Part shown: positions 1-64,000 of the stretch, piece by piece
How positions within the stretch are numbered: the first letter of the stretch is position 1
Layout: the number at the start of each line of letters is the position of its first letter
Assembly (NCBI GenBank): GCA_034664005.1
Contig: JAXDIL010000118.1
Coordinates: forward strand, 25,400 to 89,399
Length of the DNA stretch: 64,000 bases
Direction: 5' to 3'
From: Thermoleophilaceae bacterium
GTDB taxonomy: Bacteria; Actinomycetota; Thermoleophilia; Solirubrobacterales; Thermoleophilaceae
Translations under genes and position numbers: made by a program
Notes under the pieces: generated by a model
Databases searched by the model: none
Told to the model about the DNA's origin: nothing
Seen by the model: only the letters and a program-made list of their open reading frames with translations

Positions 1-1835
1 TCCGGCACGGACGCGACCCCCAGGCTCGCCGTCACGCTCAGGCTGCCGCCTCCACCCACGCGCGGGACCTCCAGTGCCTCGATCCCCGCGCGTATCCGCT
101 CGGCGAGCATCTGGGCGCCGGCGCCGTCGGTCTGGGGAAGGATCACCGCCAGCTCCTCGCCGCCGTAGCGAGCGGCGGCGTCGAGGTCGCGTGACGCGTC
201 GCGCAGCACGCCCGCCACGCGGGCGAGCACCTGGTCGCCCTGCTGGTGCCCGTAAGTGTCGTTCACCTGCTTGAAGTCGTCTATGTCGAGCATGATCAGG
301 GCCAGCGGGGAGCCGAAGCGGCGGCTCCGCTCCATCTCCCGGTTCAGGATCGACAGGAAGGCGCGGACGTTGGCCAGGCCGGTCAGCTCGTCCGTGGTGG
401 CCTGGCGCTCGACCGTCTCGTGCAGGCTCGCGTTCTCGACCGACACGACCGCCTGGCCCGCCAGGTACTCGAGCAGCTCGCTTTCCTCGCGCGAGAAGGG
501 CGCTCCGTTACGAGCGATCGAGATCGCGCCCAGGTACTCGGGCCCGTCCACCACCGAGCGGAGGCCGATCGAGAGCGAGTGCACGTCGCGCACCTGGCCC
601 GCCACGGCGCGTCGCGTGCGCTCCGCGTCCTCGTCTCCCTCCAGCGCGCCCAGCAGCTCCGGGCCCACCTCCGAGCTGATCGCGAACACGTCGCGTTCCG
701 CAGCCTCGATCGCCTCGAGGAAGCCGCCCCTGACGGCGCCCACCTCGCACCCGCCGAACGCGCCGCGCGCGAGCGGCAGCGCCCGGCCCACCTCGGCGTC
801 GCATGCGTCCACCGCCTGGCGCACGGCCAGCGCCACGACGCCGCGGCGGTCGAGGCCCGTGGCAAGCGCGTCGCCCACGCGCCGGATCGTCTCGGCGAGC
901 TCCTCGCGCTTGTGCTCCACCTCCTCGATCTTCGCCTCGAGCTGCGCCGACATGTCGTTGAACTCGCGGCCGAGCTCCGCGAACTCGTCGTTGCCGTGGA
1001 GCGGCACGAGCTGGCGGAAGTCCCCGCGCGACAGCCGCCGGGCGGCCGCGAGGAAGGTCGCTATCTGGCCGGTGAGCGCGCGGCTCACGAGTCCGGCCGA
1101 GATCAGCGCGAGCAGCACGAACACCAGCAACAGGCTCGCGATCAGCACGCGATTGGTTGCGATGTGCTCGCTGAAGGACGCCGTCGGGGTCAGCACGGCC
1201 ACGCGCACCGGGCGGCCGGCCGGGCCCGCGAAGGAGAGCGACTTGCCGCGGTACTCCTCGCCTGCCACCTCGAAGTTGGTCGGGTCGGCTGCGGGCGGGA
1301 AGCTCGCGCGCAGGCCGTTCTGGACGGTTGACGCGAGCGTCCGCTCGCCGCGCACAACCGCCACGTCAAGACCCGTGAGCGCCGCGATCCTCCGCGTCAA
1401 GCGCGTCGCGTCCGTGGCCGACACGGACAGGACGCTCGTGGGGCCGCCCTTGACGACCAGCTCCGACCCGGCTGCGGCGACCCCCTGGCTGGGCCCGGCA
1501 TGCGCGATCCGCGCCCCGCTCCCACGTTCCAGCTCAATCGAGACCCGGTAGCGCCGCGCCAGGCGGCGCACGCGCGCCGCCGCCTCGCGGATCTGGCCGC
1601 GCGCGAGCGCGCGCTGAAGCCCCGGATCGCGCTCGACGTGGCCAAGCATGCGCCGGGACCGGTCGAGCTCCTCGTTATAGACGCCGGCGGCCGTGCGCGT
1701 GGCGGCGGCGATGCCGGCGTCCACCTTGCCCGTCTCGCTGCGTGCCGACAGCGCGAACAGGACGATTCCGAGCGCGAGCAGAGGCACGATGACGATGACC
1801 GTGAAGAACAGCCTCAGGCGACCGCGAAAGCTCAT
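1..1835 (-). CDS. Membrane-anchored sensor diguanylate cyclase (GGDEF domain); C-terminus lies beyond the left window edge
   Basis: Own minus-strand translation. ATG at 1835-1833 gives MSFRGRLRLFFTVIVIVPLLALGIVLF (N-terminal TM helix). Bases 299-1 read LIMLDIDDFKQVNDTYGHQQGDQVLARVAGVLRDASRDLDAAARYGGEELAVILPQTD, a canonical GGDEF block. It is absent from the ORF track because no stop lies in the window. The + strand ORFs 246-1551 are antisense artefacts. Confidence 0.9.
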   Translation of the reverse strand, partial: MSFRGRLRLFFTVIVIVPLLALGIVLFALSARSETGKVDAGIAAATRTAAGVYNEELDRSRRMLGHVERDPGLQRALARGQIREAAARVRRLARRYRVSIELERGSGARIAHAGPSQGVAAAGSELVVKGGPTSVLSVSATDATRLTRRIAALTGLDVAVVRGERTLASTVQNGLRASFPPAADPTNFEVAGEEYRGKSLSFAGPAGRPVRVAVLTPTASFSEHIATNRVLIASLLLVFVLLALISAGLVSRALTGQIATFLAAARRLSRGDFRQLVPLHGNDEFAELGREFNDMSAQLEAKIEEVEHKREELAETIRRVGDALATGLDRRGVVALAVRQAVDACDAEVGRALPLARGAFGGCEVGAVRGGFLEAIEAAERDVFAISSEVGPELLGALEGDEDAERTRRAVAGQVRDVHSLSIGLRSVVDGPEYLGAISIARNGAPFSREESELLEYLAGQAVVSVENASLHETVERQATTDELTGLANVRAFLSILNREMERSRRFGSPLALIMLDIDDFKQVNDTYGHQQGDQVLARVAGVLRDASRDLDAAARYGGEELAVILPQTDGAGAQMLAERIRAGIEALEVPRVGGGGSLSVTASLGVASVP

Positions 1836-1918
1836 CCTGGACGTACCCCCATCTACAAGGCTACTCGGCAATCACGGCAATACCTGCACCTGCAGCGCCG
1901 CTACCATGGACCGGCCAC

Positions 1919-1991
1919 GGGGCTATAGCTCAGTTGGGAGAGCGCCTGGATCGCACCCAGGAGGCCGCCGGTTCGAGTCCGGCTAGCTCCA
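1919..1991 (+). tRNA. tRNA-Ala (anticodon CGC)
   Basis: 73-nt cloverleaf folded by hand. Acceptor GGGGCTA/TAGCTCC with the G3:U70 alanine identity pair. D arm GCTC-AGTTGGGA-GAGC. Anticodon arm CCTGG-ATCGCAC-CCAGG with CGC at 34-36. T arm GCCGG-TTCGAGT-CCGGC. Discriminator A; CCA not encoded. Confidence 0.95.
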
Positions 1992-2167
1992 TCGGAAGAG
2001 GACCCGCTCTGGAAGCGGCGTTGCCCGGATGCCGGTCTTAGCGAGCAGACGTTGCAGGCGCGTTGGGGCCGTGGCTATCCCCAATTCCATCCCCGAAACC
2101 TTCCGTCACGGCCTGGGACCCGGCCACCCTGCCTGCTCATTGACGACCTACCTCTCTATTCGTGTAG

Positions 2168-2926
2168 ATGAACCAGAAGCAGCGTGCACGTGCAGAGGCG
2201 TTGATGGAACTGGTGACGTCCCGGCTTCCCGCTGAGTTTGACGTGACCGCGGACCACGACGCCTGGCCATTCTTCGGCTACGCGCTCTTGAGTCGAACGA
2301 CGGGCACGCTCGACTCGGTGTTTCGTCTCCAGCCAACCGAGCGCGGCTCCGACGCGATGACGCTCGTGCGCAGCCTCTACGAGCACATAGTGCACTTCGC
2401 GTGGCTCTCCGCCGACCCGTCGGCCGAACGCATCGGTCAGTGGCGGAAGCATGACCTGACCGAGCGGCTCAAGGCCGACAACGACACACAGTCCGTCGGC
2501 GTCGAGCTCTTCACCCCGGCGCAGCGGCAGAACTTCGAGGCGCAGCGAGATGCACTACCGGGCGCGAACTCGCTCGTGCTCGCGAACCTCGCCGGCGAGG
2601 CCGACGACTACTGGAACGGCAAAGTCGAGGGCCTGCAGTCTCGGCACCAACCGCGCTCGTTTCGGGGGCTCTACGCGACGGCGTACCGGTTCCAAAGCGG
2701 CCTCGCCCATCCTGGCGAGCGCAGCCTCCACCCGGTCGTGCAGGACGTGACCGCAAGACGCAAGCTGGTGAAGGTGGAGGACTCATTCGAAGGCAATGGC
2801 CCGTACGGCATGGCTACGACCGTCTACGCGCTCGGCCTGCTCGTAGCTGAACAGTCGCTCGGCTGGCCGACCAACGCCGAGGTCAACGCCGTCTTCCAAC
2901 GCGGTCGGGGGCTTATCCAGTCCTGA
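2168..2926 (+). CDS. Hypothetical helical protein (weak resemblance to DUF5677-type proteins)
   Basis: 252-aa ORF with coding-like composition. The stretch LVRSLYEHIVHFAWLSADP recalls DUF5677-type helical proteins, from memory only. It is the first gene after the tRNA. Confidence 0.6.
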   Translation: MNQKQRARAEALMELVTSRLPAEFDVTADHDAWPFFGYALLSRTTGTLDSVFRLQPTERGSDAMTLVRSLYEHIVHFAWLSADPSAERIGQWRKHDLTERLKADNDTQSVGVELFTPAQRQNFEAQRDALPGANSLVLANLAGEADDYWNGKVEGLQSRHQPRSFRGLYATAYRFQSGLAHPGERSLHPVVQDVTARRKLVKVEDSFEGNGPYGMATTVYALGLLVAEQSLGWPTNAEVNAVFQRGRGLIQS

Positions 2927-3408
2927 AAGTGGCGGTTCGCCTCCAACCGCGATTCGTTGCCATCGTCCCAGGGCTCCCAGTCCTGCTCCTGCCTGGGCTG
3001 CATCAAGGCCGTGCGCTCGTTGATGGCAACGAACGCCTCCGCGAGCTTGACGTTCGCGAGTGGCGTGGCGACTAGCCACGGTCCCTTCTCTGCGGCGAGC
3101 GCTTTGAGACGGTCGACCAGCTGCTCAAAGCCCAGGTCGTCCTCGCCCGCATCCACCAGCTGTTGGACGATGTCGCGCATCAGCATGCGCTCGCTCGCGA
3201 ACAATCTGAAGACCTGCAGATGATGGCGTCGGACAGCGCTTGCGCACTGACGAATGAGAATCCAGTCGGGTTCTGAGAAGAAGTCGGTCAGCGGTCGAAA
3301 TGCACGGGAGACCTCCCCGGGCTCCAGTGGCTCGTTCTGCCTCGCGTTTGCGCGCCGGACAACCGCCTGAAGGGCCCCTAGGTCGAACGTGGGCGTTCCG
3401 GCGCTCAT
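2824..3408 (-). CDS. Hypothetical protein, possibly 3'-truncated or decayed
   Basis: 194-aa ORF. The first ~160 residues look coding. The last ~33 residues lie inside the convergent gene 2168-2926 (103-bp overlap) and look like out-of-frame read-through. Confidence 0.45.
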   Translation of the reverse strand: MSAGTPTFDLGALQAVVRRANARQNEPLEPGEVSRAFRPLTDFFSEPDWILIRQCASAVRRHHLQVFRLFASERMLMRDIVQQLVDAGEDDLGFEQLVDRLKALAAEKGPWLVATPLANVKLAEAFVAINERTALMQPRQEQDWEPWDDGNESRLEANRHFQDWISPRPRWKTALTSALVGQPSDCSATSRPSA

Positions 3409-3479
3409 AAGCGCATCGTGCGACCACGGCCGGACGCGACGCGCCGGCCGTTGCCGTCAGTGTCGGCACTTACTCTCGG

Positions 3480-4475
3480 ATGCTGATGCCAGAGCAAGTA
3501 CGGCACATCCCTTGGTGGCGATGGCTGCTGGGAGCAGTGACCATCGCCGCTGTTGTCTACGTCGGTGCCGCCGAGAACGTGGCGACGGCCATCGTCGCCG
3601 CCATCGGTATCGCCGCAGCTGTCTTCACCGTCTGGAATCCGTTCGCTGCTCGGCCGCATCCGACCCTCAGCTTGGAACCCGTCGGCAAAGGCGAGACGAC
3701 GCACGTCAGCGTCGGGTCGGCGGTGCGTCCCGTTGACGTCGACGCGGTTGTTGAGGACGCGCGCTCGATAGCCCTCGTGTCGCGCCCGTCGGCCCTGATG
3801 TTCACGATGTTGAAGTACGCCAAGCCCACCGCGGAAGACCACGCGAAGTACGGGGCTGACGTAGAGACGTACGCCGAGGAGGTGCGGTCCTGGGCGGAAG
3901 CCGCTGAGGAGTGGCTCCGCGCTCAGGACTCGGTTCTCCACGCCCGTGTCATCCAGCGCAACTCAAGTTCCGTCGACGCCGAGGACGCCGGCATCTACGT
4001 TCTCCTTCCGCCGGGAACCGAGGAGCTCTCAGACGTCCCTGAGCCGCCTACGCCTCCTGACCGTCCCGCCTTCCCGTTGAGGAAGTCCGCGCTCTCTATG
4101 GCTATGGACCCGTCGCCGCTGAGCGGATATCACTGGCCGCGGGTGAGCCCAGTGGGAATCACGGAGTTCGAGCCGGTTTCGCTCTGGGACCCTGACTACG
4201 AACGGATGCCCGACGGACGCCTGCGCGTCTCCTATCAGCGTCAGCCCGTACGCCACGGCGAAATCGAGCCCACCGGCCGCCCGTTCATGGTCCGGCTTCC
4301 GCCCGGCGAGTGCGAAGCCCGCTGGGAGGTGCATGCCCGAAACCTCTCGCACCATGCATCGGGCAGTTGGACCGTCTCCTGCCAACCCGACTACTCGGGC
4401 GAGGCCATCACGACCTTGGCCGACCTCGAAGCCGCACTCGGCATTGAAGGCGACGACCCCGCCGAGGATGAGTAG
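3480..4475 (+). CDS. Membrane-anchored hypothetical protein (two predicted N-terminal TM helices)
   Basis: 331-aa ORF. The N-terminus WWRWLLGAVTIAAVVYVGAAENVATAIVAAIGIAAAVFTVW is hydrophobic, followed by a ~260-aa soluble domain with no motif I recognise and an acidic C-terminus. Confidence 0.7.
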   Translation: MLMPEQVRHIPWWRWLLGAVTIAAVVYVGAAENVATAIVAAIGIAAAVFTVWNPFAARPHPTLSLEPVGKGETTHVSVGSAVRPVDVDAVVEDARSIALVSRPSALMFTMLKYAKPTAEDHAKYGADVETYAEEVRSWAEAAEEWLRAQDSVLHARVIQRNSSSVDAEDAGIYVLLPPGTEELSDVPEPPTPPDRPAFPLRKSALSMAMDPSPLSGYHWPRVSPVGITEFEPVSLWDPDYERMPDGRLRVSYQRQPVRHGEIEPTGRPFMVRLPPGECEARWEVHARNLSHHASGSWTVSCQPDYSGEAITTLADLEAALGIEGDDPAEDE

Positions 4476-4564
4476 TCAGCGCGGGGCTACGGGGCTGGAG
4501 TCAGGCCCACCCACAGCAGAAACCGGGTACTGGGCGGCAATCTGAGTCCATACTCCGCCTGCAA

Positions 4565-5332
4565 ATGGACAGCACGCCTCTTATCGCCGTCGGCGCCGAC
4601 GCCGCTCCGGCCGGCTGGGCCGCGGCTTGTTTGTACGCCGACGCGCTCACGCCAGGAGAGGCGACTACTTGGGAGACGCGACTTCATCTAGCCGCCACCG
4701 TCGAGGAGTTGGTGGCCATGTGTGGCGACGCCGCTGGGTCGAGGCCTCCGGTGGCCATCGACATCCCCATCGGTTTGCCCGAGACCGTTCGCTACCGGCG
4801 CTGCGACGAACAGGCGCGCGAGCTCCTCGGCGGCCGACGGGATTCGGTGTTCCCACCGCCGGCTCGCTACATGCTCGAAGCCGCCGGCGACTACACCGCC
4901 ATCCGGGAGCTGGTCGCAGCCGAGAAGAAGCGGAACCCAGCAGCTCGCGGTTACAGCGCCCAGGCGGCGGGCATCACCACCAAAGTCAGGGAGGTCGACG
5001 CGTGGGTGTGTGCCCACCCGGAGAGTGAGGCGTGGCTGTTCGAGTGCCATCCCGAGCTCAGCTTCTACGCGCTAAATGACGGCGGGGCCCTGCCGAGCAA
5101 GCACTCGGCTGCTGGGCTAGTTCAGCGATTGGGGCGCATCCGCGAGCTTTTCCCGGATGCCGAGGCTCAACTGGCGGATGGGCCATGGTCGGGCAAGCAG
5201 GCGGCGCCGGCTGACTTTCTCGATGCCTACGGCGCACTCGGCACGGCGCTTGTCTGCGCGCGCCACGACCAAGAAGAGCTCGGCGACGGCGAGCGCGACG
5301 TCCGGGGCGTGCTCATGCGGATGGCGATGTAG
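4565..5332 (+). CDS. DUF429 family protein (predicted RNase H-like fold nuclease)
   Basis: 255 aa. The pattern GADAAPAGW...VAIDIPIGLPE...RRCDEQARELLGGRRDSVFPPPAR...GYSAQAAGITTKVREVD...ECHPELSF...DFLDAY matches the conserved blocks I know for DUF429. Confidence 0.75.
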   Translation: MDSTPLIAVGADAAPAGWAAACLYADALTPGEATTWETRLHLAATVEELVAMCGDAAGSRPPVAIDIPIGLPETVRYRRCDEQARELLGGRRDSVFPPPARYMLEAAGDYTAIRELVAAEKKRNPAARGYSAQAAGITTKVREVDAWVCAHPESEAWLFECHPELSFYALNDGGALPSKHSAAGLVQRLGRIRELFPDAEAQLADGPWSGKQAAPADFLDAYGALGTALVCARHDQEELGDGERDVRGVLMRMAM

Positions 5333-5398
5333 AGGCCCCTCTGGGCCTTGGTGGTCGGGGCGACGGGCTACGCGTGGGTCCGGGACTAACACTCGGTG

Positions 5399-5980
5399 TC
5401 AGGTCCGTACGGCCGCCACCGCTTTGCTCAGCTCGGCCCAGCCCACCGGCCCCCGAGTGTGCCGGTCCAGGAAGCCCATGCCCACGGAGCGCGCCCGGTT
5501 GTCGCGGACCGCGTCGGCGTCGGCGACATAGAAGGCCCACTGGTCGACGTCGAGCGGCGCGTACTCGCTTGGCACCCTGCAGGTGTGGATAGCGAAGACG
5601 AACACGTCCGCCCGCACCTCACGCTCTGTGCCCCAGCCGCGCTTGTCGTCCCAAGAGAGCCCGGTGAGTCCGGTGAAGCGGATGTCGGAGAGCTTGCGCT
5701 GCGCCCAGCTCTGCAGGTACGCCGATGACTTGACCTCGATGCGGGTTCCGTCCGGCGTGAGCACGTCGTAGTTGTCCCACGCCGTCCGTACCGGTTGTTC
5801 GGCCCCGACGGCCTTGGCAACGAGGAACTCCGCGAGCACGCCGCGAACGATGTTGGTGCGGAGGTCGCTGAAGGCGAAGCTCCAGAAATCACGCACTGTC
5901 GTACCGGTCCCGGTGAAGCGCTCGCTGCCGTCGAGCGGGGCGACCTCTGTCGGCTCAAGCCATTCTGGTTCGTCGTCCAC
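5399..5980 (-). CDS. PD-(D/E)xK nuclease-like protein
   Basis: 193 aa. VRDFWSFAFSDLRTNIVRGVLAEFLVAKAV...WDNYDVLTPDGTRIEVKSSAYLQSW contains a D-x(n)-E-x-K core (YD...IEVK) typical of restriction-endonuclease-fold proteins. Confidence 0.7.
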   Translation of the reverse strand: MDDEPEWLEPTEVAPLDGSERFTGTGTTVRDFWSFAFSDLRTNIVRGVLAEFLVAKAVGAEQPVRTAWDNYDVLTPDGTRIEVKSSAYLQSWAQRKLSDIRFTGLTGLSWDDKRGWGTEREVRADVFVFAIHTCRVPSEYAPLDVDQWAFYVADADAVRDNRARSVGMGFLDRHTRGPVGWAELSKAVAAVRT

Positions 5981-6052
5981 GCGCGCCTCCTACGCGGTAC
6001 GGCCCAGAGCGCCTAGCGGGTCAGAACCCATGCACCCAGACACGGCCTCTGC

Positions 6053-7285
6053 TCACTCCTTGCCCGGGGTGTGGATGAAGAAGGTGTTCAGGTCGGCGTG
6101 ACGACGCTCGTCACCGGGCCAGCTGACGGTTGCCCGAAGCTCAGTCTCGGCAGCGGGGTCTTGCCACTCGACGAACTGCTCGTGAGCTTCGAGCGTCTCC
6201 CGCGCCTTCTCAATGATTTCCGTGAGCTCGCGCTGGCGGACGAACATCACGATGGCGAGTTTGGTGTCGCGCCAAGCCGTGTAGCGAAAGAGCTGGTCAA
6301 TCGTCTCCGAGAACCCCTTGGGTCCGCTCCAGAACTTGCACTCGCCAATGAAGAGGCTGCTGCCCTCATAGGAGACGAGGATGTCGGTCTTGCCCTGAGC
6401 GTTGAACGCCTCGGCGGTGGTATGGCCGCGATAGTGGGTGTGTAGGGCCGCGACCAGAACCTGTCGCCGGTCCTCCTCGCCCATTCCTTCGTAGGTGGCG
6501 GGGCTCGACTCCATCTTTTCGCCGGTTGCGCGGATGACCCCGAGGATGTGGTCGAAGACTTCCTTCGCGAGCACGGGTTCCAGCTGGACCGGTTCCTCTT
6601 CGCGCCTGGGCAGCTCGGGCGCCGGCAGTCGCAAGAGCGCCTCGGCGATATAGGTCTTCTCCTGCTGGTCTGGCGGTCCGACTGGCAAGCCCGTGTCGGC
6701 GATGTGCTGCTGATGGCGCTCGACGTGGTCGCGGCGGACACGGATGGCTTGCAGGGCCGTGTTCTTCAGGTCCGCGTTGTGTTGGTCTATGTCGTTGCGC
6801 GACCAGGTGAGGTGTTGCTCGACCTTGCTGGCGAGCTGCTGAGCGTGCGCCGTGATGTTGACCGGCGAGTCTTGGGGGTACTCGATGACGTCGGTGAGCT
6901 CGTGCTCGTGCACCGCCGCCCGCGGTGGGTTCATGCTGAACTGGCTCGCCTGCAGATTGAAGACGCCGTGGTCGCCGTCGAAGGGGATGTGGATGACGAC
7001 GCGGTAGCCGGGGATTAGCGCGCGTCGACCTGGAATCACGGCCCGCCTGAAATCGTGAGAAACGTCGACCTCGACCTGTGCCGGCTCGTCCTGCCACATC
7101 TTCTCCGGACGCAGGACCGGAGGCTCCACGCGGTATCGCTCGGCAAGGGCGTCCGCCCAGGCATCCTCGTCCGCTTGAAGGACGTGCTCGTCCGGAGTCT
7201 TCTGGACATCCTGGGACAAGCGCGCCTTGATGTTCTGAAGCGTGCCGCGCAGGTCGCCCCCGTAGAAGAGCAGGTCGCCGACCAT
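6053..7285 (-). CDS. Hypothetical protein with C-terminal PD-(D/E)xK nuclease-like domain
   Basis: 410 aa. The C-terminal GKTDILVSYEGSSLFIGECKFWSGPKGF...RDTKLAIVMFV has a D...E-C-K motif. The N-terminal ~280 aa has no motif I recognise. Same strand as hsdR, 162 bp downstream of it. Confidence 0.75.
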   Translation of the reverse strand: MVGDLLFYGGDLRGTLQNIKARLSQDVQKTPDEHVLQADEDAWADALAERYRVEPPVLRPEKMWQDEPAQVEVDVSHDFRRAVIPGRRALIPGYRVVIHIPFDGDHGVFNLQASQFSMNPPRAAVHEHELTDVIEYPQDSPVNITAHAQQLASKVEQHLTWSRNDIDQHNADLKNTALQAIRVRRDHVERHQQHIADTGLPVGPPDQQEKTYIAEALLRLPAPELPRREEEPVQLEPVLAKEVFDHILGVIRATGEKMESSPATYEGMGEEDRRQVLVAALHTHYRGHTTAEAFNAQGKTDILVSYEGSSLFIGECKFWSGPKGFSETIDQLFRYTAWRDTKLAIVMFVRQRELTEIIEKARETLEAHEQFVEWQDPAAETELRATVSWPGDERRHADLNTFFIHTPGKE

Positions 7286-7429
7286 GCACGGACCGTACTG
7301 GCGCGTCCCGACGGCTCAGGCGCCCAAAACCACCCCTCCGGACAGGCGCGCAGCAAGCCCCGGTTTACCAGCCGAAGCTCTCTGCGGTGCGGCTGTCCCT
7401 GAGCGGCGTTCATCTCTGCCGAGCCGTTT

Positions 7430-7444
7430 GCCCGGGCGCCGGGC
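7430..7444 (-). terminator. Short GC hairpin just downstream of the hsdR stop (weak terminator candidate)
   Basis: The minus strand reads GCCCGG-CGC-CCGGGC (6-bp stem, 3-nt loop) starting 4 nt after the hsdR stop. There is no U-tract, so the call is weak. Confidence 0.3.
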
Positions 7445-7447
7445 CTC

Positions 7448-10400
7448 CTACCAGGCGTCTATCTCGACCTCGGGCCAGCGTCGATACAGCGTCAGTGCCT
7501 GTTCGAGGATGAGGTCGGTGTAGATGTCAAGGGGCCGGCCTCCGCCGCCGTCGACTCCGCTGGCGGGTGGGTCCGGAAGGTCCCTGCGGTGTCGGCGCAG
7601 GAGACGCTTGATGCGCTTGCGCACTGCCGCCTCAGTGGACTCGTCTGAAGTCCAGTCGACGGTCAGGTCGCTGCGAATCCCCTGGACGAGCTCGCGCGCG
7701 ATGGTCACGAGCTTCGGGTCCGCAGTCCAGTTCTCGGGATTGCCGGCGAGCGCGTCGTAGAACGCCGCCTCTTCTTCCGTGAGTCCCAGTTCCTCGTGAC
7801 GATGGCGGGCCTCGCGAAGTTGTTTGGCAATCTCGACCAGCCGGGCCACGATTTCTGCGGAAGTGATGGTCCGGTTGTCGTAAGCCTGAAGCAGCTCGTC
7901 GATGCGGTCGGAGAAGAGCTTTGCCTGCAGGTGGTTCGACCGCAGCCGGACGCGAACCTCCTCGTCGAGGAGCCGTTTGATGAGGTTGACCGCGAGGTTC
8001 GGGCGTTCGCTGACCTTCTTCGTCACTTCGTCGAGGAACTCATCGGAGAGCACTGAGACCTCTGGGCGTTCCTTGCCGGCGAGCTTGAGCACGTCGACGA
8101 CCTCGCCGGCGGCGAGCCCTGTAGAGATGAACTGCTTGACCACCTGCTCGGCCTCGGGGCTTGCTTGGTCGGTCGGGGCCGCGTACGCGCGGACCTCCCG
8201 GGCAACCGCGCCGAAGAACTCGGCGTCGGTGGCCACCTCCACTGCTTCAGATGTGGTCCCGGCCAGCGCGAACCAGCGGCTGAAGAGCGTGTACTGCCTG
8301 AGGAACTCGGTGGTCGAGTCCTGGTCTTCGAGTAATAGGTCCGAGGCTTCCTCGATGAGTTCGGTGACTTCAGTCGCCGGCTTCGTCTCCCAGCCCGCGT
8401 ACTCGACGCCGTGGAGCATCGCCGCAACCACCTCATGCTTCTCGCGCATGTGCTTGACGGCAACCGCCAGCGGGACCGCGACGTCGTCGACATCTTGCTT
8501 GGCATAGGCGGTCAGGGAGGCACGCAGGTCCTCACCGATGCCGATGTAGTCGACGACGAGGCCTCCCGGCTTGTCACGGAAGACGCGGTTGACTCGGGCA
8601 ATGGCCTGCAGCAGACCGTGGTCCTTCATCGGCTTGTCGACGTAGAGGGTGTGCATAACCGGGGCATCGAAGCCGGTTAGCCACATGTCGCGAACGACAA
8701 CGATTCGCAAGGCTGAATCCGGCTGCTTGTAGAGCTCTTCGAGCTCCTCGCGCTGGTGGCGGGTGCGGCGGAAAGCCGAGATTTCCGGGTCGTCGGTGGC
8801 GGTGGCGGAGATGACCGCCGTGACCGCATCCTCACCTAAGTGGGCCTTGAGCCGTTTGACGAGGTCGACGCAGATGCGCTGGCTGTAGCCGACGACCATG
8901 GCCTTGCCCTCTTGGACCTTGCAGCGCTCGGTGTAATGCTCGGCGATGTCCTTGGCGACGACATCGAGTCGCTCGTCCGTCCCGACGAGTTTCTCCAAGC
9001 GCGCCCACGCGGTCTGAAGCTTGCGGGCGGCGCCTTCGTCCTCTTCGGACAGCACCTCCTCGGCCTCGCGAAGCAGCTCCTCGTCCTTGACATCGAGCGG
9101 GACCACCCGGCTCTCGTAGAAGATGGGCACGACCGCCCCGTCAGCCTCGGCGTCAGAAATGCGGTAGACGGACACGTAATCGCCGAAGGTCAGACGGGTG
9201 TTGCGGTCACCCGCCTCGATGGGCGTCCCCGTGAACCCGATGCGGATGGCGTTCGGGAGCGAGCGCGTGACGTTGCGGGCCAGGTCTCCGTACTGAGTTC
9301 GGTGCGCTTCGTCGGCCATGACGACGATGTTCGCGCGCTCGGATAGGACGGGCATCTGGCTGCGCTCACGGCCGGGGTCGAACTTCTGGATGGTCGTAAA
9401 GACGATGTCACCTGGCGGCCGTCGCAGGAGCTCGTGGAGCGACTCCTCCTTCCGGCCCTCGGTCGGGCCTTTGGGCGGCTCGATACGTTCCGCGCGCTTG
9501 ACCGCTGCGGCGAGGTGTTTCTGGCGCCGGAAGGTCTTGTACAGCTGGTCGTCGAGCTGCTCACGGTCGGTGAGGGCGACAACGGTCGGGGACTCGAAGC
9601 GAGGGTCCTTGCGGAGCTTCGAGGTGTAGAAGGCCATCAGGTAGCTCTTGCCTGAACCCTGGGTGTGCCAAATGACGCCGGCGCGGCCGTCGCCGTTCAT
9701 CGCCGCCCAGGTGGCCTCCAGCGCTTTCTCGACCGCCTGGACCTGGTGGTACTTGGCCATCACCTTCCAGGTCTTGGCGCCATCGGTCTCGAACATCACG
9801 TAGTTGGCGATGAGGTCGAGGAATCGCGCGGGCGTGTAGACGCCTTGAAGCATGACTTTCAGCCCCGTCTGCTTTTTCTCGCCGGGCTGCGGGTCCATGG
9901 TCTTCCACTCGGCGAAGTGCTCCGCCGGCGTTGTCACAGTTCCGACACGGGCTTCGCGGCGGTCGGTGACGGCGATGACCTCGATGAAGCGATAGAGGTA
10001 CGGGATGTCCTGCCAGTAGCCGGCGACCTGGTTGATGACCGCTTGCCCGCCCTTGTCGCCGGGCGCCTTGGCTTCGATTTGGCCCAAGGGGATGCCGTTG
10101 ACAAACAAGAGAATGTCGGGCCGACGCTTCTTCTCCGTTGGACCCGAACCCTGCTCGACGCGGAACTGGTTGACGGCTAGGAACTCGTTGTTGGTGGGGT
10201 CGCCGAAGTCGACGAGCTTCGCTCGGCCGGACTGCTCTTCACCGGAGGAGTCGGTCCAGGTGACGGGCACGCCGAGGACGAGAAACTCGTGAAACGCGTA
10301 ATGGTCGTCGATGAGGACCACAGACGTCGACTCGCGGACGTCTGTGATGACGGCGTCGACCGCCTCATCGGGTAGGTGCGGGTTGAGATGGGCAATGGCG

Positions 10401-10570
10401 TTCCTGAGCCGACGAACAAGTAGGACCTCCCGGTAGTCACCGCGCTCGCTCGCAGGCGCGGAGGGCGCGAGCTTGTGTCCGGGTGCGTGCTCCCAGCCCA
10501 GCTCCTCAAGCCATGCGAGCGCCGGCTGCTCCACCAGCGCGTCTTCGCCGAGCTTGAGGCTGGAGCTCAT
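7448..10570 (-). CDS. hsdR: Type I restriction enzyme, R subunit (helicase/endonuclease)
   Basis: 1040 aa. HsdR-type N-terminus (EDALVEQPALAWLEELGWEH), SF2 helicase motifs (WHTQGSGKS, MADEAHRTQYG, FTGTP) and a long helical C-terminal region. Lies 4 nt downstream of hsdS. Confidence 0.95.
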   Translation of the reverse strand: MSSSLKLGEDALVEQPALAWLEELGWEHAPGHKLAPSAPASERGDYREVLLVRRLRNAIAHLNPHLPDEAVDAVITDVRESTSVVLIDDHYAFHEFLVLGVPVTWTDSSGEEQSGRAKLVDFGDPTNNEFLAVNQFRVEQGSGPTEKKRRPDILLFVNGIPLGQIEAKAPGDKGGQAVINQVAGYWQDIPYLYRFIEVIAVTDRREARVGTVTTPAEHFAEWKTMDPQPGEKKQTGLKVMLQGVYTPARFLDLIANYVMFETDGAKTWKVMAKYHQVQAVEKALEATWAAMNGDGRAGVIWHTQGSGKSYLMAFYTSKLRKDPRFESPTVVALTDREQLDDQLYKTFRRQKHLAAAVKRAERIEPPKGPTEGRKEESLHELLRRPPGDIVFTTIQKFDPGRERSQMPVLSERANIVVMADEAHRTQYGDLARNVTRSLPNAIRIGFTGTPIEAGDRNTRLTFGDYVSVYRISDAEADGAVVPIFYESRVVPLDVKDEELLREAEEVLSEEDEGAARKLQTAWARLEKLVGTDERLDVVAKDIAEHYTERCKVQEGKAMVVGYSQRICVDLVKRLKAHLGEDAVTAVISATATDDPEISAFRRTRHQREELEELYKQPDSALRIVVVRDMWLTGFDAPVMHTLYVDKPMKDHGLLQAIARVNRVFRDKPGGLVVDYIGIGEDLRASLTAYAKQDVDDVAVPLAVAVKHMREKHEVVAAMLHGVEYAGWETKPATEVTELIEEASDLLLEDQDSTTEFLRQYTLFSRWFALAGTTSEAVEVATDAEFFGAVAREVRAYAAPTDQASPEAEQVVKQFISTGLAAGEVVDVLKLAGKERPEVSVLSDEFLDEVTKKVSERPNLAVNLIKRLLDEEVRVRLRSNHLQAKLFSDRIDELLQAYDNRTITSAEIVARLVEIAKQLREARHRHEELGLTEEEAAFYDALAGNPENWTADPKLVTIARELVQGIRSDLTVDWTSDESTEAAVRKRIKRLLRRHRRDLPDPPASGVDGGGGRPLDIYTDLILEQALTLYRRWPEVEIDAW

Positions 10571-10574
10571 CCGC

Positions 10575-11774
10575 CTACGCCACTAAGGCGCCGTCTGTAT
10601 TGATGGGGAGAGGCAGGCTAAGTCTCCCGGCGAACACCTCGCGCAATGTGAGGTCGCGTAGCTTTTCTAGAACGACGTTTTGTTTCCGTGCATGGTCTTC
10701 TAGTTCGAGCAGAGGTTGCCCAGAGTCAATCCACCGCCCAAGCGCCTCTTCTTCTGGACGCGGCACCGGGGCTGACAGCAAGTCGCCGGGTCTGATGCGC
10801 TGATGAGAGCCGGTCGTTCCCGCGACGTGCGCGAGAACGAACGTGCGGAACGTCTGGTCAAAACGGACTGCTGCGTGGAGGTAGCTGAAGGGGAAGGGCT
10901 TCCTCGGTTGCACCGCGAGAAACTCGGTTGAGCAGACCGCACGGGTATCGGCCTGCGGAGCGGCGGCCCAAACGCGCCACTGCCGACCGGGATTCAGCTT
11001 GGACACGAGCACCGCTCGGCCGTCGAGAAGCGTCTTGCCGGACTTGATGGTCGACCCGAGAACGCGCTCAGGAAGCCGTCCGTTATCGAAGGCAGGGATG
11101 CTGTAATGGTCGAACTCGTCGGTCGGCGCGCGGAGGGGTTGAACCGAGGTTCGGATTTGCGTCGCCACGTCGTCTAGACGCATCTCAGTGGCGCCCTCGA
11201 TGACTTCGGCATAGAGAAGGCGGGCAAGCGCGGCGAGGTTGTCGGCCATTCTCAGGTTGAGCTCTGCATGAGCATCCAAAGCACCAAGCGACTCAGAGAT
11301 GGAGCGCTGCTCCCCGGGGTCGTGGAGCAGCGGAACCTGCAGTGCTCGGATATCCGACATGTTCAGGTGCGCCACGGTTGAGCCTTCGGAGCGGCTGGTC
11401 ATTGCGTGCTGTAGCTGCGGCGAAAGCAGCAGGTAGAGCAAATACCGAGGTTCAACGCGTGAAGGGTCAGGCCGAAGTAAGACCGTCCGCTGCCCAAGAC
11501 AGATGCGGGCATCGTCCGGGACGATGCCGACGGCTCCAACCGGTGCTTCGCGGGCCAGAACGAGGTCTCCCGTACGCGGCTCCATTCGCTGGCTCCACGT
11601 CCTCCACGTCCCTTCGCTGACTCGCTTGGCTTGGTGAAGTAGCAATCTCCCAGCGCGAATGTCCCGGGTTCCCGGCGCGTAGTACTCGCCGGTGGGGTCA
11701 GCGGGGGCAGTTTTGTGCTCGCAATCGATGATGGCCTCGCACAGGTCATCGAGGCGAGCGTGCGGCGCAGTCAC
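10575..11774 (-). CDS. hsdS: Type I restriction-modification specificity subunit
   Basis: 399 aa with two target-recognition-domain halves separated by helical spacers. Its GTG start overlaps the hsdM stop (GTGA at 11774-11771). It sits between hsdM and hsdR. Confidence 0.9.
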   Translation of the reverse strand: MTAPHARLDDLCEAIIDCEHKTAPADPTGEYYAPGTRDIRAGRLLLHQAKRVSEGTWRTWSQRMEPRTGDLVLAREAPVGAVGIVPDDARICLGQRTVLLRPDPSRVEPRYLLYLLLSPQLQHAMTSRSEGSTVAHLNMSDIRALQVPLLHDPGEQRSISESLGALDAHAELNLRMADNLAALARLLYAEVIEGATEMRLDDVATQIRTSVQPLRAPTDEFDHYSIPAFDNGRLPERVLGSTIKSGKTLLDGRAVLVSKLNPGRQWRVWAAAPQADTRAVCSTEFLAVQPRKPFPFSYLHAAVRFDQTFRTFVLAHVAGTTGSHQRIRPGDLLSAPVPRPEEEALGRWIDSGQPLLELEDHARKQNVVLEKLRDLTLREVFAGRLSLPLPINTDGALVA

Positions 11775-13363
11775 CTGGTGGTGACTCCGAAGCGCTCTGC
11801 AATCAAGTCGCGGAGTTCTTCCGCCTTCTCGAACTGGTGAGCGAGTTCCGTCTGTAGAGCAGCGATGCGCTCGCCCGCCGGTCCTGCTCCGTCATCGCTC
11901 CAGGCGGCTCCCACGTATCGACCCGGAGTCAACGCAAACTTGTGGGCCTCAATCTCATTCAAGGTCGCGGACCTGCAGAACCCTTCTTCGTCCGCGAAGT
12001 CGCTGCCGTTCCGCCACTCGTGGTACTTGCTAGCGATGCGCCCGATGCCCGCCTCAGTCAACTCGACCTGCGTGCGGCTGAGCTTCTCGCCCATCGCGCG
12101 GGCGTCGACGAATAGCACTTCGCCTCGGCGGTCCCGTTTGCCCTCACTCGCCTTGTCCCGGTCTAGGAACCATAGGCACACAGGGATGCCGGTCGTGTAG
12201 AAGAGCTGGGCAGGGCAGGCGACGACGCAGTCGAGAAGGTCATCCCGGACGATGGCTTCGCGGATGGCGCCTTCTCCCCCAGAGTTGGACGTCAAGGAGC
12301 CGTTCGCCATCACGAAGCCGGCACGTCCGTCCGGGGCCAGGTGGGCGATGAAGTGCTGAATCCATGCGTAGTTGGCATTCCCGTCCGGCGGCAACCCGTA
12401 CTTCCAGCGGGAGTCCTTTGACACGCGGTCGACGCCCCATGCCTTTTGGTTGAACGGCGGATTGGCAAGTACGAAGTCCGCGCGCAAGCTCTGGAACTGG
12501 TCGTCGAGCAGGGACCCGCCTTCGGTGTACCTGAGGTCGCCGGACAGCCCGTGAATAGCGAGGTTCATTCGGCCGATGCGCCAGGTGGCCTGGTTCTTTT
12601 CCTGCCCGTAGATGCGGATATCGCGGGGACGTCCGTCATGTGCCTTGACGAACTTCGCGCTCTGCACGAACAAGCCGCCGGACCCGCAGGCGGGGTCAAA
12701 GACCCGGCCCTCATAGGGCTCCAACATTTCGACCAACAGCCGCGTCACCGAAGCCGGCGTGTAGAACTCGCCGCCGCGGTGGCCTTCGTTTCGAGCGAAG
12801 GTCTTGATGAAGTACTCGTAGGTGCGGCCGAGTATGTCCCGCGCGGTTTCCTCGTCGTCGCCAAAGCCAATGCGGTCGATGGTCTTGACCAGCTCACCCA
12901 GTGTTGTCGGGTGCAGCGGCGCGCGGGCGTAGATGCGGGGCAGGACACCGCGTAGCTGGTTCTCGTTTTCGGCCTCGATGACCTTGAGCGCCTTGTCAAC
13001 GCGCTCCCCAATGTCCGGCTGGGTCACCGCGGTCATGAGCTCCGACCAACGAGCGCCTTCGGGGACCCAAAAGACGTTCTCGGAGACGTATTCGTCGCGG
13101 TCTTCGAGAATGTCGTGCCGCTCATCCGCGTTGTCGGTGAAGTACTCATCGTTCTCGGGGTCGCGCGTCCAGGAATCGATTCGAGCCCGCTGGCGCTCGA
13201 ACGAGTCGGAGATGTACTTCAGGAAGATGAGGCCGAGAACGAGATGCTTGTACTCCGCCGACTCCACGGAACCGCGGAGCTGGTCGGCCGCTGAGAAGAG
13301 GTCGCGAGCGAACGGCAGGTCGCCGCCATTCCCGTTCGGCACTGCGTTGGAAGATGTCGTCAC
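11771..13363 (-). CDS. hsdM: Type I restriction-modification N6-adenine DNA methyltransferase subunit
   Basis: 530 aa. HsdM N-terminal block (LRGSVESAEYKHLVLGLIFLKYISD), SAM-binding DPACGSGG and catalytic NPPF (LANPPFNQKAW). Confidence 0.95.
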   Translation of the reverse strand: MTTSSNAVPNGNGGDLPFARDLFSAADQLRGSVESAEYKHLVLGLIFLKYISDSFERQRARIDSWTRDPENDEYFTDNADERHDILEDRDEYVSENVFWVPEGARWSELMTAVTQPDIGERVDKALKVIEAENENQLRGVLPRIYARAPLHPTTLGELVKTIDRIGFGDDEETARDILGRTYEYFIKTFARNEGHRGGEFYTPASVTRLLVEMLEPYEGRVFDPACGSGGLFVQSAKFVKAHDGRPRDIRIYGQEKNQATWRIGRMNLAIHGLSGDLRYTEGGSLLDDQFQSLRADFVLANPPFNQKAWGVDRVSKDSRWKYGLPPDGNANYAWIQHFIAHLAPDGRAGFVMANGSLTSNSGGEGAIREAIVRDDLLDCVVACPAQLFYTTGIPVCLWFLDRDKASEGKRDRRGEVLFVDARAMGEKLSRTQVELTEAGIGRIASKYHEWRNGSDFADEEGFCRSATLNEIEAHKFALTPGRYVGAAWSDDGAGPAGERIAALQTELAHQFEKAEELRDLIAERFGVTTR

Positions 13364-13452
13364 GTCGTCAACCTTCTATTCGATACGGAAGCATCCGGCC
13401 TGTCGGCGGAAGTCAGCCTAACTTGACGAACAGTCGGGATGGGAGGCTCGTC

Positions 13453-14271
13453 TTGACTTACGAGCGACCCCTGGCAATCCGCGATAGCCCGTCGGAAAGA
13501 GGTCAGGTTGAACCTCTAGCGACCGATGAGACGACCATGAAGGCGGTGGAGCAACGCTGGCTCGACTACGCATGGACGGTGGTCAACGCGTCCCAGCACC
13601 ACCGTCGCGGCTGCCTTGTCCGCGATGCCGCCTCGGGCCGCGGGCTCGACGGCGGCAACGACATCCGCTTCCCCGGCTTCCTGGGTGAGCGATACACGCC
13701 GGAGCAAGGCCTTCTCTGCGTTGGCCAGGTCCACAGGGAACCCACGAATCCGGAGCATCTCGATGGGGACCCCGAGCGCTTTATCGCCGCCCACCGCGCT
13801 TGGCGGGAGTCCGGACGACTCGCCGACGCCGACACCGCCTTCCTCGCGGAGGTTCGTCGTTACTACGCCGCCACCGCGGCCAGTTGGAACCCTTGGCACA
13901 CGCACTTCAAGCGCATGGTCGTCGGCGAACTCGGACTCGACATGTCCCACATCGCTTACACGAACCTCGCGAAGTGTCGCCAGAACCCTGCCGGCAAGAA
14001 CCCGAGGAAGCTGTCGGACTATTGCCAGCAGGACTTCCCCGTCGACCGTTTGGTGGAAGTGCTGCAGCCGGTCGCGGTCATCGTCTGCGTCATCTCCGCG
14101 GACCCCACCCGCGAGGGCCGCTGGGCAAGCCCCTCGTGGGAGCCGCTCGTGTTCGCGTGCGAGGGCCGCAATGGATGCGACGTTCGCGGACGGGGCCCGA
14201 CGGTATGGGCTCCGGAAGCGGCGGCTCGTGTGCGCCAGCGCTGGTCTCAGTTGGAGACCGCGACGACTTAG
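13453..14271 (+). CDS. Uracil-DNA glycosylase superfamily-like protein (distant)
   Basis: YTNLAKCRQNPAGKNPRKLSDYCQQDF resembles the family 4/5 UDG block (N-x-x-KCRPP-x-NR-x-P...C). LLCVGQVHRE sits where the GEAPG-type motif would be. Start chosen at TTG 13453, which has GGGAGG 6 nt upstream. ATG 13537 is the alternative. The track start 13354 would overlap hsdM. Confidence 0.55.
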   Translation: MTYERPLAIRDSPSERGQVEPLATDETTMKAVEQRWLDYAWTVVNASQHHRRGCLVRDAASGRGLDGGNDIRFPGFLGERYTPEQGLLCVGQVHREPTNPEHLDGDPERFIAAHRAWRESGRLADADTAFLAEVRRYYAATAASWNPWHTHFKRMVVGELGLDMSHIAYTNLAKCRQNPAGKNPRKLSDYCQQDFPVDRLVEVLQPVAVIVCVISADPTREGRWASPSWEPLVFACEGRNGCDVRGRGPTVWAPEAAARVRQRWSQLETATT

Positions 14272-14325
14272 CTCGGAGCCGGAGCGGTGCGAGGTAGCTT
14301 TCGCCTCCGCTTATCTGTGCGCTGG

Positions 14326-15645
14326 TCAGAGGTTGGGTTCCGGCACGTCCGAGCCCATTCGCTGGAGGAGGTTGCGACCGATGTATGCGCCAGGAGCGTT
14401 GGGGCGGTACTTAGCGAGAAGCTCCCTGTGGAAGACATCGACGAACTGCTCCGGGAGACGCTCGAATGCCTGGTTGAGTTCATCGGTTGCGTCGAATGGA
14501 CTGTCTTCGAGCAGGGCTCTAACGAGCGCGCTTACGACGCGCTCCGCGTCGGCTTCAGTGAAATGCGGCGCGAGCATGCAAGCGAGCCTGGTGGCATAGG
14601 CCTGGGCGTCCCAACCCCCACCCAAGCGTGAGACAAGCGTGTCGAGGAGGTCGGCTCGGCGCTCGTCCGAGACAGCGGGGAACAGGCGTGCTGTCGCCTC
14701 TTCGAGCACCGCGCCGGAGCGCACGCCCCGATTAACTATCCCCGCGCTCAAGTCGTCGATGACTGCGAGAGCAACTTTGTCTTGGTGCCTGCGTTCGAGC
14801 AGCTCGTAAACGGTCGGCGTCACCATCTCGATGCCGAGGATTAGCGTGTCATCGTCAGCAATCCACCGTCCGCAGCGATTGGCCGCGACCCGCACGGGCG
14901 CGTCCTCTGTGCCGAGGCGGTGGAGCGCCCGGTGGTAGACGATGCGAAGGTTTCGGGCCTTCGTGCCGTCGTTCGCGTCCGCGGCGTCTTTGACGCGGTC
15001 CATCAGCTTTTCGACGAGCTCTGGCCGCCGACCGGTGGGAACGCTGTGAATGAGGTCATCGGCCGCTTCGCGAGTGGCGGGGAACCGAGGTTGCGACGCC
15101 TCGTCGACAGCCTCGTCGACGGCTACCGGTGAAGACGCTGCCTCAAGGTGGCGAGCACAGATGCTCATGACGGCCAAACGCTCGAACGCCCCGGCTCGGT
15201 CGCCCTCAACCGGACTTTCAGTCTGGTGCATTTCTGGGTTCCGGACGTAGAAGGCAACGCCAGTCAGGAATCGCCAAACCCCACGGTGCATGTCGCGTTC
15301 AGTGTCGTTGGACATACCAGTCAGGGGCAGCTGAGGCGTCGTGTCGCCAATGCGCTCCATCAGCTGCGACCCATCGAGGTTAGGCTGGTTCAGCCGTTGG
15401 CGGGCCAGGTCCCGCAACGCGAACCACGCGTCCTGGAGCGCGGCCGGGTAGTCCCCTCGCTCCCAATCCTCTTGAGCAGCATCGGCGATGAGCGGATGCA
15501 TCTCGTCGAAGTGAAGGCGCCGCTCGGGCTCATCGACAGTTGGAGGGTCCAGCTCGTCGTGGGGGTCGTCGACGTCGGTCACGGTCGAACAGGGTCGCAC
15601 GACAACCAAAAAAGCTTCCGTTTCGCCGGTCACCGAGCGCAACAC
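14326..15645 (-). CDS. TIGR02391 (Hypoth_Ymh) domain protein with long helical C-terminal extension
   Basis: 439 aa. The N-terminal part (LHFDEMHPLIADAAQEDWERGDYPAALQDAWFALRDLARQRL...GVWRFLTGVAFYVRNPEMHQ) fits the TIGR02391 pattern (HP-I, G-Y-AV, IRNP-x-H). The remaining ~270 aa are helical and unassigned. Start uncertain. Confidence 0.7.
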   Translation of the reverse strand: MLRSVTGETEAFLVVVRPCSTVTDVDDPHDELDPPTVDEPERRLHFDEMHPLIADAAQEDWERGDYPAALQDAWFALRDLARQRLNQPNLDGSQLMERIGDTTPQLPLTGMSNDTERDMHRGVWRFLTGVAFYVRNPEMHQTESPVEGDRAGAFERLAVMSICARHLEAASSPVAVDEAVDEASQPRFPATREAADDLIHSVPTGRRPELVEKLMDRVKDAADANDGTKARNLRIVYHRALHRLGTEDAPVRVAANRCGRWIADDDTLILGIEMVTPTVYELLERRHQDKVALAVIDDLSAGIVNRGVRSGAVLEEATARLFPAVSDERRADLLDTLVSRLGGGWDAQAYATRLACMLAPHFTEADAERVVSALVRALLEDSPFDATDELNQAFERLPEQFVDVFHRELLAKYRPNAPGAYIGRNLLQRMGSDVPEPNL

Positions 15646-16065
15646 TGCGCTCGCCCCAGACGCCCGAGCGCGACTTCGAGCTCATCGTGGGCCGACATGA
15701 GCACTGACGCATAGCCATGGCGTGCCTCGGCGGCCGCGGTAAGTCGGGCTGGCAGGGCGTGCGCGACGACCGGTGGCCGCCGGCGCACGCCCTTCGGTTC
15801 GCGGACCGTCTATCGGCCACGAACGAGCTCCCACACCGTCAGTGCGAGAAGCAGAGTCACGAAATCCATATCGGGCCTTTTCTTCGACCGGCTCCGATGG
15901 CCGGGTTGGCCAGTTCCCTGGCACTAATTACGTGGCCCGATGCAGGGGTCTTTGTAGTGCGAGAGCGCGGTCGTCTTGTAGGCGCGGATATCAACCATTA
16001 CGCCAGAGAACCCTGCAGAAGACGTGGTCCCTGGTGGCTGGCGGGCCTAGGCCCTGCAACCGGCG

Positions 16066-16791
16066 TCAGTCGGGCTTGTCGCCGAGCGAGCGCAGCGCTT
16101 CTTCCAATGCTCGCTCAGTCGCCTGAATCTCGCTCGTCAACTCGGTCCTTCTCACACGGGCGGCAGCGATGTCGTCGACGCCGGCATCCACGGGTAGGTC
16201 TTGCGCCGCGGCGAGCGCAGCGCCTAATTCAGTCAAGCGCCGTCGCGCGCGCTCGGGGAACAAGAAGTCGAGCTGGTAGGTGCCAGCAGCGCTAGTCCGT
16301 TGCACCACCGGCGAGCGGCCAACCTGCGTCAGGAAGGTGGCCACAGGGTCCTTGCCAGCGGGTAGGAAGCCTTCGCGCGTGAACAGCTCGAACCAGGTCC
16401 GATAGTGCACCGGGCTTCGGGCTTGTGTCGAACCAGCAAGAACTCTCACCGCGGCCTCGCGGATACGAGCTCCTTTGAGAACGAGGTTCCCCGTTGGAAC
16501 AGGGTCCGCGCTCCGGTTCGGAACTGCCCGTAAGCGAGAGCCTCCGTTGCGAGTTGCGGGAGTGATGTCGTCGTGCACGAAGCGGTTGAGCATGCGGAGG
16601 TGATTGGCCAGCTCCTCGCGCGCCGCTTCGACGGCGGCGAGCTCGCGCCCAAGCTCGTCCCGCCGCGCTTGAAGCCTCGCGGCTTCGCGTTCCACACGTT
16701 CGCGTTCTGCGAACGCGGCTGAGCGCATCCGCCGTGAAGGAGTCCATGTCTCGGACGTGGTCACCTCCGGAGCAATAGCGGCTTTAGCCAT
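16066..16791 (-). CDS. Coiled-coil protein with central winged-helix (HARE-HTH-like) segment
   Basis: 241 aa. Heptad-rich N- and C-termini (ERERVEREAARLQARRDELGRELAAVEAAREEL; RRTELTSEIQATERALEEAL) flank IREAAVRVLAGSTQARSPVHYRTWFELFTREGFLPAGKDPVATFLTQVGRSPVVQRTSAAGTYQLD, which resembles HARE-HTH domains. Confidence 0.6.
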   Translation of the reverse strand: MAKAAIAPEVTTSETWTPSRRMRSAAFAERERVEREAARLQARRDELGRELAAVEAAREELANHLRMLNRFVHDDITPATRNGGSRLRAVPNRSADPVPTGNLVLKGARIREAAVRVLAGSTQARSPVHYRTWFELFTREGFLPAGKDPVATFLTQVGRSPVVQRTSAAGTYQLDFLFPERARRRLTELGAALAAAQDLPVDAGVDDIAAARVRRTELTSEIQATERALEEALRSLGDKPD

Positions 16792-17100
16792 GAACAGGGA
16801 TGTTGATGGCTGAGCGCGACGTTCCTACACGCCAGTCCTACAGCGGGTCGCTACACCTGGACCGCTGGCAACGTCTCGGACGACCCTGTGGACAGCATGT
16901 TCATAGGCAACGAAAGCGCCTGCACAGGGATGAAGCGACCGTCGAACGCTGCCTGTAGGCATCGCTGGCACCGTCGGCGACTTCGCTATTTCGGCGCTTT
17001 TCTAATCCGCTTGAGAGCTACACCGGCGGCTGTGCCGTCCGAGGGTCGGTGTTCAATCGTTCCTGTCGTCACAAACTCGACCTCAACGGAGGCGCCTCAG

Positions 17101-17331
17101 ATGGGCAAGGACCAGCACGTCGTCAAGCGAGATGAGGGGTGGGCGGTGCGCGGTGAGGGGAACTCACGGGACACCTCGCTGCATCCCACCCAGGCGGAGG
17201 CGATTGACGCTGGCCGCGATATCGCGCGCAACCAGCACTCGGAGCTGGTCATCCATGACCGTCAGGGACGCATCCGGGATAGCGACTCGTACGGGAATGA
17301 CCCCAACCCGCCGAAGGACCGCCGCCACTGA
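17101..17331 (+). CDS. DUF2188 family small protein
   Basis: 76 aa. MGKDQHVVKRDEGWAVRGEGNSRDTSLHPTQAEAIDAGRDIARNQHSELVIHDRQGRIRDSDSYGNDP matches the DUF2188 pattern. GGAGG lies ~11 nt upstream of the ATG. The track ORF start at 16888 is probably too far upstream. Confidence 0.8.
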   Translation: MGKDQHVVKRDEGWAVRGEGNSRDTSLHPTQAEAIDAGRDIARNQHSELVIHDRQGRIRDSDSYGNDPNPPKDRRH

Positions 17332-17360
17332 GCGCCGGCGGGCTCGCAAGGAGAGAAACG

Positions 17361-18893
17361 ATGAACGCAGGCTGGCTCTTGTTGGGAATCATCATCGGGG
17401 TGGCCCTGGGCCTTCCGCTCGTGCGAGCGTTGTTCCGCTCCCGCACGGAGACCGCGCAGGCTGAGCGAGACGGTGCCCATGCCGCAGCCGAGCAGGTGGC
17501 GGCCGAGCGAGACCGGGCGGTCGGGCGCTGCCAAGAGCTGGAGGAGGCGGTCGACGAGAAAACAGCGCGCTGCGGAGAGCTGGAGCGCGAGAAGCTCCGC
17601 GTAGAGGCTGCCCTTAAGGAGCAGCTCGCGGGCGTGACAAGCACGCTGGAGGCCGAGCGTGCCGCTCACGAGGAGAAGGTCGTCGCGCTGACGGCGCTCG
17701 GCGACGATTTTCTCGCGCGCGTGGCCCAGACCGCCGGGTCGGCGTTCCAAGGGCAGGGCAAGCATTTCGTCGAGCTCATGAAGGCCGAGTGGGGGAAGGC
17801 CAAGGCGGAGTCCGACGCCGACCTCGCTCAGCGCCAGAAGGCCGTCGAGGATGTTGTGAAGCCGCTGCAGGAGTCGGTCGGCGTCATCACTCGCCGCATG
17901 GAGGAGATTGACCGTGGCCATCGCCAGGCGAACACGCAGCTTGGGGAACAGCTTCGGGCGCTAGTGGAGAGCGAGAAGGACCTCCGCGGCGAGACCGGTG
18001 CGCTCTCCCGCGCTTTGCGGCAGCCGCAAACCCGCGGCCGGTGGGGCGAGCTCCACCTGGAGCGGGCGGTCGAGCTCGCCGGCATGGTCGAGCACGTCGA
18101 CTTCGAGCGCCAGTCGAGCGTCGTCGACGACGGTGCCGTGCTGCGGCCGGACGTGGTCGTGACCTTGCCGAAAGGAAAGCACCTGGTGGTCGATGCCAAG
18201 GCGCCCATCCACTCCTTCTTCGATGCCGGTGAGACGGCAGACGACGAAGCGCATGAGGCACGGATGAAGCTGTACGCCCGTGGCCTTCGGGCTCACGTCA
18301 AGAAGCTGGCGGCGAAGCAGTACTGGTCGCAGTTCGAGTCCTCGCCGGAGCTCGTGCTCATGTACCTCCCTGGGGAGCATCTGCTGAGCGCGGCGGCCCA
18401 AGTGGATTCGGCGCTCATCGAGGACGCGGTGCGCCAGCGAGTGCACATCGTGACCCCGACGACCATGATGGTCACGCTGCGGACCGTCGCCTGCGCTTGG
18501 CAGCAGGAACGCGTCGCCGAGGACGCCCGAGCCGTCGCTCGGGAAGGTCAGCTCATCTATGAGCGTCTCGACAAGTTCCTCTCGCTGTTCGGGAAGCTTG
18601 GGGCCGCGCTGAACCGGACCGTCGGGGCCTACAACGAGGTGGTCGGCTCGGGCGAACGTCGCCTACTGCCAGCCGTCCGCCGGCTCGCCCAGCGGGGAGT
18701 CGTCAACTCCACCAAGGAGCTGCCTGAGCTGACGCCCGTCGACCGACGGGCAGCCGAACTCCAAGCCGGAGAGTTCGTCGAGGGCAGCGCCGAGGAGTTG
18801 GCGGTGCCCGACACTGCTCCACCTCCTCCGGAGGAGGAGGCCGAACCTGGCGAGACTTCGGAGGAGGGTCAGTCCGAAACCGAGGCTGCCTGA
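17361..18893 (+). CDS. rmuC: DNA recombination protein RmuC family (coiled coil plus PD-(D/E)xK-like nuclease domain)
   Basis: 510 aa. N-terminal TM helix, long coiled coil, then the conserved RmuC core (LRQPQTRGRWGELHLERAVELAGMVEHVDFERQ...VVDAKAPI...LMYLPGEHLL). AAGGAGAG RBS upstream. Confidence 0.9.
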   Translation: MNAGWLLLGIIIGVALGLPLVRALFRSRTETAQAERDGAHAAAEQVAAERDRAVGRCQELEEAVDEKTARCGELEREKLRVEAALKEQLAGVTSTLEAERAAHEEKVVALTALGDDFLARVAQTAGSAFQGQGKHFVELMKAEWGKAKAESDADLAQRQKAVEDVVKPLQESVGVITRRMEEIDRGHRQANTQLGEQLRALVESEKDLRGETGALSRALRQPQTRGRWGELHLERAVELAGMVEHVDFERQSSVVDDGAVLRPDVVVTLPKGKHLVVDAKAPIHSFFDAGETADDEAHEARMKLYARGLRAHVKKLAAKQYWSQFESSPELVLMYLPGEHLLSAAAQVDSALIEDAVRQRVHIVTPTTMMVTLRTVACAWQQERVAEDARAVAREGQLIYERLDKFLSLFGKLGAALNRTVGAYNEVVGSGERRLLPAVRRLAQRGVVNSTKELPELTPVDRRAAELQAGEFVEGSAEELAVPDTAPPPPEEEAEPGETSEEGQSETEAA

Positions 18894-18943
18894 GCCTCGG
18901 TGGCGCGGTCAAGTTTGGGGATAGAGCCCGCGCCATCCCCAAA
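18882..18943 (+). terminator. Cluster of interleaved hairpins at and after the rmuC stop (terminator or 3' structured element)
   Basis: GAGGCT/AGCCTC (18882-18898) spans the stop codon. TGGCGCGG (18901-18908) pairs with CCGCGCCA (18928-18935). TTTGGGGAT (18914-18922) pairs with ATCCCCAAA (18935-18943). The last two helices interleave. No T-tract follows. Confidence 0.35.
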
Positions 18944-19037
18944 ACCCCCGGATAAGTACGTGGTTCCGTGGGCATTCTCCCGCCGAGGCGCGCAAAGTTC
19001 CGCTTGGTAGAGCGGTTTGAGCCCAACGGGCGCTTAT

Positions 19038-19080
19038 ATCGCACCCAGGAGGCCGCCGGTTCGAGTCCGGCTAGCTCCAT
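19038..19080 (+). repeat. Direct repeat of the tRNA-Ala 3' part (att-like junction, copy B)
   Basis: ATCGCACCCAGGAGGCCGCCGGTTCGAGTCCGGCTAGCTCCAT is identical to tRNA positions 32-73 plus the next base. There is no 5' acceptor strand or anticodon-stem partner upstream, so this is not a functional tRNA. Confidence 0.9.
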
Positions 19081-19114
19081 TAAGGCGCCCCGCGGCGACG
19101 TCTGATCGTCATTC

Positions 19115-22100
19115 TCAGGCCGCCGAGGCAGGCCGACCCGCGAGCGCCTGCTCGGCTCGGGCCAGCAGTGGCTTCGCGCCGAGGTCGGCCAGGATCGTCC
19201 GCGCCTCGTCGATGAAGGGGATCGATTCGCCGGCCCGGTCGGTCTCGAGCAACAGCTCGCCTCGAGCGAGCAGCACCTTGGCCAGCTCGTAGGGGTAGCC
19301 CAGCTCGCGCATTAGCGCGATCGCAGCGTCCAGGCGCTCCTCGGCCGCGGCGATGTCTCCCCGCCTGCCCGCCAGCAATCCCGCGAAGCGCGCGGCCTCA
19401 CCCTGCATCAGGGGCGTCGCCTGCGCGGGAGCGAGCTGCTCGACGAGCTCGACCAGCTCCTCGAGGGCGGCCACGTCCTCGAGCTCCCAGGCGGCCTCCC
19501 CGGCCGCGATGTAGGCGTTGCGACGCGTCTCCGGGTTGGGAACCCGCACCACCTCGCGCAGGATCTCGAAGGCCTCCGCTGTACGCCCGTTCGCGCTGGC
19601 CGCCGCGCCCTGCCCGAGCCTGATCACGTTCCGCACCTGCGTATCCGGGCTCTCGGCGCTTCCCGCCGGTGGGTCGAGCGCGTTGAGCGCGTCGAGCTCG
19701 CCGCGCGCCGCGGCCACGAACGCGTACAGGGCAAACAGCTCCGCGGAGCTGCTGACGTCCTCCGGGTGCTCGTTCAACAGCGGCTCGCAGAGCTCGGCGA
19801 GCTCGTCCCAGCGACCGAGTACGAAGAGGACCGCGCACTTGCCCGCGACCAGCAGCGCCTCCCAGGGACGGTCGCCGCGCGCGCGGGCCGCGGCGTGGCC
19901 GCGGTCGTAGTGCTCGAGCGCGTCGTGCGCGTGATCCGCCCCCAGCAGCATGACCGCAAGGTTGTTGTGGGCCCGCATCACCACCTGCTGCAGATCGTGC
20001 TCAGTAGCCAGGTGGAGGCCCCGCTCGAGCAGCGCCTTCCCCTCCTCGAGACGCGATTGGAAGTTGAGCGTCGTCCCGCGCGTGACAAGCGCTCCCGCGA
20101 TCCGCTCCCAATCCTGGAGCGGCTCGGCGATGACGAGGGCCTCCTGAGTTGCGGCCAGCGCCTTGTCGATGTCATCTCGAAGGAAGTACAAGCGCCCCAG
20201 CTCATGCAGAGCCGCTGCCCGCTCGGCGTCCGGCTCGACCAGGTCGGCGAGCGCGCGCTCCAACAGGCCGACGGCGTCGTCGAGGCGGTCGATGCTCACG
20301 AACACGTCCGCGAGCACCCCGGTCGCGCCCGCAACGGCGGACTTGTTCCCGGCGGCCTCGTACAGCTCAATCGCCGCGTCGAGCCGCTCGCGCGCGGCCA
20401 CCTGGTCGGCGGCCAGCCAGGCGGCGCGCCCGGCCTGCTCGAGCAGCCGGGCCCTCGTCGCGTCGTCCTCGGCGAGCTCCGTGGCCCGGTCGTACGCACG
20501 TTGGGCATCCCGCCCGAGCGCCAGCGAGGCCGCTCGCTGGCCCGCCTCGATGAGGGTGTCGCGCGCCAGCCCGCGGATCTCCCGGACGTCGGCGGCGTCC
20601 GGATCCGCCCGCGCGGCGTCGAGCAGGTGCGTCGCGACCACGTCGGCGAGCTCGCCGGTCTCGCTGCCCCGGACCTCCTGTAGGTAGCGGGCCGCGGCGA
20701 GATGCAGCTCCTTGCGGTCGCGCCGCGCGAGCGTCCCGTACGCGATCGTCCGCAACAGCCCCTGGACGAACGCGAACTGGCCGCGCTCGGACGAGAAGCG
20801 GTCGTCGTTGAAGATCAGGATCTGCTTCGCGACTAGCCCGTGAAGAACGCGCTCGACGTCGGCCTGCGGGCGCTCGACGAGCTCCGCGAGACCCGCCGCG
20901 AAGAACGACTGCCCCAGGACCGCAGCCGCCTGGAGGAGTGAGCGCTCGCCGGCATCCAGGCCGTCGAGCCGCGCCGCTACGAGCGCGTGCAGGGTCTCCG
21001 GGACGTCGAGCTCCTCGATGTCGCCGCGCACGGCGTAGCGCTGGCCCTCCTGGGCGAGCAGGCCGCGGTCGAGCAGCATGCGCACGGTTTCCACGGCGTA
21101 GAGCGGCACACCCTCCGCTCGCTCCAGGATGCGGCCCGCAAGTTCCTCGGGCAGGCCGGGCACGAGCCCTTCGAGCAGCTCGTCCATGTGCTCGTCTGAC
21201 AGCGGCTCGAGCTGGAGGAAGTCCTTCCATCCGGGCCGCATGTCGACCAGCTCCGGCCGGCCGAGCGCGAGGATGAAGATCGGGAACTCAGCGGACCACT
21301 CGAGCAGGTAGTCGAGGAAGTCGAGGAGGCCGGAGTCCGCCCACTGGAGGTCCTCGAAGACCATGACCACGGGGTCGATCGCCGCAAGGCGCTCGAAGAA
21401 CAGCCGCCAGCCCGAGAAGAGGTCGGCGCGGTCCGGTGCGGTTCGGACCTCCAGGCCGAGCAGGTGGGCCAGGCGCGGCTCCACCAGGCGGCGTTCCCGC
21501 TCGTCGAGCACGTACTGCCCCACCGCGTCGTGCAGCTTGGTCCTCGCGACCGTGGGGTCCTCCTCGTCCACTATCCCCGCACGGGCCCGGATCATCTCTG
21601 CGAGCGCCCAGTACGCGACGCCATCGCCGTAGGAGAGACAGCGGCCGCGGTGCCAGAAGACGCGCGCCTGCAGGCCGTCGACCTGCTTGTCGAACTCCCA
21701 CAGCAGCCGCGACTTCCCCGTGCCGGCCTCGCCCACCACCGGCACGAGCTGAGCTCTGTGATCCGCGCGGGTCGACTCGAGCGCGTCCACGATCAAGTCC
21801 AGCTCGCGCTCGCGACCGACGAAGGGTGCCTCGAGCCCGGGCCTGCGTCCGACCCCTCCCATGGTGGCGACCACGCGCAGGGCGGTCCACGTCTTGATCG
21901 GTTGGTCGCGCCCCTTTACCTGGTGCGTTCCGGCGTCCTCGTAGGCGATCGCCGCCTCGGTCGCGGCGCGGGTGACGTCGTCGACCAGCACGGCACCGGG
22001 TTCTGCGATCGACTGCAGGCGCGAGGCGGCGTTGACGGAGTCGCCGAGCACCATCCCCTCGCCCTGAGCCGCGAGGTCGACCGCCGCCGAGCCGGTCAGG

Positions 22101-22594
22101 ACGCCGGCGCGGACCTTCAGGTCGGGCATCCCGGCTTCGGCGCCGAGCGCGCCCACCGCCTGCGTCAGCGCGAGCGCCGCCCTGACCGCCCGCTCCGCAT
22201 CGTCCTCGCGGGCAACCGGCGTCCCCCACACCGCCATGACCGCGTCGCCGATGAACTTCTCGACCGTGCCTCCGTAGCGCTCGATCAGGGTCCGGCTGCG
22301 GTCGAAGTAACGCGACAGCAGCTCGCGGACCTCCTCCGCATCGAGGCGTTCCGAGAGCGTCGTGAAGCCGACCAGATCCGCGAACAGGATCGAGACCAGC
22401 CTTCGCTCAGGGGTGGCCGCAGACCGGCTGGGCGCCGGCTCGACGCCGAGCGCCGTGCCGCACGACCCGCAGTAGCGGTCGCCGGGCGCGTTCGCAGTTC
22501 CACAGCTGGGGCAGCTGAGCTCGAGGGGGCTGCCGCACTGCGAGCAGAAGCGATGCCCGCCCGAGTTCTCCGCTCCGCAAGAACCGCAGATCAT
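19115..22594 (-). CDS. Zinc-ribbon / class III adenylate-guanylate cyclase / AAA (STAND-like) ATPase / TPR multidomain protein
   Basis: N-terminus MICGSCGAENSGGHRFCSQCGSPLELSCPSCGTANAPGDRYCGSCG (double zinc ribbon). Cyclase block RRLVSILFADLVGFTTLSERL...GGTVEKFIGDAVMAVWG. P-loop GEAGTGKS. TPR-like C-terminal half. Start set at ATG 22594 because the track start 22732 would overlap the divergent gene. Confidence 0.85.
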   Translation of the reverse strand: MICGSCGAENSGGHRFCSQCGSPLELSCPSCGTANAPGDRYCGSCGTALGVEPAPSRSAATPERRLVSILFADLVGFTTLSERLDAEEVRELLSRYFDRSRTLIERYGGTVEKFIGDAVMAVWGTPVAREDDAERAVRAALALTQAVGALGAEAGMPDLKVRAGVLTGSAAVDLAAQGEGMVLGDSVNAASRLQSIAEPGAVLVDDVTRAATEAAIAYEDAGTHQVKGRDQPIKTWTALRVVATMGGVGRRPGLEAPFVGRERELDLIVDALESTRADHRAQLVPVVGEAGTGKSRLLWEFDKQVDGLQARVFWHRGRCLSYGDGVAYWALAEMIRARAGIVDEEDPTVARTKLHDAVGQYVLDERERRLVEPRLAHLLGLEVRTAPDRADLFSGWRLFFERLAAIDPVVMVFEDLQWADSGLLDFLDYLLEWSAEFPIFILALGRPELVDMRPGWKDFLQLEPLSDEHMDELLEGLVPGLPEELAGRILERAEGVPLYAVETVRMLLDRGLLAQEGQRYAVRGDIEELDVPETLHALVAARLDGLDAGERSLLQAAAVLGQSFFAAGLAELVERPQADVERVLHGLVAKQILIFNDDRFSSERGQFAFVQGLLRTIAYGTLARRDRKELHLAAARYLQEVRGSETGELADVVATHLLDAARADPDAADVREIRGLARDTLIEAGQRAASLALGRDAQRAYDRATELAEDDATRARLLEQAGRAAWLAADQVAARERLDAAIELYEAAGNKSAVAGATGVLADVFVSIDRLDDAVGLLERALADLVEPDAERAAALHELGRLYFLRDDIDKALAATQEALVIAEPLQDWERIAGALVTRGTTLNFQSRLEEGKALLERGLHLATEHDLQQVVMRAHNNLAVMLLGADHAHDALEHYDRGHAAARARGDRPWEALLVAGKCAVLFVLGRWDELAELCEPLLNEHPEDVSSSAELFALYAFVAAARGELDALNALDPPAGSAESPDTQVRNVIRLGQGAAASANGRTAEAFEILREVVRVPNPETRRNAYIAAGEAAWELEDVAALEELVELVEQLAPAQATPLMQGEAARFAGLLAGRRGDIAAAEERLDAAIALMRELGYPYELAKVLLARGELLLETDRAGESIPFIDEARTILADLGAKPLLARAEQALAGRPASAA

Positions 22595-22646
22595 CGTGTT
22601 CGCAACATACTCGCGGCGACGGGGTTCCGCATAGGATCGCTCCCGG

Positions 22647-24359
22647 ATGAAGGCGTGGGGTTCGGGCCATCGGGAGGTGCTGCGCGTACGCGACCTGCGG
22701 CTCCTGTTCGGGGGCCTCGCCGTGTCCGCCACCGGCTCCTGGGCCTACAACGTCGCCCTGCTGGCGTTCGTCTTCGAGCAGACACACTCGCTGAGCTGGG
22801 TTGGCGCGGCAGGTCTCGCCCGATTCGTGCCTGCGCTGTTGTTCAGCTCCTACGGCGGGGTCGTGGCCGAGCGCTTCGACCGAATTCGGGTGATGATCGG
22901 ATCCGACCTGCTCTGCTGCGCCTGGCAGAGCGGCCTCGCGGTCACGGCCGCACTCGGCGGTCCGGTCGAGCTGGCGCTCGTCTTCTCGGCGCTGACCGCG
23001 ATCTGCAACACGCCCTACAACCCCGCGGTTGCCGCGACGATCCCGGAGCTCGCCGACGAGGACCGGCTCGTGGCGGCGAACGCGCTCAACAGCACCATCG
23101 AGAACCTGGTCGTCGTCGTCGGTCCCGCCATCGGCGCCGTCGTGCTGGCGCTCGGGTCGCCCGCGCTGACGTTCGCCATCGACGCGGCGAGCTTCGCCGT
23201 CTCCGCCCTGATCGTGTCGCGCATCCGGATGCGCAGCCGTCCCGTCGACGTCACCGAGGGCGGCGAGGTCGGCGCGTTGCGGCAAATGGCGGTGGGGCTC
23301 CGGGCAATCACGGAGTCGACCGCGGCGCGGACGCTGGTCGCCTACAGCGTCCTGGTCTCGTTCGTCTACGGGACGGACACCGTCCTGTTCGTGGCCGTCT
23401 CGGACGCGCGGCTCGGGACCGGCGCGGAGGGCTTCGGCTATCTGCTCGCCGGCCTTGGCATCGGCGGCGTGCTCGTCGCCGGGGTACTCGATCGGCTGGC
23501 CGCGTCGGGGCGGCTCGCCCGGCTCATCGTGATCGGGACCGCGCTCTACTGCCTGCCCACGGCACTGCTCGCGGTCGTACACGCGCCGGCGCTGGCCTTC
23601 GCAATCCAGGTGGTGCGCGGGGGGGCGACGCTCGTGGTCGACGTCCTCGCGATCACCGCGCTCCAGCGCGCGGTGAGCTCGGAGTTGATGGCGCGCGTCT
23701 TCGGCGTCTTCTTCGCCCTGGTTCTGACGGCGATCTCGATCGGTGCAGTGATCACCCCACCGATAGTCGACGGCCTCGGGCTCAACGCCGCGCTCGTGGT
23801 GCTCGCCGTGGCCCCCACGCTGCTCGGCCTTGCCTGCTATCCGGTGCTGGCCGCGCTCGACCGCCAGGCCGCCGGTCTGCTCGCGGTCCTCGCGCCTCGG
23901 ATCGCGGTGCTCGAGCGACTGTCGATCTTTGCCGGGGCCGGCCGGCCCGCGCTTGAGCGGCTGGCGTCAGCCGCCGAGGAGGTCGACGTGGCGCCCGGCG
24001 ACGCGATCGTCCGCGAGGGCGAGCCCGCAGAGGCCATCTTCGTGCTCGTCGAAGGCCGGGTCGAGGTGACCTCCCGCGGCGAGGCCGGAGGCGAGCCGGC
24101 GGTCCTGCGCGAGATGGAGCCCGGTACCTACTTCGGTGAGATCGGGGTGCTCGAGGGCATCCCGCGAACGGCGACAGTGACCGCCATCGAGCGCTGCCAA
24201 TGTCTGCGGATCGAGGGCGACGCCTTCCTGGCGGCGATCACCGCGGGGCCGACGGCCACCACGTTGCTGGAAGACGCCCGCTCGCGGTTGGGTCGGACGC
24301 ACCCGTCACGGCGCGTCACCTTCGAGCCGCCGGTGGGCGCCCCCACTGGCGAGCGGTGA
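22647..24359 (+). CDS. MFS transporter fused to a C-terminal cyclic-nucleotide-binding (CAP-type) domain
   Basis: 570 aa. About 12 hydrophobic helices, then LSIFAGAGRPALERLASAAEEVDVAPGDAIVREGEPAEAIFVLVEGRVEV...GTYFGEIGVLEGIPRTATVTA, the FGE...RTA cNMP-binding signature. Confidence 0.85.
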   Translation: MKAWGSGHREVLRVRDLRLLFGGLAVSATGSWAYNVALLAFVFEQTHSLSWVGAAGLARFVPALLFSSYGGVVAERFDRIRVMIGSDLLCCAWQSGLAVTAALGGPVELALVFSALTAICNTPYNPAVAATIPELADEDRLVAANALNSTIENLVVVVGPAIGAVVLALGSPALTFAIDAASFAVSALIVSRIRMRSRPVDVTEGGEVGALRQMAVGLRAITESTAARTLVAYSVLVSFVYGTDTVLFVAVSDARLGTGAEGFGYLLAGLGIGGVLVAGVLDRLAASGRLARLIVIGTALYCLPTALLAVVHAPALAFAIQVVRGGATLVVDVLAITALQRAVSSELMARVFGVFFALVLTAISIGAVITPPIVDGLGLNAALVVLAVAPTLLGLACYPVLAALDRQAAGLLAVLAPRIAVLERLSIFAGAGRPALERLASAAEEVDVAPGDAIVREGEPAEAIFVLVEGRVEVTSRGEAGGEPAVLREMEPGTYFGEIGVLEGIPRTATVTAIERCQCLRIEGDAFLAAITAGPTATTLLEDARSRLGRTHPSRRVTFEPPVGAPTGER

Positions 24360-24380
24360 GGTGCCGCAGTCGACGAGGTC

Positions 24381-24402
24381 GGTTCGAGTCCGGCTAGCTC
24401 CA
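24381..24402 (+). repeat. Direct repeat of the tRNA-Ala T-arm/acceptor 3' end (copy C, shorter)
   Basis: GGTTCGAGTCCGGCTAGCTCCA is identical to the last 22 nt of the tRNA. The bases just upstream (GAGGTC) resemble the tRNA (GAGGCCGCC) with an indel. The downstream CTGAAGAGGG resembles the TCGGAAGAGG that follows the real tRNA. Confidence 0.8.
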
Positions 24403-24441
24403 CTGAAGAGGGCGTGAGCAGCTCGACCACGAGTGGGGCAG

Positions 24442-25794
24442 CTAGACCCGAAACCTGACCTTGGTCGAGCCCTGTGCGGTCGTCGGTGGGGTGTTGTTGC
24501 CGTCTGCCCTGACACGGTTGACGTACCTGCCGGTGCGCGCGTTCCGCCAAATCCGGGTGGTGACCCTGTAGGTCCTCGTCGCCCCGGCCGCGAGCGTGCC
24601 CACTTGCCAGACGCGCTTACCGGGGGTGAGGCTGCCGCCGGCGCGGGTCTTGAACCTGGCGCCCTTGCGTAGGCGGTCGGTCACTGAGACTCCAGAGGCG
24701 GCACGATCGCCGCAGTTCTTCACGACGATGGTCCATCTGACCAAGCCGCCTTGGCGCACGCTGCGGCGGCTGGCGCTCTTGGTGACGCACAGGGTCGTCG
24801 TGTCGGCGGCGCCAGTGGGTCCCGCGGGACCGGTCGGACCGATCGGACCGGTCAGGCCGGTCAGCCCGGTCAAACCCTGGATCCCGTCAAGGCCGTCAGC
24901 GCCAGTCTCACCCTGCGCACCGGCGCCGCCGTCAGCGCCAGTCTCACCCTGCGCGCCGGCGCCGCCGTCAGCGCCAGTGGCGCCGTCAGCGCCGTCAGCG
25001 CCGTCAGCGCCGGCCGGACCGGCAGGACCCGCCGGACCGGGAGGGCCCTGGACGACCTGCGGCTCGGCGCACGCCGTGCGGATCGCGGTCGAGGCCAGGG
25101 TGATGGCGGCGTCGTCGGACAGGAGTCGCCCATTCACGCGGCTGTTCGCCCCCACGGTGATGCCGGCGTCGGCCATCATCGTGCCGGCGAACTTCGCGGT
25201 CGCGCCGATCGTCGTGGCGCCGTTGACTGCCCAGAAGACGTTGCAGGCGTCGGCGCCGCCGACCAGCTTGACCTCAGCGGAGGCACCCATCGACAGCGCT
25301 CCGCCGATCTGGAAGATGAACACGGCGTCCTCGTCGCCCTGAGCGTCCAGCGTCATCGTGCCGCTCGCCGTGAAACCCATCGCGTCACTCGTGCCGTACA
25401 CGCCGGGTGTGAATGACGCGCCCGCAAAGTTAACGCTCCCCATCGGAGCGCTTTCACGCAGCACCGCGTCTCCGTATGCGAGATCGAGACTGTGCTTGGC
25501 CGCATCGGCCTGGGCGTCGCCCAGGTGTGTCTCTCCGAGCACGATCGGCGGGCTGTCGCCGGCCAGGACCGAGGCCGGGAAGCTGCCCAAGTTCTCGGAC
25601 ATGGCTGTGGCGCCGTTGCTCGTGACCGAGGGCGCCAGAACCGAGTAGGCCTCGGCGGCGCCGAGGTTGACCCTGGTAGCCGCCAGGGCTGGCCCCGCGG
25701 AGGCGCACGCAAGCAGCGATGCGGTGAAGACTGCAAGGAACAGACGACGGAAGGACAGCTTGAAAGGGGGCATACGGGTCCATCGACAGCTCAC
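24442..25794 (-). CDS. Secreted ice-binding-like (DUF3494) / collagen-like Gly-X-Y repeat / DUF11-like surface protein
   Basis: Signal peptide [27 protein letters not shown]3494-like block ([27 protein letters not shown]...[25 protein letters not shown]). About 79 residues of GXY repeats ([19 protein letters not shown]...[13 protein letters not shown]). C-terminal [40 protein letters not shown] is DUF11-like. Confidence 0.8.
24811..25047 (-). repeat. Collagen-like Gly-X-Y coding repeat region with internal tandem duplications
   Basis: A 36-bp unit GCCAGTCTCACCCTGCGC(A/G)CCGGCGCCGCCGTCAGC occurs twice in tandem (24901-24936, 24937-24972, one mismatch). It is followed by GCCGTCAGC 9-mers (24982-25008). 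Confidence 0.9.
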
Positions 25795-25910
25795 GGGGCG
25801 GGCCCCTACCTCAAAGTGAGGAACGAACTACGGTACGACGCCTCAGCGAAGGACGGTTCCGCTCGCTCTCGAGCAAAAACGACGCTGGCCGCACACATTC
25901 GCATCCCCGC

Positions 25911-25955
25911 ATCGCACCCAGGAGGCCGCCGGTTCGAGTCCGGCTAGCTCCATCG
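25911..25955 (+). repeat. Direct repeat of the tRNA-Ala 3' part (copy D, distal boundary of the array)
   Basis: ATCGCACCCAGGAGGCCGCCGGTTCGAGTCCGGCTAGCTCCATCG is identical to tRNA positions 32-73 plus 3 downstream bases (45 bp, the longest copy). It abuts the stop of the M28 peptidase gene. Confidence 0.9.
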
Positions 25956-27941
25956 TCAACGCTGAAGCCGCCCGCCGAGCCGCTCTGACGCCCTGCCATC
26001 GGAGCGTGCCGCGCGGCGAGTGGTGCGACGACTCTGGGGCGAGACCATGCCACCGCCCACGTTCCGGAGGGACGCGTCGTGCGCCAGCACCGCTCCGACA
26101 TGCGCGCCACCGTCGGCGAACTGCTCGTACGCAGGCGCGTCGATGTTGTCGATGGTGTCTCCCGCCTCGTGGTAGTTCGGATCGAACGGCGTGCCTGCCA
26201 CTCCACCCCACTTCACGGCCTGCGCGGGGGTCTTAGCCTGCTCCGCTCCGGAGAAGAGGCCGCCCGACGGCACGAGGTTGTCCTGGAACGGCTTGTAGTC
26301 CGAGCGTCCGTCGAACGCCGTCGGCTCCGTGGGCACGCCCTGGGAGTTGAAGTAGTTCACGAACTCCTGCTCGATCCGCGCGGCGCCCTCGTTGACGTCG
26401 GGCGCGGTGGCCGGGGGCGTCGAGTCGGAGAAGTCCCCGTCGTAGATGAACTTGCCGTGGTTCGGCGACGCCAGCATGTCGAAGTTTAGGTAGGCGGCAA
26501 TCCGCCCGAGGTCCTCAGCCGACAGCGCGGCGACGTAGCGCGTGGCCCCCACCAGCCCTGACTCCTCCGCCCCCCAGAGCGCGAAACGCATCCGGTTCAC
26601 GGGCTGGATGCCGAGGCGCTGCATCTGAACCGCCATCTCGAGCACGAGCGCGCTGCCCGACCCGTTGTCGTTGATCCCCGGGCCCTCCTGGACCGAGTCC
26701 AGGTGGCCACCGAACATCACGACGCGGCCGGCGTTACCGCCCGGCGTGTCGGCCAGCACGTTCGTGGACTGGCGGCGATCGTTGGACGCGTCCACGAGGA
26801 CATGCACGCGCACGTCGTCGCCGGAGGCGTCCTCGGTGGCCAGCTCCTCGCCGATGGCGAACGAGGTCCCAAGCGTGGGGATCGTGATGTCGGGCTCGGT
26901 CGCATCGCCGTCCTGCGCCTCCTCGCCGAGCGTGCCCGCGACGACGCCGAGACGGCCCGGGTCGTTGCCCTGGTTGAAGACCACCACTCCGCTGGCGCCC
27001 GCCTCCTGTGCGTTCAGGACCTTCTCGTAGAACGTACAGCCGCCGCGCTGGATGAGCGCCACGTCCCCTGCCGGGAAGGCGGCGAAGTCCGTGTCCTCGC
27101 AGCCGCTAGAGCTCGAGCCGCGATCGGCTTCCGCCAGCTTCAGGTCCACGGGGGTCAGCGGGGCCTCCACGTCGCCGCTGGCCGAGTAGCTCATCGTGGC
27201 GAACTCGGTGTCGTGGACGTAGCTCCGCGTGGGCGGCGGCGCGGTCCGCTCGAAGACCGGCGTGCTGTGCTCCGTGAAGACCACGAAGCTGAACACCTGC
27301 GTGGTCGGCGTGTAGCCGGCGGCCCGAAGGACCGTCAACGCGTACTGCACCGAGGCGCCGTAGCCCTGGAAGCCCGACGCCCGGTTGCCGCCATTGTCGT
27401 CCGCGATCTGCTGGAAGGCGCGCAGGTGCGAGAGCAGGCCCTCCTGCGTGATCGCCGTACGGAGCTTCTCCGAGGGCGAGCGGGTGTCGGGCGGCGTCGG
27501 GTTCGGCGACGTGACCGCCAACACCACGATCCGGCGACGCGCGCACGCGTCCGGCTGGCGAGCGCCGAGGCGACGAACACAGGCGGTGAGATAGTAGGTG
27601 CCCGGGGTCGTGGCGGTCGGGATGAGGACGCGCCTCGAGTACCCGCGCGCGCGTCCGCCGCGCGTGCGCCTAATCCGCTTGCTGCCGAGCGGCGTGCCGC
27701 GGCGAGCCGCCCGCGTGCGCCGCAGCGTGAAGGAGATGCGCGCCGGCGCGGCGCGTCGGCGCGCGCGGTTCAGCACTCGCCCGGAGAGGCGGATCGTGTC
27801 ACCCGCATTGACCGAGGCGTCCGAGAGCCGCAGCGTGGCGACACGGAACTTGGCTGTCCTCTGCTGGGCCTGGGCCTCGGCGGCCGGGGCGACAAGCACG
27901 GTCAGCAGGGCTGGGATGATGACGAGCGGGCGCATGCGCAT
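25956..27941 (-). CDS. Secreted M28 family aminopeptidase with PA domain
   Basis: 661 aa. Signal peptide MRMRPLVIIPALLTVLVAPAAEAQA. M28 metal-ligand blocks VVMFGGHLDSVQEGPGINDNGSGSALVLE and FALWGAEESGLVGATRYV. Confidence 0.85.
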   Translation of the reverse strand: MRMRPLVIIPALLTVLVAPAAEAQAQQRTAKFRVATLRLSDASVNAGDTIRLSGRVLNRARRRAAPARISFTLRRTRAARRGTPLGSKRIRRTRGGRARGYSRRVLIPTATTPGTYYLTACVRRLGARQPDACARRRIVVLAVTSPNPTPPDTRSPSEKLRTAITQEGLLSHLRAFQQIADDNGGNRASGFQGYGASVQYALTVLRAAGYTPTTQVFSFVVFTEHSTPVFERTAPPPTRSYVHDTEFATMSYSASGDVEAPLTPVDLKLAEADRGSSSSGCEDTDFAAFPAGDVALIQRGGCTFYEKVLNAQEAGASGVVVFNQGNDPGRLGVVAGTLGEEAQDGDATEPDITIPTLGTSFAIGEELATEDASGDDVRVHVLVDASNDRRQSTNVLADTPGGNAGRVVMFGGHLDSVQEGPGINDNGSGSALVLEMAVQMQRLGIQPVNRMRFALWGAEESGLVGATRYVAALSAEDLGRIAAYLNFDMLASPNHGKFIYDGDFSDSTPPATAPDVNEGAARIEQEFVNYFNSQGVPTEPTAFDGRSDYKPFQDNLVPSGGLFSGAEQAKTPAQAVKWGGVAGTPFDPNYHEAGDTIDNIDAPAYEQFADGGAHVGAVLAHDASLRNVGGGMVSPQSRRTTRRAARSDGRASERLGGRLQR

Positions 27942-28062
27942 GCGCCCGCGCTACCCATGTTCCGTTCGCACCAATCTCTTATCGGCGCTTATATAGATCG
28001 ATGCCACCATCGTCGTGCTCGCTGGCCTTCGCACGCGTTGATCCGGGTACAGAGGAGATCAC

Positions 28063-28494
28063 ATGACCCTGTTTGGGCAGGAGCACATCGACAGCTACGT
28101 TGCCACCGACGGTAGGGAGGGGCATGACTGGCAAGGCACGCAGACGCTGATCCTCACCACGACCGGGCGCCGCTCCGGGCAGCCCAGGCCGCAAGCACTT
28201 ATTTACGGCCGTCACGGCAACGACTACCTCGTGGTCGCCTCCAAGGGCGGAGCGCCGCGGCACCCAGCGTGGTACCTCAACCTCGAGGCGAACCCGGACG
28301 TCGAGGTCCAGGTGAAGGGCGACAAGATGCCGGCCCGGGCGCGTACGGCAACGCCCGAGGAGAAGGAGCGGCTCTGGCCGGTCATGACGAGAGAGTGGCC
28401 GGATTACGACCGCTACCAGGAGAGCACCGATCGCGAGATTCCGGTGGTCATCCTCGAGCCACACGAAGGCGAAGGCCGGGATGACAGCGGCTGA
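28063..28494 (+). CDS. Deazaflavin (F420)-dependent nitroreductase family protein (DUF385-type)
   Basis: 143 aa. LILTTTGRRSGQPRPQALIYGRHGNDYLVVASKGGAPRHPAWYLNLEANPDVEVQV is the characteristic block of this family. Confidence 0.85.
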   Translation: MTLFGQEHIDSYVATDGREGHDWQGTQTLILTTTGRRSGQPRPQALIYGRHGNDYLVVASKGGAPRHPAWYLNLEANPDVEVQVKGDKMPARARTATPEEKERLWPVMTREWPDYDRYQESTDREIPVVILEPHEGEGRDDSG

Positions 28495-28541
28495 ATATAT
28501 TTGTCCTGTCTGCCGCTGACCTGACTCAAGGGGACTCGCAC

Positions 28542-29417
28542 ATGTCGCTCGCCCGCATTCGCCTCGCCCTGTTGCTCCTGCTGGCTGCGCTCGCGGCCCT
28601 GACGATCGTCGCCTGCGGCGACGACGACAGCAGCAGCTCGAGTTCGTCGACGGCCACCACCGCCAAGGCGGACGCGTGCTCCAAGGCCGACCTGGCGCTC
28701 GTGAACTCGGGCCAGCTCACGATCGGGACGGACAAGCCCGCCTTCCCGCCCTACTTCGAGGACGACGACCCCACGAACGGCAAGGGCTTCGAGAGCGCCG
28801 TGGCGTACGCGGTGGCCCGCGAGCTCGGCTTCGAAGCGCCCGAGGTGAAGTGGACCGTGGTGCCCTTCAACTCCTCGTACGCGCCCGGGCCGAAGAAGTT
28901 CGACTTCGACATCAACCAGATCTCGATCACGGATGCGCGGAAGAAGGCGGTCGACTTCTCGAAGCCGTACTACGTCGCGCCCCAGGCGGTCGTGATCGGC
29001 AAGGGGTCGGACCTCCAGGCGAGCTCGCTCGCGGACCTGAAGGACGCCAGCATCGGCGTCCAGATCGGAACCACCAGCCTCGACGCGGTCAGGGACGTGA
29101 TCAAGCCGTCGGACGACCCCAAGGTCTTCAACGACTCGAACGACGTCGTGACCGCGCTCAAGCAGAACCAGGTCGACGCGATCGTCACGGACCTGCCCAC
29201 CGCCTTCTACATCACGGCGGCCCAGGTCGAGGGCTCCAAGATCATCGGCCAGTTCAGCGCCCCCGGCGGCGACTCGTTCGGCCTCCTGCTCGCGAAGGAC
29301 TCGAAGCTCACGCCGTGCGCTGACAAGGCGGTCGACACGCTCGACAAGAGCGGTGAGCTCCAGAAGCTCACCGACCAGTGGATGGGCGAGGCCGCCGGCG
29401 CGCCGGAGCTTCGCTGA
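28542..29417 (+). CDS. Amino-acid ABC transporter substrate-binding lipoprotein
   Basis: 291 aa. Lipobox LTIVACGDD and family 3 SBP blocks (LTIGTDKPAFPPYFE, FDFDINQISIT, VDAIVTDLPTA). Confidence 0.85.
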   Translation: MSLARIRLALLLLLAALAALTIVACGDDDSSSSSSSTATTAKADACSKADLALVNSGQLTIGTDKPAFPPYFEDDDPTNGKGFESAVAYAVARELGFEAPEVKWTVVPFNSSYAPGPKKFDFDINQISITDARKKAVDFSKPYYVAPQAVVIGKGSDLQASSLADLKDASIGVQIGTTSLDAVRDVIKPSDDPKVFNDSNDVVTALKQNQVDAIVTDLPTAFYITAAQVEGSKIIGQFSAPGGDSFGLLLAKDSKLTPCADKAVDTLDKSGELQKLTDQWMGEAAGAPELR

Positions 29418-30250
29418 CCGATCGCCGCGCCGTCCGCGACGCCGCCCGCCGCCGGCGGGCGGCTCGGGGCGCGGCCATCTCGGGGATCTCGAGCGTCGTA
29501 GTGCTCGGCGCGATCGCCGCGCTGATCCTCACGAGCAAGGGCTGGGACGCGGTACGCGAGACGTTCTTCGACTGGAACGCCTTCAAGGCCGCGTTCCCTG
29601 ACGTGCTCGACGGCTTCTGGCTCGACGTCAAGATCTTCATGCTCGTCGAGGTCGCTGTCCTGATCCTCGGCCTCGCCGTCGCGATCGTCCGCTCCGGCCG
29701 CGCGCCCGCCTTCTTCCCGTTCCGCCTGCTCGCCGCGATCTACACGGACCTCTTCCGCGGCGTCCCGGTGATCCTGGCGGTGTACCTGATCGGGTTCGGG
29801 GTTCCGGCTCTGGAGCTGTCGGGCGTGCCGAGCGACCCCGTCCTTCTCGGCGGTATCGCGCTCACGCTGTCGTACGCCGCGTACGTCGCCGAGGTCTACC
29901 GGGCGGGCATCGACTCGGTCCACCCCGGCCAGACCTCGGCGGCCCTGTCGCTCGGCCTCACGCCCACCCAGTCGCGCCGCTACGTCGTGCTCCCGCAGGC
30001 CGTGCGCCGCGTGATCCCGCCGCTCCTCAACGACTTCATCGCGCTTCAGAAGGACGTGGCGCTGGTGTCGATCCTGGGTCCGCTCGAGGCGTTCCGCGTG
30101 GCCCAAATCGAGGCCAGCTCGACCTTCAACTACACGCCGCTGCTCGCGGCGGCGGCGCTGTACCTGGCGGTGACCGTGCCGATGGCGCGGGTCGTGGACC
30201 GCGTGGCCGCGCGCGACCGCCTGCTGCGCAGCGCGGGAGCCCCGGTGTGA
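29378..30250 (+). CDS. Amino-acid ABC transporter permease
   Basis: 290 aa with multiple TM helices and the EAA-type loop (SLGLTPTQSRRYVVLPQAVRRVIPPLLNDFIALQKD). The start is uncertain because the track start overlaps the SBP gene by 40 nt. Confidence 0.8.
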   Translation: MDGRGRRRAGASLTDRRAVRDAARRRRAARGAAISGISSVVVLGAIAALILTSKGWDAVRETFFDWNAFKAAFPDVLDGFWLDVKIFMLVEVAVLILGLAVAIVRSGRAPAFFPFRLLAAIYTDLFRGVPVILAVYLIGFGVPALELSGVPSDPVLLGGIALTLSYAAYVAEVYRAGIDSVHPGQTSAALSLGLTPTQSRRYVVLPQAVRRVIPPLLNDFIALQKDVALVSILGPLEAFRVAQIEASSTFNYTPLLAAAALYLAVTVPMARVVDRVAARDRLLRSAGAPV

Positions 30251-31002
30251 ACGCCGCGCCGCCCGTCCTCGAGGTGCAGGGGGTGACGAAGGCCTACGGC
30301 GACGCGGAGGTGCTGCGCGGCGTCGACCTCGCGGTGCCGGAGCACCAGGCGGTGGCGTTGATCGGCGCGTCCGGCTCCGGGAAGTCCACGCTGCTGCGCT
30401 GCGTCGACCTGCTCGAGGAGATCGACGACGGCGACGTGCTGCTGGACGGCGAGGTGATCACCGACCCGTCGGTGGATCCGGTGCGGGCGAGGCGGCGGCT
30501 CGCGATGGTCTTCCAGGCCTTCAACCTGTTCCCGCACCTGAGCGTGCTCGACAACGTGCTGCTCGCCCCCTCGCGCGCGCACGGGATGACGAAGGAGGAC
30601 GCCGCCGGGTCCGCCCGCGAGCTGCTCGCCCGCTTCGGGCTCGGCGACCGCGAGCACGACTACCCCGACCGCCTCTCGGGCGGCCAGCAGCAGCGCGTGG
30701 CGATCGTGCGCGCGCTGGCCACGCGCCCGCGCGCGCTCCTGCTCGACGAGATCACGAGCGCGCTCGACCCCGAGCTCGTGGGCGAGGTCCTCGAGGTGGT
30801 GCGGGAGCTGAAGTCGGAGGGCATGACGATGCTGATCGCGACCCACGAGATGGGCTTCGCCCGCGACGTGGCCGACGAGATCTGCTTCCTCCACGACGGC
30901 CGCATCGTCGAACGAGGCGATCCCGAGCGCGTCCTCTCGGACCCGGAGCAGCCCGAGACCCAGCGCTTCCTGCGCCGCCTGCTGTCAGCCGGACGGCTCT
31001 AG
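30247..31002 (+). CDS. Amino-acid ABC transporter ATP-binding protein
   Basis: 251 aa. Walker A GASGSGKST, signature LSGGQQQRVAIVRAL, Walker B LLLDE. Overlaps the permease stop by 4 nt. Confidence 0.92.
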   Translation: MNAAPPVLEVQGVTKAYGDAEVLRGVDLAVPEHQAVALIGASGSGKSTLLRCVDLLEEIDDGDVLLDGEVITDPSVDPVRARRRLAMVFQAFNLFPHLSVLDNVLLAPSRAHGMTKEDAAGSARELLARFGLGDREHDYPDRLSGGQQQRVAIVRALATRPRALLLDEITSALDPELVGEVLEVVRELKSEGMTMLIATHEMGFARDVADEICFLHDGRIVERGDPERVLSDPEQPETQRFLRRLLSAGRL

Positions 31003-31211
31003 GACAGCAGCGCTCGTAGGCTGTCGCGCTCCTCGCGGCAGGTCGGGCAGCCCTCGAGGTGCGTGCGCATTCCGGGGATTGCGGCGTCCGCGTCGCGGTT
31101 CGCGAGCTCCAGCTCGACGTACTCGTCGAGGCGGTCGAAGCACTCGTCGCAGCCGATGTCCGGCCCCTCGGGGCCCAGTAGGCGGCGCAGCTCGGTGTCC
31201 CTGTCGCTCAT
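30999..31211 (-). CDS. Anti-sigma factor, zinc-finger (zf-HC2-like) type
   Basis: 70 aa from ATG 31211: MSDRDTELRRLLGPEGPDIGCDECFDRLDEYVELE...HLEGCPTCREE. ATGA overlap with the sigma-factor stop. The longer track ORF (to 31481) is run-on. Confidence 0.7.
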   Translation of the reverse strand: MSDRDTELRRLLGPEGPDIGCDECFDRLDEYVELELANRDADAAIPGMRTHLEGCPTCREERDSLRALLS

Positions 31212-31879
31212 CGTGCGTCTCCTTCCCCGTAGCCGGCGGCCGTCAGCTCCGCGCGCAGCCGCCGGCGCGCGTCGTGCAGCGTCTTGTAGAGCGCTCCGCG
31301 CGTGCTGCCTGTGCGTTCCGCGAGCACGTCGAGCGGGACCTGGTTCAGGGCCAGGGCCACGAAGACCTCGCGCTGGCGCGGCGTGAGCGCCTCGCGCACC
31401 GCCCGCTGCAGCTCCTGGAGCATCTCCGTCGCCTCGGCGGCGGACTGGGCGGAACCGGCCGGATCGGCGAAGCTCGGCCATGCCTCCGGCTCGAGCATCA
31501 CCTCGCGGCCATGCCAGGCGCGGCGGCGCGCCTTCACGCCGGCCTCGAGCAGCGCGAACTTGTACGCCCAGGTCGTGAAGCGACTCGCCCCGCGGTAGTC
31601 GTCCAGCTTGCGGAGGACGGCCATGAGCGCGTCGTCGGCCGCCTGCTGGGCGAGGTCGTCGAAGTCCGCGTTGCGCGCCTGCGCGAGCGCGGCACGGCGC
31701 CGCCCCATCTCGAAGCGGGCTGCCTTCAGGAGCAGACGATGGAGCGCGGCGACGGCGTCCGCTCGCGCCGGGCCCTCCGCCCGCAGCGCGGCGATCCAGG
31801 CCAGTGATTCCGGGTCGGCGCCTACTCCGGTGCGCTCCGCGGCACGGTCCATCGGGGTCCCAGCATAAGCAAGCGCCAT
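31208..31879 (-). CDS. ECF-type RNA polymerase sigma-70 family factor
   Basis: Region 2 (DDLAQQAADDALMAVLRKLDDYRGASRFTTWAYKFAL) and region 4 (LTPRQREVFVALALNQVPLDVLAERTGSTRGALYKTLHDARRRLR). Start uncertain (ATG 31879 or 31852; track start 31963). Confidence 0.85.
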   Translation of the reverse strand: MALAYAGTPMDRAAERTGVGADPESLAWIAALRAEGPARADAVAALHRLLLKAARFEMGRRRAALAQARNADFDDLAQQAADDALMAVLRKLDDYRGASRFTTWAYKFALLEAGVKARRRAWHGREVMLEPEAWPSFADPAGSAQSAAEATEMLQELQRAVREALTPRQREVFVALALNQVPLDVLAERTGSTRGALYKTLHDARRRLRAELTAAGYGEGDAR

Positions 31880-31983
31880 CACTGCATTTGTGCCGCCGTG
31901 GAGGCGTTTCTTACGGCGACGTAAGAAACGGCGCGCCGCGGTCGCAAAGAGAGAGACAGCCAACCACCGAGGAAGGAAAACCG

Positions 31984-32436
31984 ATGAGCACTCTCGCCAC
32001 CGCGCTACGACCCGTCCCGATCCCCCGGCCCGACGCGCTCCGCCGCGACCCGAGCGTCCAGGCGTTCACGCTCCTGCGGGTGGCTTTCACGGTCGCGCCG
32101 ATCCTGTTCGGGCTCGACAAGTTCGCCGGAGTGCTGACCGACGACTGGACGAGGTACCTCGCTCCCGAGTTCAACAGCCTCCTGCCGGGCAACGCCGCGG
32201 ACGCCATGCACATCGTCGGCATCGTCGAGATCGCCGCGGGTGTGATCGTGGCAGTCGTGCCGCGCTTCGGCGGGGTGCTCGTGGCCGGCTGGCTCGCGGG
32301 GATCATCCTGAGCCTGCTGCTCGTGGGTGGCTATGGCGACATCGCGCTGCGCGACTTCGGCCTGCTCCTCGGCGCCCTCACGCTGGCCCGCCTCGCGAGC
32401 GCGCACGCGGCGCCATCGTCAGTCGGCCGGCTCTAG
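31984..32436 (+). CDS. DoxX-like small integral membrane protein
   Basis: 150 aa from ATG 31984 (GGAAGGAAAA upstream). Four hydrophobic helices (LLRVAFTVAPILFGLDKF..., IVGIVEIAAGVIVAV...). The family call is tentative. Confidence 0.6.
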   Translation: MSTLATALRPVPIPRPDALRRDPSVQAFTLLRVAFTVAPILFGLDKFAGVLTDDWTRYLAPEFNSLLPGNAADAMHIVGIVEIAAGVIVAVVPRFGGVLVAGWLAGIILSLLLVGGYGDIALRDFGLLLGALTLARLASAHAAPSSVGRL

Positions 32437-32610
32437 GTCCACGACCACGGCGACCTTCGGACCGTGCCAGAGGCAGACGATGCCGCCGTCCTCATGGTCG
32501 CGGATCTCGTCCGGCTCGGGCAGGTCGTTCTCGGCCAACAGGCGGCGCATGGCGCGCTCGGCGCCCTCGCGGGTGCGCCCGCCGTCACTGGCGGTGCTCG
32601 AATCGCTCAT
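32419..32610 (-). CDS. Small hypothetical protein
   Basis: 63 aa from ATG 32610 (MSDSSTASDGGRTREGAERAMRRLLAENDLPEPDEIRDHEDGGIVCLWHGPKVAVVVDLEPAD). The upstream part of track ORF 32419-32991 looks non-coding or antisense. Confidence 0.4.
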   Translation of the reverse strand: MSDSSTASDGGRTREGAERAMRRLLAENDLPEPDEIRDHEDGGIVCLWHGPKVAVVVDLEPAD

Positions 32611-32645
32611 GCCCGCAGCCTGAGCGCCCGCGGCGCACGTGTGGG

Positions 32646-33473
32646 TTACGAGCGTGACAAGTGCGGGCGCTCGAGGCTGCGGGTGGCCTGATCCCACAGC
32701 CGCGAGACGCCCGCGGTCCCGAACTCGCGCACGCGCGTGACGGCGTCGAGGTCGAGCACGTCGGTGAGCAGCTCCTCGCCGTCCCCGGCCTGGATCCGCA
32801 CGAGCCCCTCGGGGTCGACGATCAGGCTGCGCCCGAGCCCCGCCGGCGAGCCGGCGTTCAGCGACACGACGTAGAGCTGGTTGAAGATCGCGTTCGCGCG
32901 CGCCATGACCAGCTCCTGGCTGCGGTCGCTCGTCGTGGTGAGGCTCGGCTGGAGCACCACCTCCGCCCCCATCCAGGCGAGCTCGCGGCACGTCTCGGGA
33001 AAGCTGCCGTCGTAACAGATCGACAGTCCGATGCGGCCTACGTCCGGCACGTCGAAGGTGACGAAGCGCTCACCGGGGACACACGACTCGTGCGGCTGCC
33101 AGGGGAACACCTTCCTGTAAGTCGCGGCGAGCTCGCCGTCCGGCGAGAGCACCAGGCAGGTGTTGTGCACGCCCCCGGCATCGGCGCGCTCGTACACCGA
33201 GCCCGGGACGAGCCAGACGCCGTGGGCGCGCGCAAGCTCGCCGAGCGCCTCCGTCAGAGGGCCCGGCACGTCGACGGCCGGCTCGGCGCCGTCGTCGTGG
33301 GACTCGAGCGCCGGCGGGAGTGCCGCGAGATGGAGCTCCGGGAACATGACGAGCCGCGTGGCGGGCGCGATCGCCATCACGCGCGCCACCTGCTCGGCCA
33401 TGCGCCGCAGCGTCGCCTCGGGATCGCGAGCGACCGGCGAGGTCTGGAGCGCGGCGATCGGCAGCGGTCGCAC
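32646..33473 (-). CDS. Carbon-nitrogen hydrolase (nitrilase/amidase superfamily)
   Basis: 275 aa from GTG 33473, which shares a base with the TAG stop of the upstream gene. Catalytic-triad-type blocks FPELHL, YRKVFPW and GLSICYDGSFPE. The 603-aa track ORF is a run-on through the upstream gene in another frame. Confidence 0.8.
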   Translation of the reverse strand: MRPLPIAALQTSPVARDPEATLRRMAEQVARVMAIAPATRLVMFPELHLAALPPALESHDDGAEPAVDVPGPLTEALGELARAHGVWLVPGSVYERADAGGVHNTCLVLSPDGELAATYRKVFPWQPHESCVPGERFVTFDVPDVGRIGLSICYDGSFPETCRELAWMGAEVVLQPSLTTTSDRSQELVMARANAIFNQLYVVSLNAGSPAGLGRSLIVDPEGLVRIQAGDGEELLTDVLDLDAVTRVREFGTAGVSRLWDQATRSLERPHLSRS

Positions 33474-34609
33474 TAAGAGCCGATCGCGCGCTGGAACGCC
33501 TCCGTCACCTCCTGCCCCAGCTGACCGCCGAGCACGGGCTCGAAGCTGCAGTTCGCCGTGTACTGCTCGCTCGGGAAGATGAGCTGGCTGTTCGCGAGCG
33601 CGGGGTCGCGCTTGCGCAGGATCTCCTTGACGCCCTGCACGGGCGTCACGTAGTTGACCCACTCCGCGATGTCGGCCTGGACCTCCGGGTCGTAGACGAA
33701 GTTGATGAAGGCCTGCGCCGCCTGCGCGTTCGGCGCACCCGCCGGGATCTCCATGCTTGTCGACCAGAGCATGCAGCCCTCCTTCGGCATCACGAACTTG
33801 ATGCTGGGGCTGTCCTTCTGGAGCTGCACCGCGTCGCCCGACCATCCGAGCGCGATCCAGGTGTCGCCCTTCGGCAGGTCCTTGATGTACTCGTTGCCGG
33901 TGAACTTGCGGATCTGGCCGGAGCCGGCCGCCTCGGCGACCTTGTCGACCGCGCTCAGCCAGTCGTCCTTCGACGCCTTGTCCGGATCGATGCCCATGCT
34001 CTTCAGCGTCATCGGGACGGTGTCGCGCATCTCGGTGAGCATCGAGACCTTGCCCTTGTACTTCGGGTCGAACAGGTCGGCGATCTCGTCGACGCCCGGG
34101 GCCAGGTCGGAGCGGACGATCAGCCCGGTCATGCCGCTCTGCCAGGGAATCGTGAACTCGCGCTTCGGGTCGGCCGCCGGGTGCCGGAGCGCCGGAAGCA
34201 TGTTCTTCTTCACGTTCGGCAGCTGCGAGTAGTCGAAGCGCTGGAGGTAGCCGAGCTTGTACATCCGCGCAGCGAGCCAGTCGCTGAGGGTGATCATGCT
34301 GCGCCCGCCGGTGTCGCCCCGCTCGAGGAGCGGCCGGAGCTTCCCGAAGAACTCGTTGTTGTCGTTGATCTCCTCGACGTACTTGACGTCGACGCCGCTC
34401 GCCTTCTCGAACTCGGCGATCGTGCCGCGCTTGCCCGGGTCGATGTAGAGCGGCCACTGGGAGATCGTGAGCTTGCCGCCCACCTCGCCCTTCTTGACGA
34501 CGGGTGCCTTCTCGTCACCCGACGTAGCCGTCGGCTCGTCGGTGCCGCATCCGGCGGCTGCGAGCGAGGCCAGGACGGCGAGCGTTGCGACCGGCATCCA
34601 GCGAGTCAT
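33473..34609 (-). CDS. Polyamine (spermidine/putrescine-type) ABC transporter substrate-binding lipoprotein
   Basis: PotD/PotF-like blocks (LTISQWPLYIDP, IPWQSGMTGL, GDTWIALGWSGD) and lipobox LAAAGCGTD. Start taken at ATG 34609 (MTRWMPVATL); the track start is 34645. Confidence 0.8.
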   Translation of the reverse strand: MTRWMPVATLAVLASLAAAGCGTDEPTATSGDEKAPVVKKGEVGGKLTISQWPLYIDPGKRGTIAEFEKASGVDVKYVEEINDNNEFFGKLRPLLERGDTGGRSMITLSDWLAARMYKLGYLQRFDYSQLPNVKKNMLPALRHPAADPKREFTIPWQSGMTGLIVRSDLAPGVDEIADLFDPKYKGKVSMLTEMRDTVPMTLKSMGIDPDKASKDDWLSAVDKVAEAAGSGQIRKFTGNEYIKDLPKGDTWIALGWSGDAVQLQKDSPSIKFVMPKEGCMLWSTSMEIPAGAPNAQAAQAFINFVYDPEVQADIAEWVNYVTPVQGVKEILRKRDPALANSQLIFPSEQYTANCSFEPVLGGQLGQEVTEAFQRAIGS

Positions 34610-34657
34610 GCCACCCCTCCGTGAGTTTCTCGAATCCGATTTCATAAACTAACCGGA

Positions 34658-35281
34658 ATGCGGCCCAGAAACCAGGCCCAGCGTCGCCGTCAATTGGCGA
34701 ACGCCGGTAGACGAGTACTGCTGGAGCGGGGCGCTGTGGGGCTCCGCGTGAAGGACATCGCCGAGCGTGCGGGCATCGCGCCGAGCTCGGTCCTCTACTA
34801 CTACCCGCGCATCGACGAGCTGATGATGGAGGTCTCGCGTGAGGCGATGGAGCGCTACGCAGAGCGCCGCTCGCGCCGGGTCCGCGCGCTCGGCGACCCG
34901 CTCGCCCAGCTCCGGCTCGCGATCCACCTCGGGGTGCCGACCGGCCCGGACGACGAGGACAGCCGCCTGCTCTACGAGCTCGACGCGTTCGTGGGATCGA
35001 GCCCGGCCTTCCGCGTGCTGAGCTCCTCGTTCTTCGACAGGCAGGCGCTGCTCTACCAGCACGTGCTGGAGTCAGGCGCCGCGCAGGGGACGTTCGAGCT
35101 CCGCACGCGGGCCGAGGCGCTCGCACGCGGCCTCGTGGCCATGGAGGACGGTCTCGGCCTCCAGGTGGTGGTGGGCCATCCGGGGCTGGACAGCGCGGCG
35201 GCGGAGCTGATCCTGCTCCAGCACGCCGGCGCCGCGACGGGGACCGACCTCGAGCGCGTGGCGATCGAGAGCCGCTGGTAG
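34658..35281 (+). CDS. TetR family transcriptional regulator
   Basis: 207 aa. N-terminal HTH (RRQLANAGRRVLLERGAVGLRVKDIAERAGIAPSSVLYYYP). Divergent from the polyamine SBP gene. Confidence 0.85.
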   Translation: MRPRNQAQRRRQLANAGRRVLLERGAVGLRVKDIAERAGIAPSSVLYYYPRIDELMMEVSREAMERYAERRSRRVRALGDPLAQLRLAIHLGVPTGPDDEDSRLLYELDAFVGSSPAFRVLSSSFFDRQALLYQHVLESGAAQGTFELRTRAEALARGLVAMEDGLGLQVVVGHPGLDSAAAELILLQHAGAATGTDLERVAIESRW

Positions 35282-35397
35282 GAGCGAAGCGGCGCCGGCC
35301 TTGAGGGAAGACCGGCGCCGTCCGCTCGTGGGGGGTTGTTGGTTGGAGCCCCCCGATGCTGCGCGGACGGGCCGGGACCCGCGTGCGCAGCAGGCTC

Positions 35398-35697
35398 TTA
35401 GGCGTGCGAGAGGCCGCGGCGCAGCAGACGGCGGAGTCCACGCCAGCGCGGGACGCCGGCGCCGTCCGCCGCCTCGATCTGCATGCGGCGCAGCTCGAGG
35501 AGATCCACCAGCTCAGCGGTGCGGTGGAACGGATCGGCGATCGCGCGTCCGCTGCCTAGTGGGAGCGCCGCGAGGACGCGCGAGTCGGCCTCCGCGACCA
35601 GCGCGGGGCCCCTCGGTGGGCTCGTGCTGTCCAATGCGGCCAGCCTCGCGAGCGCGCTCTCGTCGCCTGAATGTGACCTACGGACCGTTACGTTCAT
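35398..35697 (-). CDS. Hypothetical small protein
   Basis: 99 aa from ATG 35697 (MNVTVRRSHSGDESALARLAALDS...). No motif recognised. Confidence 0.45.
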   Translation of the reverse strand: MNVTVRRSHSGDESALARLAALDSTSPPRGPALVAEADSRVLAALPLGSGRAIADPFHRTAELVDLLELRRMQIEAADGAGVPRWRGLRRLLRRGLSHA

Positions 35698-35750
35698 GTG
35701 TGGGACCCCCTGGTGGTACACCCGTTGCGTGTATGACTAACTAGTGATAG

Positions 35751-35785
35751 TGTACGACCTACAATCGTGTCTGCAATGTCGTACA
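35751..35785. promoter_or_regulatory. Inverted repeat in the A/T-richer leader of the MocR-type regulator gene (candidate operator)
   Basis: TGTACGAC (35751-35758) and GTCGTACA (35778-35785) are perfect reverse complements separated by 19 nt. The second arm overlaps the ATG at 35776. Confidence 0.4.
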
Positions 35786-37275
35786 AGATCGATTTGTCTC
35801 AGCTCACGCGCGCTGGAGCCGTCTCGCTCACGCAGCAGGTGGTCGACCGCTTCGTGGCGGCGATCGAGTCGGGCGAGCTCGAGCCGGGCGAGAAGCTTCC
35901 GCCCACCCGTGAGCTGGCCGAGCTTGTTGGCGTGAACCACCTGACCGCGGCGCGCGTGTACCGGCGGCTCGCGGAGCTCGGCTACGTGACCGCGAGCGTT
36001 GGCCGCGGCACCTTCGTGCGCGCGCTCGCACCGGCCGGCAGCGCCGAGCTGGGCGACGACTGGCAGATCTACGCGCTACCGGATCGGGAGCTGAGCTACT
36101 CAGAGCAGGTGCTCGCCGACGCGATGTCGAGCGCCGGCCAGCCGGACCTGATCTCGCTCGCCGTGGGCTGGCCGTCGCCGCGCCTCTATCCCACCGAGGA
36201 GCTCGCTCGGATCACGGCCGACGTGTTCGCCGAGGAGGGGGGCGAGGCGCTCTCCTACCTGCCCGCCGAGGGCCTGTACGCGCTACGCGAGCAGCTCGCG
36301 GAGCGCGGCCGCAGGTACGGCTTCGCCGACGATCCGGACGAGATCATCGTCACGTCGGGGGCCAAGCAGGGCATCAGCCTGGTCGCGCGGGCGGTACTCG
36401 AGCCGGGCGACGTCGCGGTCGTCGAGTCACCGACCTTCGCCGGCCTGCTCGACTCGCTCAGGCAGACGGGCGCCCGCGTGATCGGCGTGCCGGTGGACGA
36501 GGACGGCTTCGACGTCGGCCAGCTGGAGCAGCTGCTCGCCCGCCACGAGGTGAAGCTCGTGGCGCTGCAGACGGCGTGCCAGAACCCCACCGGGCGCGAC
36601 ATATCCGAGGAGCGCCGCGCCCGGCTGGCCGAGCTCGCGATCGAGCGGAACTTCTTCGTGCTCGAGGACCGCGTCTACGCCGACGCGAACTTCGGGCGCG
36701 AGACGGTGCGCCCGCTGCGTGAGCTGGCCCCGGCGCACGTGGTCTACGTGAACTCGCTGTCGAAGGTGGTGGGCGGCGGCCTTCGCGCCGGCTGGGTCGC
36801 CGCGCGCGGGCCGATCCGCGAGCGCATCGCCACGATGAAGCTCGAGAGCGACTTCCACTCCGCCACGCTGATCCAGCACATCGCCGCGCGCTGGCTCGCG
36901 ACGGGCGCGTACGACAGGCATCTCGAGGAGACCCAGCCCTTCTACCGCGAACGGCGCGACGCGCTGCTCGCCGCGCTCGAGCGGCACCTCCCCGGCGAGT
37001 ACCAGGCGGACGCGCCCCAGGGCGGCCACCACGTGTGGGTCACGCTCTCGCGCCCGCTCGACGAGCGCGCGCTCTACACCGAGGCGGCGCGCCACGGCGT
37101 GGCCTTCATCCCGGGTGACGCGATCACCGCCGAGCGGCGCACGCTCACCTCGATGCGGCTTTCCTTCTCGCTGCTCGACCCGCCGGAGCTCGACGAGGGC
37201 GTGAAGCGGCTCGCTCGCGCGATCCGCGAGGTGCGGCGCCGGTCGCGGAACGCGATCGCCGCGCCGATGTCGTAG
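35767..37275 (+). CDS. MocR/PdxR-type regulator (GntR HTH fused to a PLP aminotransferase-like domain)
   Basis: 502 aa. N-terminal GntR wHTH (GEKLPPTRELAELVGVNHLTAARVYRRLAELGYV) followed by a fold-type I aminotransferase-like domain (NSLSKVVGGGLRAGWV). The start is GTG 35767 or ATG 35776. Confidence 0.88.
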   Translation: MSAMSYKIDLSQLTRAGAVSLTQQVVDRFVAAIESGELEPGEKLPPTRELAELVGVNHLTAARVYRRLAELGYVTASVGRGTFVRALAPAGSAELGDDWQIYALPDRELSYSEQVLADAMSSAGQPDLISLAVGWPSPRLYPTEELARITADVFAEEGGEALSYLPAEGLYALREQLAERGRRYGFADDPDEIIVTSGAKQGISLVARAVLEPGDVAVVESPTFAGLLDSLRQTGARVIGVPVDEDGFDVGQLEQLLARHEVKLVALQTACQNPTGRDISEERRARLAELAIERNFFVLEDRVYADANFGRETVRPLRELAPAHVVYVNSLSKVVGGGLRAGWVAARGPIRERIATMKLESDFHSATLIQHIAARWLATGAYDRHLEETQPFYRERRDALLAALERHLPGEYQADAPQGGHHVWVTLSRPLDERALYTEAARHGVAFIPGDAITAERRTLTSMRLSFSLLDPPELDEGVKRLARAIREVRRRSRNAIAAPMS

Positions 37276-37285
37276 CGCGCGCCGG

Positions 37286-37672
37286 CTAGAGCTTCTGCCA
37301 GAGGCCGCCGAGCGCGCGCAGCTCGTCCCGCGTGAAGCGGTCCAGGAACAGGCGGCGGACCCCGTCGAGGTGCGTCTGGCGCGCTTCGGCGAAGACGCGC
37401 CGGCCCTCGTCGGTGATCTCCGCGAACAGGCCGCGCGCGTCGCTCTCGCAGCGCTCGCGCCTGAGGAGGCCCTCACGCTCGAGCCGGTCCACGAGGCGCG
37501 TGAGCCCGCTCCGGCTGATCAGAACGGAGTCGGCAAGGTCCGACATGCGCATGCGGCCGCCCTCCGAGTCGTTCAGGAAGAGCAGCACCTCATACGACGA
37601 GAGCGGCATATCGTGGTCGCGTGCCAGCTCCGCGTCGAGCGTCTTCACGAGCTCGGCGTGCGCGCGCAGCAT
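37286..37672 (-). CDS. MarR family transcriptional regulator
   Basis: wHTH block MRMSDLADSVLISRSGLTRLVDRLEREGLLRRERCESDARGLFAEITDEGRRVF. The first canonical in-frame start downstream of the TATAAT box is ATG 37672. A longer N-terminus would need a non-canonical start (for example CTG 37705). The track start 37867 overlaps the divergent gene. Confidence 0.8.
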   Translation of the reverse strand: MLRAHAELVKTLDAELARDHDMPLSSYEVLLFLNDSEGGRMRMSDLADSVLISRSGLTRLVDRLEREGLLRRERCESDARGLFAEITDEGRRVFAEARQTHLDGVRRLFLDRFTRDELRALGGLWQKL

Positions 37673-37721
37673 GCCGCGCCACGCGGCGAGCTCCTCGTCG
37701 CTCAGAAGCGCTGCTGTAGAG

Positions 37722-37744
37722 TGATTGCTGATGCAATCATTATA
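37722..37744. promoter_or_regulatory. Perfect palindrome plus TATAAT box between the divergent MarR and esterase genes (candidate MarR operator and promoter)
   Basis: TGATTGC-TGAT-GCAATCA at 37722-37739 (7-bp arms). ATTATA at 37739-37744 reads TATAAT on the minus strand, directly upstream of the MarR gene. The palindrome covers the ATG (37731) of the esterase gene. Confidence 0.5.
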
Positions 37745-38396
37745 CCGTCCAGCCGCCGGCGACCCCGAGGGGGCGCTCGTCCTCCTCCACGGGCGCGGGG
37801 CCGACGAGCACGACCTCTTCCCCCTGCTCGACATGCTCGACCCCGAGCGCAGGCTGCTCGGCGCCACGGCACGCGGCCCACTGTCGCTACCGCCTGGCGG
37901 CGCTCACTGGTACGTCGTCAAGCAGGTGGGCTATCCGGACCCCGAGACCTTCCACGCCACATACCCCCAGCTGGCGACATGGCTCGACGAGCTGTTGGCC
38001 GAGCACGACATCCCACACGACCGGACCGTGGTCGGCGGTTTCTCGCAGGGATCGGTGATGGCCTACGCGCTCGGCCTCGGCGCGCGGCGCCCGCGCCCCG
38101 CCGGGATCATCGCCCTGAGCGGCTTCATCCCGGAGGTCGAGGGCTTCACGATCGACTTCGACGCGGCCGCGGGGCTGCCCGTGGCGATCGGGCATGGCAC
38201 GCAGGACCCCGTCATCTCTGTGGAGTTCGCCCGCCAGGCACGCGACCTGCTCGTGGACGCGGGGGCCGCCGTGACCTACCGCGAGTCGCCGATGGGGCAC
38301 ACCATCGACCCCGTCTTCCTCCGGGAGCTCTCCGGCTGGACGCGCGAGACGCTCGCGTCAGCCGCGCCCGAAGGCTCGTCGCAGCCGGTCGAGTAG
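37731..38396 (+). CDS. Phospholipase/carboxylesterase family alpha/beta hydrolase
   Basis: ALVLLHGRGADEHDL and the nucleophile elbow VVGGFSQGSVMAY, with a later HG...D/H block. Typical of the PF02230-like esterase family. Confidence 0.8.
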   Translation: MQSLYRPAAGDPEGALVLLHGRGADEHDLFPLLDMLDPERRLLGATARGPLSLPPGGAHWYVVKQVGYPDPETFHATYPQLATWLDELLAEHDIPHDRTVVGGFSQGSVMAYALGLGARRPRPAGIIALSGFIPEVEGFTIDFDAAAGLPVAIGHGTQDPVISVEFARQARDLLVDAGAAVTYRESPMGHTIDPVFLRELSGWTRETLASAAPEGSSQPVE

Positions 38397-38987
38397 AGCC
38401 CGGAAGAAGAGCGAGAAGCCGCCGATCGGCTTGGTGGTGGTCGGCGCGTCGCTGCCACCGACGGCCGCAGGAGCCGCCGCCGCACCCTCGGGCGTGGCCG
38501 CCAGGACAGCGTCGATAACGCTCGGCTCGGCCGCCGGCGGCGCCTCGATCTTCTGCTGGAGGCAGTCCACGAAGTCCCTGAGCAGCCTGTTCGAGATGTC
38601 CTCGATCATCCCGCCGCGACCGAAGCGCGCGAGGCGGCCCGTGATCGTGAAGTCGGTCTCCACGTCCACCCGCGTGACGTCGCCCTCGGAGTGCATGGTG
38701 CTCACGATCGTCGCCTTGGCCGAGCCCTGGCCGCGCTTGTCCTGGCCGCTCGCCCGCATCACGACCCGGCGCGCCCGCTCGTCGAGCTCCTCCAGGCTGA
38801 GCTCGCCCCGGTAGGCGGCCGTCGTGGGACCGAGGCGCACGCTGAAGCTACCCCGGTAGGTGCCGTCCTCGCCGGCCTCGCTGATCTCGGCGCCGGGCAG
38901 GCAGGGCGCCACGCGCTCGACATCCACGAGCGTCTCCCAGACCCGCTCGACCGGTGCGCGCACCTCGAACGAGTGCTGAAGCTTCAT
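38358..38987 (-). CDS. coxG: SRPBCC-fold CoxG family protein
   Basis: 209 aa. MKLQHSFEVRAPVERVWETLVDVERVAPCLPGAEI...TGRLARFGRGGMIEDISNRLLRDF is the CoxG pattern. Last gene of the cox-type operon. Confidence 0.85.
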   Translation of the reverse strand: MKLQHSFEVRAPVERVWETLVDVERVAPCLPGAEISEAGEDGTYRGSFSVRLGPTTAAYRGELSLEELDERARRVVMRASGQDKRGQGSAKATIVSTMHSEGDVTRVDVETDFTITGRLARFGRGGMIEDISNRLLRDFVDCLQQKIEAPPAAEPSVIDAVLAATPEGAAAAPAAVGGSDAPTTTKPIGGFSLFFRALLDRLRRAFGRG

Positions 38988-39577
38988 CGCACCTGGGCGC
39001 CTTTCACCGGCCCACCCACCCGGAGCGTGTCGAGCTCCGCCGGGGTGTCGACGTCCTCACCGCCGCCGAGGTCGTCACAGGGCACCTCCAGCACCTGAGC
39101 GCTCAGCAACAGGTTGCGCGCGCCGCGGTCGCCGCTGACGTTGCGAAGCGGTTCGAAGAGGTCCCGCTCGAGCAGCACCGGGTGGCCGGGGCTCCCCGAG
39201 TAGGTGGCGCGCACAGCCGAGGCGCCGCTGCGGGCCTCGATCACGCGGCGGATGGCGTCCGGTGACATGCGCGGCTGGTCTCCGAGCGTCACCACGACGG
39301 CCTCGCAGTCGGCCAGCTCGCCCAGCCCGCAGGCGAGCGAGGCCGCCTGGCCCTCCGCCCAGCGCTCGCATACGTGTGGCTCGGCGCCGTGCAGGTTCAC
39401 GCCGGCGACGATCTCGTCGGCGCCCGAGCCGAGCACCACGACCACGCGGCCGACCGGCGCGGCGGCCATCGCTCGCAGCGAGTGCTCGAGCATGGGCACG
39501 CCGTCGAGCTCGGCGAGCTGCTTCGGCGCGCCGAAGCGGGTGGCGGCCCCGGCCGCGAGGACGAGTCCGCCGATCAA
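38984..39577 (-). CDS. mocA: Molybdenum cofactor cytidylyltransferase-like nucleotidyltransferase
   Basis: 197 aa. N-terminal LVLAAGAATRFGAPKQLAELDGVPMLEH (NTP_transf_3 / MobA-like signature). 4-nt overlaps on both sides. Confidence 0.8.
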   Translation of the reverse strand: MIGGLVLAAGAATRFGAPKQLAELDGVPMLEHSLRAMAAAPVGRVVVVLGSGADEIVAGVNLHGAEPHVCERWAEGQAASLACGLGELADCEAVVVTLGDQPRMSPDAIRRVIEARSGASAVRATYSGSPGHPVLLERDLFEPLRNVSGDRGARNLLLSAQVLEVPCDDLGGGEDVDTPAELDTLRVGGPVKGAQVR

Positions 39578-40338
39578 GCGCCCACCTCGTGGATGCGTCC
39601 CACGGCGTTCGAGAGCCGTCCGCCGTCGCGCCCGTTTCGTACCGCCACGACCTCGGCCATGATCGACAGCGCGGTCTCCTCCGGGCTCACCGCGCCGAGG
39701 TCAAGCCCGATCGGCGCGGCAACGCGCTCGAGCAGCTCCTCGTCCAGCCCGGCGGCCAGCAGGCGCTCGCGGCGCTGCGCCTGCGCGCGGCGGCTTCCCA
39801 TTGCGCCGACGTAGGCGGCGTCCGAGCGCAGCGCGATCGAGAGGGCCGCGTCGTCCAGCTTGGGGTCGTGCGTGAGGATCGCGATGTAGGTGGCCCGGTC
39901 GATCCCGCCGAGGCGAGCGAACGCCTCCTCCGGCCACGCGGCGATGACCTCCTCCGCGTCGGGGAAGCGCTCCGGCGTGGCGAACTGGGAGCGCGGGTCG
40001 CAGACGAACGAACGCCAGCCCGCTGCCCGCGCCAGCCGCGAGAGGGAGGCGGCGTAGTCCACCGCCCCGAAGACGATCAGGCGCGGCGCCGGGGCCACCA
40101 CGTCAACGAACAGCGTGACCTCGCCGGCCTCGCGAGTCTCGGAGCGCTCCGCCCAGAGCAGCTCCTCCGCTGCCTCGACGCCCGCCCGGTCCAGCTCAGC
40201 CGAGCCGAGTCCGCCCTCCGTGCTGCCGTCGGCGCGCACGAGCAGCTTGGCGCCGACCTCGCCTCCGGCGATCACCGTGACGAGCGCCGCGCGGCCGTCC
40301 GCGGCAGCGATCTCGGCGAACTCGCCCTGCAGGCTCAC
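39574..40338 (-). CDS. XdhC/CoxI family accessory protein (Rossmann-like C-terminal module)
   Basis: 254 aa. LIVFGAVDYAASLSRLARAAGWRSFVCDPR...ILTHDPKLDDAAL...YVGAMGSRR, typical of XdhC_C. Confidence 0.85.
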   Translation of the reverse strand: MSLQGEFAEIAAADGRAALVTVIAGGEVGAKLLVRADGSTEGGLGSAELDRAGVEAAEELLWAERSETREAGEVTLFVDVVAPAPRLIVFGAVDYAASLSRLARAAGWRSFVCDPRSQFATPERFPDAEEVIAAWPEEAFARLGGIDRATYIAILTHDPKLDDAALSIALRSDAAYVGAMGSRRAQAQRRERLLAAGLDEELLERVAAPIGLDLGAVSPEETALSIMAEVVAVRNGRDGGRLSNAVGRIHEVGA

Positions 40339-40649
40339 CGCGTGAACTCCTCCACAAACACATCTATCTCCCCTCCGCAGGGAAGCCCGACATCCCAGGC
40401 CTCGCTGTCGGCGATGCCGAAGTGGAGAAGCTTGGGCGAGTCGCCGCGGAGCACCTCGGCCGCGGCCTCCACGACCGCGCCCTCCACGCAGCCGCCCGAG
40501 ACCGCGCCCGACACCTCGCCGCGCTCGTTCACGGCCATCTTCGCGCCGGGCGCGCGCGGCGCCGAGCGCTTCACGCCCACCACCGTCGCGATCGCCACGC
40601 GGTCGCCGCGATCGGACCAGGCGCGCACGTCGTCAAGAACGTCCTTCAT
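40335..40649 (-). CDS. XdhC/CoxI family N-terminal-domain protein (separate small ORF)
   Basis: 104 aa from ATG 40649: MKDVLDDVRAWSDRGDRVAIATVVGVKRSAPRAPGAKMAVNERGEVSGAVSGGCVEGAV. The longer track ORF (to 41429) is run-on. Confidence 0.8.
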   Translation of the reverse strand: MKDVLDDVRAWSDRGDRVAIATVVGVKRSAPRAPGAKMAVNERGEVSGAVSGGCVEGAVVEAAAEVLRGDSPKLLHFGIADSEAWDVGLPCGGEIDVFVEEFTR

Positions 40650-41779
40650 CGGATTCCACCTTCCATCAGGTCCGCCAAGTCTGCCAGCGACGCGAGCGAG
40701 TTCCCGGCGAGGAAGTGGTCCACGTGCGGGAGCGCCGCCTGCATGCCGCGCGTGAGCGGTGCGTAGTCGGGATGCGCCTTCAGCGGGTTCAGCCAGATCA
40801 GGCTGTGCGCGCAGCGCCGGAGGCGCGCCATCTCCTCGGCGAGCTGCTCCGGTGTGCCGCGGTCCCACCCGTCCGAGAGCAGGACGACGATCGCCCCTCG
40901 TCCGAGGCGGCGGCCGTGCTCGCGGTTGAGCGTGGCGACGGCGTCGCCGATGCGCGTGCCGCCCGACCAGTCCTGCGCCGCGCCGGCGGCGCGGTCGAGC
41001 GCGCGGTCCGGGTCGCGGCCGGCGAGCTCGCCCGTCACGCGCGTCAGGCGGGTGCCGAACACGAACGCCTCCACGCGGCGGCGCGCCGCCACGCACGCCT
41101 GCATGTACTGGAGCAGCATCCGCGCGTAGGGCTCCATCGAACCCGACACATCGCACACGAGCACCAGCGGGCGCGGGCGCTCGGCCGGCTCGCGCCAGTG
41201 GCGCTCCACGGGGTCGCCGCCGGTGCGGAGCGAGGCGCGGATCGTGCGCCGCAGGTCCGGACGCGACGCATGCGGCGGCGCACCGCGGCGACGCGACGGC
41301 CGCGTACGCCGGCTCGGCCGTGTCGGCCCCGCTCCCGCCAGTTGCCGCATCACGCGCCGCGCGAGACGGCGCTCCAGGTCGGTGTACTCGGCGAAGTCCT
41401 TGTCGCGGAGGAGCTCTACGTCGGACCACGCGGACGGCACCACGTCCGCCTCGCCCTCGACGGGGTTGGTCACCCGGTCGGCGGGCACGCCCAGGCGCGG
41501 CAGGACCAGCGCGGCGGGCTTGAGCGCCTCTGGGAGCGCAGGCGCGTGTTGTGCCGGCGGCGTGAAGAGCTCCGCGAAAGCGGCGTCGAAGGCGACCATG
41601 TCGTCTCGCTTGGAGCAGAGCGTCGCCCGGAGCGCGAAGTAGGAGGCGGCGCGGTCGGCGGGATCGACGGCGGCGAGCGCGCGGTGGGCGCTCAGGAGCT
41701 CGCCGAGCCCAACGCGAACGCCCGCGGCGCGCATGGAGCTCGCGAGCAGCGCAAGCTTCGCCGTAACCCGAACGCCCAT
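40646..41779 (-). CDS. coxE: VWA domain protein, CoxE family
   Basis: 377 aa from ATG 41779. CoxE-type N-terminus (LLASSMRAAGVRVGLGELLSAHRAL) and C-terminal VWA block (LVLVCDVSGSMEPYARMLL...VVLLSDGWD). Confidence 0.85.
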   Translation of the reverse strand: MGVRVTAKLALLASSMRAAGVRVGLGELLSAHRALAAVDPADRAASYFALRATLCSKRDDMVAFDAAFAELFTPPAQHAPALPEALKPAALVLPRLGVPADRVTNPVEGEADVVPSAWSDVELLRDKDFAEYTDLERRLARRVMRQLAGAGPTRPSRRTRPSRRRGAPPHASRPDLRRTIRASLRTGGDPVERHWREPAERPRPLVLVCDVSGSMEPYARMLLQYMQACVAARRRVEAFVFGTRLTRVTGELAGRDPDRALDRAAGAAQDWSGGTRIGDAVATLNREHGRRLGRGAIVVLLSDGWDRGTPEQLAEEMARLRRCAHSLIWLNPLKAHPDYAPLTRGMQAALPHVDHFLAGNSLASLADLADLMEGGIR

Positions 41780-41798
41780 CCCGCCACGAGTCGCCTGG

Positions 41799-42623
41799 TC
41801 AGGCACCGCGCAACACCTCCCGGTCGCGGACGCCGTCGATGTCCTCGCGGACCTTGAGGACCACGCCGAGGGTGTCGTCGAGGTCGGCGCCGTCGAGCGC
41901 CAGGAGCGCCTGGGCCCAGGCGATCGTCTCGCCCACGCCGGGCAGCTTGTAGAGCTCCTCGCCGCGCAGGCGAGCGACGGCCTCACAGACCCGGCGGGCG
42001 ATCTCGTCCGGCACGTCCGGCAGCCGGGCGCGCACGATCTCGGCCTCGCGCTCCGGACCGGGGTAGTCGATCCAGTGATACAGACAGCGCCTCTTCAATG
42101 CGTCGTGCAGCTCCCGCGTGCGATTCGAGGTGACGACGACGAGCGGGCGGCGCTCGGCCACCACGGTCCCGAGTTCGGGGATGGACACCTGGAAGTCCGA
42201 CAGGAACTCGAGCAGGAAGGCCTCGAACTCGTCGTCGGCGCGGTCGATCTCGTCGATCAGGAGCACCACCGGCTCGCTCGCCTGGAGCGCCTCGAGCAGC
42301 GGGCGTCGCAGGAGGAAGCGCTCGGAGTAGAGCGGCTCTTCCATGCCCGCGCGCAAATGCAGCAGCTGGCGCGGGTAGTCCCAGTCGTAGAGCGCGTGGT
42401 GGAGGTCGATCCCCTCGTGGCACTGGAGCCGGATCAGGCGCGAGCCGGTCGCGCCGGCGAGCGCCTTCGCGACCTCGGTCTTGCCCACGCCGGCCTCACC
42501 CTCGAGCAGCAGCGGCTGCTCCAGGGTGACCGCGAGGTAGACGGCAGTGGAGAGGCCCCGGTCGGCGAGATAGCGCTCGCGGCCCAGGGCCTCGTGAACG
42601 GCTGCGGGATTCTCGAAGCTCAG
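41799..42623 (-). CDS. coxD: MoxR-type AAA+ ATPase, CoxD family
   Basis: Walker A LLLEGEAGVGKT, Walker B VVLLIDEIDRA, sensor TSNRTRE. No ATG/GTG/TTG exists in frame between the P-loop and far upstream. The best start is CTG at 42623-42621, overlapping the coxM stop (CTGA), with GGAGG 11 nt upstream. Confidence 0.8.
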   Translation of the reverse strand: MSFENPAAVHEALGRERYLADRGLSTAVYLAVTLEQPLLLEGEAGVGKTEVAKALAGATGSRLIRLQCHEGIDLHHALYDWDYPRQLLHLRAGMEEPLYSERFLLRRPLLEALQASEPVVLLIDEIDRADDEFEAFLLEFLSDFQVSIPELGTVVAERRPLVVVTSNRTRELHDALKRRCLYHWIDYPGPEREAEIVRARLPDVPDEIARRVCEAVARLRGEELYKLPGVGETIAWAQALLALDGADLDDTLGVVLKVREDIDGVRDREVLRGA

Positions 42624-43465
42624 ACGCTCACAGCCTCCTCGAGCGCACGCCTCGTGAGCACCCGCGCCAGGTGCCGCTTGTAGTCCGGCGTGGCATTCAG
42701 ATCGCCCGGCGGGTCGGTGTCGTCGGCCGCGCGCTCGGCCGCCGCGGCGATCGCGTTGTCGTCGAGCGCGCTGCCGCGCAGGGCGTCCTCCGCGGCCGTC
42801 GCACGCAGCGGCGTGGCGCCCATGTGCGTGAGGCCGATGCGCACGTCGTCGCAGCTGCCGTCGGGTGCCCGGCTCACGAGCGCGCACACGCCCACCATCG
42901 CCCAGTCCTCGGCGCGGCGGGTGAACTTCTGGTAGCCGAACCCGTATCCCTGTAGCGCGGGCAGGCGCACCTCCGTGATCACCTCGTCGTGCGCGAGCGC
43001 CGTGGTCAGGTAGTCCAGGAACAGGTCGGCCGCCGCGATCGTCCGCTCGCCGTTCGGCCCGCGTGCGGTCAGCTCGCCGTCGAGCGCCAGCAGCACCGTC
43101 GGCAGGTCGGAGGCCGGGTCGCCGTGCGCCAGCGACCCGCCGATCGTGCCGCGGTTTCGCACCTGCTGGTCGGCGATCCCGGACGCTGCGCGCGCCACCA
43201 CGCCCAGCTCGGGCGTGTCCTGCAGGTCGGCGTGGCGGGTCATCGGGCCGATCCGCCAGCCGCCGTCGTCCTGCTGGATGCCGTGCAGCCCGGGGATGTT
43301 CCTCAGGTCGATGAGGATCGTCGGAGCGGCGAGGCGCACCTTCATCAGCGGCAGGAGCGAATGGCCGCCCGCGAGCAGCTTCGCGTCCTCGCCGTTCTCA
43401 TGCAGCATCCGGACGGCCTCCTCGACCGACGCGGGCGCCTCGTAGTCGAACGGTGCGGTGATCAT
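42620..43465 (-). CDS. coxM: Molybdenum hydroxylase FAD-binding (medium) subunit
   Basis: 281 aa from ATG 43465: [48 protein letters not shown]...GTIGGSLAHGDP. ATGA overlap with the coxL stop. The 1011-aa track ORF is a run-on. Confidence 0.9.
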   Translation of the reverse strand: MITAPFDYEAPASVEEAVRMLHENGEDAKLLAGGHSLLPLMKVRLAAPTILIDLRNIPGLHGIQQDDGGWRIGPMTRHADLQDTPELGVVARAASGIADQQVRNRGTIGGSLAHGDPASDLPTVLLALDGELTARGPNGERTIAAADLFLDYLTTALAHDEVITEVRLPALQGYGFGYQKFTRRAEDWAMVGVCALVSRAPDGSCDDVRIGLTHMGATPLRATAAEDALRGSALDDNAIAAAAERAADDTDPPGDLNATPDYKRHLARVLTRRALEEAVSV

Positions 43466-45897
43466 GCGGCACCTCCCTCGTCCGGACCCGTAGGGCCGCT
43501 GCCGGCACTGCCGTCTCCGTGGTCGTCCAGGGCGCGCCCCTGTTCTGTGCTGCGCGGCCCGACTCCCTGGATCGCCTGCCAGACGCGCATCGGTGTCATC
43601 GGCATGTCGAGCTCGGTCACGCCGAGCGGTCTGATCGCGTCCAGCACGGCGGCCGCGACCGCCGGCGTCGCGGCGATCGTGCCCGCCTCGCCGATGCCCT
43701 TCACGCCGAGCGTGTTCACGGGCGAGCGCGTCTCCGTGCGGTCGGTCTCGAACGAGGGCACCTCGGCCGCCGTCGGGAGCGCGTAATCCACGAACGTGCC
43801 GGTCACGAGCTGGCCGTCCTCGTCGTAGACCACCTGCTCGTAGAGCGCCTGGCCGATCGCGTGCACGATCCCGCCGTGCACCTGGCCGTCGATCAGCATC
43901 GGGTTGACGGCGGGGCCGCAGTCGTCGACCGCCACGTAGCGGATCACCTGCACCTTGCCTGTCTCCGCGTCCACCTCGACCACGCACGCGTGCGCGCCGA
44001 ACGGGAACACGAAGTTCTCCGGGTCGTAGAAGGCGCTCTCCTCCAGCCCCGGCTCGATGTCCGCCGGCAGCTCGTTGGGCGGGATGTGCGCCGCGCCCGA
44101 GATTTCCGCCATCGTCATCGACCGGTCCGGCGAGCCGCGCACCTGGTACTTGCCGTCCACGAGCTCGATGTCCTCGGGGGCGGCCTCGAGCAACGCCGCG
44201 CAGATCCGCTTCGCCTTGTCCTGGACCCGCTGAGCGGCTCGCACGATCGCCTCGCCTCCCACGGACAGCGAGCGCGAGCCGTACGTGTCCCAGCCCCAGG
44301 TTCCCTGGTCGGTATCGCCGTGGTGCACGTCGACGTTCTGCGGATCGATGCCGAGGATGTCGCCCGCGATCTGGGCGAAGCTCGTGTCGAGCCCCTGCCC
44401 GTGTGGCGAGGTCCCCGTGTAGACGATCGCCGAGCCGGTCGGCGTCACGCGAACATTCGCGGACTCCCAGAAGGCGGCCTGGAGCCCCACCCCCTGCGGC
44501 CCGACCGCACGCGACGGCGCGAGGCCGCACACCTCGACCCAGGTCGAGAAACCCACGCCCCGGTAGACGCCCTCGCCGCGCAGGCGCTCCTGCTCGGAGC
44601 GGAACTCGTCGAGGTCGAAGTGCTCGAGCAGCTTGTCGAGCGTGCCCTGGTAGTTGCCCGAGTCGTAGACGATGCCGAGCGCCGTCTCGTACGGGAACTC
44701 GTCCGCGCCGATGAAGTTCTTGCGGCGCAGCTCGAGGCGGTCCATCCCCAGCTCGTCGGCGAGCCGGTCCATCATCAGCTCGATCCAGTAGGTGGCCTCC
44801 GGCCGGCCCGCTCCGCGGATCGCGTCGGTGGCCATCTTGTTCGTGAACACGCCCGTGAAGTGCAGGTCGATGTTCGGGATCCGGTAACAGCCGCCCATCA
44901 CCGGGAAGCCGAGCTCCGGGATGAACGGCGTGAGCAGCTGCTGGTACGCGCCGAGGTCGGCGATCACCCGCACCTGACACGCGGTCAGCGTGCCGTCGCG
45001 CTTGGCGCCCAGCGTCACGTAGTTGATCTGGTCGCGGCCGTGGTGGCTCGTCGACATGTGCTCGGTGCGCGTCTCGACCCACTTGACCGGGCGGCCCAGC
45101 CGCTTGGCCAGAGCGAGCACCAGCGCCTCCTCGGCGTAGGTCTGGAGCTTCGCCCCGAAGCCGCCGCCCACGTCGGGCGCCACGACGCGCAGCCTGTCCT
45201 CGGCGACGCCGAGCACGCCCGAGAAGACGAAGCGCGCGATGTGCGGGATCTGGGTGGTCGAGTAGAGCGTCAGGTCGTCGCCACGGAACTCGGCCACCGA
45301 GCAGCGCGGCTCGATCGGCGCGCCCGAGGTGCGCTGGTTCACGAAGCGGTGCTCGACCGTCACCTCGGCCTCTGCAAGGCCCGCGTCGATGTCGCCGCCG
45401 CCGATCGCCCACTCGTGCGTCCTGTTCGTGCCGAACTCGTCCCAGACGAGCGGCGAGCCGGGCTCGAGCGCCGCCTCCGGGTTCACCACCGCGGGCTTCG
45501 TGTCGTACTCGACGATCACGTCCTCGGCCGCATCGACGGCGCCGTGCCGGGTGGTGGCCACGACCACGGCCACCGGGTCGCCCACGTGCTTGACCTCGCC
45601 GCGCTTCAGCGGCCAGTTCTCGGGCGTCTTGATCTCCACGCCCGGCGGCACCCACACCATCGGGAGCGGGCCGGCGAAGTCGCCTGCCATCTCCTCGCCG
45701 GTGAGCACGGCGACGACGTCGTCGCGTTCGAGCGCGGCCGAGGTGTCGATCGAGGTGATCGTGGCGTGTGCCTCCGGAGAGCGAACCAGCACCGCGTGCA
45801 GCATCCCGGGCAGGTTGATGTCCTCGGTGTAGCGGCCCCGGCCGGTGATCATCCGGGGGTCCTCCTTGCGCCTCATCGACTGGCCGATGGCGCTCAT
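43462..45897 (-). CDS. coxL: Molybdopterin-binding large subunit, aerobic CO dehydrogenase/xanthine dehydrogenase family (form II-like)
   Basis: 811 aa. [21 protein letters not shown]-terminus. The active-site loop reads AIRGAGR, which is form II-like (AYRGAGR) rather than the form I VAYRCSFR. Confidence 0.9.
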
Positions 45898-46373
45898 GCC
45901 GACACCCCCGCGCCCGCGGCGGACTTAACCGCTTCGACGATGTTGTGGTAGCCGGTGCACCGGCACAGGTTGCCCTCGAGCCCGTGGCGGATCTCCTCGT
46001 CGGACGGGTTCGGGTTGCGCTCGAGCAGGTCGGTGGCGGCCATGATCATGCCCGGCGTGCAGAAGCCGCACTGGAGGCCGTGCTTGTCCATGAACGCGGC
46101 CTGCATCGGGTGCAGCTCGCCGTCGGTGGCCAGACCCTCGATCGTCGTGAGCTCGGCGCCGTCGGCCTGAGCGGTCAGGACGGTGCAGCTCTTCACGGCC
46201 TCGCCGTTCATGTGGATCGTGCAGGCGCCGCAGTTGGTCGTGTCGCAGCCCACGTGCGTGCCCGTGAGACCGAGCTCGTCGCGCAGCCAGTGGACGAGGA
46301 GCAGGCGCGCCTCGACATCCGCCTGACGGCGCTCCCCGTTGACGGTCACCTCCACATGGACGGTGGCGCTCAT
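45894..46373 (-). CDS. coxS: (2Fe-2S)-binding small subunit of molybdenum hydroxylase
   Basis: 159 aa. Two [2Fe-2S] cysteine clusters ([16 protein letters not shown] and QCGFCTPGM...CRCTGY). Confidence 0.93.
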
Positions 46374-46402
46374 CCAGACTCCTCCCGGTCGCGGTTGCTT
46401 CC

Positions 46403-47332
46403 GTGACCGATGCTAATGCGTGGGTATTGTGGGCCGCAATGGTCACGAAGTCCTTCGAGTTCGAGGGGTACCGGCTCGTGTACGACGAGTACGGCGAGGG
46501 CGACCGCGTCATGGCCCTGCTGCCGGGCCTCCTCTTCTCGCGCAAGATGCACCGCCCGCTCGCCGAGGAACTGGCCGGCCGCGGCTACCGAGTGCTGTCG
46601 CTGGACCTGCTCGGGCACGGCGAGTCCGACCGCCCGCCCGAGATGTGGAACTACGGCATGACGCAGTTCGGGCGGCAGGTGATCGCCCTGCTCGACGACG
46701 CGGGTGTCGACCAGGCGGTGATCGGCGGCACCTCGCTCGGCGCGAACACGACGCTCGAGGTCACCGCGGCGGCGCCGGAGCGCGTGAAGGGCATGCTGAT
46801 CGAGATGCCGGTGCTGGACAACGCGCTGCTCGGCTGCGCCCTCGCGTTCACGCCCCTCCTTGTCGGGCTGACCTTCGGGGCGCCCGTGGCTCGGGTGATC
46901 GGCACGGCCGCACGAGTGGTCCCGCGTGGCAGCTGGCTGCTCGGCGACATGCTGCTGGACTGGGTCAGCCAAGACCCGAAGCCGTCGGCCTCGGTGCTGC
47001 AGGGGCTGTTCTACGGCCGCGTGGCGCCGCCGCGTGAGGAGCGGGCGAAGATGACCCAGCCCACGCTCGTGATCGGCCACTACCGCGACCCGATCCACCC
47101 CTTCTCCGACTCCGACATGCTCGTGCGCGAGCTTCCGAGCGCCCGGCTGATCCAGGCCTCCTCGATCCTCGAGCTGCGCCTGACCCCCGAGCGGCTGACG
47201 AACGAGATCGTGAGCTTCGTGGACCGCTGCTTCAAGCCCCCGCGCGCATCCGGCACGCGCCCATCCGGCACGCGCCGTCGGACCAGCTCGGGCGCCGCGC
47301 GCGGGTCGCGAACGCGCCGCCCCTCGGCTTAA
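46403..47332 (+). CDS. Alpha/beta hydrolase
   Basis: HG-type oxyanion region (LLPGLLFS) and nucleophile elbow GGTSLGAN. Basic Ser/Arg-rich C-terminal tail. ATG 46439 is an alternative start. Confidence 0.8.
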
Positions 47333-47368
47333 GCCGCGGCTTAGGGCCTTTTACTACGCTTCGCCGCC

Positions 47369-48088
47369 TTGTCTCATCGCAGGGAGCAGAAGGAGGCGCT
47401 TCGGCGCGAGCGGGAGGAGCGTGAGCGTCAGGCGCGCGCCGCCCAGCAGCGGAAGAAGCTCGTGGGCTACGGCGCCGGGGGCGTGCTCGTCCTTGCCGTG
47501 ATCGTCGCCTTCGTGCTGCTCGCCACCGGCGGCAACGGTGGCGACGGCGGCGACGCCAAGGCGGGTGAGGTGTTCCCGGACGGCGGCAGCATCCCCGAGC
47601 AGAAGGTCTTCGACGTTGCGCCCGCCGCGAAGGCCGCCGGCTGCGAGCTGAAGAGCGTGAAGGGCAGCGGCGTGGCCACCCACACCACCTCGCTCGACGA
47701 GCGCGTGAAGTACAAGACGAACCCGCCGACCACCGGCCGCCACTACGAGATCCCCGCGCAGGACGGGATCTACGGCGACGCGCCGCAGGACGAGGAGCTC
47801 GTCCACGGCATGGAGCACGGCCGCGTGATCGTCTGGGTCAAGCCGAGCCTTCCCAAGGATGTGCGCGCCAACATCCGCGCGCTGGTGGACGACGACTCGT
47901 ACCAGATGTTCCTCGTGCCCCGGAGCAACATGCCGTACGCGGTGGCGGCCACCGCTTGGAACGCGGACCCGGCTCCGAACGGGACCGGCCAGCTGCTGCT
48001 CTGCAAGGAAGTGAACGACAAGACGTACGACGCGCTCGCCGCCTTCCGCGACGAGCACCGCTCCCAGGGCCCCGAGCCCATTCCGTAG
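47369..48088 (+). CDS. DUF3105 domain membrane-anchored protein
   Basis: 239 aa. Charged N-terminus, one TM helix, then YKTNPPTTGRHY...LVHGMEHGRVIVWV, typical of DUF3105. Confidence 0.75.
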   Translation: MSHRREQKEALRREREERERQARAAQQRKKLVGYGAGGVLVLAVIVAFVLLATGGNGGDGGDAKAGEVFPDGGSIPEQKVFDVAPAAKAAGCELKSVKGSGVATHTTSLDERVKYKTNPPTTGRHYEIPAQDGIYGDAPQDEELVHGMEHGRVIVWVKPSLPKDVRANIRALVDDDSYQMFLVPRSNMPYAVAATAWNADPAPNGTGQLLLCKEVNDKTYDALAAFRDEHRSQGPEPIP

Positions 48089-48155
48089 ACCCCGGCTAGC
48101 CCACGCAACGTTTCTTGCGCGAGCGCAACCGCGCTCCTGCGACCGTGTTCCGGAG

Positions 48156-49727
48156 ATGGTGAGGCTGCTCCTCTCAGCAGCGGCGTTTCTGTGCGCCCTG
48201 ACCCTCGTGCCGTCCGCGCTGGCGGCCGGCCCGGCCGACTTCGAGCTGGCCGCGCCGCACCGCGCGCAGGCGACCGTGGAGGCGCCGCGCGCCTTCAACC
48301 TCGTGGGCATCCGCTGGCGCGGCAACGCCATGCCGGACGCCGAGCTGCGCGTGAAGCGCGGCGGCCGCTGGAGCCGCTGGGGCGAGCTCGGCGTGCACGG
48401 GCCTGGCGGCTCGGACCCCGTCTGGGTGGGCCGCGCCCGGACGCTCCAGTACCGGCTGAGCAGGCGCGTGCCCGGGATGCGCATCCACTTCGTGGCCGTC
48501 GGCAAGCGGCGCACGCGTGCGCGCGCCGCGCAGACGACCGACACGCCCTTCCCGTACGTCGCGCGCGCGGACTGGGGCGCGGACCAATGTCCGCCGCGCG
48601 CCGCGCCCCAGTACGGCGAGGTGAAGGCGGTCCAGGTGCACCACACGGTGTCGCTGAACGACTACACCGCGGAGGAGGCGCCGGGCATCGTGCTCGCGAT
48701 CTGCCGCTACCACCGCAACTCGAACGGCTGGAACGACATCGGCTACAACGCGCTCGTCGACAAGTACGGCACGATCTACGAGGGCCGCGCCGGCGGGCTC
48801 GACCAGGCCGTCGTGGGCGCCCACGCCCAGGGGTTCAACTCGCAGACCTCGGGCGTGGCGAACATCGGCGACTACACCGGAGTCGCCGCGAGCGACGACG
48901 CCATCGCCGCGACCGCGAACTTCGCGCGCTGGAAGCTCGGCGTCCACGGCCAGCCGCTGTCCGGACCCGTGACGCTCACGAGCGGCGGCGGCTCCGAGAG
49001 CCGCTACCCGGCGGGCACGGAGGTGACGCTCGAGCGGGTGATCGGCCACCGCGACACCGGCAGGACGGCCTGCCCGGGCGACGCTCTCTACGCGCAGCTC
49101 GACCAGATCCGCGCCATGGTCGAGGCGGGCGGTCCGTTCGCGAGCCTCTCGGCGCGCGTGAGCGCCGCGCTCGGCGACTCGAGCGCCGACTACGGCCAGA
49201 TCGTCCCGCTGAACGGCGCGCTCGCCGGACCGGACGGAAACCCGCTGCCCGGCCAGACGGTCGAGGTGCAGGTGAACAGCGACGACGTGTGGCGCACGGC
49301 ACGGCGCGTGATCGTGGGCGCCGACGGCAGCTTCCTCACCGACCTGAAGCCCGCCAAGCGCATGTACGTGCGGGTGCGCTACCCGGGTAGCGCGGACCTG
49401 CGTGAGAGCTCGTCACCGCGACTGCTCCTGAGGCTGCGCCCTCGGGTGGCCTTCACGACGAAGCCGAAGCGGGCGCGGCGCGGCCGGCTCCTGTCGGTGG
49501 CGGGCACCGTCGCGCCGCGCAAGCGCGTGGTGAGCGTGGTGTTCCAGCAGCGGATCGGCGGTCGCTGGCGGAGCGTGGCGAAGCGTGCGGTACGGACGCG
49601 CCGTGGCCGCTTCAGCAGCTCCTTCGTGCCGGGCTTCCGGGCGAGCTACCGCTACTACGCGGCGGTGAAGCCGGATCTCGACACGGACCGGGGCGCGACG
49701 AGCATGGTCGCCCTCCGAGTGCGGTGA
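48156..49727 (+). CDS. Secreted N-acetylmuramoyl-L-alanine amidase (Amidase_2/PGRP fold) with C-terminal extension
   Basis: Signal peptide LLLSAAAFLCALTLVPSALA. Amidase_2 blocks VHHTVS..., WNDIGYNALVDKYGTIYEGR and VIGHRDTGRTACPGDALY. Confidence 0.85.
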   Translation: MVRLLLSAAAFLCALTLVPSALAAGPADFELAAPHRAQATVEAPRAFNLVGIRWRGNAMPDAELRVKRGGRWSRWGELGVHGPGGSDPVWVGRARTLQYRLSRRVPGMRIHFVAVGKRRTRARAAQTTDTPFPYVARADWGADQCPPRAAPQYGEVKAVQVHHTVSLNDYTAEEAPGIVLAICRYHRNSNGWNDIGYNALVDKYGTIYEGRAGGLDQAVVGAHAQGFNSQTSGVANIGDYTGVAASDDAIAATANFARWKLGVHGQPLSGPVTLTSGGGSESRYPAGTEVTLERVIGHRDTGRTACPGDALYAQLDQIRAMVEAGGPFASLSARVSAALGDSSADYGQIVPLNGALAGPDGNPLPGQTVEVQVNSDDVWRTARRVIVGADGSFLTDLKPAKRMYVRVRYPGSADLRESSSPRLLLRLRPRVAFTTKPKRARRGRLLSVAGTVAPRKRVVSVVFQQRIGGRWRSVAKRAVRTRRGRFSSSFVPGFRASYRYYAAVKPDLDTDRGATSMVALRVR

Positions 49728-49728
49728 C

Positions 49729-50310
49729 TCACCAGCCCTGCTTCAGGTCCTCGCTGTAGAGGCCGTGACCCGTGGCCAGCAGGCGCGCGGTGCGGGCGAG
49801 GATGCGCAGGTCGAGCCGCAGCGAGCGGTGCTCCACGTACCAGACGTCCAGCTCGATCCGCTCGGGCCACGGCAGCGAGGTGCGGCCGTTCACCTGCGCC
49901 CAGCCGGTGATGCCGGGCTTCACCTCGAGCCGGCGGCGCTGGCGGTCCGTGTAGCGGTCCACCTGTTCCTGCACCGTCGGGCGCGGGCCCACCAGCGCCA
50001 GGTCGCCCTTCAGGACGTTCAGGAGGTTCGGCAGCTCGTCGAGTGAGAAGCGCCGCAGCAGCCTCCCGACGCGCGTGATGCGCGGATCGCCCTCGATCAC
50101 GTAGATGCCCGCGCCGAGCGACTCCGCGCCGGGAACCATCGTCCGGAGCTTCCAGAGCTCGAACGGCTCGCCGTCCCGGCCCACGCGCAGTTGCCTGTAG
50201 AAGACGGGTCCACGGCTCTCCAGCCGGATGGCAATCGCGGCCAGCGCCTGGAGCGGGGCTGTGACGACAAGGACCGCCGCGCCCAGGACGATGTCGAGCG
50301 CGCGGCTCAC
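49729..50310 (-). CDS. Undecaprenyl-phosphate sugar phosphotransferase (bacterial sugar transferase family, short form)
   Basis: 193 aa. PVFYRQLRVGRDGEPFELWKLRTM...LDELPNLLNVLKGDLALVGPRP is the hallmark of this family. Confidence 0.9.
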   Translation of the reverse strand: MSRALDIVLGAAVLVVTAPLQALAAIAIRLESRGPVFYRQLRVGRDGEPFELWKLRTMVPGAESLGAGIYVIEGDPRITRVGRLLRRFSLDELPNLLNVLKGDLALVGPRPTVQEQVDRYTDRQRRRLEVKPGITGWAQVNGRTSLPWPERIELDVWYVEHRSLRLDLRILARTARLLATGHGLYSEDLKQGW

Positions 50311-50336
50311 CGCTGACTACGGTTCCGGCGCAGCGA

Positions 50337-51455
50337 ATGCAAATCCTGTACCTGCATCAGTTCTTCGTGACCCGCGCTGGGGTGGGCGGCACGCGCTCGT
50401 ACGAGTTCGCGCGCCGCTTCGTGGAGCGGGGCCACGCGGTGCGGATGGTAACCGCAGGCGAGCGAACCACCGAAGTGGACGGGATCGAGGTCGTCGGCGT
50501 GCGCGGCGCGTACGCGGACTACATGCGCGCCACCGCGATGTCGAACCTCGGCCGCATGCTCGCGTTCGCGCGCTTTGCCGTCGTGGCGACGCTCGCCGCC
50601 CTCCGCGGCCCGCGGCCGGACGTGATCTACGCGACCTCGCCGCCGCTCACGATGGCGCTGCCCGCCCTCGTCGCCTCGCTCCGCTGGCGCGCGCCGCTCG
50701 TGTTCGAGGTGCGTGACCTCTGGCCGGAGGCGCCGATCCAGATGGGCGCGCTCCGCAACCCGCTCGCGCGGCGGCTTGCGCGGGCGCTCGAACGGCTCGT
50801 CTACTCGCGCAGCGCGCGGCTGATCGCGCTGTCGCCCGGCATCCAGGCGGGGCTGCCGCCCGGACGCTCGGAGTTCGTCCCGAACTCGGCTGACCTCGAC
50901 CTGTTCGACCCCACGCCGCACCGCGGCGACTTCCAGGTCGCCTACTTCGGCGCCATGGGTGAGGCGAACGACCTGACAGCGGCCGTGGAGGCGGCGCGGC
51001 TCCTGCCCGAGGTGCGCTTCGTGCTGATGGGCGACGGCAAGCGCCGCGCCGTGCTGGAGGCGGCGGCGCCGGAGAACGTGGAGTTCCGGAGCGGGAGCAA
51101 GCAGGACGTCGCACGGCTCGCCGCCGAGTCGAGCGCGTGTCTCACGCTCTTCAAGGATGTTCCGGTGCTCGCGACGAACTCCCCGAACAAGCTCTTCGAC
51201 ACCTTTGCCGCGGGACGTCCGGCAATCGTGAACATGGACGGATGGATGCGCGAACTCGTGGAACGGAACGGCGCGGGCCTCTACGTGCGCGCGGGCGACG
51301 CGGCCGACCTGGCCGAGAAGATCGCCTGGCTGCGTGACAACCCCGCCGAGGCGGAGCGAATGGGGCGCAACGCGCGCGAGCTGGCCGAGCGCGACTTCGG
51401 CCGCGACGAGCTGGCCGCCCGCGCGCTGAGCGTGCTCGAGGAGGCCGCGCGCTGA
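50337..51455 (+). CDS. Glycosyltransferase family 4 (GT-B)
   Basis: 372 aa. N-terminal MQILYLHQFF...GGTRSYEFARR and a C-terminal GT1/GT4 block (E-x7-E-like region NGAGLYVRAGDAADLAEKI). Confidence 0.85.
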   Translation: MQILYLHQFFVTRAGVGGTRSYEFARRFVERGHAVRMVTAGERTTEVDGIEVVGVRGAYADYMRATAMSNLGRMLAFARFAVVATLAALRGPRPDVIYATSPPLTMALPALVASLRWRAPLVFEVRDLWPEAPIQMGALRNPLARRLARALERLVYSRSARLIALSPGIQAGLPPGRSEFVPNSADLDLFDPTPHRGDFQVAYFGAMGEANDLTAAVEAARLLPEVRFVLMGDGKRRAVLEAAAPENVEFRSGSKQDVARLAAESSACLTLFKDVPVLATNSPNKLFDTFAAGRPAIVNMDGWMRELVERNGAGLYVRAGDAADLAEKIAWLRDNPAEAERMGRNARELAERDFGRDELAARALSVLEEAAR

Positions 51456-51472
51456 CCGCGCTCTCCTACTGC

Positions 51473-52417
51473 GTGGTGAACACGAACGGGCGCGACCTCC
51501 TGCTCGACTGCCTCGCCGCGATCGAACGCACCCACCCGCAGGACGTGGACCACGAGCTGCTCGTGCTCGACAACGCGTCGACGGACGGCTCCGCCGAGGC
51601 GGTGCGCGAGCGCTACCCGGAGGCGCGCCTGTTCGCGCTCGAGCGCCGCAGCGGCAAGGCCGACAACGACTCGCTCCTGCTCCGCGAGGCGCGCGGGCGC
51701 TACTGCCTGCTCCTGAACGAGGATTCCGAGCTGGACCAGGGCGCGGCTCGCGCGCTGATCGACGCGCTCGACGCGGATCCCGGCGCCGCCGCGGCGGGGG
51801 CGCAGCTCCTGACGAGCGACGGGGAACCGGCCGACTGCGCCTGGCGCCTGCCCGACATCCCGTGGGCGCTCGCGGCCGCCATCTTCCAGCACCGGCGCGT
51901 GGCGGTGCAGAGCAGGGGCACGGTGGTGCGTCCGGTCGGTTGGGTTCAGTCGAGCGCGATGCTCGTGCGGCGCGACGCGGCCGAGCAGGTGGGCTGGCTC
52001 GACGGCGACTTCTTCGTGTACTCGGACGAGACCGACTTCTGCAAGCGGCTCGGCGACGCGGGCTGGCGCATCCTGTTCGTGCCGGACGCGCGTGCGGTGC
52101 ACCACGACCAGCTCGGTACCGACGCGGCCGCGATGACGCGCCGGATCGTCGAGTTCCATCGCAACCGCGACCTCTACTTCAGGAAGCACGGCATGCGCCT
52201 GACGCGGCTCGTGTGGAGGGCGTGCTGGACCTGGGCCTACCTCGTGCGCGCGGCGGTGGCCGCAGTGCTCCCCGGCCACGACCCGCGCCGCTACCTGCTC
52301 CACGCCCGCCAGGAGCTCGTGCCCGGACGCGGCGAGGGGATCCGCGAGGCGGCCGAGGCCCACAACAGGGCCCTGGCTCCTGCGGATAACGTGCGCGCAC
52401 GCCATGGAGCACGCTGA
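51473..52417 (+). CDS. Glycosyltransferase family 2
   Basis: VVNTNGRDLL...LVLDNASTDGS...LLLNEDSE (DXD-type) pattern. The start may lie slightly upstream at a non-ATG codon. Confidence 0.85.
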   Translation: MVNTNGRDLLLDCLAAIERTHPQDVDHELLVLDNASTDGSAEAVRERYPEARLFALERRSGKADNDSLLLREARGRYCLLLNEDSELDQGAARALIDALDADPGAAAAGAQLLTSDGEPADCAWRLPDIPWALAAAIFQHRRVAVQSRGTVVRPVGWVQSSAMLVRRDAAEQVGWLDGDFFVYSDETDFCKRLGDAGWRILFVPDARAVHHDQLGTDAAAMTRRIVEFHRNRDLYFRKHGMRLTRLVWRACWTWAYLVRAAVAAVLPGHDPRRYLLHARQELVPGRGEGIREAAEAHNRALAPADNVRARHGAR

Positions 52418-53882
52418 CACCGCCCAACTGGCCGCACTGGGTGGCGCGCTCGGAGCGGTGCTCGTGCTTCTTGCCGGCGGTCGCGCCGCGCGCGTCCTGC
52501 TGCTGGCCGGACTCGTGCTGCTCGCCGGCGCGGAGCTGGTGCTTGCCTGGGCGCTCGGGGGCGGCCCACTCGAACGGCTGAGTGGCGCGTCGGCGGCGGG
52601 CGCGCTCGTGCTCGGGGTGGTGGCGATCGGGGCGGCGGCAGCGCTGTTCGTGCGGCGCCCCGCGTGGGTGCCGCTCGCCGTCCTCGTGGCCGCGCCGCTG
52701 CGGCCGCCGCTCTCGTTCGACAGCTCGAGCGCGCTGCTGGTGCAAATCGCCAGCGACGGACGGCTCGGCCGTCTGCTGCCGCTCTACTTCGTGCTGGCCG
52801 CCGCTGCCACGGCACTCGGCTGGCGGGCGCTTCGCGGTGCGGAGCTGCGCGCGCTGCCGCGCGCGATCGCGCTGCCGGCCGCCGCGTTCTTCGCCTTCGC
52901 GTGCTGCTCGCTCTTGTGGGCGGACGACGTGGAGGCCGCCACCAACCTGCTGCTCTTCTTCACGCTGCCGTTCGCCACGCTGGTGGCCACGGTCGCGCGC
53001 GCCGAGTTCCCGCCCTGGGCGCCACGGGCGCTGGCGGTCACGGCACTCGCTCTGGCGAGCGTGTTCGCAGCCGTCGGCCTCTGGCAGGCCGCCACCCACA
53101 AGCTGTTCTTCTACGCGCCCAACCTCGCGGCGTCGAACGCGAACACGGAGTACTTCCGCGTCACGTCGCTGTTCGGCGACCCCAGCCTGTACGGGCGGCA
53201 CGTCGTGCTCGGCCTCGGCGTGGCGCTCGCGCTGCTCGCCACGCGGCGCTGGCGCACCTGGCCGCTGATCGCGCTCGTGGTGCTGATGTGGGCCGGCCTC
53301 CTGTTCTCCTACTCGCAGTCGAGCATGGTCGCCCTGCTGGCGATCACGCTCGCGGTCGCGGTCGCCACCGGTAACCGGCGTGTGCGCCGCGCGGTCGCGC
53401 TGCTCGCGGCGGCCGCTGCGCTGGTCGCCTGCGTGTACGTCGCCGTGCAGGTCGCCGACGGCAAGAGCTTGAACAGGATCACCAGTGACCGGACCGAGCG
53501 CGTTCAGGACGCCGTGCGCGTGATCGAGAAGCATCCGATCGCGGGAGTCGGCATCGGTGGACAGCCGCGCGCAAGCAGGCAGATCGCGAGGAGCGACCGG
53601 CCGACGCCCAACTTCGTCTCGCACACGACGCCGCTGACCGTGTTCGCCGAGCTGGGCGCGATCGGGCTCGCGCTGTACGCGTGGCTGCTCGCCGGCGGCG
53701 CGTGGCTGATCCTGCGCACGCGCCGGCGCGACGAGGCGCTCGGCCTGGCCCTCGGGGCGGCCTTCCTCGGGCTGTTCGTGCACGCGCTCTCCTACAGCGG
53801 CTTCCTCGAGGACCCGCTCACCTGGTTCGTGATCGCGACCGCCGCCGCGTACTGCATGCAGCCGGCCAGGGCCACCGCATGA
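52404..53882 (+). CDS. O-antigen ligase/polymerase family (Wzy_C-like) membrane protein
   Basis: 492 aa, about 10-12 TM helices. The loop region has SYSQSSMVALL and HTTPLTVFAELG, typical of O-antigen ligase-like proteins. Confidence 0.75.
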   Translation: MEHADTAQLAALGGALGAVLVLLAGGRAARVLLLAGLVLLAGAELVLAWALGGGPLERLSGASAAGALVLGVVAIGAAAALFVRRPAWVPLAVLVAAPLRPPLSFDSSSALLVQIASDGRLGRLLPLYFVLAAAATALGWRALRGAELRALPRAIALPAAAFFAFACCSLLWADDVEAATNLLLFFTLPFATLVATVARAEFPPWAPRALAVTALALASVFAAVGLWQAATHKLFFYAPNLAASNANTEYFRVTSLFGDPSLYGRHVVLGLGVALALLATRRWRTWPLIALVVLMWAGLLFSYSQSSMVALLAITLAVAVATGNRRVRRAVALLAAAAALVACVYVAVQVADGKSLNRITSDRTERVQDAVRVIEKHPIAGVGIGGQPRASRQIARSDRPTPNFVSHTTPLTVFAELGAIGLALYAWLLAGGAWLILRTRRRDEALGLALGAAFLGLFVHALSYSGFLEDPLTWFVIATAAAYCMQPARATA

Positions 53883-55192
53883 GCGAGCGGCAGTCATGGG
53901 CGCTCGTGGGAGTGCTGTTCGCGCTCGTGGCGATCACCCTGCCGGAGCTCGGCTCGGAGCCGTGGCGGTTCCGCCCGCCGAGCGTCGATCCGCAGGGTCC
54001 GCTCGCCCCGCTCGTGCGAGCCGCCGGCGAGGAATGGGACGTGGGCATTGCACGCGCGGCCGCCTTCGCGGCGGCACTGCTCTGCGGAGCGGTGGCGGTC
54101 TACCTGCTTGCGCGCCGGCCCGCCGGCCTGCCGCGCTTCGGCGGCATCGCGCTGGTACTCGCGGTCGGCGTGCTGCTGGCCGCGCCGTCGACCCTGCTTC
54201 AGCTCGGCCTGCGCGACTCCACCGCGCCCTGGTTCTTCACGAACGACTCGACCTACCAGGCCGAGCTGGGCGGCGAGCTCGTGCTGCATCTCGACAACCC
54301 CTACGGCCACGACTACACGAGGTCCGGGCTCGAGCGCTTCTACACGCGCGACGGCAGCGTCTCGGAGCGCGTGCGGGAGCGCGAGGTGGCGCTCGAGCAC
54401 TTCGCCTACTTCCCGGGCGCCGCGATCACCGCCGCGGTCTGGAAGTTGCTCCCCGAGCCGTTCGACGACTACCGGCTGCTCGTGCTGCTCGCGACGCTGG
54501 CCCTGCTCCCGGCCGCGCTGGTGTTTCGCGGTCCGCTCGGCTGGCGGCTCGTGCTCGGCGCGGTGCTCGTGTGCAACCCGATCGCGGTCCGCTCGGCCTG
54601 GTTCGGGCAGAACGACGCGCCCAGCCTGCTGCTCCTCGTGCTCGCTTTCGCGCTCGTGACGCGCCGCCGCTTCGCGTGGGCGGCCGCGGCGCTCGCGGGC
54701 GCGATCCTGCTGAAGCAGTTCGCGGTCGTGGCGCTGCCGTTCCTCGCGCTGATGATCCCGCGCGAGGAGTGGCGGCGCTCCGGGCTCGCCTTCGGCGGGG
54801 TCCTGGCCGCGGGCGTGCTCCCGTTCCTGGTCGCCGACCCCGTCGCCTTCTACGACGACACCGTCAGGTACGGCGCCCGCACCTACAAGATCGTGGGCTA
54901 CGGGCTGTCGGCGATCCTCGTCCGGCTCGGCATCCTCGACGACCGCGACGGGAGCTACCCGTTCGCCCTGATCGCGCTCCTGACCTGGGTGCCGCTCACG
55001 GTCTGGCTGCTGATGGCCCAGCGGCGCGCCACGGAGCTCTGGGCCGGGGCTGCGGCGTTCGCCATCTCCATCCTGTGGCTGATGTTCATCGGCCGGACCT
55101 TCAACAACTACTACCTCGTCTGGCCCATGACGGGCGCGATCGTGGCCGCGCTCCTGGCGGTAGGGTCGCTGCGTGCTCCAGCACGAGGGTGA
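53879..55192 (+). CDS. Polytopic membrane protein, GT-C type (DUF2029/GT87-like) glycosyltransferase candidate
   Basis: 437 aa from ATG 53879 (ATGA overlap with the upstream stop), multiple TM helices. The family call is tentative. The track start 53681 is run-on. Confidence 0.6.
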   Translation: MSERQSWALVGVLFALVAITLPELGSEPWRFRPPSVDPQGPLAPLVRAAGEEWDVGIARAAAFAAALLCGAVAVYLLARRPAGLPRFGGIALVLAVGVLLAAPSTLLQLGLRDSTAPWFFTNDSTYQAELGGELVLHLDNPYGHDYTRSGLERFYTRDGSVSERVREREVALEHFAYFPGAAITAAVWKLLPEPFDDYRLLVLLATLALLPAALVFRGPLGWRLVLGAVLVCNPIAVRSAWFGQNDAPSLLLLVLAFALVTRRRFAWAAAALAGAILLKQFAVVALPFLALMIPREEWRRSGLAFGGVLAAGVLPFLVADPVAFYDDTVRYGARTYKIVGYGLSAILVRLGILDDRDGSYPFALIALLTWVPLTVWLLMAQRRATELWAGAAAFAISILWLMFIGRTFNNYYLVWPMTGAIVAALLAVGSLRAPARG

Positions 55193-55715
55193 CCGCGCGC
55201 GCTGCGCGGTGCTGCTCCCGGGCGTGCGCTACTTCAGCCAGGCGCCGCTCCTCTGGTTCGCGCGCGAGCTAGCTCAGGCCCGAGGCTGGTCCGTGGTCGA
55301 GGTCGACGAACGCGCGCCTGAGGACAGGAAGCCGTTCGAGTGGATGCGTGAGACGGCTGAGCGGGCGCTCGCGGCCGCCGCGGGCGCTGAGCTCGTGGTC
55401 GTCGTGGGCAAGTCGCTGGGAAGCGCCGCCGCCCCGCTCGTGCGCGGCCCCGCGGTATGGCTCACGCCGCTCCTGATCCGGCCGGAGATCGTCGCGGCGC
55501 TGGAGGCCACGGAGGCGCCCACGCTGCTCGTCGGGAGCCCGGACGACCCGACCTGGGGCGACGGCCGCGTGCCACGGAACGAGGCCGTCGAGGTGCTCGA
55601 GCTACCCGGCCTCGACCACTCGCTTCAGGTCGAGGGCGACCCGCTCGCGTCCCTCGACGTGCTGCGCACCGTCACCGGGAGGCTTGGCGCCTTTCTCGAC
55701 GACGCTTCTGCTTGA
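55173..55715 (+). CDS. Small alpha/beta hydrolase fold protein
   Basis: 180 aa. Nucleophile elbow VVGKSLGSAA, later D and H (LDHSLQ). Confidence 0.65.
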   Translation: MLQHEGDRARCAVLLPGVRYFSQAPLLWFARELAQARGWSVVEVDERAPEDRKPFEWMRETAERALAAAAGAELVVVVGKSLGSAAAPLVRGPAVWLTPLLIRPEIVAALEATEAPTLLVGSPDDPTWGDGRVPRNEAVEVLELPGLDHSLQVEGDPLASLDVLRTVTGRLGAFLDDASA

Positions 55716-57012
55716 GGTACGCCTTCACGACGTCCGAGCCGGGCTTGGCGAACGCGAACTGCCCCGCCCGTCCCGTGAGATACATGCGCTCCTTGTCGGC
55801 CACCACCGGGTTCGCGTACTTGCCGGCCGGGAAGCGCCACACCTGCTTGCCGTCGCGAGCTCGCACCGCGTAGGTGGCGTCCGGCCCGCGCGCCACGGCG
55901 CGCTGCGCCTCCGAGCCGCAGCTCGAGCAGACCGCGTAGTAGACAAGGCCGCTCATCACCGTCGGCGCCCCGTGCACAGCGCCGTGCGCGTCGATCTGCC
56001 AGCGCACGTCGCCGGTGGCCGCGTCCAGCGCGTAGAACTTGCCGTCGTACGTGCCGACGAAGACCCTGCGGTTGTGGACCGCGGCGGCGCCGTAGATGTA
56101 GCTCCCGAGCGGACGCGCCCAAAGCAGCCTGCCGCTCTTCGCGCCGTACACGTACATCGTGCCGTCGGTGCTGCCGATGTACACGCGGCCGTAGGCGACC
56201 GTCGGGGTCGCATAGAAGAACTCGCGTGCCCTCTGCTGCCCGGTCCAGATCAACTTGCCCGTCTTGGCGTTGAGCGAGTAGAGCGTTCCCCCGTCCGAGG
56301 CGATGAAGATGCGCCGCTTCCAGTACGCAGCGGAGGTGTTCACCTCGTTGTCGGCCTCGAAGCGCCAGATGCGCTTGCCGGTCTCCGCGTTGATCGCGTG
56401 CACGGCGTGGTCCCATGCGCCGACGTAGAGCCGGTTGCCGTGCAGCAGCGGCGAGGACTCGAACGGCGCGCCCTCGTAGCGCCAGCGCTCGCGCCCGGTC
56501 TGGGCATCCCACGCTACGACGAAGCCATCCGCACCCGCCTGTCCCTGCGCGCAGACCACGCGGTGCATGTAGGCCTGGTAGACGACTCCCTTGCCGATCG
56601 TGGGCGACGCGGCGGCGCAGCGCCCGAGGCTCTTGCGCCAGGAGACGCGGCCCGTCTCGGCGTTCAGCGCGAAGAACAGTCCCTTCTGCTGGGCCACGTA
56701 GACCCGGCCGTAGCCCACAGCCGGCGGGAACTCGACCGTGTCGTGCGCGTCGATCGACCAGAGCCGCTTGTAGGGCGGACGGTGGTTGTAGGGGGAGACG
56801 TGCGAGCGCTCGTTGTCGTAGCCGTAGGTCGGCCACGGGCGCGGATCGTCCGGCTTGGGAGGCGGCTTCTGCTCCTCCTCGGTCGTCACGAACTCCTCCG
56901 TGGCGGAGCCGCGCTTCTCGATTGGGTCATCTTGGCGGACGTACAGGCCGATCGCGACCGCGAGGACGATCACGACAAGCCCGCCTCCCACCAGCAGGCG
57001 TCGTCGGGTCAC
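55672..57012 (-). CDS. PQQ-like beta-propeller repeat protein, membrane anchored
   Basis: 446 aa. N-terminal TM (LLVGGGLVVIVLAVAIGLYV). Repeated ...G-V-Y-V/ALDA-TG-W... blades (FFALNAETGRVSWR, VVAWDAQTGRERWR, VHAINAETGKRIWR, LYSLNAKTGKLIW, FYALDAATGDVRWQ). Confidence 0.85.
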   Translation of the reverse strand: MTRRRLLVGGGLVVIVLAVAIGLYVRQDDPIEKRGSATEEFVTTEEEQKPPPKPDDPRPWPTYGYDNERSHVSPYNHRPPYKRLWSIDAHDTVEFPPAVGYGRVYVAQQKGLFFALNAETGRVSWRKSLGRCAAASPTIGKGVVYQAYMHRVVCAQGQAGADGFVVAWDAQTGRERWRYEGAPFESSPLLHGNRLYVGAWDHAVHAINAETGKRIWRFEADNEVNTSAAYWKRRIFIASDGGTLYSLNAKTGKLIWTGQQRAREFFYATPTVAYGRVYIGSTDGTMYVYGAKSGRLLWARPLGSYIYGAAAVHNRRVFVGTYDGKFYALDAATGDVRWQIDAHGAVHGAPTVMSGLVYYAVCSSCGSEAQRAVARGPDATYAVRARDGKQVWRFPAGKYANPVVADKERMYLTGRAGQFAFAKPGSDVVKAYLKQKRRRERRQASR

Positions 57013-57034
57013 GCGGGGCAGGATGGCAAACGCG

Positions 57035-58852
57035 TCAGCGAGAGCCGCCGGACAGGAGCTTCCAGATGCGTCTTGTCACTTGCGGGAGCTCGAGGCTGAG
57101 CGCCGATTCGTTCAGCTCGCGCGCCCACTGGGGCGTTCCGGCTCGCATCACGATGCCGCCACCAAGGCCGAAGGCCACGAAGGCGGGGCGGCCCGCGTCG
57201 CGGCCGGCCTGCGACATCGGGCGAGCGGAGCGGGGCAGGCCCGACGAGGGCTCGAACGTGGTGAACTCGCCGACGAAGCCGGACACGCCCTCGAACAGGC
57301 CGAGCGAGTCGTCGAACACGGTCAGCGGGGCAGCGCTCGTGTGCACCAGCTCGGTCCGCTCGCCGAACGCGTTCTCGCGCCGCGGCGGCGACGGCCTGCT
57401 CACCACGGCGCCGCGCAGATCCACCGTCCGCTTGAAGGAGTCGGCGCCGAAGGCCGTGACGCGCCCGCCGTCCGCCACGTAGTCGCGCAGGCGCTTCAGC
57501 AACTCCTCGGGCAGCCACAGCTCGCTGCCCGCGAACGCCACGCCGGGCGCGTTGCCGAGTGTCGGCCCCTCGCGGCGGGCGAGGGCGAGGTCGGTGGTGA
57601 GGTCGTAGGGCAGGCGCTCACGGTCTAGCCAGCGCAGGAGCGGCGACACCTCCGAGTCGAAGCGCTTCGGCAGCTCGCCGTCCGCGAACGGGCGGTCGAG
57701 GTGGACCTGCTGCGAGAACGGGAGTCGGTCCGAGAACCCGTCGGCATCGTCGTCCACCCGGTTCAGTCCCTGCCACGTGAACGCGGGCAGCACCACGAGC
57801 GGACGCGCCTCGCCGCGCGCGCTGCGCGGCGGCAGACCCGCCACCGCAAGTGGCCACACGGCGCGCTCGGCCTCGTCGCGCACGCGCAGCACGTACACGC
57901 CGGTGCGCATCTTGCTCGGCACGTGTATGCGGAAGCGCCCGCCGAGACGGTCGCCGTGGAGCACCGGCTTCGGGTCGCCGAGCCGCGAGACCACCCAGTC
58001 GAAGCTGCGGTCGACCGGGCCCAGCTCGAAGTGCGCGAACGCGCCGGCTGTCACAGCCGACAGCGGGCCGCGCAGCGTGAAGTTCCGGACCGACACGCCG
58101 GTGCCCGGGAGCGCCGCCCGCGCGGTCGGCACACGCCGCGGTGCCTCGGTGAGGTTCCCGGCGCGGTCGCGCACCGCCACGGTGAAGGCGTAGTCGCCCT
58201 CGGGGGCCGGCTCGGTGCGCTCGGGCCCGGCGCTCACGCGGCCGTCCCAGACGGCCGTGCGGTCGGGCCCGCCGCGGAAGCGCCTGACGACGCGCGGCTC
58301 GCCCTGCCCGGTGCGGAACACGCGCACCTCCGGCGCCTGGTTGCGCGGCCCGCGGTAGCGGAGCCGCACCGCCTGCGGCTCGCCGGGCAGGCCGGTCGCG
58401 ATCACGGACGGCTCGGCGGAGTCGAGCGTCACCCGCGGCGGGACGCGGTCGACGGTGATCTCCTTCTGCGAGTCGATCACGCGGCTCTCGTCGCGGCGGA
58501 CCACGCGCATCCGGTAGGTGCCGTCGGGCACGCCGCTGCCGTCGTCGTCGCGGCCGTCCCACTCGAAGCGGTGCTTCGCGTCGCCGGCCAGGCGCCGGCC
58601 GTTCACGATGCGGCGAACCTCGGTTCCCTCGGCGTCCACGACCATGAACGAGACGTTCGCGGGCTCCGAGAGGTCGAAGCCGATGCGAGTCGTGTCGCGG
58701 TAGCCGTCGCCGTTCGGGGAGAAGTGCGCCGGCTTCGTCGCGAAGCGGATCACGAGCGGGAAATCGCCCTTCAGCTGCTGTGTCAGGAAGAAGGCGGCGG
58801 CGGTCGCCACCACGACGACCGCGAACACCGCCCGGACCAGCGGCCGGGTCAT
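57035..58852 (-). CDS. Membrane-anchored protein with FlgD-Ig-like domains
   Basis: 605 aa. N-terminal TM. FSPNGDGYRDTTRIGFDLSEPANVSFMVVDAEGTEV...FEWDGRDDDGSGVPDGTYRMRV resembles FlgD Ig-like/FlgD_ig modules. The C-terminal half is unassigned. Confidence 0.65.
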   Translation of the reverse strand: MTRPLVRAVFAVVVVATAAAFFLTQQLKGDFPLVIRFATKPAHFSPNGDGYRDTTRIGFDLSEPANVSFMVVDAEGTEVRRIVNGRRLAGDAKHRFEWDGRDDDGSGVPDGTYRMRVVRRDESRVIDSQKEITVDRVPPRVTLDSAEPSVIATGLPGEPQAVRLRYRGPRNQAPEVRVFRTGQGEPRVVRRFRGGPDRTAVWDGRVSAGPERTEPAPEGDYAFTVAVRDRAGNLTEAPRRVPTARAALPGTGVSVRNFTLRGPLSAVTAGAFAHFELGPVDRSFDWVVSRLGDPKPVLHGDRLGGRFRIHVPSKMRTGVYVLRVRDEAERAVWPLAVAGLPPRSARGEARPLVVLPAFTWQGLNRVDDDADGFSDRLPFSQQVHLDRPFADGELPKRFDSEVSPLLRWLDRERLPYDLTTDLALARREGPTLGNAPGVAFAGSELWLPEELLKRLRDYVADGGRVTAFGADSFKRTVDLRGAVVSRPSPPRRENAFGERTELVHTSAAPLTVFDDSLGLFEGVSGFVGEFTTFEPSSGLPRSARPMSQAGRDAGRPAFVAFGLGGGIVMRAGTPQWARELNESALSLELPQVTRRIWKLLSGGSR

Positions 58853-58892
58853 CGAGCGCGGAGCCGGGTCATCGGGGGCCGGACCCTAGAGA

Positions 58893-59978
58893 ATGCCCTG
58901 CGTGCGAGTGCACCTGATCGATCCCTCGGGCGACGTCCTGCCGTACGACCACGCGTTGGCCGGCGCTCTTGCCCGGCGCGGGCTGGACGTGGAGCTCGTC
59001 ACGTCACGCTTCGTGCACGGGCCGCCGCCCGCGCCGGAGGGCTACGGCGTGACCGAGTCGTTCTACAGGCTCGCCACGCGCCTGGGCGATCGCGCACCGC
59101 GGCGCCGGCGCGCCGTGAAGCTCGCCGAGCACGTGCCGGACATGCTCCGCTACCGGCGCCGTGCGGACGCCGCCGACGTGCGCCACTTCCAGTGGCTCCC
59201 GCTCGAGCGGATCGACGGCTACCTGCTTCCGGCCGAGCGCCCGCGCGTGCTCACGATGCACAACGTGATCCGCGGCGAGGCGGTGGATCGCCGGCTCGCG
59301 AGCCGGATGGACGCGGTGATCGTGCACACGCGCCAGGGCGCCGAGCTGCTCGGCGGCGGGGAGCGCGTCCACGTGATCCCGCACGGAGCGTTCGAGCACC
59401 TCACGCGCCAGCGCGACGAGCGCCCGCTGCCGCCCGAGCTCGCGGCAGTCGAGCGGCCGGTGGTCCTCTACTTCGGCGTCGTGCGTCCCTACAAGGGCGT
59501 GGACGTGCTCGTCGAGGCGTTCAACCAGGTCCCGGACGCGGAGCTGTGGGTGGTTGGGCGCCCGCTCGGGGTGTCGATCGAGCCCTTGCGTCGGATCGCG
59601 CCGCCCGGGCGCGTGCGCTTCGTGGACCGCTATGTGGCAGACGCCGAGCTGCCCGCCTTCTTCCGGCGCGCCGACCTGCTCGTGCTGCCGCACCTCAGCA
59701 TCGACGTGTCGGGCGTGCTGTTCGCCGGGCTCGCCTTCGGCAAGGCCATGGTGATGAGCGACGTTGGCGGCTTCCGGGAGATCGTGGAGGAGCACGGCGC
59801 GGGCGTGCTCACGCCACCCGGGGACCGCGAGGCGCTCGCGAGCACGATCAGCCGGCTGCTGGCCGACCCGGAGGAGCGGCACGCCCTCGAGGCGCGCGCG
59901 GCCGAGGCAGCCGCCGGGCCGTTCTCCTGGGACCGGATCGCCGAGCAAACCCACGCTCTGTACGAGAAGCTGAGCTAA
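58893..59978 (+). CDS. Glycosyltransferase family 4/1 (GT-B)
   Basis: 361 aa. Central and C-terminal GT1 blocks (VVLYFGVVRPYKGVDVL, LVLPHLSIDVSGVLFAGLAFGKAMVMSDVGGFREIV). Confidence 0.85.
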   Translation: MPCVRVHLIDPSGDVLPYDHALAGALARRGLDVELVTSRFVHGPPPAPEGYGVTESFYRLATRLGDRAPRRRRAVKLAEHVPDMLRYRRRADAADVRHFQWLPLERIDGYLLPAERPRVLTMHNVIRGEAVDRRLASRMDAVIVHTRQGAELLGGGERVHVIPHGAFEHLTRQRDERPLPPELAAVERPVVLYFGVVRPYKGVDVLVEAFNQVPDAELWVVGRPLGVSIEPLRRIAPPGRVRFVDRYVADAELPAFFRRADLLVLPHLSIDVSGVLFAGLAFGKAMVMSDVGGFREIVEEHGAGVLTPPGDREALASTISRLLADPEERHALEARAAEAAAGPFSWDRIAEQTHALYEKLS

Positions 59979-60745
59979 TGAGAGTTGTGTACCTGGCGAA
60001 GTGCAAGCGCTCGGCCGCGCGGGCGCTCGACTGGCTCGTGGGCGAGGGTGCGGAGGTGGCGGCCGTGGTGGCGTCCGAGCCGGACGAGTTCACGCGCGAC
60101 GAGCAGCGCGTGGACCTCGTGGCCGAGCGGCACGGGCTGCCGCTGATGTCCGCCGAGGCGCTGCAGGAGTCGCCGCCCGAGGGCGTGGACCTGGTGCTGT
60201 CCTTCCTGTTCTGGCGGCGGATCCGCGAGCCGCTCCTGTCGGCGGGTCGCCTGGGCTGCCTCAACTTCCACCCTGCGCCGCTGCCCGACATACGTGGGGT
60301 CGGTGGCTACAACGTCGCCGTGCTCGAGGGGTTGAGCGAATGGGGCGTGTCCTGCCACTTCGTGGACGCCGAGCTCGACACCGGCGACCTCGTTGAGGTC
60401 GAGCGCTTCCCGATCGACCCCGACACGGCCACGGCGTTTTCGCTCGACCTCGAGAGCCAGGAGCACCTGCTCGGGGTCTTCCAGCGCGTGGTGGGGCGGG
60501 CGCTCGCGGGCGAGGAGCTTCCGCGCACGCCGCAGGGCCCGGGGCGCTACGTGGACCGCCAGGAGTTCGAGTCGCTGCGGCGGGTGCAGCCCGGCGACGA
60601 CCTCGACCGGAAGCTGCGCGCGTTCTGGTATCCGCCCCACCCGGGAGCCGTGCTCGAGGTGGACGGAAAGCTGCTCACGCTCGTCGACGAGGGGCTCCTT
60701 GCGGACACCGCTCGGGCCTACCGTGAGGCGGGTCAGGTGCCCTAA
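59978..60745 (+). CDS. Formyltransferase family protein (Fmt/ArnA N-domain-like)
   Basis: 255 aa from ATG 59978, which overlaps the upstream stop by 1 nt. The LNFHPAPLPDIRGVGGYNVAVLEG...HFVDAELDTGDL motif (H-x-S/A-LLP-x-RG, D) is typical. The 1014-aa track ORF is mostly antisense run-on. Confidence 0.8.
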   Translation: MRVVYLAKCKRSAARALDWLVGEGAEVAAVVASEPDEFTRDEQRVDLVAERHGLPLMSAEALQESPPEGVDLVLSFLFWRRIREPLLSAGRLGCLNFHPAPLPDIRGVGGYNVAVLEGLSEWGVSCHFVDAELDTGDLVEVERFPIDPDTATAFSLDLESQEHLLGVFQRVVGRALAGEELPRTPQGPGRYVDRQEFESLRRVQPGDDLDRKLRAFWYPPHPGAVLEVDGKLLTLVDEGLLADTARAYREAGQVP

Positions 60746-60754
60746 CCTGGGCCG

Positions 60755-63700
60755 ATGGCCTGCCCGTCCTGCGGTGCCGAGACTCCGGCAGGTGCGCGCT
60801 TCTGCATGAACTGCGGCGCGGCGATCGAGCGGCACTGCCCGAGCTGCGGGACCACGGCGCCGGGCGAGGCGCGCTTCTGCATGACATGCGGGACGTCGCT
60901 CGAGGACGGCGCGCCCGCGCCCGTGCCGCCGACGAGCTCGCCGCCCGCGCTGCCGGAGGAGCGCCGCCAGGTGACGGTGCTGTTCGCCGACCTGTCCGGC
61001 TACACGGCGTTCGCGGAACGGATGGACCCGGAGACCGTCAAGTCGCTGGTGGACCGCGCGCTGATGCGGCTGGGCCAGGAGGTCGAGCGCTACGGCGGCA
61101 CGGTGGACAAGTACATCGGCGACAACGTGATGGCGATCTTCGGCGCGCCCGTGGCGCACGAGGACGACGCCGAGCGCGCCGTCCGCGCCGGGCTCGGCAT
61201 GCAGGCGGCGATGGCCGAGGTGAACGAGGGCCTTCCCGACAGCGTGCACTTCGCGCTGCGCGTGGGCCTGAACACGGGTGAGGTGATCGCCGGGGCGGTG
61301 GGCGCCGCCTACACCGTCATCGGCGACACCGTGAACGTGGCCTCGCGCCTCCAGAGCGTGGCGCGGCCGGGCAGCGTGACCGTGGGCGCGCGCACGATGC
61401 GCGCGACGGCCGCTGCGGTCGAGTACGAGGAGCTCACGCCGTTCGAGCTGAAGGGGAAGGCCGAGCCCGTCCCGGCCTGGGAGGCCGTGGGGCTGATCGC
61501 CGAGCACGCGCTGGGCAGGGTGGCCGCTGCGAGCGAGTCGCCGCTCACCGGTCGCCAGCAGGAGCTCAGCGCACTCGAGGCGATCTACGACCGGGTGGTG
61601 CAGGAGGGCAGCTCGCACCTCGTGACCGTCGTCGGCGAGGCCGGGGTCGGCAAGTCGCGGCTGCTCCGCGAGTTCGAGCACCGGCTGGCGAAACACGCGT
61701 CGGCGCCGACGCTGCGCACCGGGCGCAGCCTCCCCTACGGCAGCGGGATCGTGTTCTGGGCGCTCGGCGAGGTGCTGCGTGCGGAGTGCGGGATCGTCGA
61801 CTCCGACTCCTCCGACCAGGCGTGGCAGAAGCTCCGCTCGTACGTCGGCGACCTGATCGGCAAGCGCGACGACTACTCCGACCGTGAGGCGGCGCTGATC
61901 GGCCGGCTGCTCGGCGTGGAGGTGCCCGGCGAGCTCGTGCCGGACGAGGACGACCCCGAGCGGATGCGCGAGGCGTTCCTGGCGGCGCTCCGGCGCGGCA
62001 TCGAGATGATGGCGACGCGACGGCCGCTCGTGATCGCGTTCGAGGACATCCACTGGGCCGACGACGGCATGCTCGACGCGATCGAGCACCTCGCCCAGTG
62101 GGTCCGCGCGCCGCTCATGCTGGTCTGCCTCGCGCGCGACGAGCTGCTCGACCGGCGTCCGAGCTGGGGCGGCGGCCGCCGCTCGGCCACGCAGATGATG
62201 CTGAGTCCGCTGAGCGACGAGCACAGCCGCGCGCTCGTCAGGGCGTTGCTGCCCGAGGGCCACGAGGTGGTGCCCGCGGTCGCCGCGCGGTCGGGCGGCA
62301 ACCCGCTGTTCGCCGAGGAGATGGCGCGCCGGATCGTGGAGGAGGGAACGATCGAGGCGGGCGAGCTGCCCGACACCGTCCAGGCCGTGCTGGCCGCGCG
62401 GCTCGACTCGCTCGAGCCGTTCGAGCGGCGGCTCGTCCAGCAGGCGTCGGTCGTCGGTCGCACATTCCCCGAGGAGGCGCTCGTGAGCCTGGCGCGCTCC
62501 GAGGGACGCGATCTCGGCAGCGCGCTCGTGTCGCTCCAGGAGAAGGACATCCTCGGTCCGGCGTCCGACGGCCCGCTGATCGGCGAGCGCGAGCTGGCCT
62601 TCAAGCACGTGCTGATCCGTGACGTGGCCTACGGGATGCTCCCGAAGGCGGTGCGCTCGAGGAAGCACTTCGAGGTGGGCGCCTTCCTCGAGGAGCGGGC
62701 GCGCGACCGGACCGACGAGTTCGCGGCGCTGCTGGCCGAGCACTACGGGCGCGCCGCGGCGCTGGGGCGCGAGAGCGGCGTGCCGCCACAGGAGCTGGAT
62801 CCGATGCGCAAGCGGGCGCTTCGCTTCCTCGACGAGGCCGGCGACGCCGCGGCGCTCCTGTACGCGAACCGCGAGGCGGCCGAGCACTACCGGCACGCGC
62901 GCTCGATCTGCCCACAGGACGGGCGCGAGGACAGTGTGCGGATCGGGGAGAAGCTCGGGGACGTGTCGCTCCGGCTCGGTCGCGTGGACGAGGCGATCGG
63001 CGTGTGGTCCGACTCGCTCGAGTGGCATCGCGGCCAGGAGGACCTCGAGCGCGTGGCGGACCTTCACCGCAAGATCGGCGCGGCGCTGTCGCACAAGGGC
63101 GAGCGCAAGGCGGCGATCGAGCACTACCAGAAGGGCATCAACCTTCTGAAGGACGGGCCGCCCCGGATCGAGCTGGTCCGGCTCTACGAGGAGGCCGCCT
63201 GGCTGTACCTCCACACGGGCGACAACATGCTCGCCATCTACGCGTCCGAGAAGGCGCTGCGCCTGGCGGAGCGGCTGGACGAGACCCGCGCCGCGAGCCG
63301 CGCGCACGGCATCTTCGGGCGCGTCTTCGGCCGCATCGGCGACACCGAGAAGGCGCGCGAGAACCTGGAGCGCGCGGTGGAACTGGCGCGCGGCTCGGAC
63401 GACCACGAGACGATCCTGGCGCTGTCGGCGCTCGGGCGGCAGCTGGAGATCTCGGAGGCTGACGTGGCCGGCGCGCGGACCGTCTACCAGGAGGCGCTCG
63501 AGCTCGCGGAGCAGGTGGGGATGCTCCCCGCCCAGGTGGAGCTGCACGCCTGGCTCGCGCAGCTCGCCGCCTATTCGGCGGACTGGGATCAGGTGGAGCG
63601 CTCCACCGAGGCGAGTGCCGCGCTTGCCGAGCGCGAGGGCCTCGTCGGCAAGCTCTGCCTCCCGTACGCGCTGCGCGGGCTGTTGCGCTGGCGCGAGGGC

Positions 63701-64000
63701 CGCATCGGCGAGGCCGCCGTCCTCTTCCACCGGGCACACGAGCTGGCCGAGCAGGTGGGCTGGTCCGAGATCGCCTTCCAGGCGCTGTTCGGGCTCGCGC
63801 TGGCGCTGCGCGACCAGGGCGACCTCGACGGCGCCATCGCCGCGCTCGACCAGGCCATCGAGGTCTGCGAGCGGGCCGGGCTGATCGCCCAGTCGATCCA
63901 GGCGACCGGCTCCCGCGCCGTGGCCCTGGCCCTTGCCCACCGCCCTCAGGCGGCGCGCGAGGCGGCCGCGATGGCGTCGCAGCTATCCGAGCGGATCCAC
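60755..64000 (+). CDS. Zinc-ribbon / class III adenylate-guanylate cyclase / AAA ATPase / TPR protein (paralogue of 19115-22594), 3' end off window
   Basis: Own translation from ATG 60755: MACPSCGAETPAGARFCMNCGAAIERHCPSCGTTAPGEARFCMTCG...RRQVTVLFADLSGYTAFAERM...GGTVDKYIGDNVMAIFG...GEAGVGKSRLL...TPR-like repeats. The frame stays open to base 64000. It is absent from the track, and the 1321-aa minus ORF 59975-63940 is its antisense shadow. Confidence 0.88.
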   Translation, partial: MACPSCGAETPAGARFCMNCGAAIERHCPSCGTTAPGEARFCMTCGTSLEDGAPAPVPPTSSPPALPEERRQVTVLFADLSGYTAFAERMDPETVKSLVDRALMRLGQEVERYGGTVDKYIGDNVMAIFGAPVAHEDDAERAVRAGLGMQAAMAEVNEGLPDSVHFALRVGLNTGEVIAGAVGAAYTVIGDTVNVASRLQSVARPGSVTVGARTMRATAAAVEYEELTPFELKGKAEPVPAWEAVGLIAEHALGRVAAASESPLTGRQQELSALEAIYDRVVQEGSSHLVTVVGEAGVGKSRLLREFEHRLAKHASAPTLRTGRSLPYGSGIVFWALGEVLRAECGIVDSDSSDQAWQKLRSYVGDLIGKRDDYSDREAALIGRLLGVEVPGELVPDEDDPERMREAFLAALRRGIEMMATRRPLVIAFEDIHWADDGMLDAIEHLAQWVRAPLMLVCLARDELLDRRPSWGGGRRSATQMMLSPLSDEHSRALVRALLPEGHEVVPAVAARSGGNPLFAEEMARRIVEEGTIEAGELPDTVQAVLAARLDSLEPFERRLVQQASVVGRTFPEEALVSLARSEGRDLGSALVSLQEKDILGPASDGPLIGERELAFKHVLIRDVAYGMLPKAVRSRKHFEVGAFLEERARDRTDEFAALLAEHYGRAAALGRESGVPPQELDPMRKRALRFLDEAGDAAALLYANREAAEHYRHARSICPQDGREDSVRIGEKLGDVSLRLGRVDEAIGVWSDSLEWHRGQEDLERVADLHRKIGAALSHKGERKAAIEHYQKGINLLKDGPPRIELVRLYEEAAWLYLHTGDNMLAIYASEKALRLAERLDETRAASRAHGIFGRVFGRIGDTEKARENLERAVELARGSDDHETILALSALGRQLEISEADVAGARTVYQEALELAEQVGMLPAQVELHAWLAQLAAYSADWDQVERSTEASAALAEREGLVGKLCLPYALRGLLRWREGRIGEAAVLFHRAHELAEQVGWSEIAFQALFGLALALRDQGDLDGAIAALDQAIEVCERAGLIAQSIQATGSRAVALALAHRPQAAREAAAMASQLSERIH

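Follow-up and report, generated by a model that had tools for sequence, protein, structure and literature searches.

The single tRNA gene in the 64,000-nucleotide stretch of Thermoleophilaceae DNA studied here (the window), a tRNA-Ala(CGC) gene on which ARAGORN and Rfam agree, is followed by further copies of its own 3' end, and the question is how the DNA between these copies came to be there. An earlier note on this DNA interpreted the region 1992-25955 as a composite island built by at least three tandem insertions. This interpretation is supported by the repeats, by the related contig L120, by base composition and by the arms next to the repeats, and we made none of the three observations that would speak against it: relatives of identical content, a composition equal to that of the flanks, or a dispersed repeat unrelated to tRNA-Ala. 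We consider it likely that the region is a tandem array of three units, which arose by repeated site-specific integration and represent decayed or cis-mobilizable islands accreted at a tRNA hotspot. Tandem accretion at a tRNA gene is a well-established phenomenon; this case is unusual only in that all three units lack an integrase of their own. To our knowledge, there is almost no mobile-element genetics for Thermoleophilia.

Results

Copies of the tRNA-Ala 3' end

The intact gene lies at 1919-1991 on the + strand (Rfam tRNA model, 67 bits). The 22-mer GGTTCGAGTCCGGCTAGCTCCA has exactly four matches in the window, at 1970, 19058, 24381 and 25931, all on the + strand; allowing up to three mismatches yielded no additional match, and the chance expectation was 0.00 (100 dinucleotide-preserving shuffles). 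These exact matches confirm that there are four copies of the tRNA 3' end in the same orientation. Copy B (19038-19080, +, 43 bp) consists of tRNA positions 32-73 and one downstream base, copy D (25911-25955, +, 45 bp) of positions 32-73 followed by TCG, and copy C (24380-24402, +) of positions 51-73. The sizes reported previously for B and D were right, that of C has to be changed from 22 to 23 bp, starting at 24380. Reading of the sequence also confirmed that B and D start at tRNA position 32, where the anticodon loop begins (stem 27-31/39-43). Copy C was said to start in the T arm, and it does, on the 5' side of the T stem. A crossover in the T loop had been associated with such a start; alternatively, C may have arisen from a longer copy by deletion. 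Because other short copies at this locus are either derived by deletion from long ones (L049, L119) or full-length cores that have mutated (L096, L144), a separate integration of the T-loop type is not demonstrated at C. We also considered a decayed full-length core upstream of copy C and rejected it: the 22 nt preceding the copy have no residual tRNA similarity, their alignment score being equal to that of shuffled sequences.

The copies are not an assembly artefact, since an independent JGI contig (L137) crosses the B junction with 100% identity, and L001 and L002 carry copy C and/or D. They match the tRNA and nothing else, all lie co-oriented downstream of the tRNA gene, and the DNA between them is not duplicated; the repeat is local and tRNA-derived. 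In terms of att sites, the 3' part of the intact gene (1950-1991) provides the core for what is now the attL of segment 1. Copy B is the attR core of the same segment and also the former tRNA end beside segment 2, copy C is the joint of segments 2 and 3, and copy D is the outermost attR core.

Segment 1

Segment 1 (1992-19037, 17 kb) occupies the interval between the tRNA-Ala gene and copy B and has identical 42-nt cores and common arm motifs at both ends. Its left non-coding arm (1992-2167, +) contains a hairpin, TTGGGG (2063-2068) pairing with CCCCAA (2079-2084), together with two ATCCCCRAWWCC motifs in tandem at 2077-2100. In the right non-coding arm (18894-19037, +) there are a hairpin formed by TTGGGGAT (18915-18922) and ATCCCCAA (18935-18942), a third ATCCCCAAAACC motif and the box TTCCGCTTGGTAGAGCGG at 18998-19015. 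Exact matches of the 12-mer ATCCCCRAWWCC occur in the 64 kb only at 2077, 2089 and 18935, all on the + strand, that is, in the two arms of segment 1, a post hoc pattern, derived from the same sequences that were searched. The right arm aligns block for block with a conserved arm of other contigs, which we call family 3.

The cargo (2168-18893) is a defence island without a recombinase. Pfam recognized DUF5677 (2168-2926, +), DUF429 (4565-5332, +), the type I R-M genes hsdR (7448-10570, -), hsdS (10575-11774, -) and hsdM (11771-13363, -), and a Hypoth_Ymh/HEPN-like gene (14326-15645, -), the last also with a weak PADLOC HEPN match. PADLOC detected PDC-S54 (6053-7285, -; 2.4e-118), PDC-S16 in a DUF2188 gene (16888-17331, +; 2.5e-36) and RmuC (17361-18893, +; 5e-47). 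It is the combination of hsdRSM, PDC-S54, PDC-S16, the RmuC-type gene and the weak HEPN match that identifies the segment as a defence island. Searches of its unannotated ORFs against NCBIfam, PADLOC and PHROGs returned nothing but defence-candidate matches. Differences in hsdS length among contigs turned out to be differences in gene calling, the DNA being identical.

The earlier note expected the segments to deviate in composition from their surroundings. This was borne out for segment 1, whose GC content is 0.652, compared with 0.713-0.725 in core chunks of the same size, and whose tetranucleotide distance is 0.32, compared with a core-chunk maximum of 0.13. The expectation failed for segment 2, which has core composition (GC 0.718, tetranucleotide distance 0.157), and segment 3 is marginally distinct at most.

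Contig L120 has the GGDEF gene and an intact tRNA-Ala followed directly by segment 2, with segment 1 missing exactly between the repeats: its positions 2050-7376 match window positions 19030-24381 at 90.7%, with the intact tRNA in place of copy B. As in the earlier note, the type I R-M segment would be the most recent insertion.

Segments 2 and 3 and the flanks

Segment 2 consists of two genes. The first (19115-22594, -; Pfam) encodes a zinc-ribbon / adenylate-guanylate cyclase / AAA_16 / TPR protein, with a start inferred from the genes called in L001 and L140 (at its longest, the ORF extends to 22732); the protein has 89-90% amino acid identity to its counterparts in L120 and L142, and an exact look-up gave no record. 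The second (22647-24359, +; Pfam) encodes an MFS transporter fused to a cyclic-nucleotide-binding domain, 91% identical at the amino acid level to the L120 protein. The segment was exchanged recently: its third-codon identity to L120 and L142 is 0.84-0.85, as against 0.61 for the GGDEF gene and 0.71 for the SBP3 gene, both flanking genes. Homology with L120 and L142 stops at 24381, no more than 2 bp from where copy C starts. Non-coding DNA amounts to just 34 bp and 20 bp at the two ends of the segment, which leaves no room for att arms, and the right core is 23 nt long and armless. In L120 segment 2 is present with no C copy on its right, and in L140 and L141 the cyclase/MFS pair occurs in a non-tRNA context.

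The cargo of segment 3 is a secreted Ice_binding-like / collagen-repeat / DUF11 protein (24442-25794, -; Pfam). The same protein is found in the 99.4%-identical strain L001, where the distance from C to D differs by 9 bp. L120 and L142 lack segment 3 and have other cassettes or genes in its place. Directly before copy D lies the proximal part of a truncated family-3 att arm (25844-25910, +; GGTTCCGCTC..CTCGAGC..CGCATCCCCGC); the whole arm, about 200 bp long, is kept in at least 14 other contigs, and 67 bp of it are left here. In L024, L037, L049, L056, L068, L081, L110, L134 and L136, sequence flanking tRNA fragments is 80-87% identical to this remnant.

On the left, the array is preceded by a gene for a HAMP/GGDEF sensor diguanylate cyclase (3-1871, -; Pfam GGDEF 1.3e-38, HAMP), the C-terminus of which lies beyond the window; orthologues with 66-75% amino acid identity precede the same tRNA in at least about 24 metagenome contigs. 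On the right, the stop codon of a PA-domain M28 peptidase gene (25956-27941, -; Pfam) adjoins copy D, as had been noticed before. In L119, the one other lineage with this right-hand neighbour, the last tRNA fragment is likewise succeeded by an M28 homologue; L129 and L142 have different genes there. The species-level genome with the closest peptidase (61% amino acid identity) is a Thermoleophilaceae MAG, which has no tRNA-Ala near the peptidase gene and is therefore uninformative on the empty site. A comparison with relatives had been proposed in order to find an empty or partially filled site. It revealed partial occupancy in L120 and, among the related contigs, no fully empty GGDEF-tRNA-M28 site; L120 and L142 differ in content from the window. 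No excised circle or attP junction was seen in the contigs compared.

Search for integrases

None of the segments has an integrase near one end. Among the best 25 of the 37 Pfam families matched by all 99 ORFs of at least 110 amino acids in 1992-25955 there was no recombinase family, any further match being weaker than E ~3e-8. Neither tblastn with the L042 integrase nor a custom integrase HMM applied to six frames gave a match at E<=10 in the window, PHROGs yielded no integrase in the region, and the remainder of the window beyond the array contains none either. No excisionase or transfer gene was found in the array, and Pfam scans of the region detected none of the AICE families (int, xis, a replication gene, an FtsK/TraB-like transfer gene). 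The locus does not qualify as an integron: the gene upstream of the tRNA encodes the GGDEF sensor, and the window has no integrase. Nor does it qualify as a prophage or phage satellite, the sole PHROGs match being a family of unknown function, for DUF2188. In viral contigs the 42-mer core and the family-3 arm motif were absent, and the 22-mer was found once, inside an intact tRNA.

The tRNA-Ala hotspot in related contigs

In a scan limited to exact 42-mer matches among the matches listed, and thus with a biased sample, the core was present as a non-tRNA fragment, with recurring arm families, in at least about 45 of about 120 metagenome contigs. Arrays of the tRNA and fragments occur in L025 (three fragments), L069, L059, L024, L111, L119 and others. 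Twelve complete repeat-bounded units (0.7-8.4 kb) were found in nine other contigs, and all twelve lack an integrase. The arm is 75-87% conserved beside unrelated cargo, many arms are truncated or internally deleted, and one and the same regulator/hydrolase cassette occupies different array positions in L059, L019 and L049. The arm has direct ATCC repeats about 10 bp apart and a palindromic box; direct repeats with such spacing and a palindromic box are features of protein-binding DNA. Tyrosine integrases (PF00589) adjoin the tRNA or the core in L042, L073, L131, L028, L124 and L143-L146. The L042-type family, found beside the same core, has more than 1000 homologues, many of them at 85-90% identity, and the arms beside integrases of this type are not family-3 arms but members of other families (CCTGCAAA motifs).

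Discussion

The mechanism that we favour is repeated integration of the tyrosine-integrase type into the 3' end of the tRNA-Ala(CGC) gene. At each event the tRNA would be rebuilt from the attP core of the incoming element and the old 3' end pushed outward, and the displaced ends would survive as copies B, C and D. Segment 1, whose two ends have each kept a full-length core and arm motifs that match, would be the newest unit, and segments 2 and 3 would be older units cut down to cargo and scars. As no integrase, excisionase or transfer gene was found, we infer this mechanism from the att architecture and from the relatives. Since no recombinase is encoded by any of the three units, they probably represent decayed cis-mobilizable (CIME-like) elements. 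To move again, they would depend on an integrase supplied by another part of the genome or by an incoming element, and only segment 1 is a plausible candidate for such movement.

It is useful to compare the array with known systems. Islands integrated in tRNA genes and AICEs of the pSAM2 type encode int, usually with xis, rep and tra, next to att. The array resembles them in its integration at a tRNA 3' end, in the block of identity extending from the anticodon loop to the 3' end and in the short direct repeats of the arms. Like tRNA islands in general, it starts directly 3' of the tRNA, is closed by a direct repeat of the tRNA 3' end and is sporadically present (segment 1 is absent from L120, segment 3 from L120 and L142), and segment 1 shares with classical tRNA islands the atypical GC content and the defence cargo. 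In contrast to both kinds of element, none of the three segments encodes int, xis, rep or tra.

A closer parallel is provided by the ICESt1/CIME arrays of Streptococcus thermophilus, which are likewise bounded by direct repeats of the 3' end of the target gene (PMC5704250). CIMEs have lost the integration and transfer genes and kept attL and attR, tandems form when a new element enters a resident element's att site, and a three-step model of integration, decay to a CIME and accretion was described (PMC5704250). Our array, too, lacks integration and transfer genes. It differs in its host, a high-GC actinobacterium (Thermoleophilia), in its target, tRNA-Ala(CGC), and in that the window contains no partner ICE or IME. 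Both arms persist in segment 1 alone, and compared with a textbook CIME, decay has gone further in segments 2 and 3. In Dehalococcoides several tandem islands follow one small RNA gene, ssrA, with direct repeats of its 3' end, additional conserved sequence upstream of each repeat and a location in a strain-variable genome region, all as here; some of these islands lack an integration module and were proposed to be cis-mobilizable (PMC3146451). They depend on the serine recombinase DsiB, and their 20-bp repeat comes from the tmRNA T loop (PMC3146451), whereas here tyrosine recombinases lie beside the core in relatives and the main repeat comprises 42-47 nt from the anticodon loop of the tRNA.

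It is possible, though unlikely, that segment 1 is the sole insertion of the present day, that segments 2 and 3 have long resided in the chromosome, and that copies C and D are footprints of older, lost elements. The core-like composition and the missing non-coding arms of segment 2 would fit such a history, as would the conserved two-gene cyclase/MFS module away from the tRNA in L140 and L141, the absence of a C copy in L120 and the merely truncated arm retained at copy D. However, the excess of third-codon identity in segment 2 over its flanks requires that this block alone was recently exchanged, the homologous block ends at copy C to within 2 bp, and L120 and L142 have different genes in the place of segment 3; these observations argue against such a history. 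It is extremely improbable that the copies are not recombination scars at all, that is, that they represent a dispersed repeat, a functional RNA module made up of the arm and a tRNA-like 3' end, or a local duplication. The arm has a hairpin and about 200 bp of conserved sequence, as an RNA might, but the copies are identical to the tRNA alone, co-oriented and downstream of the gene, the intervening DNA is not duplicated, and the ATCC repeats and palindromic box resemble protein-binding DNA. We rejected the arm as an RNA: Rfam, which finds tRNAs only, has no match for it, and RNAalifold detected no covariation (covariation term +0.65, double changes in 2 of 26 pairs).

Accretion and decay can also be set against a more dynamic scheme, in which short integrase-less cassettes (an arm of about 200 bp and a 42-47 nt core) are inserted and excised in trans, as in an integron, by an integrase encoded elsewhere, for instance one of the widespread L042-type family. 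The twelve integrase-less units, the conservation of the arm beside unrelated cargo, the varied positions of the regulator/hydrolase cassette and the highly conserved integrase family beside the same core are in its favour. Nevertheless, we regard it as very unlikely, since neither excised circles nor empty junctions were observed, the L042-type arms belong to other families, the many truncated or internally deleted arms are what decay predicts, and simple accretion of newer elements at the tRNA also explains the varied positions. That the tRNA-Ala(CGC) gene serves throughout Thermoleophilia (Solirubrobacterales and relatives) as a tRNA-anchored, integron-like platform of gene capture, of which the array in the window is one instance, seems to us a quite improbable generalization. 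The arm of such a platform would consist of the hairpin, three ATCC repeats at helical spacing and the palindromic box.

Accretion of three units would explain how an uncultured soil actinobacterium gained both its defence island with type I R-M and a module for cyclic-nucleotide signalling, and it marks the tRNA-Ala(CGC) gene as a hotspot at which strains differ throughout Thermoleophilia. For a tool of site-specific integration in these bacteria, concrete parts are offered by the conserved att arms and by the abundant integrase family beside the core. That repeat-bounded units without an integrase are prevalent raises the question whether such units are decay products or are mobilized in trans.

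A search for the parent element of segment 1 via DUF5677 identified none; the homologues are located in other defence islands, which have no tRNA-Ala core or integrase. In L148 and L149 they adjoin Pycsar/McrBC and CBASS genes, and one of the islands with a DUF5677 homologue sits behind a tRNA-His gene.

Repeat copies and gene content

The tRNA-Ala(CGC) gene (1919-1991, + strand) is the sole tRNA gene in the window. A window search with its last 22 nt returned three further exact matches on the same strand, at 19058, 24381 and 25931; beyond these, no other match occurred in the window at up to 3 mismatches, and the expectation from shuffled sequence is none. Copy B (19038-19080, +) consists of tRNA positions 32-73 plus 1 nt, copy D (25911-25955, +) of the same positions plus 3 nt, and copy C (24380-24402, +) of positions 51-73. 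The anticodon loop starts at position 32; position 51 lies within the 5' strand of the T stem. The copies are exact and co-oriented, as the earlier note had described them, but reading of the flank makes copy C 23 bp, not 22. The last repeat abuts the peptidase, as had also been claimed: the M28 stop codon directly adjoins copy D. The junctions are shared by independent assemblies, contig L137 running across B at 100% identity and contig L001 containing C and D at 99.4% (L numbers denote contigs of relatives, mainly metagenomic).

Genes were called by GC3 frame bias and scanned against Pfam, NCBIfam, PADLOC and PHROGs. Segment 1 (1992-19037), between the tRNA and copy B, is a defence island containing type I R-M genes (hsdR/S/M), a PDC-S54 candidate defence gene adjoining hsdR, DUF2188/PDC-S16, RmuC-family, Hypoth_Ymh (HEPN-like), DUF429 and DUF5677 genes and several unannotated ORFs. 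Segment 2 (19081-24379) has two divergent genes, for a zinc-ribbon/cyclase/AAA/TPR protein and for an MFS transporter fused to a cNMP-binding domain, and segment 3 (24403-25910) a single gene for an ice-binding-like/collagen-repeat/DUF11 protein. Elsewhere the window has ordinary chromosomal genes (molybdopterin dehydrogenase, glycosyltransferases, ABC transport). Integrase, resolvase and transposase families were absent from the 99 ORFs of at least 110 aa in the array (Pfam; best 25 of 37 matched families), tblastn with the real integrase of a related contig found no match in the window, and a custom integrase HMM gave zero matches at E<=10 across the whole 64 kb. Judged by these genes, no unit would be autonomous, and segment 1 appears to fit the sequence definition of a cis-mobilizable element (CIME). 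Actinomycete integrative and conjugative element, integron and prophage were excluded for the array by their defining genes.

The PDC-S54 match covers a 410-aa protein (6053-7285, -) end to end (2.4e-118, PADLOC; none in Pfam/NCBIfam); its gene directly follows hsdR, in the position that an accessory gene of the type I R-M operon might occupy. The segment 2 cyclase/AAA/TPR family is multi-copy in the genome, with a paralogue (about 65-68% nt) at 60754-61800, near the far end of the window.

Partial occupancy in relatives

The nearest species-level genome is a Thermoleophilaceae MAG whose peptidase is only 61% identical (aa), therefore useful relatives were sought in metagenomes by scanning contigs for the 42-nt core, the 3' part of the tRNA. 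This gave at least 120 matches; among those listed, about 24 contigs have an orthologous GGDEF gene, the left flank of the array, upstream of an intact tRNA. In one of them, L120 (GGDEF gene 72% aa and 78% nt identical to that of the window), the GGDEF gene and intact tRNA-Ala are followed at once by segment 2, and L120 2050-7376 corresponds to window 19030-24381 at 90.7%. What L120 lacks is thus precisely segment 1, the stretch from the tRNA to copy B, and this is a case of the partial occupancy that the earlier note had sought.

In L120, and in L142, which extends it, homology ends at window 24381, no more than 2 bp from where copy C begins. Past this point they hold other genes (MpsC, HTH, a sigma factor and others), and synteny resumes at the SBP_bac_3 (SBP3) gene, at 28.5 kb. 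L120 has no C copy at the right of segment 2; either it was deleted there, or the C of the window is of another origin. Right of the joint with segment 2, at a distance of about 110 bp (~7480-7520), L120 has GATATGAATGGGCACCAG, the first 17 nt of the family 3 arm described below, standing without the remaining arm or core, which suggests a deleted att site right of segment 2.

GC and tetranucleotide distance to the right-hand chromosome were compared with those of core chunks of equal size. Deviant composition, proposed earlier as a check on each segment, was found for segment 1 (GC 0.652, distance 0.32; core chunks GC 0.713-0.725, distance <=0.13), not for segment 2, which is indistinguishable from core (GC 0.718, distance 0.157); segment 3, which includes collagen-like repeats, is marginal (GC 0.694, distance 0.34 against a core-chunk maximum of 0.325). 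Third-codon-position identity of the cyclase and MFS genes between the window and L120/L142 is 0.84-0.85, higher than that of the flanks (GGDEF 0.61 with L120; SBP3 0.71 with L142), so the B-C block was common to the lineages long after the flanks had diverged. In both lineages it lies directly 3' of tRNA-Ala. In L140 (2.8 Mb) and L141 (identity 0.60-0.67 to the window) the pair adjoins a GMC oxidoreductase gene, with neither tRNA nor fragment within 10 kb. We regard segment 2 as exchangeable DNA, though its composition is core-like.

Att-type arms

About 45 of the listed core matches are fragments, not intact tRNAs, and their upstream flanks form recurring families. At least 14 contigs share the family 3 arm, conserved along roughly 200 bp, beside unrelated cargo. 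From its distal end it consists of a GGGCAC...GTGCCC hairpin, three ATCCNCGG direct repeats with ~10 bp spacing, a palindromic box, TTCCGCTCTCTAGAGC, and CGCATCCCCGC immediately upstream of the core. An RNA identity of the arm was rejected, an Rfam match and covariation both being absent. Of this arm, copy D retains just the 67 bp nearest the core (25844-25910; 80-87% identity, nine contigs). The arm upstream of copy B (18894-19037) is built in the same way, with a hairpin (TTGGGGAT...ATCCCCAA) and box (TTCCGCTTGGTAGAGCGG) of its own. The ATCCCCRAWWCC motif, a pattern defined post hoc, occurs exactly three times in the 64 kb, at 2077 and 2089 in the left arm of segment 1 and at 18935 in its right arm; thus the two ends look like halves of one attP. 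The predicted junctions are tRNA 5' half + core + TTAAGGCGCC for the chromosome without segment 1, GGGCGCTTAT + core + TCGGAAGAGGACC for a segment 1 circle, tRNA 5' half + core + TCGTCAACGC for the empty site and, in addition, tRNA 5' half + core + CTGAAGAGGG.

Integrases and arrays at the same site

L042 carries a 403-aa tyrosine integrase (PF22022/PF00589/PF02899) after the intact tRNA; its start is visible in L062 and L064, and related integrases occur in L073, L131, L028 and L124. Homologues of the family number more than 1000, many of them 85-90% identical. In L143-L146 the integrase lies 146 bp past a 43-44 nt fragment, not past the intact tRNA, and L144 has a complete 3.66-kb unit (fragment, integrase, three genes, fragment). 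A core that belongs to a resident unit is therefore also open to an incoming element, as in the accretion model (PMC5704250). Arms beside these integrases have CCTGCAAA motifs and are unlike family 3; among them, no integrase matching the arms of the window was found. L025 has a tRNA and three fragments at spacings of 1.5, 0.8 and 1.1 kb, and further arrays were found in L069, L133, L059, L024, L111, L119, L049, L096 and L101. None of 12 complete repeat-bounded units on nine contigs had an integrase family (Pfam); they carry accessory genes of ordinary kinds (AI-2E transporter, BTAD/LuxR regulators, hydrolases, methyltransferases, sulfatase). In our reading, the tRNA-Ala site is a general integration hotspot.

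Cores beside L042-type integrases and one IMG/VR tRNA-Ala(CGC) (together L143-L147) have T, not C, in the variable loop (AGGAGGTCGCC), a natural tRNA allele in other hosts, which could serve to trace the element-derived side of a junction. Many relatives (L038, L069, L133, L041, L064 and others) have a second tRNA-Ala-like gene in opposite orientation, ~3 kb upstream of the tRNA and beyond the GGDEF gene, differing from the CGC gene by 10-13 mismatches; the start of the window lies downstream of this position.

Origin of the array

Tandem accretion at a tRNA hotspot, with later decay, probably formed the array (1992-25955). Copy D and its arm remnant would stem from an early element, whose content is now one gene; the cyclase and MFS-cNMP block, bounded by C, would have arrived next, and the 17-kb defence island last, into the then-intact tRNA, displacing copy B. 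The earlier claims of a composite island built by repeated integration and of the R-M segment as its most recent part agree with our results: the former with the partial occupancy of L120, the att-type arms and the integrases of relatives at this site, the latter because segment 1 is lacking in L120 and retains intact arms and an unameliorated composition. Segments 2 and 3 would then be further decayed than segment 1. It is possible to read the arrays instead as an actively shuffled platform of trans-mobilized cassettes, but decay plus accretion fits the present data at least equally well, and we consider such a platform very improbable.

The 22 nt upstream of copy C hold no tRNA remnant. Short core copies in L049 and L119 are family 3 arms with internal deletions extending into the core, and others (L096, L144) are full-length cores carrying mutations, therefore C could be a deletion derivative instead of the product of a T-loop-specific integrase. 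The peptidase gene had been called core-looking; M28 as the ancestral gene right of the array has the support of one other lineage (L119), but not of L129, L093 and L142, which have different genes between the array and SBP3.

The phenomenon is already known; the host class is poorly studied. The array matches published descriptions of CIME/ICE accretion (PMC5704250) and of the tandem ssrA islands of Dehalococcoides, where a conserved sequence lies upstream of each repeat and some units are integrase-less (PMC3146451).

Minor observations

L137 (7361-21422, 100% identical to the window) and L001 (20719-32323, only 99.4%) overlap at 20719-21422 and come from one sample (JGI 3300044809), therefore at least two close strains coexist. 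The C-to-D distance is 9 bp longer in L001 (1559 vs 1550 bp), yet the ice-binding-like gene as called there is shorter by 4 aa (446 vs 450 aa).

The DUF5677 gene (2168-2926, +) is the first past tRNA-Ala. An 80%-identical homologue in the 1.27-Mb contig L148 (locus 9353-10744) is the first past tRNA-His, of which no repeat was found within 10 kb; Pycsar-like (PycTM, cyclase) and McrBC genes come next. In L149 (locus 680-4380) a homologue with 70% identity neighbours a CBASS (SMODS/SAVED-TIR) operon. DUF5677 genes seem to be associated with defence islands, and perhaps with the edge nearest the tRNA.

Follow-up and report, generated by a model that had tools for sequence, protein, structure and literature searches.

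The window analysed here is a stretch of 64,000 nt from a Thermoleophilaceae bacterium (GenBank assembly GCA_034664005.1, contig JAXDIL010000118.1, positions 25,400 to 89,399). It contains a gene for a membrane protein and, on the same strand directly downstream, a gene for a DUF429 protein (Table 1). The original prediction suggested that these two proteins are a sensor/effector or abortive-infection pair encoded in a defence-type island. This raises the question whether the two genes constitute a dedicated system or whether they are independent genes that happen to be neighbours.

Table 1. Features of the window discussed in the text
Feature	Position	Strand	Basis or remark
tRNA-Ala(CGC)	1919-1991	+	ARAGORN; island integration site, left att within 1942-1992
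Membrane protein gene, 331 aa, rare undescribed family	3480-4475	+	ORF call, hydropathy, AF2 model
DUF429 (PF04250) single-domain protein gene, predicted RuvC/RNase H-like nuclease, 255 aa	4565-5332	+	HMM match, AF2 model
T4 endonuclease IV-like gene	5399-5980	-	PF26887; right flank of variable slot
PDC-S54 candidate	6053-7285	-	PADLOC; context only
hsdR, type I restriction-modification	7448-10570	-	Context only
hsdS, type I restriction-modification	10575-11774	-	Context only
hsdM, type I restriction-modification	11771-13363	-	Context only
Right-hand att repeat (copy of tRNA 3' half)	19030-19080	+	Far end of 17.1-kb island

A defence island at a tRNA-Ala gene

Both genes are located on a horizontally acquired anti-phage island. 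Its ends are marked by a 51-nt direct repeat (1942-1992 and 19030-19080), whose two copies are 94% identical. Between these att repeats the GC content amounts to 64-65% vs. 70-73% outside. A genome of the same genus (G189) has kept the left flank and the tRNA gene and carries a different insert of ~4.3 kb. Restriction and defence-type genes are densely packed in the island of the window, and no transfer genes were found there. In addition to the genes listed in Table 1, the cargo comprises a Hypoth_Ymh/TIGR02391 gene and RmuC. The assignment of the T4 endonuclease IV-like (EndoIV) gene is based on the precomputed Pfam annotation of its homologues. With tRNA-Ala att repeats, GC dip, hsdR/S/M and PDC-S54 all present, the predicted defence-type setting is corroborated.

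The DUF429 protein

DUF429 has been grouped into clade D of the RNase H-like superfamily, together with RuvC, YqgF and the RuvC domain of Cas9, and its acidic residues are expected in the first and the fourth strand (Majorek et al., 2014, PMC3985635). The protein encoded in the window matches PF04250 with an E-value of 3.1e-36 and 125.5 bits vs. a cut-off of 23. The alignment pairs residues 10-232 with positions 1-201 of the 214-position profile. PF04250 is the sole domain. A genome-wide search confirmed the match and revealed a single copy. All three sequence blocks quoted in the original prediction are present (AIDIPIGLP at 64-72, RRCD at 78-81 and CHPELSF at 161-167) and, along with the PF04250 match, bear out the assignment. 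The putative catalytic acidic residues of the RNase H-like core are present, and D12, D66, E160, H162, E164, D217 and D220 are invariant among 32 subfamily members. In the AF2 model (pLDDT 95.3), D12 is located in the strand formed by residues 6-14, and D66 follows the strand formed by residues 63-65. The best PDB matches of this model are RuvC from T. thermophilus and E. coli as well as Cas9, and they are weak (E at least 0.16, TM-score 0.31-0.46). A PDB sequence search with the family profile yielded no match. Taken together, the protein is probably a stand-alone RuvC/RNase H-like nuclease with a putative metal dependence.

The automatic gene call in this genome is shorter (204 aa). Alignments with homologues begin at the first residues and include the invariant D12, so that the start that yields 255 aa is the correct one. 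The protein is full-length and has no extra segment compared to its subfamily. The latter is centred on Solirubrobacterales and Thermoleophilia, where its usual contexts are unrelated chromosomal ones. DUF429 was found in three of 301 genomes of the class but not in the same-genus genome searched. One qualification applies to the view that DUF429 lacks an established role: RNase HII activity has been reported for the DUF429 domain of MSMEG_5849, the sole one with a reported enzymatic activity that a literature search retrieved (PMC4429107).

The membrane protein family

Hydropathy and AF2 model agree that the 331-aa protein has two N-terminal transmembrane helices, as originally proposed. Hydrophobic helices comprise residues 16-34 and 35-53 in the hydropathy profile and residues 12-31 and 34-51 in the model (pLDDT 76.7), i.e. 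an N-terminal membrane hairpin at ~12-51. It is followed by a long helix (118-151) and the sheets of a beta-sandwich (152-176 and 239-301), with a Pro-rich disordered linker at residues 210-232. The topology would be N-in/C-in, which would place the module behind the hairpin in the cytoplasm. Here, too, the automatic gene call is shorter (312 aa), and the 331-aa start is correct because homologues align from their first residues, including a conserved WWRW in front of the first transmembrane helix. Both window genes display the codon-position signature of coding sequences, with a GC3 of 0.79 vs. a GC2 of 0.50 or 0.54 across the pair.

The soluble part, described earlier as unassignable, indeed has no match in Pfam, NCBIfam, PADLOC or PHROGs, and a PDB sequence search with the family profile did not retrieve a match either. 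A structure search with the model against PDB and BFVD yielded generic Ig-like, macroglobulin, integrin-calf and YcnI-type sandwiches with TM-scores of at most 0.30. No function follows from a fold with matches as generic as these.

The family is rare: it forms 14 clusters among 5.8 billion proteins, with ~276 distant representatives. It was detected in 4 of 401 genomes of the class and 4 of 401 of the phylum, and it is absent from the same-genus genome searched. Pattern scans of genome, metagenome and viral contigs found nothing, nor did tblastn against plasmids and phages. Every long contig with a family member provides a mobile-element or defence context.

The conserved core, a long helix and an Ig-like beta-sandwich, encompasses approximately residues 114-303. 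Two N-terminal transmembrane segments are found in 78 of 145 representatives, and a PIN_4 domain replaces the hairpin in 13 of 138 distant ones. PIN-fused members also occur in genomes G516, G044 and G030. When the two-helix family was compared with a PIN-fused member by hhalign, residues 114-303 were aligned with a probability of 92.5% and an E-value of 4.8e-7. The acidic PIN residues are conserved in the fused members. By sequence, the N-terminal module is exchangeable: it is a hairpin in most members and a predicted catalytically intact PIN nuclease in ~10%.

Neighbours of the two genes

The coordinates confirm that the DUF429 gene lies 89 nt downstream of the membrane gene on the same strand. 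In the spacer (4476-4564), neither a terminator-like nor a promoter-like site was found, and the region 4460-4580 has no significant structure (z = -0.20). Since the gap contains no terminator, the two genes may be co-transcribed. Such a co-transcription would be a consequence of adjacency and not evidence of a dedicated system.

The survey of DUF429 neighbourhoods comprised 81 loci from 34 species genomes, 45 metagenome contigs and two class genomes. Neither tblastn nor hmmsearch detected the membrane family in any of them (0/81). The genes upstream of DUF429 relatives are heterogeneous. Within two genes on either side, 110 neighbours form a housekeeping mix with, e.g., pilin N_methyl, LtrA, glyoxalase, XseA and PAS/GGDEF. 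PADLOC matches among these 110 are scattered and generic, i.e. there is no defence enrichment. Viewed from the membrane gene, no DUF429 gene was found in 15 other loci of its family, and DUF429 is the downstream gene in only one of 12 lineages, that of the window. At E <= 0.01, PADLOC-DB v2 contains no match to either window protein. A transfer of the pair as a unit is not supported: the homology between the window and locus L004 ends at the membrane gene, and the two spacers are not alignable. The partner gene in L004 encodes P0402 (240 aa), which has a weak match to DUF6308 (E 0.066) and to a PHROG of unknown function; hhalign revealed no relation of P0402 to DUF429, and there was no PDB match. 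The original prediction itself was to be given up if DUF429 homologues lacked a conserved association with this partner or with defence loci. As neither is conserved near DUF429, its central claim fails. The membrane gene and the DUF429 gene are not a dedicated pair.

The gene downstream of the membrane gene is co-directional in four of 12 lineages, convergent in six and ambiguous in two. The four co-directional genes follow at 39-103 nt and encode DUF429, REase-ARP, EEP and one unassigned protein. In the window's own clade, all three members have a co-directional downstream gene. With assumed backgrounds of 0.07 to 0.25, P(X>=3 of 12) ranges from 0.047 to 0.61 for loci that are not fully independent. 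The membrane gene moves as a single-gene cassette or, in one case, as a two-gene cassette with the EEP nuclease gene. Loci L010 and L011 have only the membrane gene and 166 nt upstream of it in common (88% nt identity, unrelated flanks). For the 90%-identical gene pair P0009/P0012, the single gene is all that is shared. A 2.1-kb block with the membrane gene plus its EEP neighbour is common to L005 and L007 (89% nt identity), again between unrelated flanks.

A conserved upstream partner of the membrane gene was rejected, as the upstream genes differ between loci. A 272-aa upstream protein is common to L007 and L012 only. A link to a HerA/TraG-like ATPase, seen only in L105 and distantly in L003, is too thin to support a conclusion.

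A variable slot in the closest related island

The closest relative of the membrane protein, P0004, is 73% identical and encoded on a contig of 36449 bp from JGI sample 3300056388. There, the membrane gene (+) is followed after 89 nt by a REase-ARP gene (+) and a T4 EndoIV gene (-), whose product P0138 (199 aa) is 83% identical to its homologue in the window. This means, the slot between the same flanks is occupied by DUF429 in the window and by a REase-ARP nuclease in the related island, and the 89-nt gap is the same despite different partners. A family-wide tie to the T4 EndoIV-like gene was rejected, since outside the window this gene was seen with the closest relative alone. No flanking repeats were found around the DUF429 gene, and the region 5320-5410 has no significant structure (z -1.63). 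An integron-type cassette was dismissed after a simple check, distinct from an attC model search, in which no attC-like inverted repeat was detected around DUF429. A literature search for REase-ARP gave no result.

Alternative explanations

On balance, the two genes appear to be independent passengers situated side by side on a defence island that integrated into a tRNA-Ala gene. The DUF429 protein would then cut invading or structured nucleic acid, either as a single-gene defence or as an accessory nuclease. In the membrane protein, the beta-sandwich core may bind a trigger or a partner, and the N-terminal module may provide the output, membrane perturbation in case of the hairpin or RNA cleavage in case of PIN. 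Effectors are swapped in single-protein abortive-infection systems, and by this analogy the membrane protein could act alone. These sensor and output roles are inferred by analogy only. It is rather unlikely that the locus represents a modular two-gene system instead, in which a membrane-anchored beta-sandwich protein, as sensor or scaffold, controls an interchangeable downstream nuclease and restrains it at the membrane until infection occurs; proteins of the family that lack a partner would be degenerate, or the hairpin itself would be their output. Such a system is suggested by the close co-directional genes in 4/12 lineages, three of which encode members of distinct nuclease superfamilies, by the complete record of the window's clade (3/3), the EEP gene that shares a unit with the membrane gene between unrelated flanks, equal 89-nt gaps at two loci and a gap devoid of a terminator. 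These observations also count against the independence of the two genes. Furthermore, fusion of the core to PIN in relatives links this core to nucleases, but PIN replaces the hairpin and is not added to it, which fits a hairpin serving as output rather than as anchor. The modular system is also at odds with the convergent downstream gene in half of the lineages (6/12), the single gene common to P0009 and P0012, the weak enrichment, the partner that is never found with DUF429 relatives (81 loci) and a window DUF429 protein that has no added docking segment.

That neither gene has a role in defence is improbable. The membrane protein would in this case serve the mobile element itself, e.g. in the transfer, exclusion or maintenance of integrative or conjugative elements, and DUF429 would be an ordinary RNase H-like enzyme for repair or R-loops that was carried along fortuitously. 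Family members do adjoin relaxase genes, T4SS coupling-protein-like ATPases, integrases and serine recombinases, DUF429 relatives reside in housekeeping contexts, and the mycobacterial domain has reported RNase HII activity (PMC4429107). However, the island of the window lacks transfer genes and is full of restriction and defence-type genes, other loci of the family contain Cap4-type nuclease, AAA_23, ParE, Mrr_cat, TPR-PIN and STAND-like genes, and a swap from hairpin to PIN would not be expected for a transfer or exclusion protein. The fragmented assembly (212 contigs, 4.8% contamination) could raise the suspicion that one or both ORFs are artefacts, either GC-rich non-coding frames or chimeras of metagenome assembly. 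Strong codon-position GC signatures in both ORFs, conserved full-length homologues of both and confident models (pLDDT 76.7 and 95.3) argue against it, as does the recurrence of the arrangement of membrane gene, slot and EndoIV gene on an independent contig. Homologue and synteny data effectively refute the artefact, which we regard as extremely improbable. A wider proposal, which we put forward tentatively, is that the membrane proteins form an undescribed family acting in anti-phage or inter-element conflict. Their sensor core would drive a swappable hairpin or PIN RNase, and one clade would have gained a slot for second nuclease effectors (DUF429, REase-ARP, EEP).

Implications

These results remove a tempting, unsupported candidate, a "DUF429 plus membrane sensor" system, and lend further weight to the view that DUF429 nucleases, where they occur in defence islands, are free-standing passengers that can be exchanged. 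If the conflict-family proposal is true, this would be the first demonstration of DUF429 as a recruited defence effector. Of the two proteins, the membrane protein attracts the greater interest. It provides a lead to a rare family on mobile elements and defence islands that has no relative in Pfam, PADLOC or PDB, and its architecture, with either two transmembrane helices or PIN, follows the scheme of module exchange that is typical of abortive-infection proteins. As a single gene encoding ~330 aa, it is small enough for direct testing. If it protects against phages, it would offer a new sensor fold and a testable role for the DUF429, REase-ARP and EEP partners.

Comparison with known systems

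The window protein resembles PF04250 (COG2410/COG4328/COG4923) in its full-length match, single domain, conserved acidic residues and weak structural matches to RuvC and Cas9, with the limit that the similarity of the model to RuvC is by itself non-significant (E 0.16). DUF429 proteins have been described as mostly single-domain, with a context conserved in close taxa and mobility being unlikely (Majorek et al., 2014, PMC3985635). By contrast, the copy in the window is located on a mobile island and absent from close relatives. In RelZ (MSMEG_5849) of Mycolicibacterium smegmatis, a DUF429 domain with reported RNase HII activity is fused to a RelA/SpoT synthetase (PMC4429107, PMC3153485). The DUF429 domain is common to RelZ and the window protein, but the latter, with 255 aa, has no C-terminal RelA/SpoT synthetase, and nothing in the analysis ties it to alarmone signalling.

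Defence islands can have variable cargo slots, e.g. the P2/P4 prophage hotspots, in which the defence gene between conserved flanking genes varies from one related element to the next. Similarly, the membrane gene (73%) and the T4 EndoIV gene (83%) flank one differing gene, although the slot in the window comprises a single gene, is known from two loci and has edges without a recombination site or repeat. Effectors of CBASS and Pycsar exist in variants with two transmembrane helices, a nuclease or another effector. The membrane family differs from them: it has neither a SAVED or cyclic-nucleotide-binding domain nor a cyclase partner, and its module is an Ig-like beta-sandwich without known ligand or PADLOC match. 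What it has in common with these effectors is a conserved C-terminal module combined with either a hairpin or PIN, and the location on mobile elements and defence islands.

Neighbourhoods of DUF429 relatives

The original prediction of a dedicated sensor/effector pair, composed of a membrane protein and a DUF429 protein, is not supported. Searches by tblastn with 13 family proteins and by hmmsearch with a family profile found no member of the membrane-protein family in any of 81 loci encoding relatives of the window's DUF429. Of these loci, 34 come from species-representative genomes (chiefly MAGs of Solirubrobacterales and Thermoleophilia), 45 are metagenome contigs and 2 belong to class genomes. 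A conserved upstream TM partner did not emerge: Upstream genes differ in size, strand and hydrophobicity, and no neighbour family occurs in more than 8 loci. Enrichment in defence islands was not seen either, as Pfam assigned the 110 neighbours at most two genes away to assorted housekeeping families (pilin-type N_methyl, LtrA, glyoxalase, exonuclease VII, PAS/GGDEF) and PADLOC returned scattered generic matches only.

The assignment of the 255-aa protein to DUF429 itself is clear: It matches PF04250 with 125.5 bits (cut-off 23) and contains the conserved blocks that had suggested this family. The gene is single-copy in the genome, and its product has no extra segment relative to its subfamily. 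The best PDB matches of the very confident AF2 model (pLDDT 95.3) are RuvC proteins, at a non-significant E of 0.16. Majorek et al. (2014, PMC3985635) grouped DUF429 with RuvC and YqgF in one clade of the RNase H-like superfamily and described mostly single-domain proteins with conserved context. The only activity reported so far is RNase HII, for a mycobacterial protein in which DUF429 is fused to RelA/SpoT (PMC4429107).

The two genes and their island

GC at codon positions (GC3 0.79 in both ORFs vs. GC2 of 0.50 and 0.54) fits real genes of a high-GC genome. The automatic gene calls of the assembly, 312 and 204 aa, are too short because homologues align from the first residues. The DUF429 gene starts 89 nt downstream of the membrane-protein gene, and neither a terminator nor a promoter consensus was found in this gap (4476-4564).

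Both genes lie in a 17-kb island between tRNA-Ala and a partial copy of it. GC drops to 64-65% between these repeats, compared to 70-73% outside. In the same-genus genome G189, both genes are missing; left flank and tRNA are present there, next to another insert of ~4.3 kb that is bounded by its own att repeat. Therefore, tRNA-Ala is a recurrent integration hotspot. The tRNA/att repeat, the GC fall, the gene content with hsdR/S/M and PDC-S54 and the different G189 insert confirm the predicted defence-type setting. No integrase gene was seen within the island. A 194-aa ORF without family match runs divergently to the membrane gene and overlaps with that of DUF5677; the coding status of this stretch is doubtful, since a GC3-based caller favoured an 88-aa frame on the opposite strand.

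Features of the window island and of related loci
Feature	Position	Strand	Remark
tRNA-Ala(CGC)	1919-1991	+	left edge of island
DUF5677 gene			first in island order, before membrane-protein gene
194-aa ORF	2824-3408	-	
88-aa frame	2957-3223	+	
Membrane-protein ORF, 331 aa	3480-4475	+	ORF call
DUF429 ORF, 255 aa	4565-5332	+	ORF call; PF04250
T4 endonuclease IV (EndoIV)-like gene	5399-5980	-	PF26887, from precomputed Pfam of homologues
PDC-S54 defence candidate			after EndoIV-like gene; PADLOC
hsdR, hsdS, hsdM			after PDC-S54; family searches
Hypoth_Ymh/TIGR02391 gene			after hsdR/hsdS/hsdM
DUF2188 and RmuC genes			last in island order
51-nt copy of tRNA 3' half	19030-19080	+	direct repeat
G189 region with tRNA-Ala and insert	C120:39031-45399		insert bounded by 45-nt perfect att copy
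Membrane gene + Exo_endo_phos block	L005:5385-7487; L007:2275-4363		
240-aa protein P0402	L004:2721-3443		
272-273-aa upstream proteins	L007:1376-2197; L012:798-1616	-; +	
Gene of P0013, 283 aa	L012:1672-2691		
PIN-fused member + ATPase gene	L105:2594-5256		genome G030

The membrane-protein family

As predicted, the 331-aa protein has two adjacent N-terminal TM helices (16-34 and 35-53 by hydropathy, 12-31 and 34-51 in the AF2 model), and its soluble part proved unassignable, with zero matches in Pfam, NCBIfam, PADLOC and PHROGs. This is a rare family: Among 5.8 billion proteins, it forms 14 clusters at 90% identity, all of them metagenomic. Its alignment displays the strongly conserved motifs VWNPF (after TM2), PTxADHxKY, NPSSVDAxDAG, PPxRPxFPLRK, RQPVRHGE and WEVHAxNL. 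In the model (pLDDT 76.7, pTM 0.61), the hairpin is followed by short strands, a long helix (118-151), a beta-sheet (152-176), a disordered Pro-rich linker (210-232) and a second beta-sheet (239-301). Foldseek retrieved generic Ig-like sandwiches only (integrin calf/thigh, macroglobulin domains, YcnI; TM-score <=0.30). Lys/Arg residues are located in the N-terminal tail and after TM2, with a short, acidic turn between the helices. By the positive-inside rule, the core would be cytoplasmic, in agreement with the cytoplasmic PIN domain to which it is fused in other members. In P0013, the family match is confined to the first ~220 residues before the sequence diverges, which points to a frameshift or a pseudogene.

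Among 1.84 billion representatives, a profile search (E <= 1e-3) yielded 276 relatives, of which 145 were retrieved. Two N-terminal TM segments are present in 78 of these 145, and PIN_4 replaces the hairpin in 13 of 138 representatives scanned. Hhalign connects the hairpin family with a PIN-fused protein over residues 114-303 (probability 92.5%, E 4.8e-7), and the acidic PIN residues are conserved. By whole-genome search, family members turned up in 4 of 401 phylum-sample and 4 of 401 class-sample genomes, with the window's own genome counted in both. In G029, a hairpin member neighbours a TrwC relaxase, a TPR-PIN protein, DUF4238 and a divergent Mrr_cat nuclease; PIN-fused members from G516, G044 and G030 have low-GC or mobile contexts. 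The 432-aa member of G030 overlaps a 455-aa HerA/TraG-like ATPase gene (DUF87, TraG-D_C) by 4 nt, which looks like a two-gene operon. A distant relative of this ATPase (21.5% identity, E 2e-8) is encoded two genes upstream of a hairpin member in locus L003.

One slot, different genes

The closest relative, P0004 (73% identity), is encoded on a 36449-bp JGI contig in the order membrane gene (+), 89 nt, REase-ARP (+), 32 nt, 199-aa EndoIV-like gene (-). A 199-aa JGI protein with PF26887, whose longest contig is exactly 36449 bp, shares 83% identity with the EndoIV-like protein of the window. This match and the gene order indicate that both flanks were kept; the middle gene is replaced between the two islands. 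Neither an EndoIV-like nor a DUF429 gene was found in the other 15 family loci, and neither repeats nor structured sites at the slot edges.

Independent passengers or modular partners

The most economical reading is that the window genes are two independent passengers. A looser, modular relation, in which the membrane protein is joined to interchangeable downstream nucleases, may exist because three observations point to it. Gene tables and DNA of family contigs revealed a co-directional gene 39-103 nt downstream in 4 of 12 lineages: DUF429 (window), REase-ARP PF22558 (P0004), a 240-aa protein (P0005) and Exo_endo_phos (P0015/P0016). The spacing of 89 nt is identical in the window and the P0004 contig despite different partners. 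Moreover, a 2.1-kb cassette of membrane and Exo_endo_phos genes is common to L005 and L007, whose flanks are unrelated (blastn); within it, conservation is higher for the Exo_endo_phos protein (96%) than for its membrane neighbour (85%). However, half of the lineages (six) are without a downstream partner, the next gene being convergent, and two more are ambiguous. The statistics are weak, as P(X>=3 of 12) varies from 0.047 to 0.61 with the assumed background. In the tree, P0001 (the window protein), P0004 and P0005 form one clade with three different partners, and P0015/P0016 belong to a separate clade. By blastn, the window and L004 have the membrane gene alone in common; between L010 and L011 (proteins 90% identical), similarity is limited to this gene and the 166 nt before it.

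Some of these loci have further neighbours. The L005 cassette adjoins a Cap4-type nuclease, an AAA_23 protein and a ParE toxin. P0402, downstream of the membrane gene in L004, has a weak DUF6308 match, a function-unassigned PHROG and, by eye, a helix-hairpin-helix-like motif in its C-terminal half (WATASVFLHLAYPERYPILDTRA). Directly upstream of the membrane gene, L007 and L012 encode proteins without Pfam match (52% identical) in opposite orientations.

For both genes, all functional readings are ones that we infer. The DUF429 gene fills a replaceable slot, and its product would be a stand-alone RuvC-like nuclease. The membrane protein represents a rare family borne by mobile elements, with a conserved beta-sandwich core and an alternative N-terminal module, hairpin or PIN. 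By analogy, this exchange resembles the effector swapping of single-protein abortive-infection systems.

What the first reader, a model, noticed from the sequence alone, without database searches (positions are those of the whole stretch)
13453..14271. Divergent UDG-superfamily-like gene next to hsdM: candidate antiviral DNA glycosylase
Seen in sequence: a ~270-aa ORF divergent from hsdM carries YTNLAKCRQNPAGKNPRKLSDYC. This resembles the conserved N-x-x-KCRPP-x-N-x-x-P...C block of family 4/5 uracil-DNA glycosylases. The canonical GEAPG and HPS motifs are replaced (LCVGQVHRE; no HPS). Established knowledge: UDG-fold glycosylases that excise modified phage bases (the Brig1 type) have been reported as anti-phage defences. 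Inference: a divergent UDG-fold protein embedded beside a type I R-M system could be a defence glycosylase aimed at modified phage DNA, not a housekeeping repair enzyme.
Basis: partly seen in the sequence, partly recalled or inferred. Interest (0 to 1): 0.65.

Follow-up and report, generated by a model that had tools for sequence, protein, structure and literature searches.

The report
Unannotated UDG-fold gene in defence island
A small gene beside a restriction system, on a horizontally acquired island, encodes a very diverged relative of uracil-DNA glycosylases from an unnamed, rare protein family, and it is a reasonable but untested candidate for an enzyme that cuts unusual bases out of foreign DNA.

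Summary
The ORF, the YTNLAKCRQNPAGKNPRKLSDYC block, LCVGQVHRE and the absence of HPS are all present. The conserved protein starts at ATG 13537 (244 aa), not 13453.

No Pfam, NCBIfam, PADLOC or PHROG model matches it. It belongs to a real family of about 350 clusters at 50% identity. A confident AlphaFold2 model (pLDDT 94) matches only UDG-superfamily structures, with family 4 UDGs best (Foldseek E 1.6e-5, TM 0.42/0.52). Profile-profile alignment to family 4/UdgX gives 83.5% probability over the N-x-x-K-C…C core.

The family keeps:
- the base-recognition Asn (N143);
- a C-x15-C pair plus H22-x3-C26, a possible [4Fe-4S] site.

Motif A is replaced by V-H-R-E, and the motif B histidine is lost in this protein.

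It is not a Brig1 homologue (hhalign 0.1%).

The gene lies in a 17.1-kb low-GC island at tRNA-Ala, bounded by 51-nt direct repeats. The island also carries a type I R-M system, PDC-S54 and a Hypoth_Ymh protein. Homologues are rare (17 loci in 185,579 species genomes), scattered across phyla, and have no conserved partner. Many sit next to relaxases, transposases or restriction genes, and some have housekeeping neighbours.

A defence glycosylase role is plausible but inferred. No activity, substrate or pocket geometry could be tested.

The parts
13537..14271 (+). CDS of the UDG-fold protein (244 aa plus stop). This is the conserved core shared with all homologues.
   Evidence: ORF. Homologues start at this Met. 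A 244-aa product is called on the source contigs. AF2 pLDDT 94.3, pTM 0.92. Foldseek top hits are family 4 UDGs.
13453..13536 (+). Possible 28-codon N-terminal extension from TTG 13453, with GGGAGG at 13441-13446. It is not conserved in homologues.
   Evidence: Sequence. Alignment A1 shows no conservation upstream of the Met.
13600..13614 (+). H22-x3-C26 in helix 2. Proposed N-terminal pair of metal-cluster ligands, replacing the C-x2-C of family 4 UDGs.
   Evidence: H22 in 91/100 and C26 in 99/102 family members. The H-C-C-C pattern is present in 85 of 97 full-length members. UdgX is a precedent for a His ligand (PMC4787834).
13666..13686 (+). R44-F-P-G-F-L-G50 loop (family consensus R-W-P-G-Y-L-G) before strand beta-1. 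It is the best conserved loop of the family.
   Evidence: R44 100/110, P46 107/111, G47 111/111, G50 109/111.
13711..13740 (+). Strand beta-1 plus the motif A position: L-L-C-V-G-Q-V-H66-R-E. It replaces the GE(A/G)PG of family 4.
   Evidence: Strand E59-63 in the model. H66 in 101/111 members. Family 4 motif seen in alignment A4.
13771..13929 (+). Three-helix insertion (residues 79-131) between beta-1 and beta-2, carrying conserved W89, D99, Y110 and W117. Family 4 UDGs have no counterpart.
   Evidence: Helices H79-92, H96-116 and H118-131. Conservation. Family 4 has a single helix here.
13951..14025 (+). N143 is equivalent to the base-recognition Asn of family 4. C147 and C163 are equivalent to the two C-terminal Fe-S cysteines.
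   Evidence: hhalign alignment to Tth UDG residues 61-126. N143 109/112, C147 110/112, C163 108/112. Cys-Cys spacing has its mode at 15-16.
14146..14172 (+). Strand beta-4 and the motif B position: L-V-F-A-C-E209-G-R-N. There is no HPS histidine in this protein.
   Evidence: Strand E204-208. Position 209 across the family is H 24, N 21, D 12, Q 11, E 6 of 113.
1919..1991 (+). tRNA-Ala(CGC), the integration site of the island.
   Evidence: ARAGORN.
1992..19080 (.). Genomic island of about 17.1 kb bounded by 51-nt direct repeats (1942-1992 and 19030-19080, 94% identical). GC is 0.63-0.67 inside, against about 0.72 in the flanks.
   Evidence: Repeat family D1. Composition profile.
7448..13363 (-). 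Type I restriction-modification operon: hsdM 11771-13363, hsdS 10575-11774, hsdR 7448-10570. It is a neighbour, not a conserved partner.
   Evidence: Pfam. PADLOC: REase_I E 1.5e-226, MTase_I E 5.5e-172, Specificity_I E 6.9e-43. It is not conserved next to homologues.
14326..15645 (-). Convergent neighbour: a 439-aa protein with a Hypoth_Ymh (PF09509/TIGR02391) domain.
   Evidence: Pfam E 8.5e-17. PADLOC gives a weak Aga_HEPN hit, E 2.3e-4. The neighbour of the closest homologue is unrelated.
6053..7285 (-). Homologue of the PADLOC candidate defence gene PDC-S54, in the same island.
   Evidence: PADLOC E 2.4e-118, full length.

Best explanation

Shown:
- It has the UDG alpha/beta fold.
- It keeps the Asn at the end of strand beta-2 (N143), which in family 4 enzymes reads the Watson-Crick face of the flipped pyrimidine.
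- It keeps four conserved residues (H22, C26, C147, C163) where family 4 enzymes have the four cysteines of their [4Fe-4S] cluster.
- It has a conserved V-H-R/N-E/D in place of motif A.
- It has a 50-residue three-helix insertion rich in conserved Trp, Tyr and Asp.
- The gene lies in a horizontally acquired defence island.
- The family moves between phyla.

Inferred: the protein binds DNA and flips a non-canonical base into a pocket remodelled by the new motif A, the R-W-P-G-Y loop and the helical insertion. It then cleaves the N-glycosidic bond. The resulting abasic sites block replication of foreign DNA (phage or another mobile element) that carries that base, while host DNA lacking it is spared. 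This is how Brig1, Brig2 and Brig3 work.

Because the Asn is retained, rather than the Glu/Gln/Asp used by the cytosine-directed Brig1 and Brig3, a uracil- or thymine-type base with a bulky 5-substituent is the most likely substrate class. This last step is the weakest inference.
For: Fold:
- AF2 model pLDDT 94.3, pTM 0.92.
- All top 50 Foldseek PDB hits are UDG superfamily. Best are Tth UDG 1ui1 (E 1.6e-5, prob 1.00, TM 0.42/0.52), Sto UDG 4zbx (6e-5) and UdgX (9e-4).
- BFVD hits are phage PolA-UDG fusions and COG1573 UDGs.

Sequence:
- The only PDB sequence hit of the family profile is 4zbx.
- hhalign to family 4/UdgX gives 83.5%, E 8.3e-6, pairing N143 with N80, C147 with C84 and C163 with C100.

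Conservation over 113 members:
- N143 109/112, C147 110/112, C163 108/112, C26 99/102, H22 91/100, H66 101/111.
- The H-C-C-C pattern is in 85/97.
- A His replacing one cluster Cys has a precedent in UdgX (PMC4787834).

A real family under selection:
- 351 clusters at E<=1e-3 and 246 at E<=1e-10.

Accessory and mobile character:
- 17 loci in 185,579 species genomes, spread over at least seven phyla.
- 84-91% identity between the Binatia and Thermodesulfobacteriota copies, and 81% between Zixibacteria and Ignavibacteria.
- Window island bounded by tRNA-Ala repeats, with lower GC.

Defence and mobile-element neighbours:
- Window: type I R-M, PDC-S54, Hypoth_Ymh.
- L015: SIR2_2/Dsr2-like plus Type ISP directly downstream.
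- L013: Mrr_cat directly upstream.
- L005: HerA/DUF87, SACS/NOV_C and a methyltransferase.
- L001/L011: conjugative-element genes.
- Transposases in L004, L016 and L019.

Precedent: stand-alone UDG-fold antiviral glycosylases Brig1 (PMC11078745), Brig2 (10.1101/2025.10.29.685425) and Brig3 (10.64898/2026.02.25.707755).
Against: - No enzymatic, substrate or phage data exist for any member.
- Both canonical catalytic motifs are altered. The motif B histidine is absent in this protein (E209) and kept in only 24/113 members, so the protein could be inactive or do something else.
- Structural similarity is moderate (TM 0.42-0.52, rmsd above 8 A), and the profile match covers only the central 65 columns.
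- No PADLOC model matches.
- There is no match in 72,556 plasmids or 50,697 phage genomes.
- Several homologues have housekeeping neighbours: a molybdate ABC transporter (L002), TruB (L008), and PrmC in two syntenic Dehalococcoidia (L017/L020).
- I did not compare neighbourhoods statistically against a background.
- The pocket could not be inspected, and metal binding cannot be tested in silico.
Confidence: 0.5

Rival explanations
1. It is a DNA-repair glycosylase of unusual specificity (deaminated, oxidised or alkylated bases). It serves the host or the element that carries it and has no role in immunity.
For: Its closest relatives by structure and profile are repair enzymes: family 4 UDG, UdgX and SMUG1. 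The pocket Asn and the Fe-S ligand pattern are retained. Some homologues have housekeeping neighbours and conserved synteny (L017/L020, L008, L002). The conjugative element in L001 also carries an ordinary PF03167 UDG.
Against: The distribution is extremely sparse and patchy (17 of 185,579 species genomes), unlike any housekeeping glycosylase. Near-identical copies occur across phyla. The window copy is on a tRNA-bounded island among defence genes. Motifs A and B are not the repair-type ones.
Confidence: 0.2
2. It has the UDG fold but is not a base-excising defence effector. It could be a DNA or modified-base binding protein, a UdgX-like covalent trap, or a function that benefits mobile elements, for example removing marks or lesions that a host defence places on incoming DNA.
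For: Canonical motifs A and B are lost. UdgX shows that family 4 relatives can bind without turnover (PMC4787834). It recurs inside conjugative or mobilisable elements next to TrwC/TrwB/Replic_Relax genes. Getz et al. report that six of seven integron UDG-like candidates gave no phage protection.
Against: The base-recognition Asn and a conserved His at the motif A position are under strong conservation, as expected for an active pocket. There is no KRRIH-type loop like that of UdgX between C147 and C163. Family 2 and family 5 UDGs are active with non-canonical motifs (general knowledge of the superfamily).
Confidence: 0.2
3. The ORF is a chance open frame in GC-rich DNA and the motif match is coincidental.
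For: High-GC DNA has many long spurious ORFs. No curated family model matches.
Against: There are 351 homologous clusters with conserved motifs, a pLDDT 94 model, and a consistent UDG-only hit list.
Confidence: 0.01

Closest known systems
Family 4 uracil-DNA glycosylases (UdgA; Thermus thermophilus 1ui0, Sulfolobus tokodaii 4zbx, Thermotoga maritima 1l9g)
   Same: Best structural matches and the only sequence-profile match. The order of elements is the same: N-terminal helix with metal ligands, beta-1 plus motif A loop, beta-2 ending in T-N-x-x-K-C, a helix carrying the second Cys about 16 residues later, then beta-3, beta-4 and a C-terminal helix.
   Different: There is no PF03167 hit. Motif A GE(A/G)PG becomes G-x-V-H-R-E. 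Motif B HPS/HPA is absent here. The N-terminal C-x2-C becomes H-x3-C. It has a 50-residue three-helix insertion and a conserved W-L-x-Y-A N-terminal helix. It occurs in accessory rather than core genomic positions.
Brig1 and Brig3 (UDG-superfamily antiviral glycosylases excising alpha-glucosyl-hmC and 5hmC)
   Same: Stand-alone UDG-fold gene in a defence island of a high-GC soil bacterium. Brig1's best structural match is also S. tokodaii family 4 UDG (PMC11078745). The proposed mechanism is the same: excision of a phage-specific base, abasic sites, then a replication block.
   Different: There is no detectable sequence relationship to Brig1 (hhalign 0.1%). Brig1 uses N-x-E with Glu (reported as Q147 in the later paper) on the Watson-Crick face and shows no C...C pair in its sequence, whereas this family has N-L-A-K-C and a putative Fe-S site.
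Brig2 (integron-encoded UDG-like protein active against phages with 5-substituted uracils)
   Same: UDG fold, spread by horizontal transfer, often near mobile elements or defence genes. An Asn-type pocket would fit a thymine/uracil-derived target.
   Different: The Brig2 sequence could not be obtained, so homology is untested. Brig2 homologues are mainly Pseudomonadota and Bacillota. This family was found in Chloroflexota, Binatia, Actinomycetota and other soil or subsurface lineages.
UdgX (Mycobacterium smegmatis)
   Same: Family 4 derivative. Among the top structural hits. One Fe-S ligand is a histidine (PMC4787834).
   Different: UdgX keeps GEQPG and HPS motifs and has the KRRIH loop that cross-links to DNA. 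None of these is present here.

Membership tests
UDG superfamily (fold level) | Alpha/beta fold with a central parallel sheet, as in UNG, MUG, SMUG and family 4-6 enzymes | tested here: met
   AF2 pLDDT 94.3. All top 50 Foldseek PDB hits are UDG-superfamily, with best E 1.6e-5, prob 1.00 and TM 0.42/0.52. BFVD hits are UDG domains.
UDG superfamily (fold level) | Conserved Asn at the end of strand beta-2 that contacts the flipped base (N80 in Tth, N82 in Sto) | tested here: met
   N143 aligns with N80 in hhalign and is present in 109/112 members. Its role in the pocket is inferred, not seen.
Family 4/5 UDG (Pfam PF03167 members with an Fe-S cluster) | Matches the family sequence model | tested here: not met
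   No Pfam or NCBIfam hit at E<=1. A local family 4 profile finds nothing in the window.
Family 4/5 UDG (Pfam PF03167 members with an Fe-S cluster) | Motif A GE(A/G)PG (family 4) or GLAPG (family 5) after beta-1 | tested here: not met
   The window has G-Q-V-H-R-E. The family consensus is [GA]-x-[VI]-H-[RN]-[ED].
Family 4/5 UDG (Pfam PF03167 members with an Fe-S cluster) | Motif B HP(S/A) after beta-4 | tested here: not met
   The window has F-A-C-E-G-R. His occupies that column in only 24/113 members.
Family 4/5 UDG (Pfam PF03167 members with an Fe-S cluster) | Four cluster ligands: C-x2-C ... C-x14-17-C | tested here: inconclusive
   C147-x15-C163 is present and conserved, and the N-terminal pair is H22-x3-C26. 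A His ligand has a precedent in UdgX. Cluster binding and ligand geometry could not be tested.
Brig1 family | Sequence homology to Brig1 | tested here: not met
   hhalign of the 113-sequence profile against Brig1 (sequence from PMC11078745 supplement) gives probability 0.1%.
Brig1 family | Excision of a phage-specific modified base, and protection against that phage | not testable with these tools
   This needs biochemical and phage assays.
Brig2 / Brig3 families | Sequence homology to Brig2 or Brig3 | not tested
   Sequences were not retrievable. The family profile found no PDB chain other than 4zbx, but I do not know whether Brig3 is in that copy.
UdgX | KRRIH loop with the cross-linking His, plus GEQPG and HPS motifs | tested here: not met
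   No such loop or motifs appear in the window protein or the family alignment.
Defence-island gene (operational class) | Located in variable, horizontally acquired regions enriched in defence genes | tested here: met
   Met for the window: tRNA-Ala island with 51-nt repeats, lower GC, type I R-M, PDC-S54 and Hypoth_Ymh. For the family it is only partly met: many loci carry mobile-element or defence neighbours and some carry housekeeping ones. No background statistics were done.

The most novel reading that the evidence does not exclude
This would be the first antiviral or anti-mobile-element DNA glycosylase built on the Fe-S-cluster (family 4-type) UDG scaffold. It would be a separate invention from Brig1, Brig2 and Brig3. 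Its remodelled pocket (V-H-R-E, the R-W-P-G-Y loop and an aromatic three-helix lid) would be aimed at a hypermodified thymine/uracil-type or other bulky base. It would be carried between distant phyla by conjugative elements.
Probability: 0.3. Interest if true: 0.65.

Novelty: new variant of a known kind. Interest (0 to 1): 0.55.

Why it matters
Antiviral DNA glycosylases were recognised only in 2024-2026, and the known UDG-fold examples (Brig1-3) were each found by functional or structure-guided screens. This family escapes every curated model (Pfam, NCBIfam, PADLOC, PHROGs), so current defence-finding pipelines are blind to it.

If it is active, three things follow:
- It would add an Fe-S-containing scaffold to the class.
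- It would give a handle on base modifications in phages of poorly studied soil and subsurface bacteria.
- It could supply a new specificity for mapping or editing modified bases.

If it is not a defence enzyme, it is still an uncharacterised seventh-plus branch of a well-studied repair superfamily, defined by clear diagnostic motifs: W-L-x-Y-A, H-x3-C, R-W-P-G-Y-x-G, V-H-[RN]-[ED] and N-x-A-[KR]-C...C.

Tried and rejected
- **Curated libraries.** Pfam, NCBIfam, PADLOC and PHROGs gave no meaningful hit. Single-sequence phmmer against PDB gave only noise.
- **Conserved partner gene.** All-against-all BLAST of ORFs from 24 loci found no shared neighbour apart from near-duplicate loci. The Hypoth_Ymh neighbour is not conserved next to the closest homologue. 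Functional coupling to hsdM or to the Ymh protein is therefore rejected.
- **Domain fusions.** Ten longer family members have no Pfam domain in their extra regions.
- **Plasmids and phages.** tblastn found no match in either collection.
- **Brig1 membership.** Rejected.
- **Brig2 and Brig3 comparison.** Not possible, because the supplementary tables are truncated.
- **The PF03167 protein on the L001 element.** It has no PDB relative by phmmer, so it could not serve as a bridge.
- **Promoter and terminator scans.** Nothing was found around the gene. The consensus used is poorly suited to high-GC bacteria.
- **Start site.** TTG 13453 has the better Shine-Dalgarno sequence, but homology and database gene calls favour ATG 13537. 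This is left open.
- **Pocket inspection and ligand distances.** Not possible, because model coordinates are not exposed.
Full report
**Observation.**
- The + strand frame is open from 13354 to 14271.
- It contains HIAYTNLAKCRQNPAGKNPRKLSDYCQQDF and LLCVGQVHREPTN, and it has no HPS.
- It is transcribed divergently from hsdM (11771-13363, minus strand; PF02384 E 6.7e-104).
- All 21 homologues first found align only from the ATG at 13537 (M-K-A-V-E-Q-R-W-L-D-Y-A-W).
- Gene callers on two independent assemblies of this locus give a 244-aa product.
- I therefore treat 13537-14271 as the gene and 13453-13536 as a possible extension.

**Is it a real gene and family?**
- No Pfam, NCBIfam, PADLOC or PHROG model matches it.
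- The word-indexed search of 5.8 billion proteins found only 22 relatives, none with a Pfam domain.
- An exhaustive profile search of 1.84 billion cluster representatives found 351 at E<=1e-3 and 246 at E<=1e-10.
- In a 113-sequence alignment the nearly invariant positions are W8, H22, C26, R44, P46, G47, G50, L60, H66, W89, D99, Y110, W117, N143, A145, C147, C163, P168, P178 and W224 (244-aa numbering).
- This is a genuine protein family under selection, not a chance ORF.

**Fold.**
- AlphaFold2 with the family alignment gives pLDDT 94.3 and pTM 0.92.
- All of the first 50 Foldseek matches in the PDB belong to the UDG superfamily:
  - Thermus thermophilus family 4 UDG: E 1.6e-5, prob 1.00, TM 0.42 by query and 0.52 by target.
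  - Sulfolobus tokodaii family 4 UDG: E 6e-5.
  - UdgX: E 9e-4.
  - Thermotoga UDG, SMUG1 and TDG follow.
- Against viral models, the hits are UDG domains fused to phage DNA polymerase A, and COG1573 UDGs.
- The TM-scores are modest. The protein has extra N-terminal helices and a three-helix insertion (residues 79-131) that family 4 lacks.

**Sequence bridge to family 4.**
- The family profile finds a single PDB chain, 4zbx (E 0.14), aligned over N-x-x-K-C-R...C.
- I confirmed the Tth UDG sequence against the PDB and took the Thermotoga, Sulfolobus and UdgX sequences from the printed alignments, then aligned the four.
- hhalign of the 113-sequence profile against them gives 83.5% probability and E 8.3e-6 over 65 columns. 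It pairs I-A-Y-T-N143-L-A-K-C147 with V-Y-I-T-N80-I-V-K-C84, and C163 with C100.

**What is kept and what is changed.**
- Kept: the Asn that contacts the flipped base in family 4 (N143, 109/112).
- Kept: the two C-terminal cluster cysteines (110/112 and 108/112), with spacing whose mode is 15-16 residues.
- Changed: the N-terminal C-x2-C becomes H22-x3-C26. The H-C-C-C combination occurs in 85 of 97 full-length members.
- UdgX also has one ligand replaced by His and still carries a 4Fe-4S cluster (PMC4787834). A cluster here is plausible but untested.
- Changed: motif A GE(A/G)PG becomes G-x-V-H66-[RN]-[ED].
- Changed: the motif B position after strand beta-4 is E209 here. Across the family it is H 24, N 21, D 12, Q 11 of 113.
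- By the motif-based definition of UDG families (PMC4787834), this protein belongs to none of the described families.

**Genomic setting in the window.**
- tRNA-Ala lies at 1919-1991. Its last 51 nt recur at 19030-19080 with 94% identity.
- GC is 0.63-0.67 between these repeats and about 0.72 outside them. This is a 17.1-kb integrated island.
- No integrase was recognised among its ORFs.
- The island carries:
  - DUF5677 and DUF429 proteins;
  - a T4 endonuclease IV-like protein;
  - a PDC-S54 homologue (E 2.4e-118) and a complete type I R-M system;
  - the UDG-like gene;
  - a Hypoth_Ymh protein;
  - DUF2188 and RmuC.
- No canonical UDG is present anywhere in the window.

**Setting of homologues.**
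- In one genome per species (185,579 species) there are 17 loci. They are in Dehalococcoidia, Binatia, Thermodesulfobacteriota, Zixibacteria, Ignavibacteria, Acidobacteriota and Thermoleophilia/Solirubrobacterales.
- Copies in Binatia and Thermodesulfobacteriota are 84-91% identical, and copies in Zixibacteria and Ignavibacteria are 81% identical. This indicates recent transfer between phyla.
- No neighbour is conserved across loci.
- Individual contexts with mobile-element or defence neighbours:
  - L001/L011: a conjugative element with TrwB-like, Replic_Relax and serine recombinase genes.
  - L005-7: a HerA/DUF87 - UDG-like - SACS/NOV_C gene string with a methyltransferase.
  - L015: a SIR2_2/Dsr2-like gene and a Type ISP enzyme directly downstream.
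  - L013: Mrr_cat directly upstream.
  - L004, L016, L019: transposases.
  - L010, L012, L015: a shared ~1000-aa protein that is probably the TrwC relaxase; TrwC matched two of the scanned neighbour ORFs, but that scan does not say which loci.
- Contexts with ordinary neighbours:
  - L002: ABC transporter and glycosyltransferases.
  - L008: TruB.
  - L017/L020: syntenic, with PrmC and an oxidoreductase.
- There is no match in PLSDB plasmids or GenBank phages.
- The family is accessory and mobile, and often but not always sits next to defence genes. I did not test this against a background.

**Comparison with what is known.**
- Stand-alone UDG-fold glycosylases that excise phage-specific bases are established:
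  - Brig1 acts on alpha-glucosyl-hmC. Its best structural match is also S. tokodaii UDG (PMC11078745).
  - Brig2 acts on 5-substituted uracils (10.1101/2025.10.29.685425).
  - Brig3 acts on 5hmC (10.64898/2026.02.25.707755).
- The Brig1 sequence, taken from the paper's supplement, shows no relationship to this family (hhalign 0.1%). It lacks the K-C...C pair.
- Brig2 and Brig3 sequences were not obtainable.
- Literature searches found no description of an Fe-S-type UDG-like defence family.

**Interpretation.**
- Most likely (about 0.5): a family 4-derived glycosylase with a remodelled pocket that removes a non-canonical base from foreign DNA.
- The retained Asn argues weakly for a uracil/thymine-type target, rather than the cytosine derivatives read by Glu/Gln/Asp in Brig1 and Brig3.
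- Rivals:
  - a repair enzyme of odd specificity (0.2);
  - a non-excising binder, or a function that serves mobile elements (0.2);
  - a chance ORF (excluded).
- The link to hsdM suggested by the adjacency is not supported.

**Verdict.** The functional part is a sound but untested hypothesis within an already known class of defence. Interest is moderate (0.55). The finding is a new variant of a known kind.

Noticed in passing
window 1919-1992 and 19030-19080: tRNA-Ala(CGC) and a 94%-identical 51-nt copy of its 3' end lie 17.1 kb apart and delimit a low-GC island. No integrase was recognised among the island's ORFs, so the element may be a decayed or non-autonomous island.
   Followed up: partly
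window 6053-7285 (-): A 410-aa protein matches the PADLOC candidate system PDC-S54 over its full length (E 2.4e-118) and has no Pfam domain. It sits immediately downstream of hsdR.
   Followed up: no
window 5399-5980 (-): A 193-aa protein carries a precomputed PF26887 (Phage_T4_End_IV) hit and a weak PADLOC methyl-directed REase hit. A T4 endonuclease IV-like nuclease in a bacterial defence island is unusual.
   Followed up: no
window 14326-15645 (-): A 439-aa protein has an N-terminal Hypoth_Ymh/TIGR02391 domain (E 8.5e-17; weak Aga_HEPN hit) and a C-terminal region with a sub-threshold DnaG_DnaB_bind match. It is convergent with the UDG-like gene. PaREP1 (HEPN-type) genes sit directly upstream of the UDG-like gene in L017, with a related ORF in L019.
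   Followed up: partly
window 16888-18893 (+): DUF2188 and RmuC genes lie inside the island boundaries. The RmuC also matches the PADLOC 'RTasRmuC' (DRT-associated) model, E 5.2e-47.
   Followed up: no
L005 3921-11444 (also L006, L007): The UDG-like gene lies in a tight same-strand string: unknown 413 aa, then HerA/DUF87 ATPase, then the UDG-like gene, then a large SACS/NOV_C protein. In L005 its stop overlaps the next start by 4 nt. This could be a multi-gene system that uses the UDG-like protein.
   Followed up: no
L010, L012-L015; L018 and L021: UDG-like proteins are 84-91% identical between Binatia and Thermodesulfobacteriota chromosomes, which share a ~1000-aa protein that is probably a TrwC relaxase. 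They are 81% identical between Zixibacteria and Ignavibacteria. This indicates recent inter-phylum transfer.
   Followed up: partly
L014 9914-10804; L022 226-812; L024 6906-7880: Some copies look degraded or variant. The reading frame is split in L014 and L022 (possibly assembly errors). In L024, downstream of a 1607-aa RHS-repeat protein, only the C-terminal half of the ORF resembles the family.
   Followed up: no
L001 1799-2500 (-): The conjugative element that carries a UDG-like copy also encodes a PF03167 UDG-domain protein. That protein has no detectable PDB relative by phmmer.
   Followed up: partly
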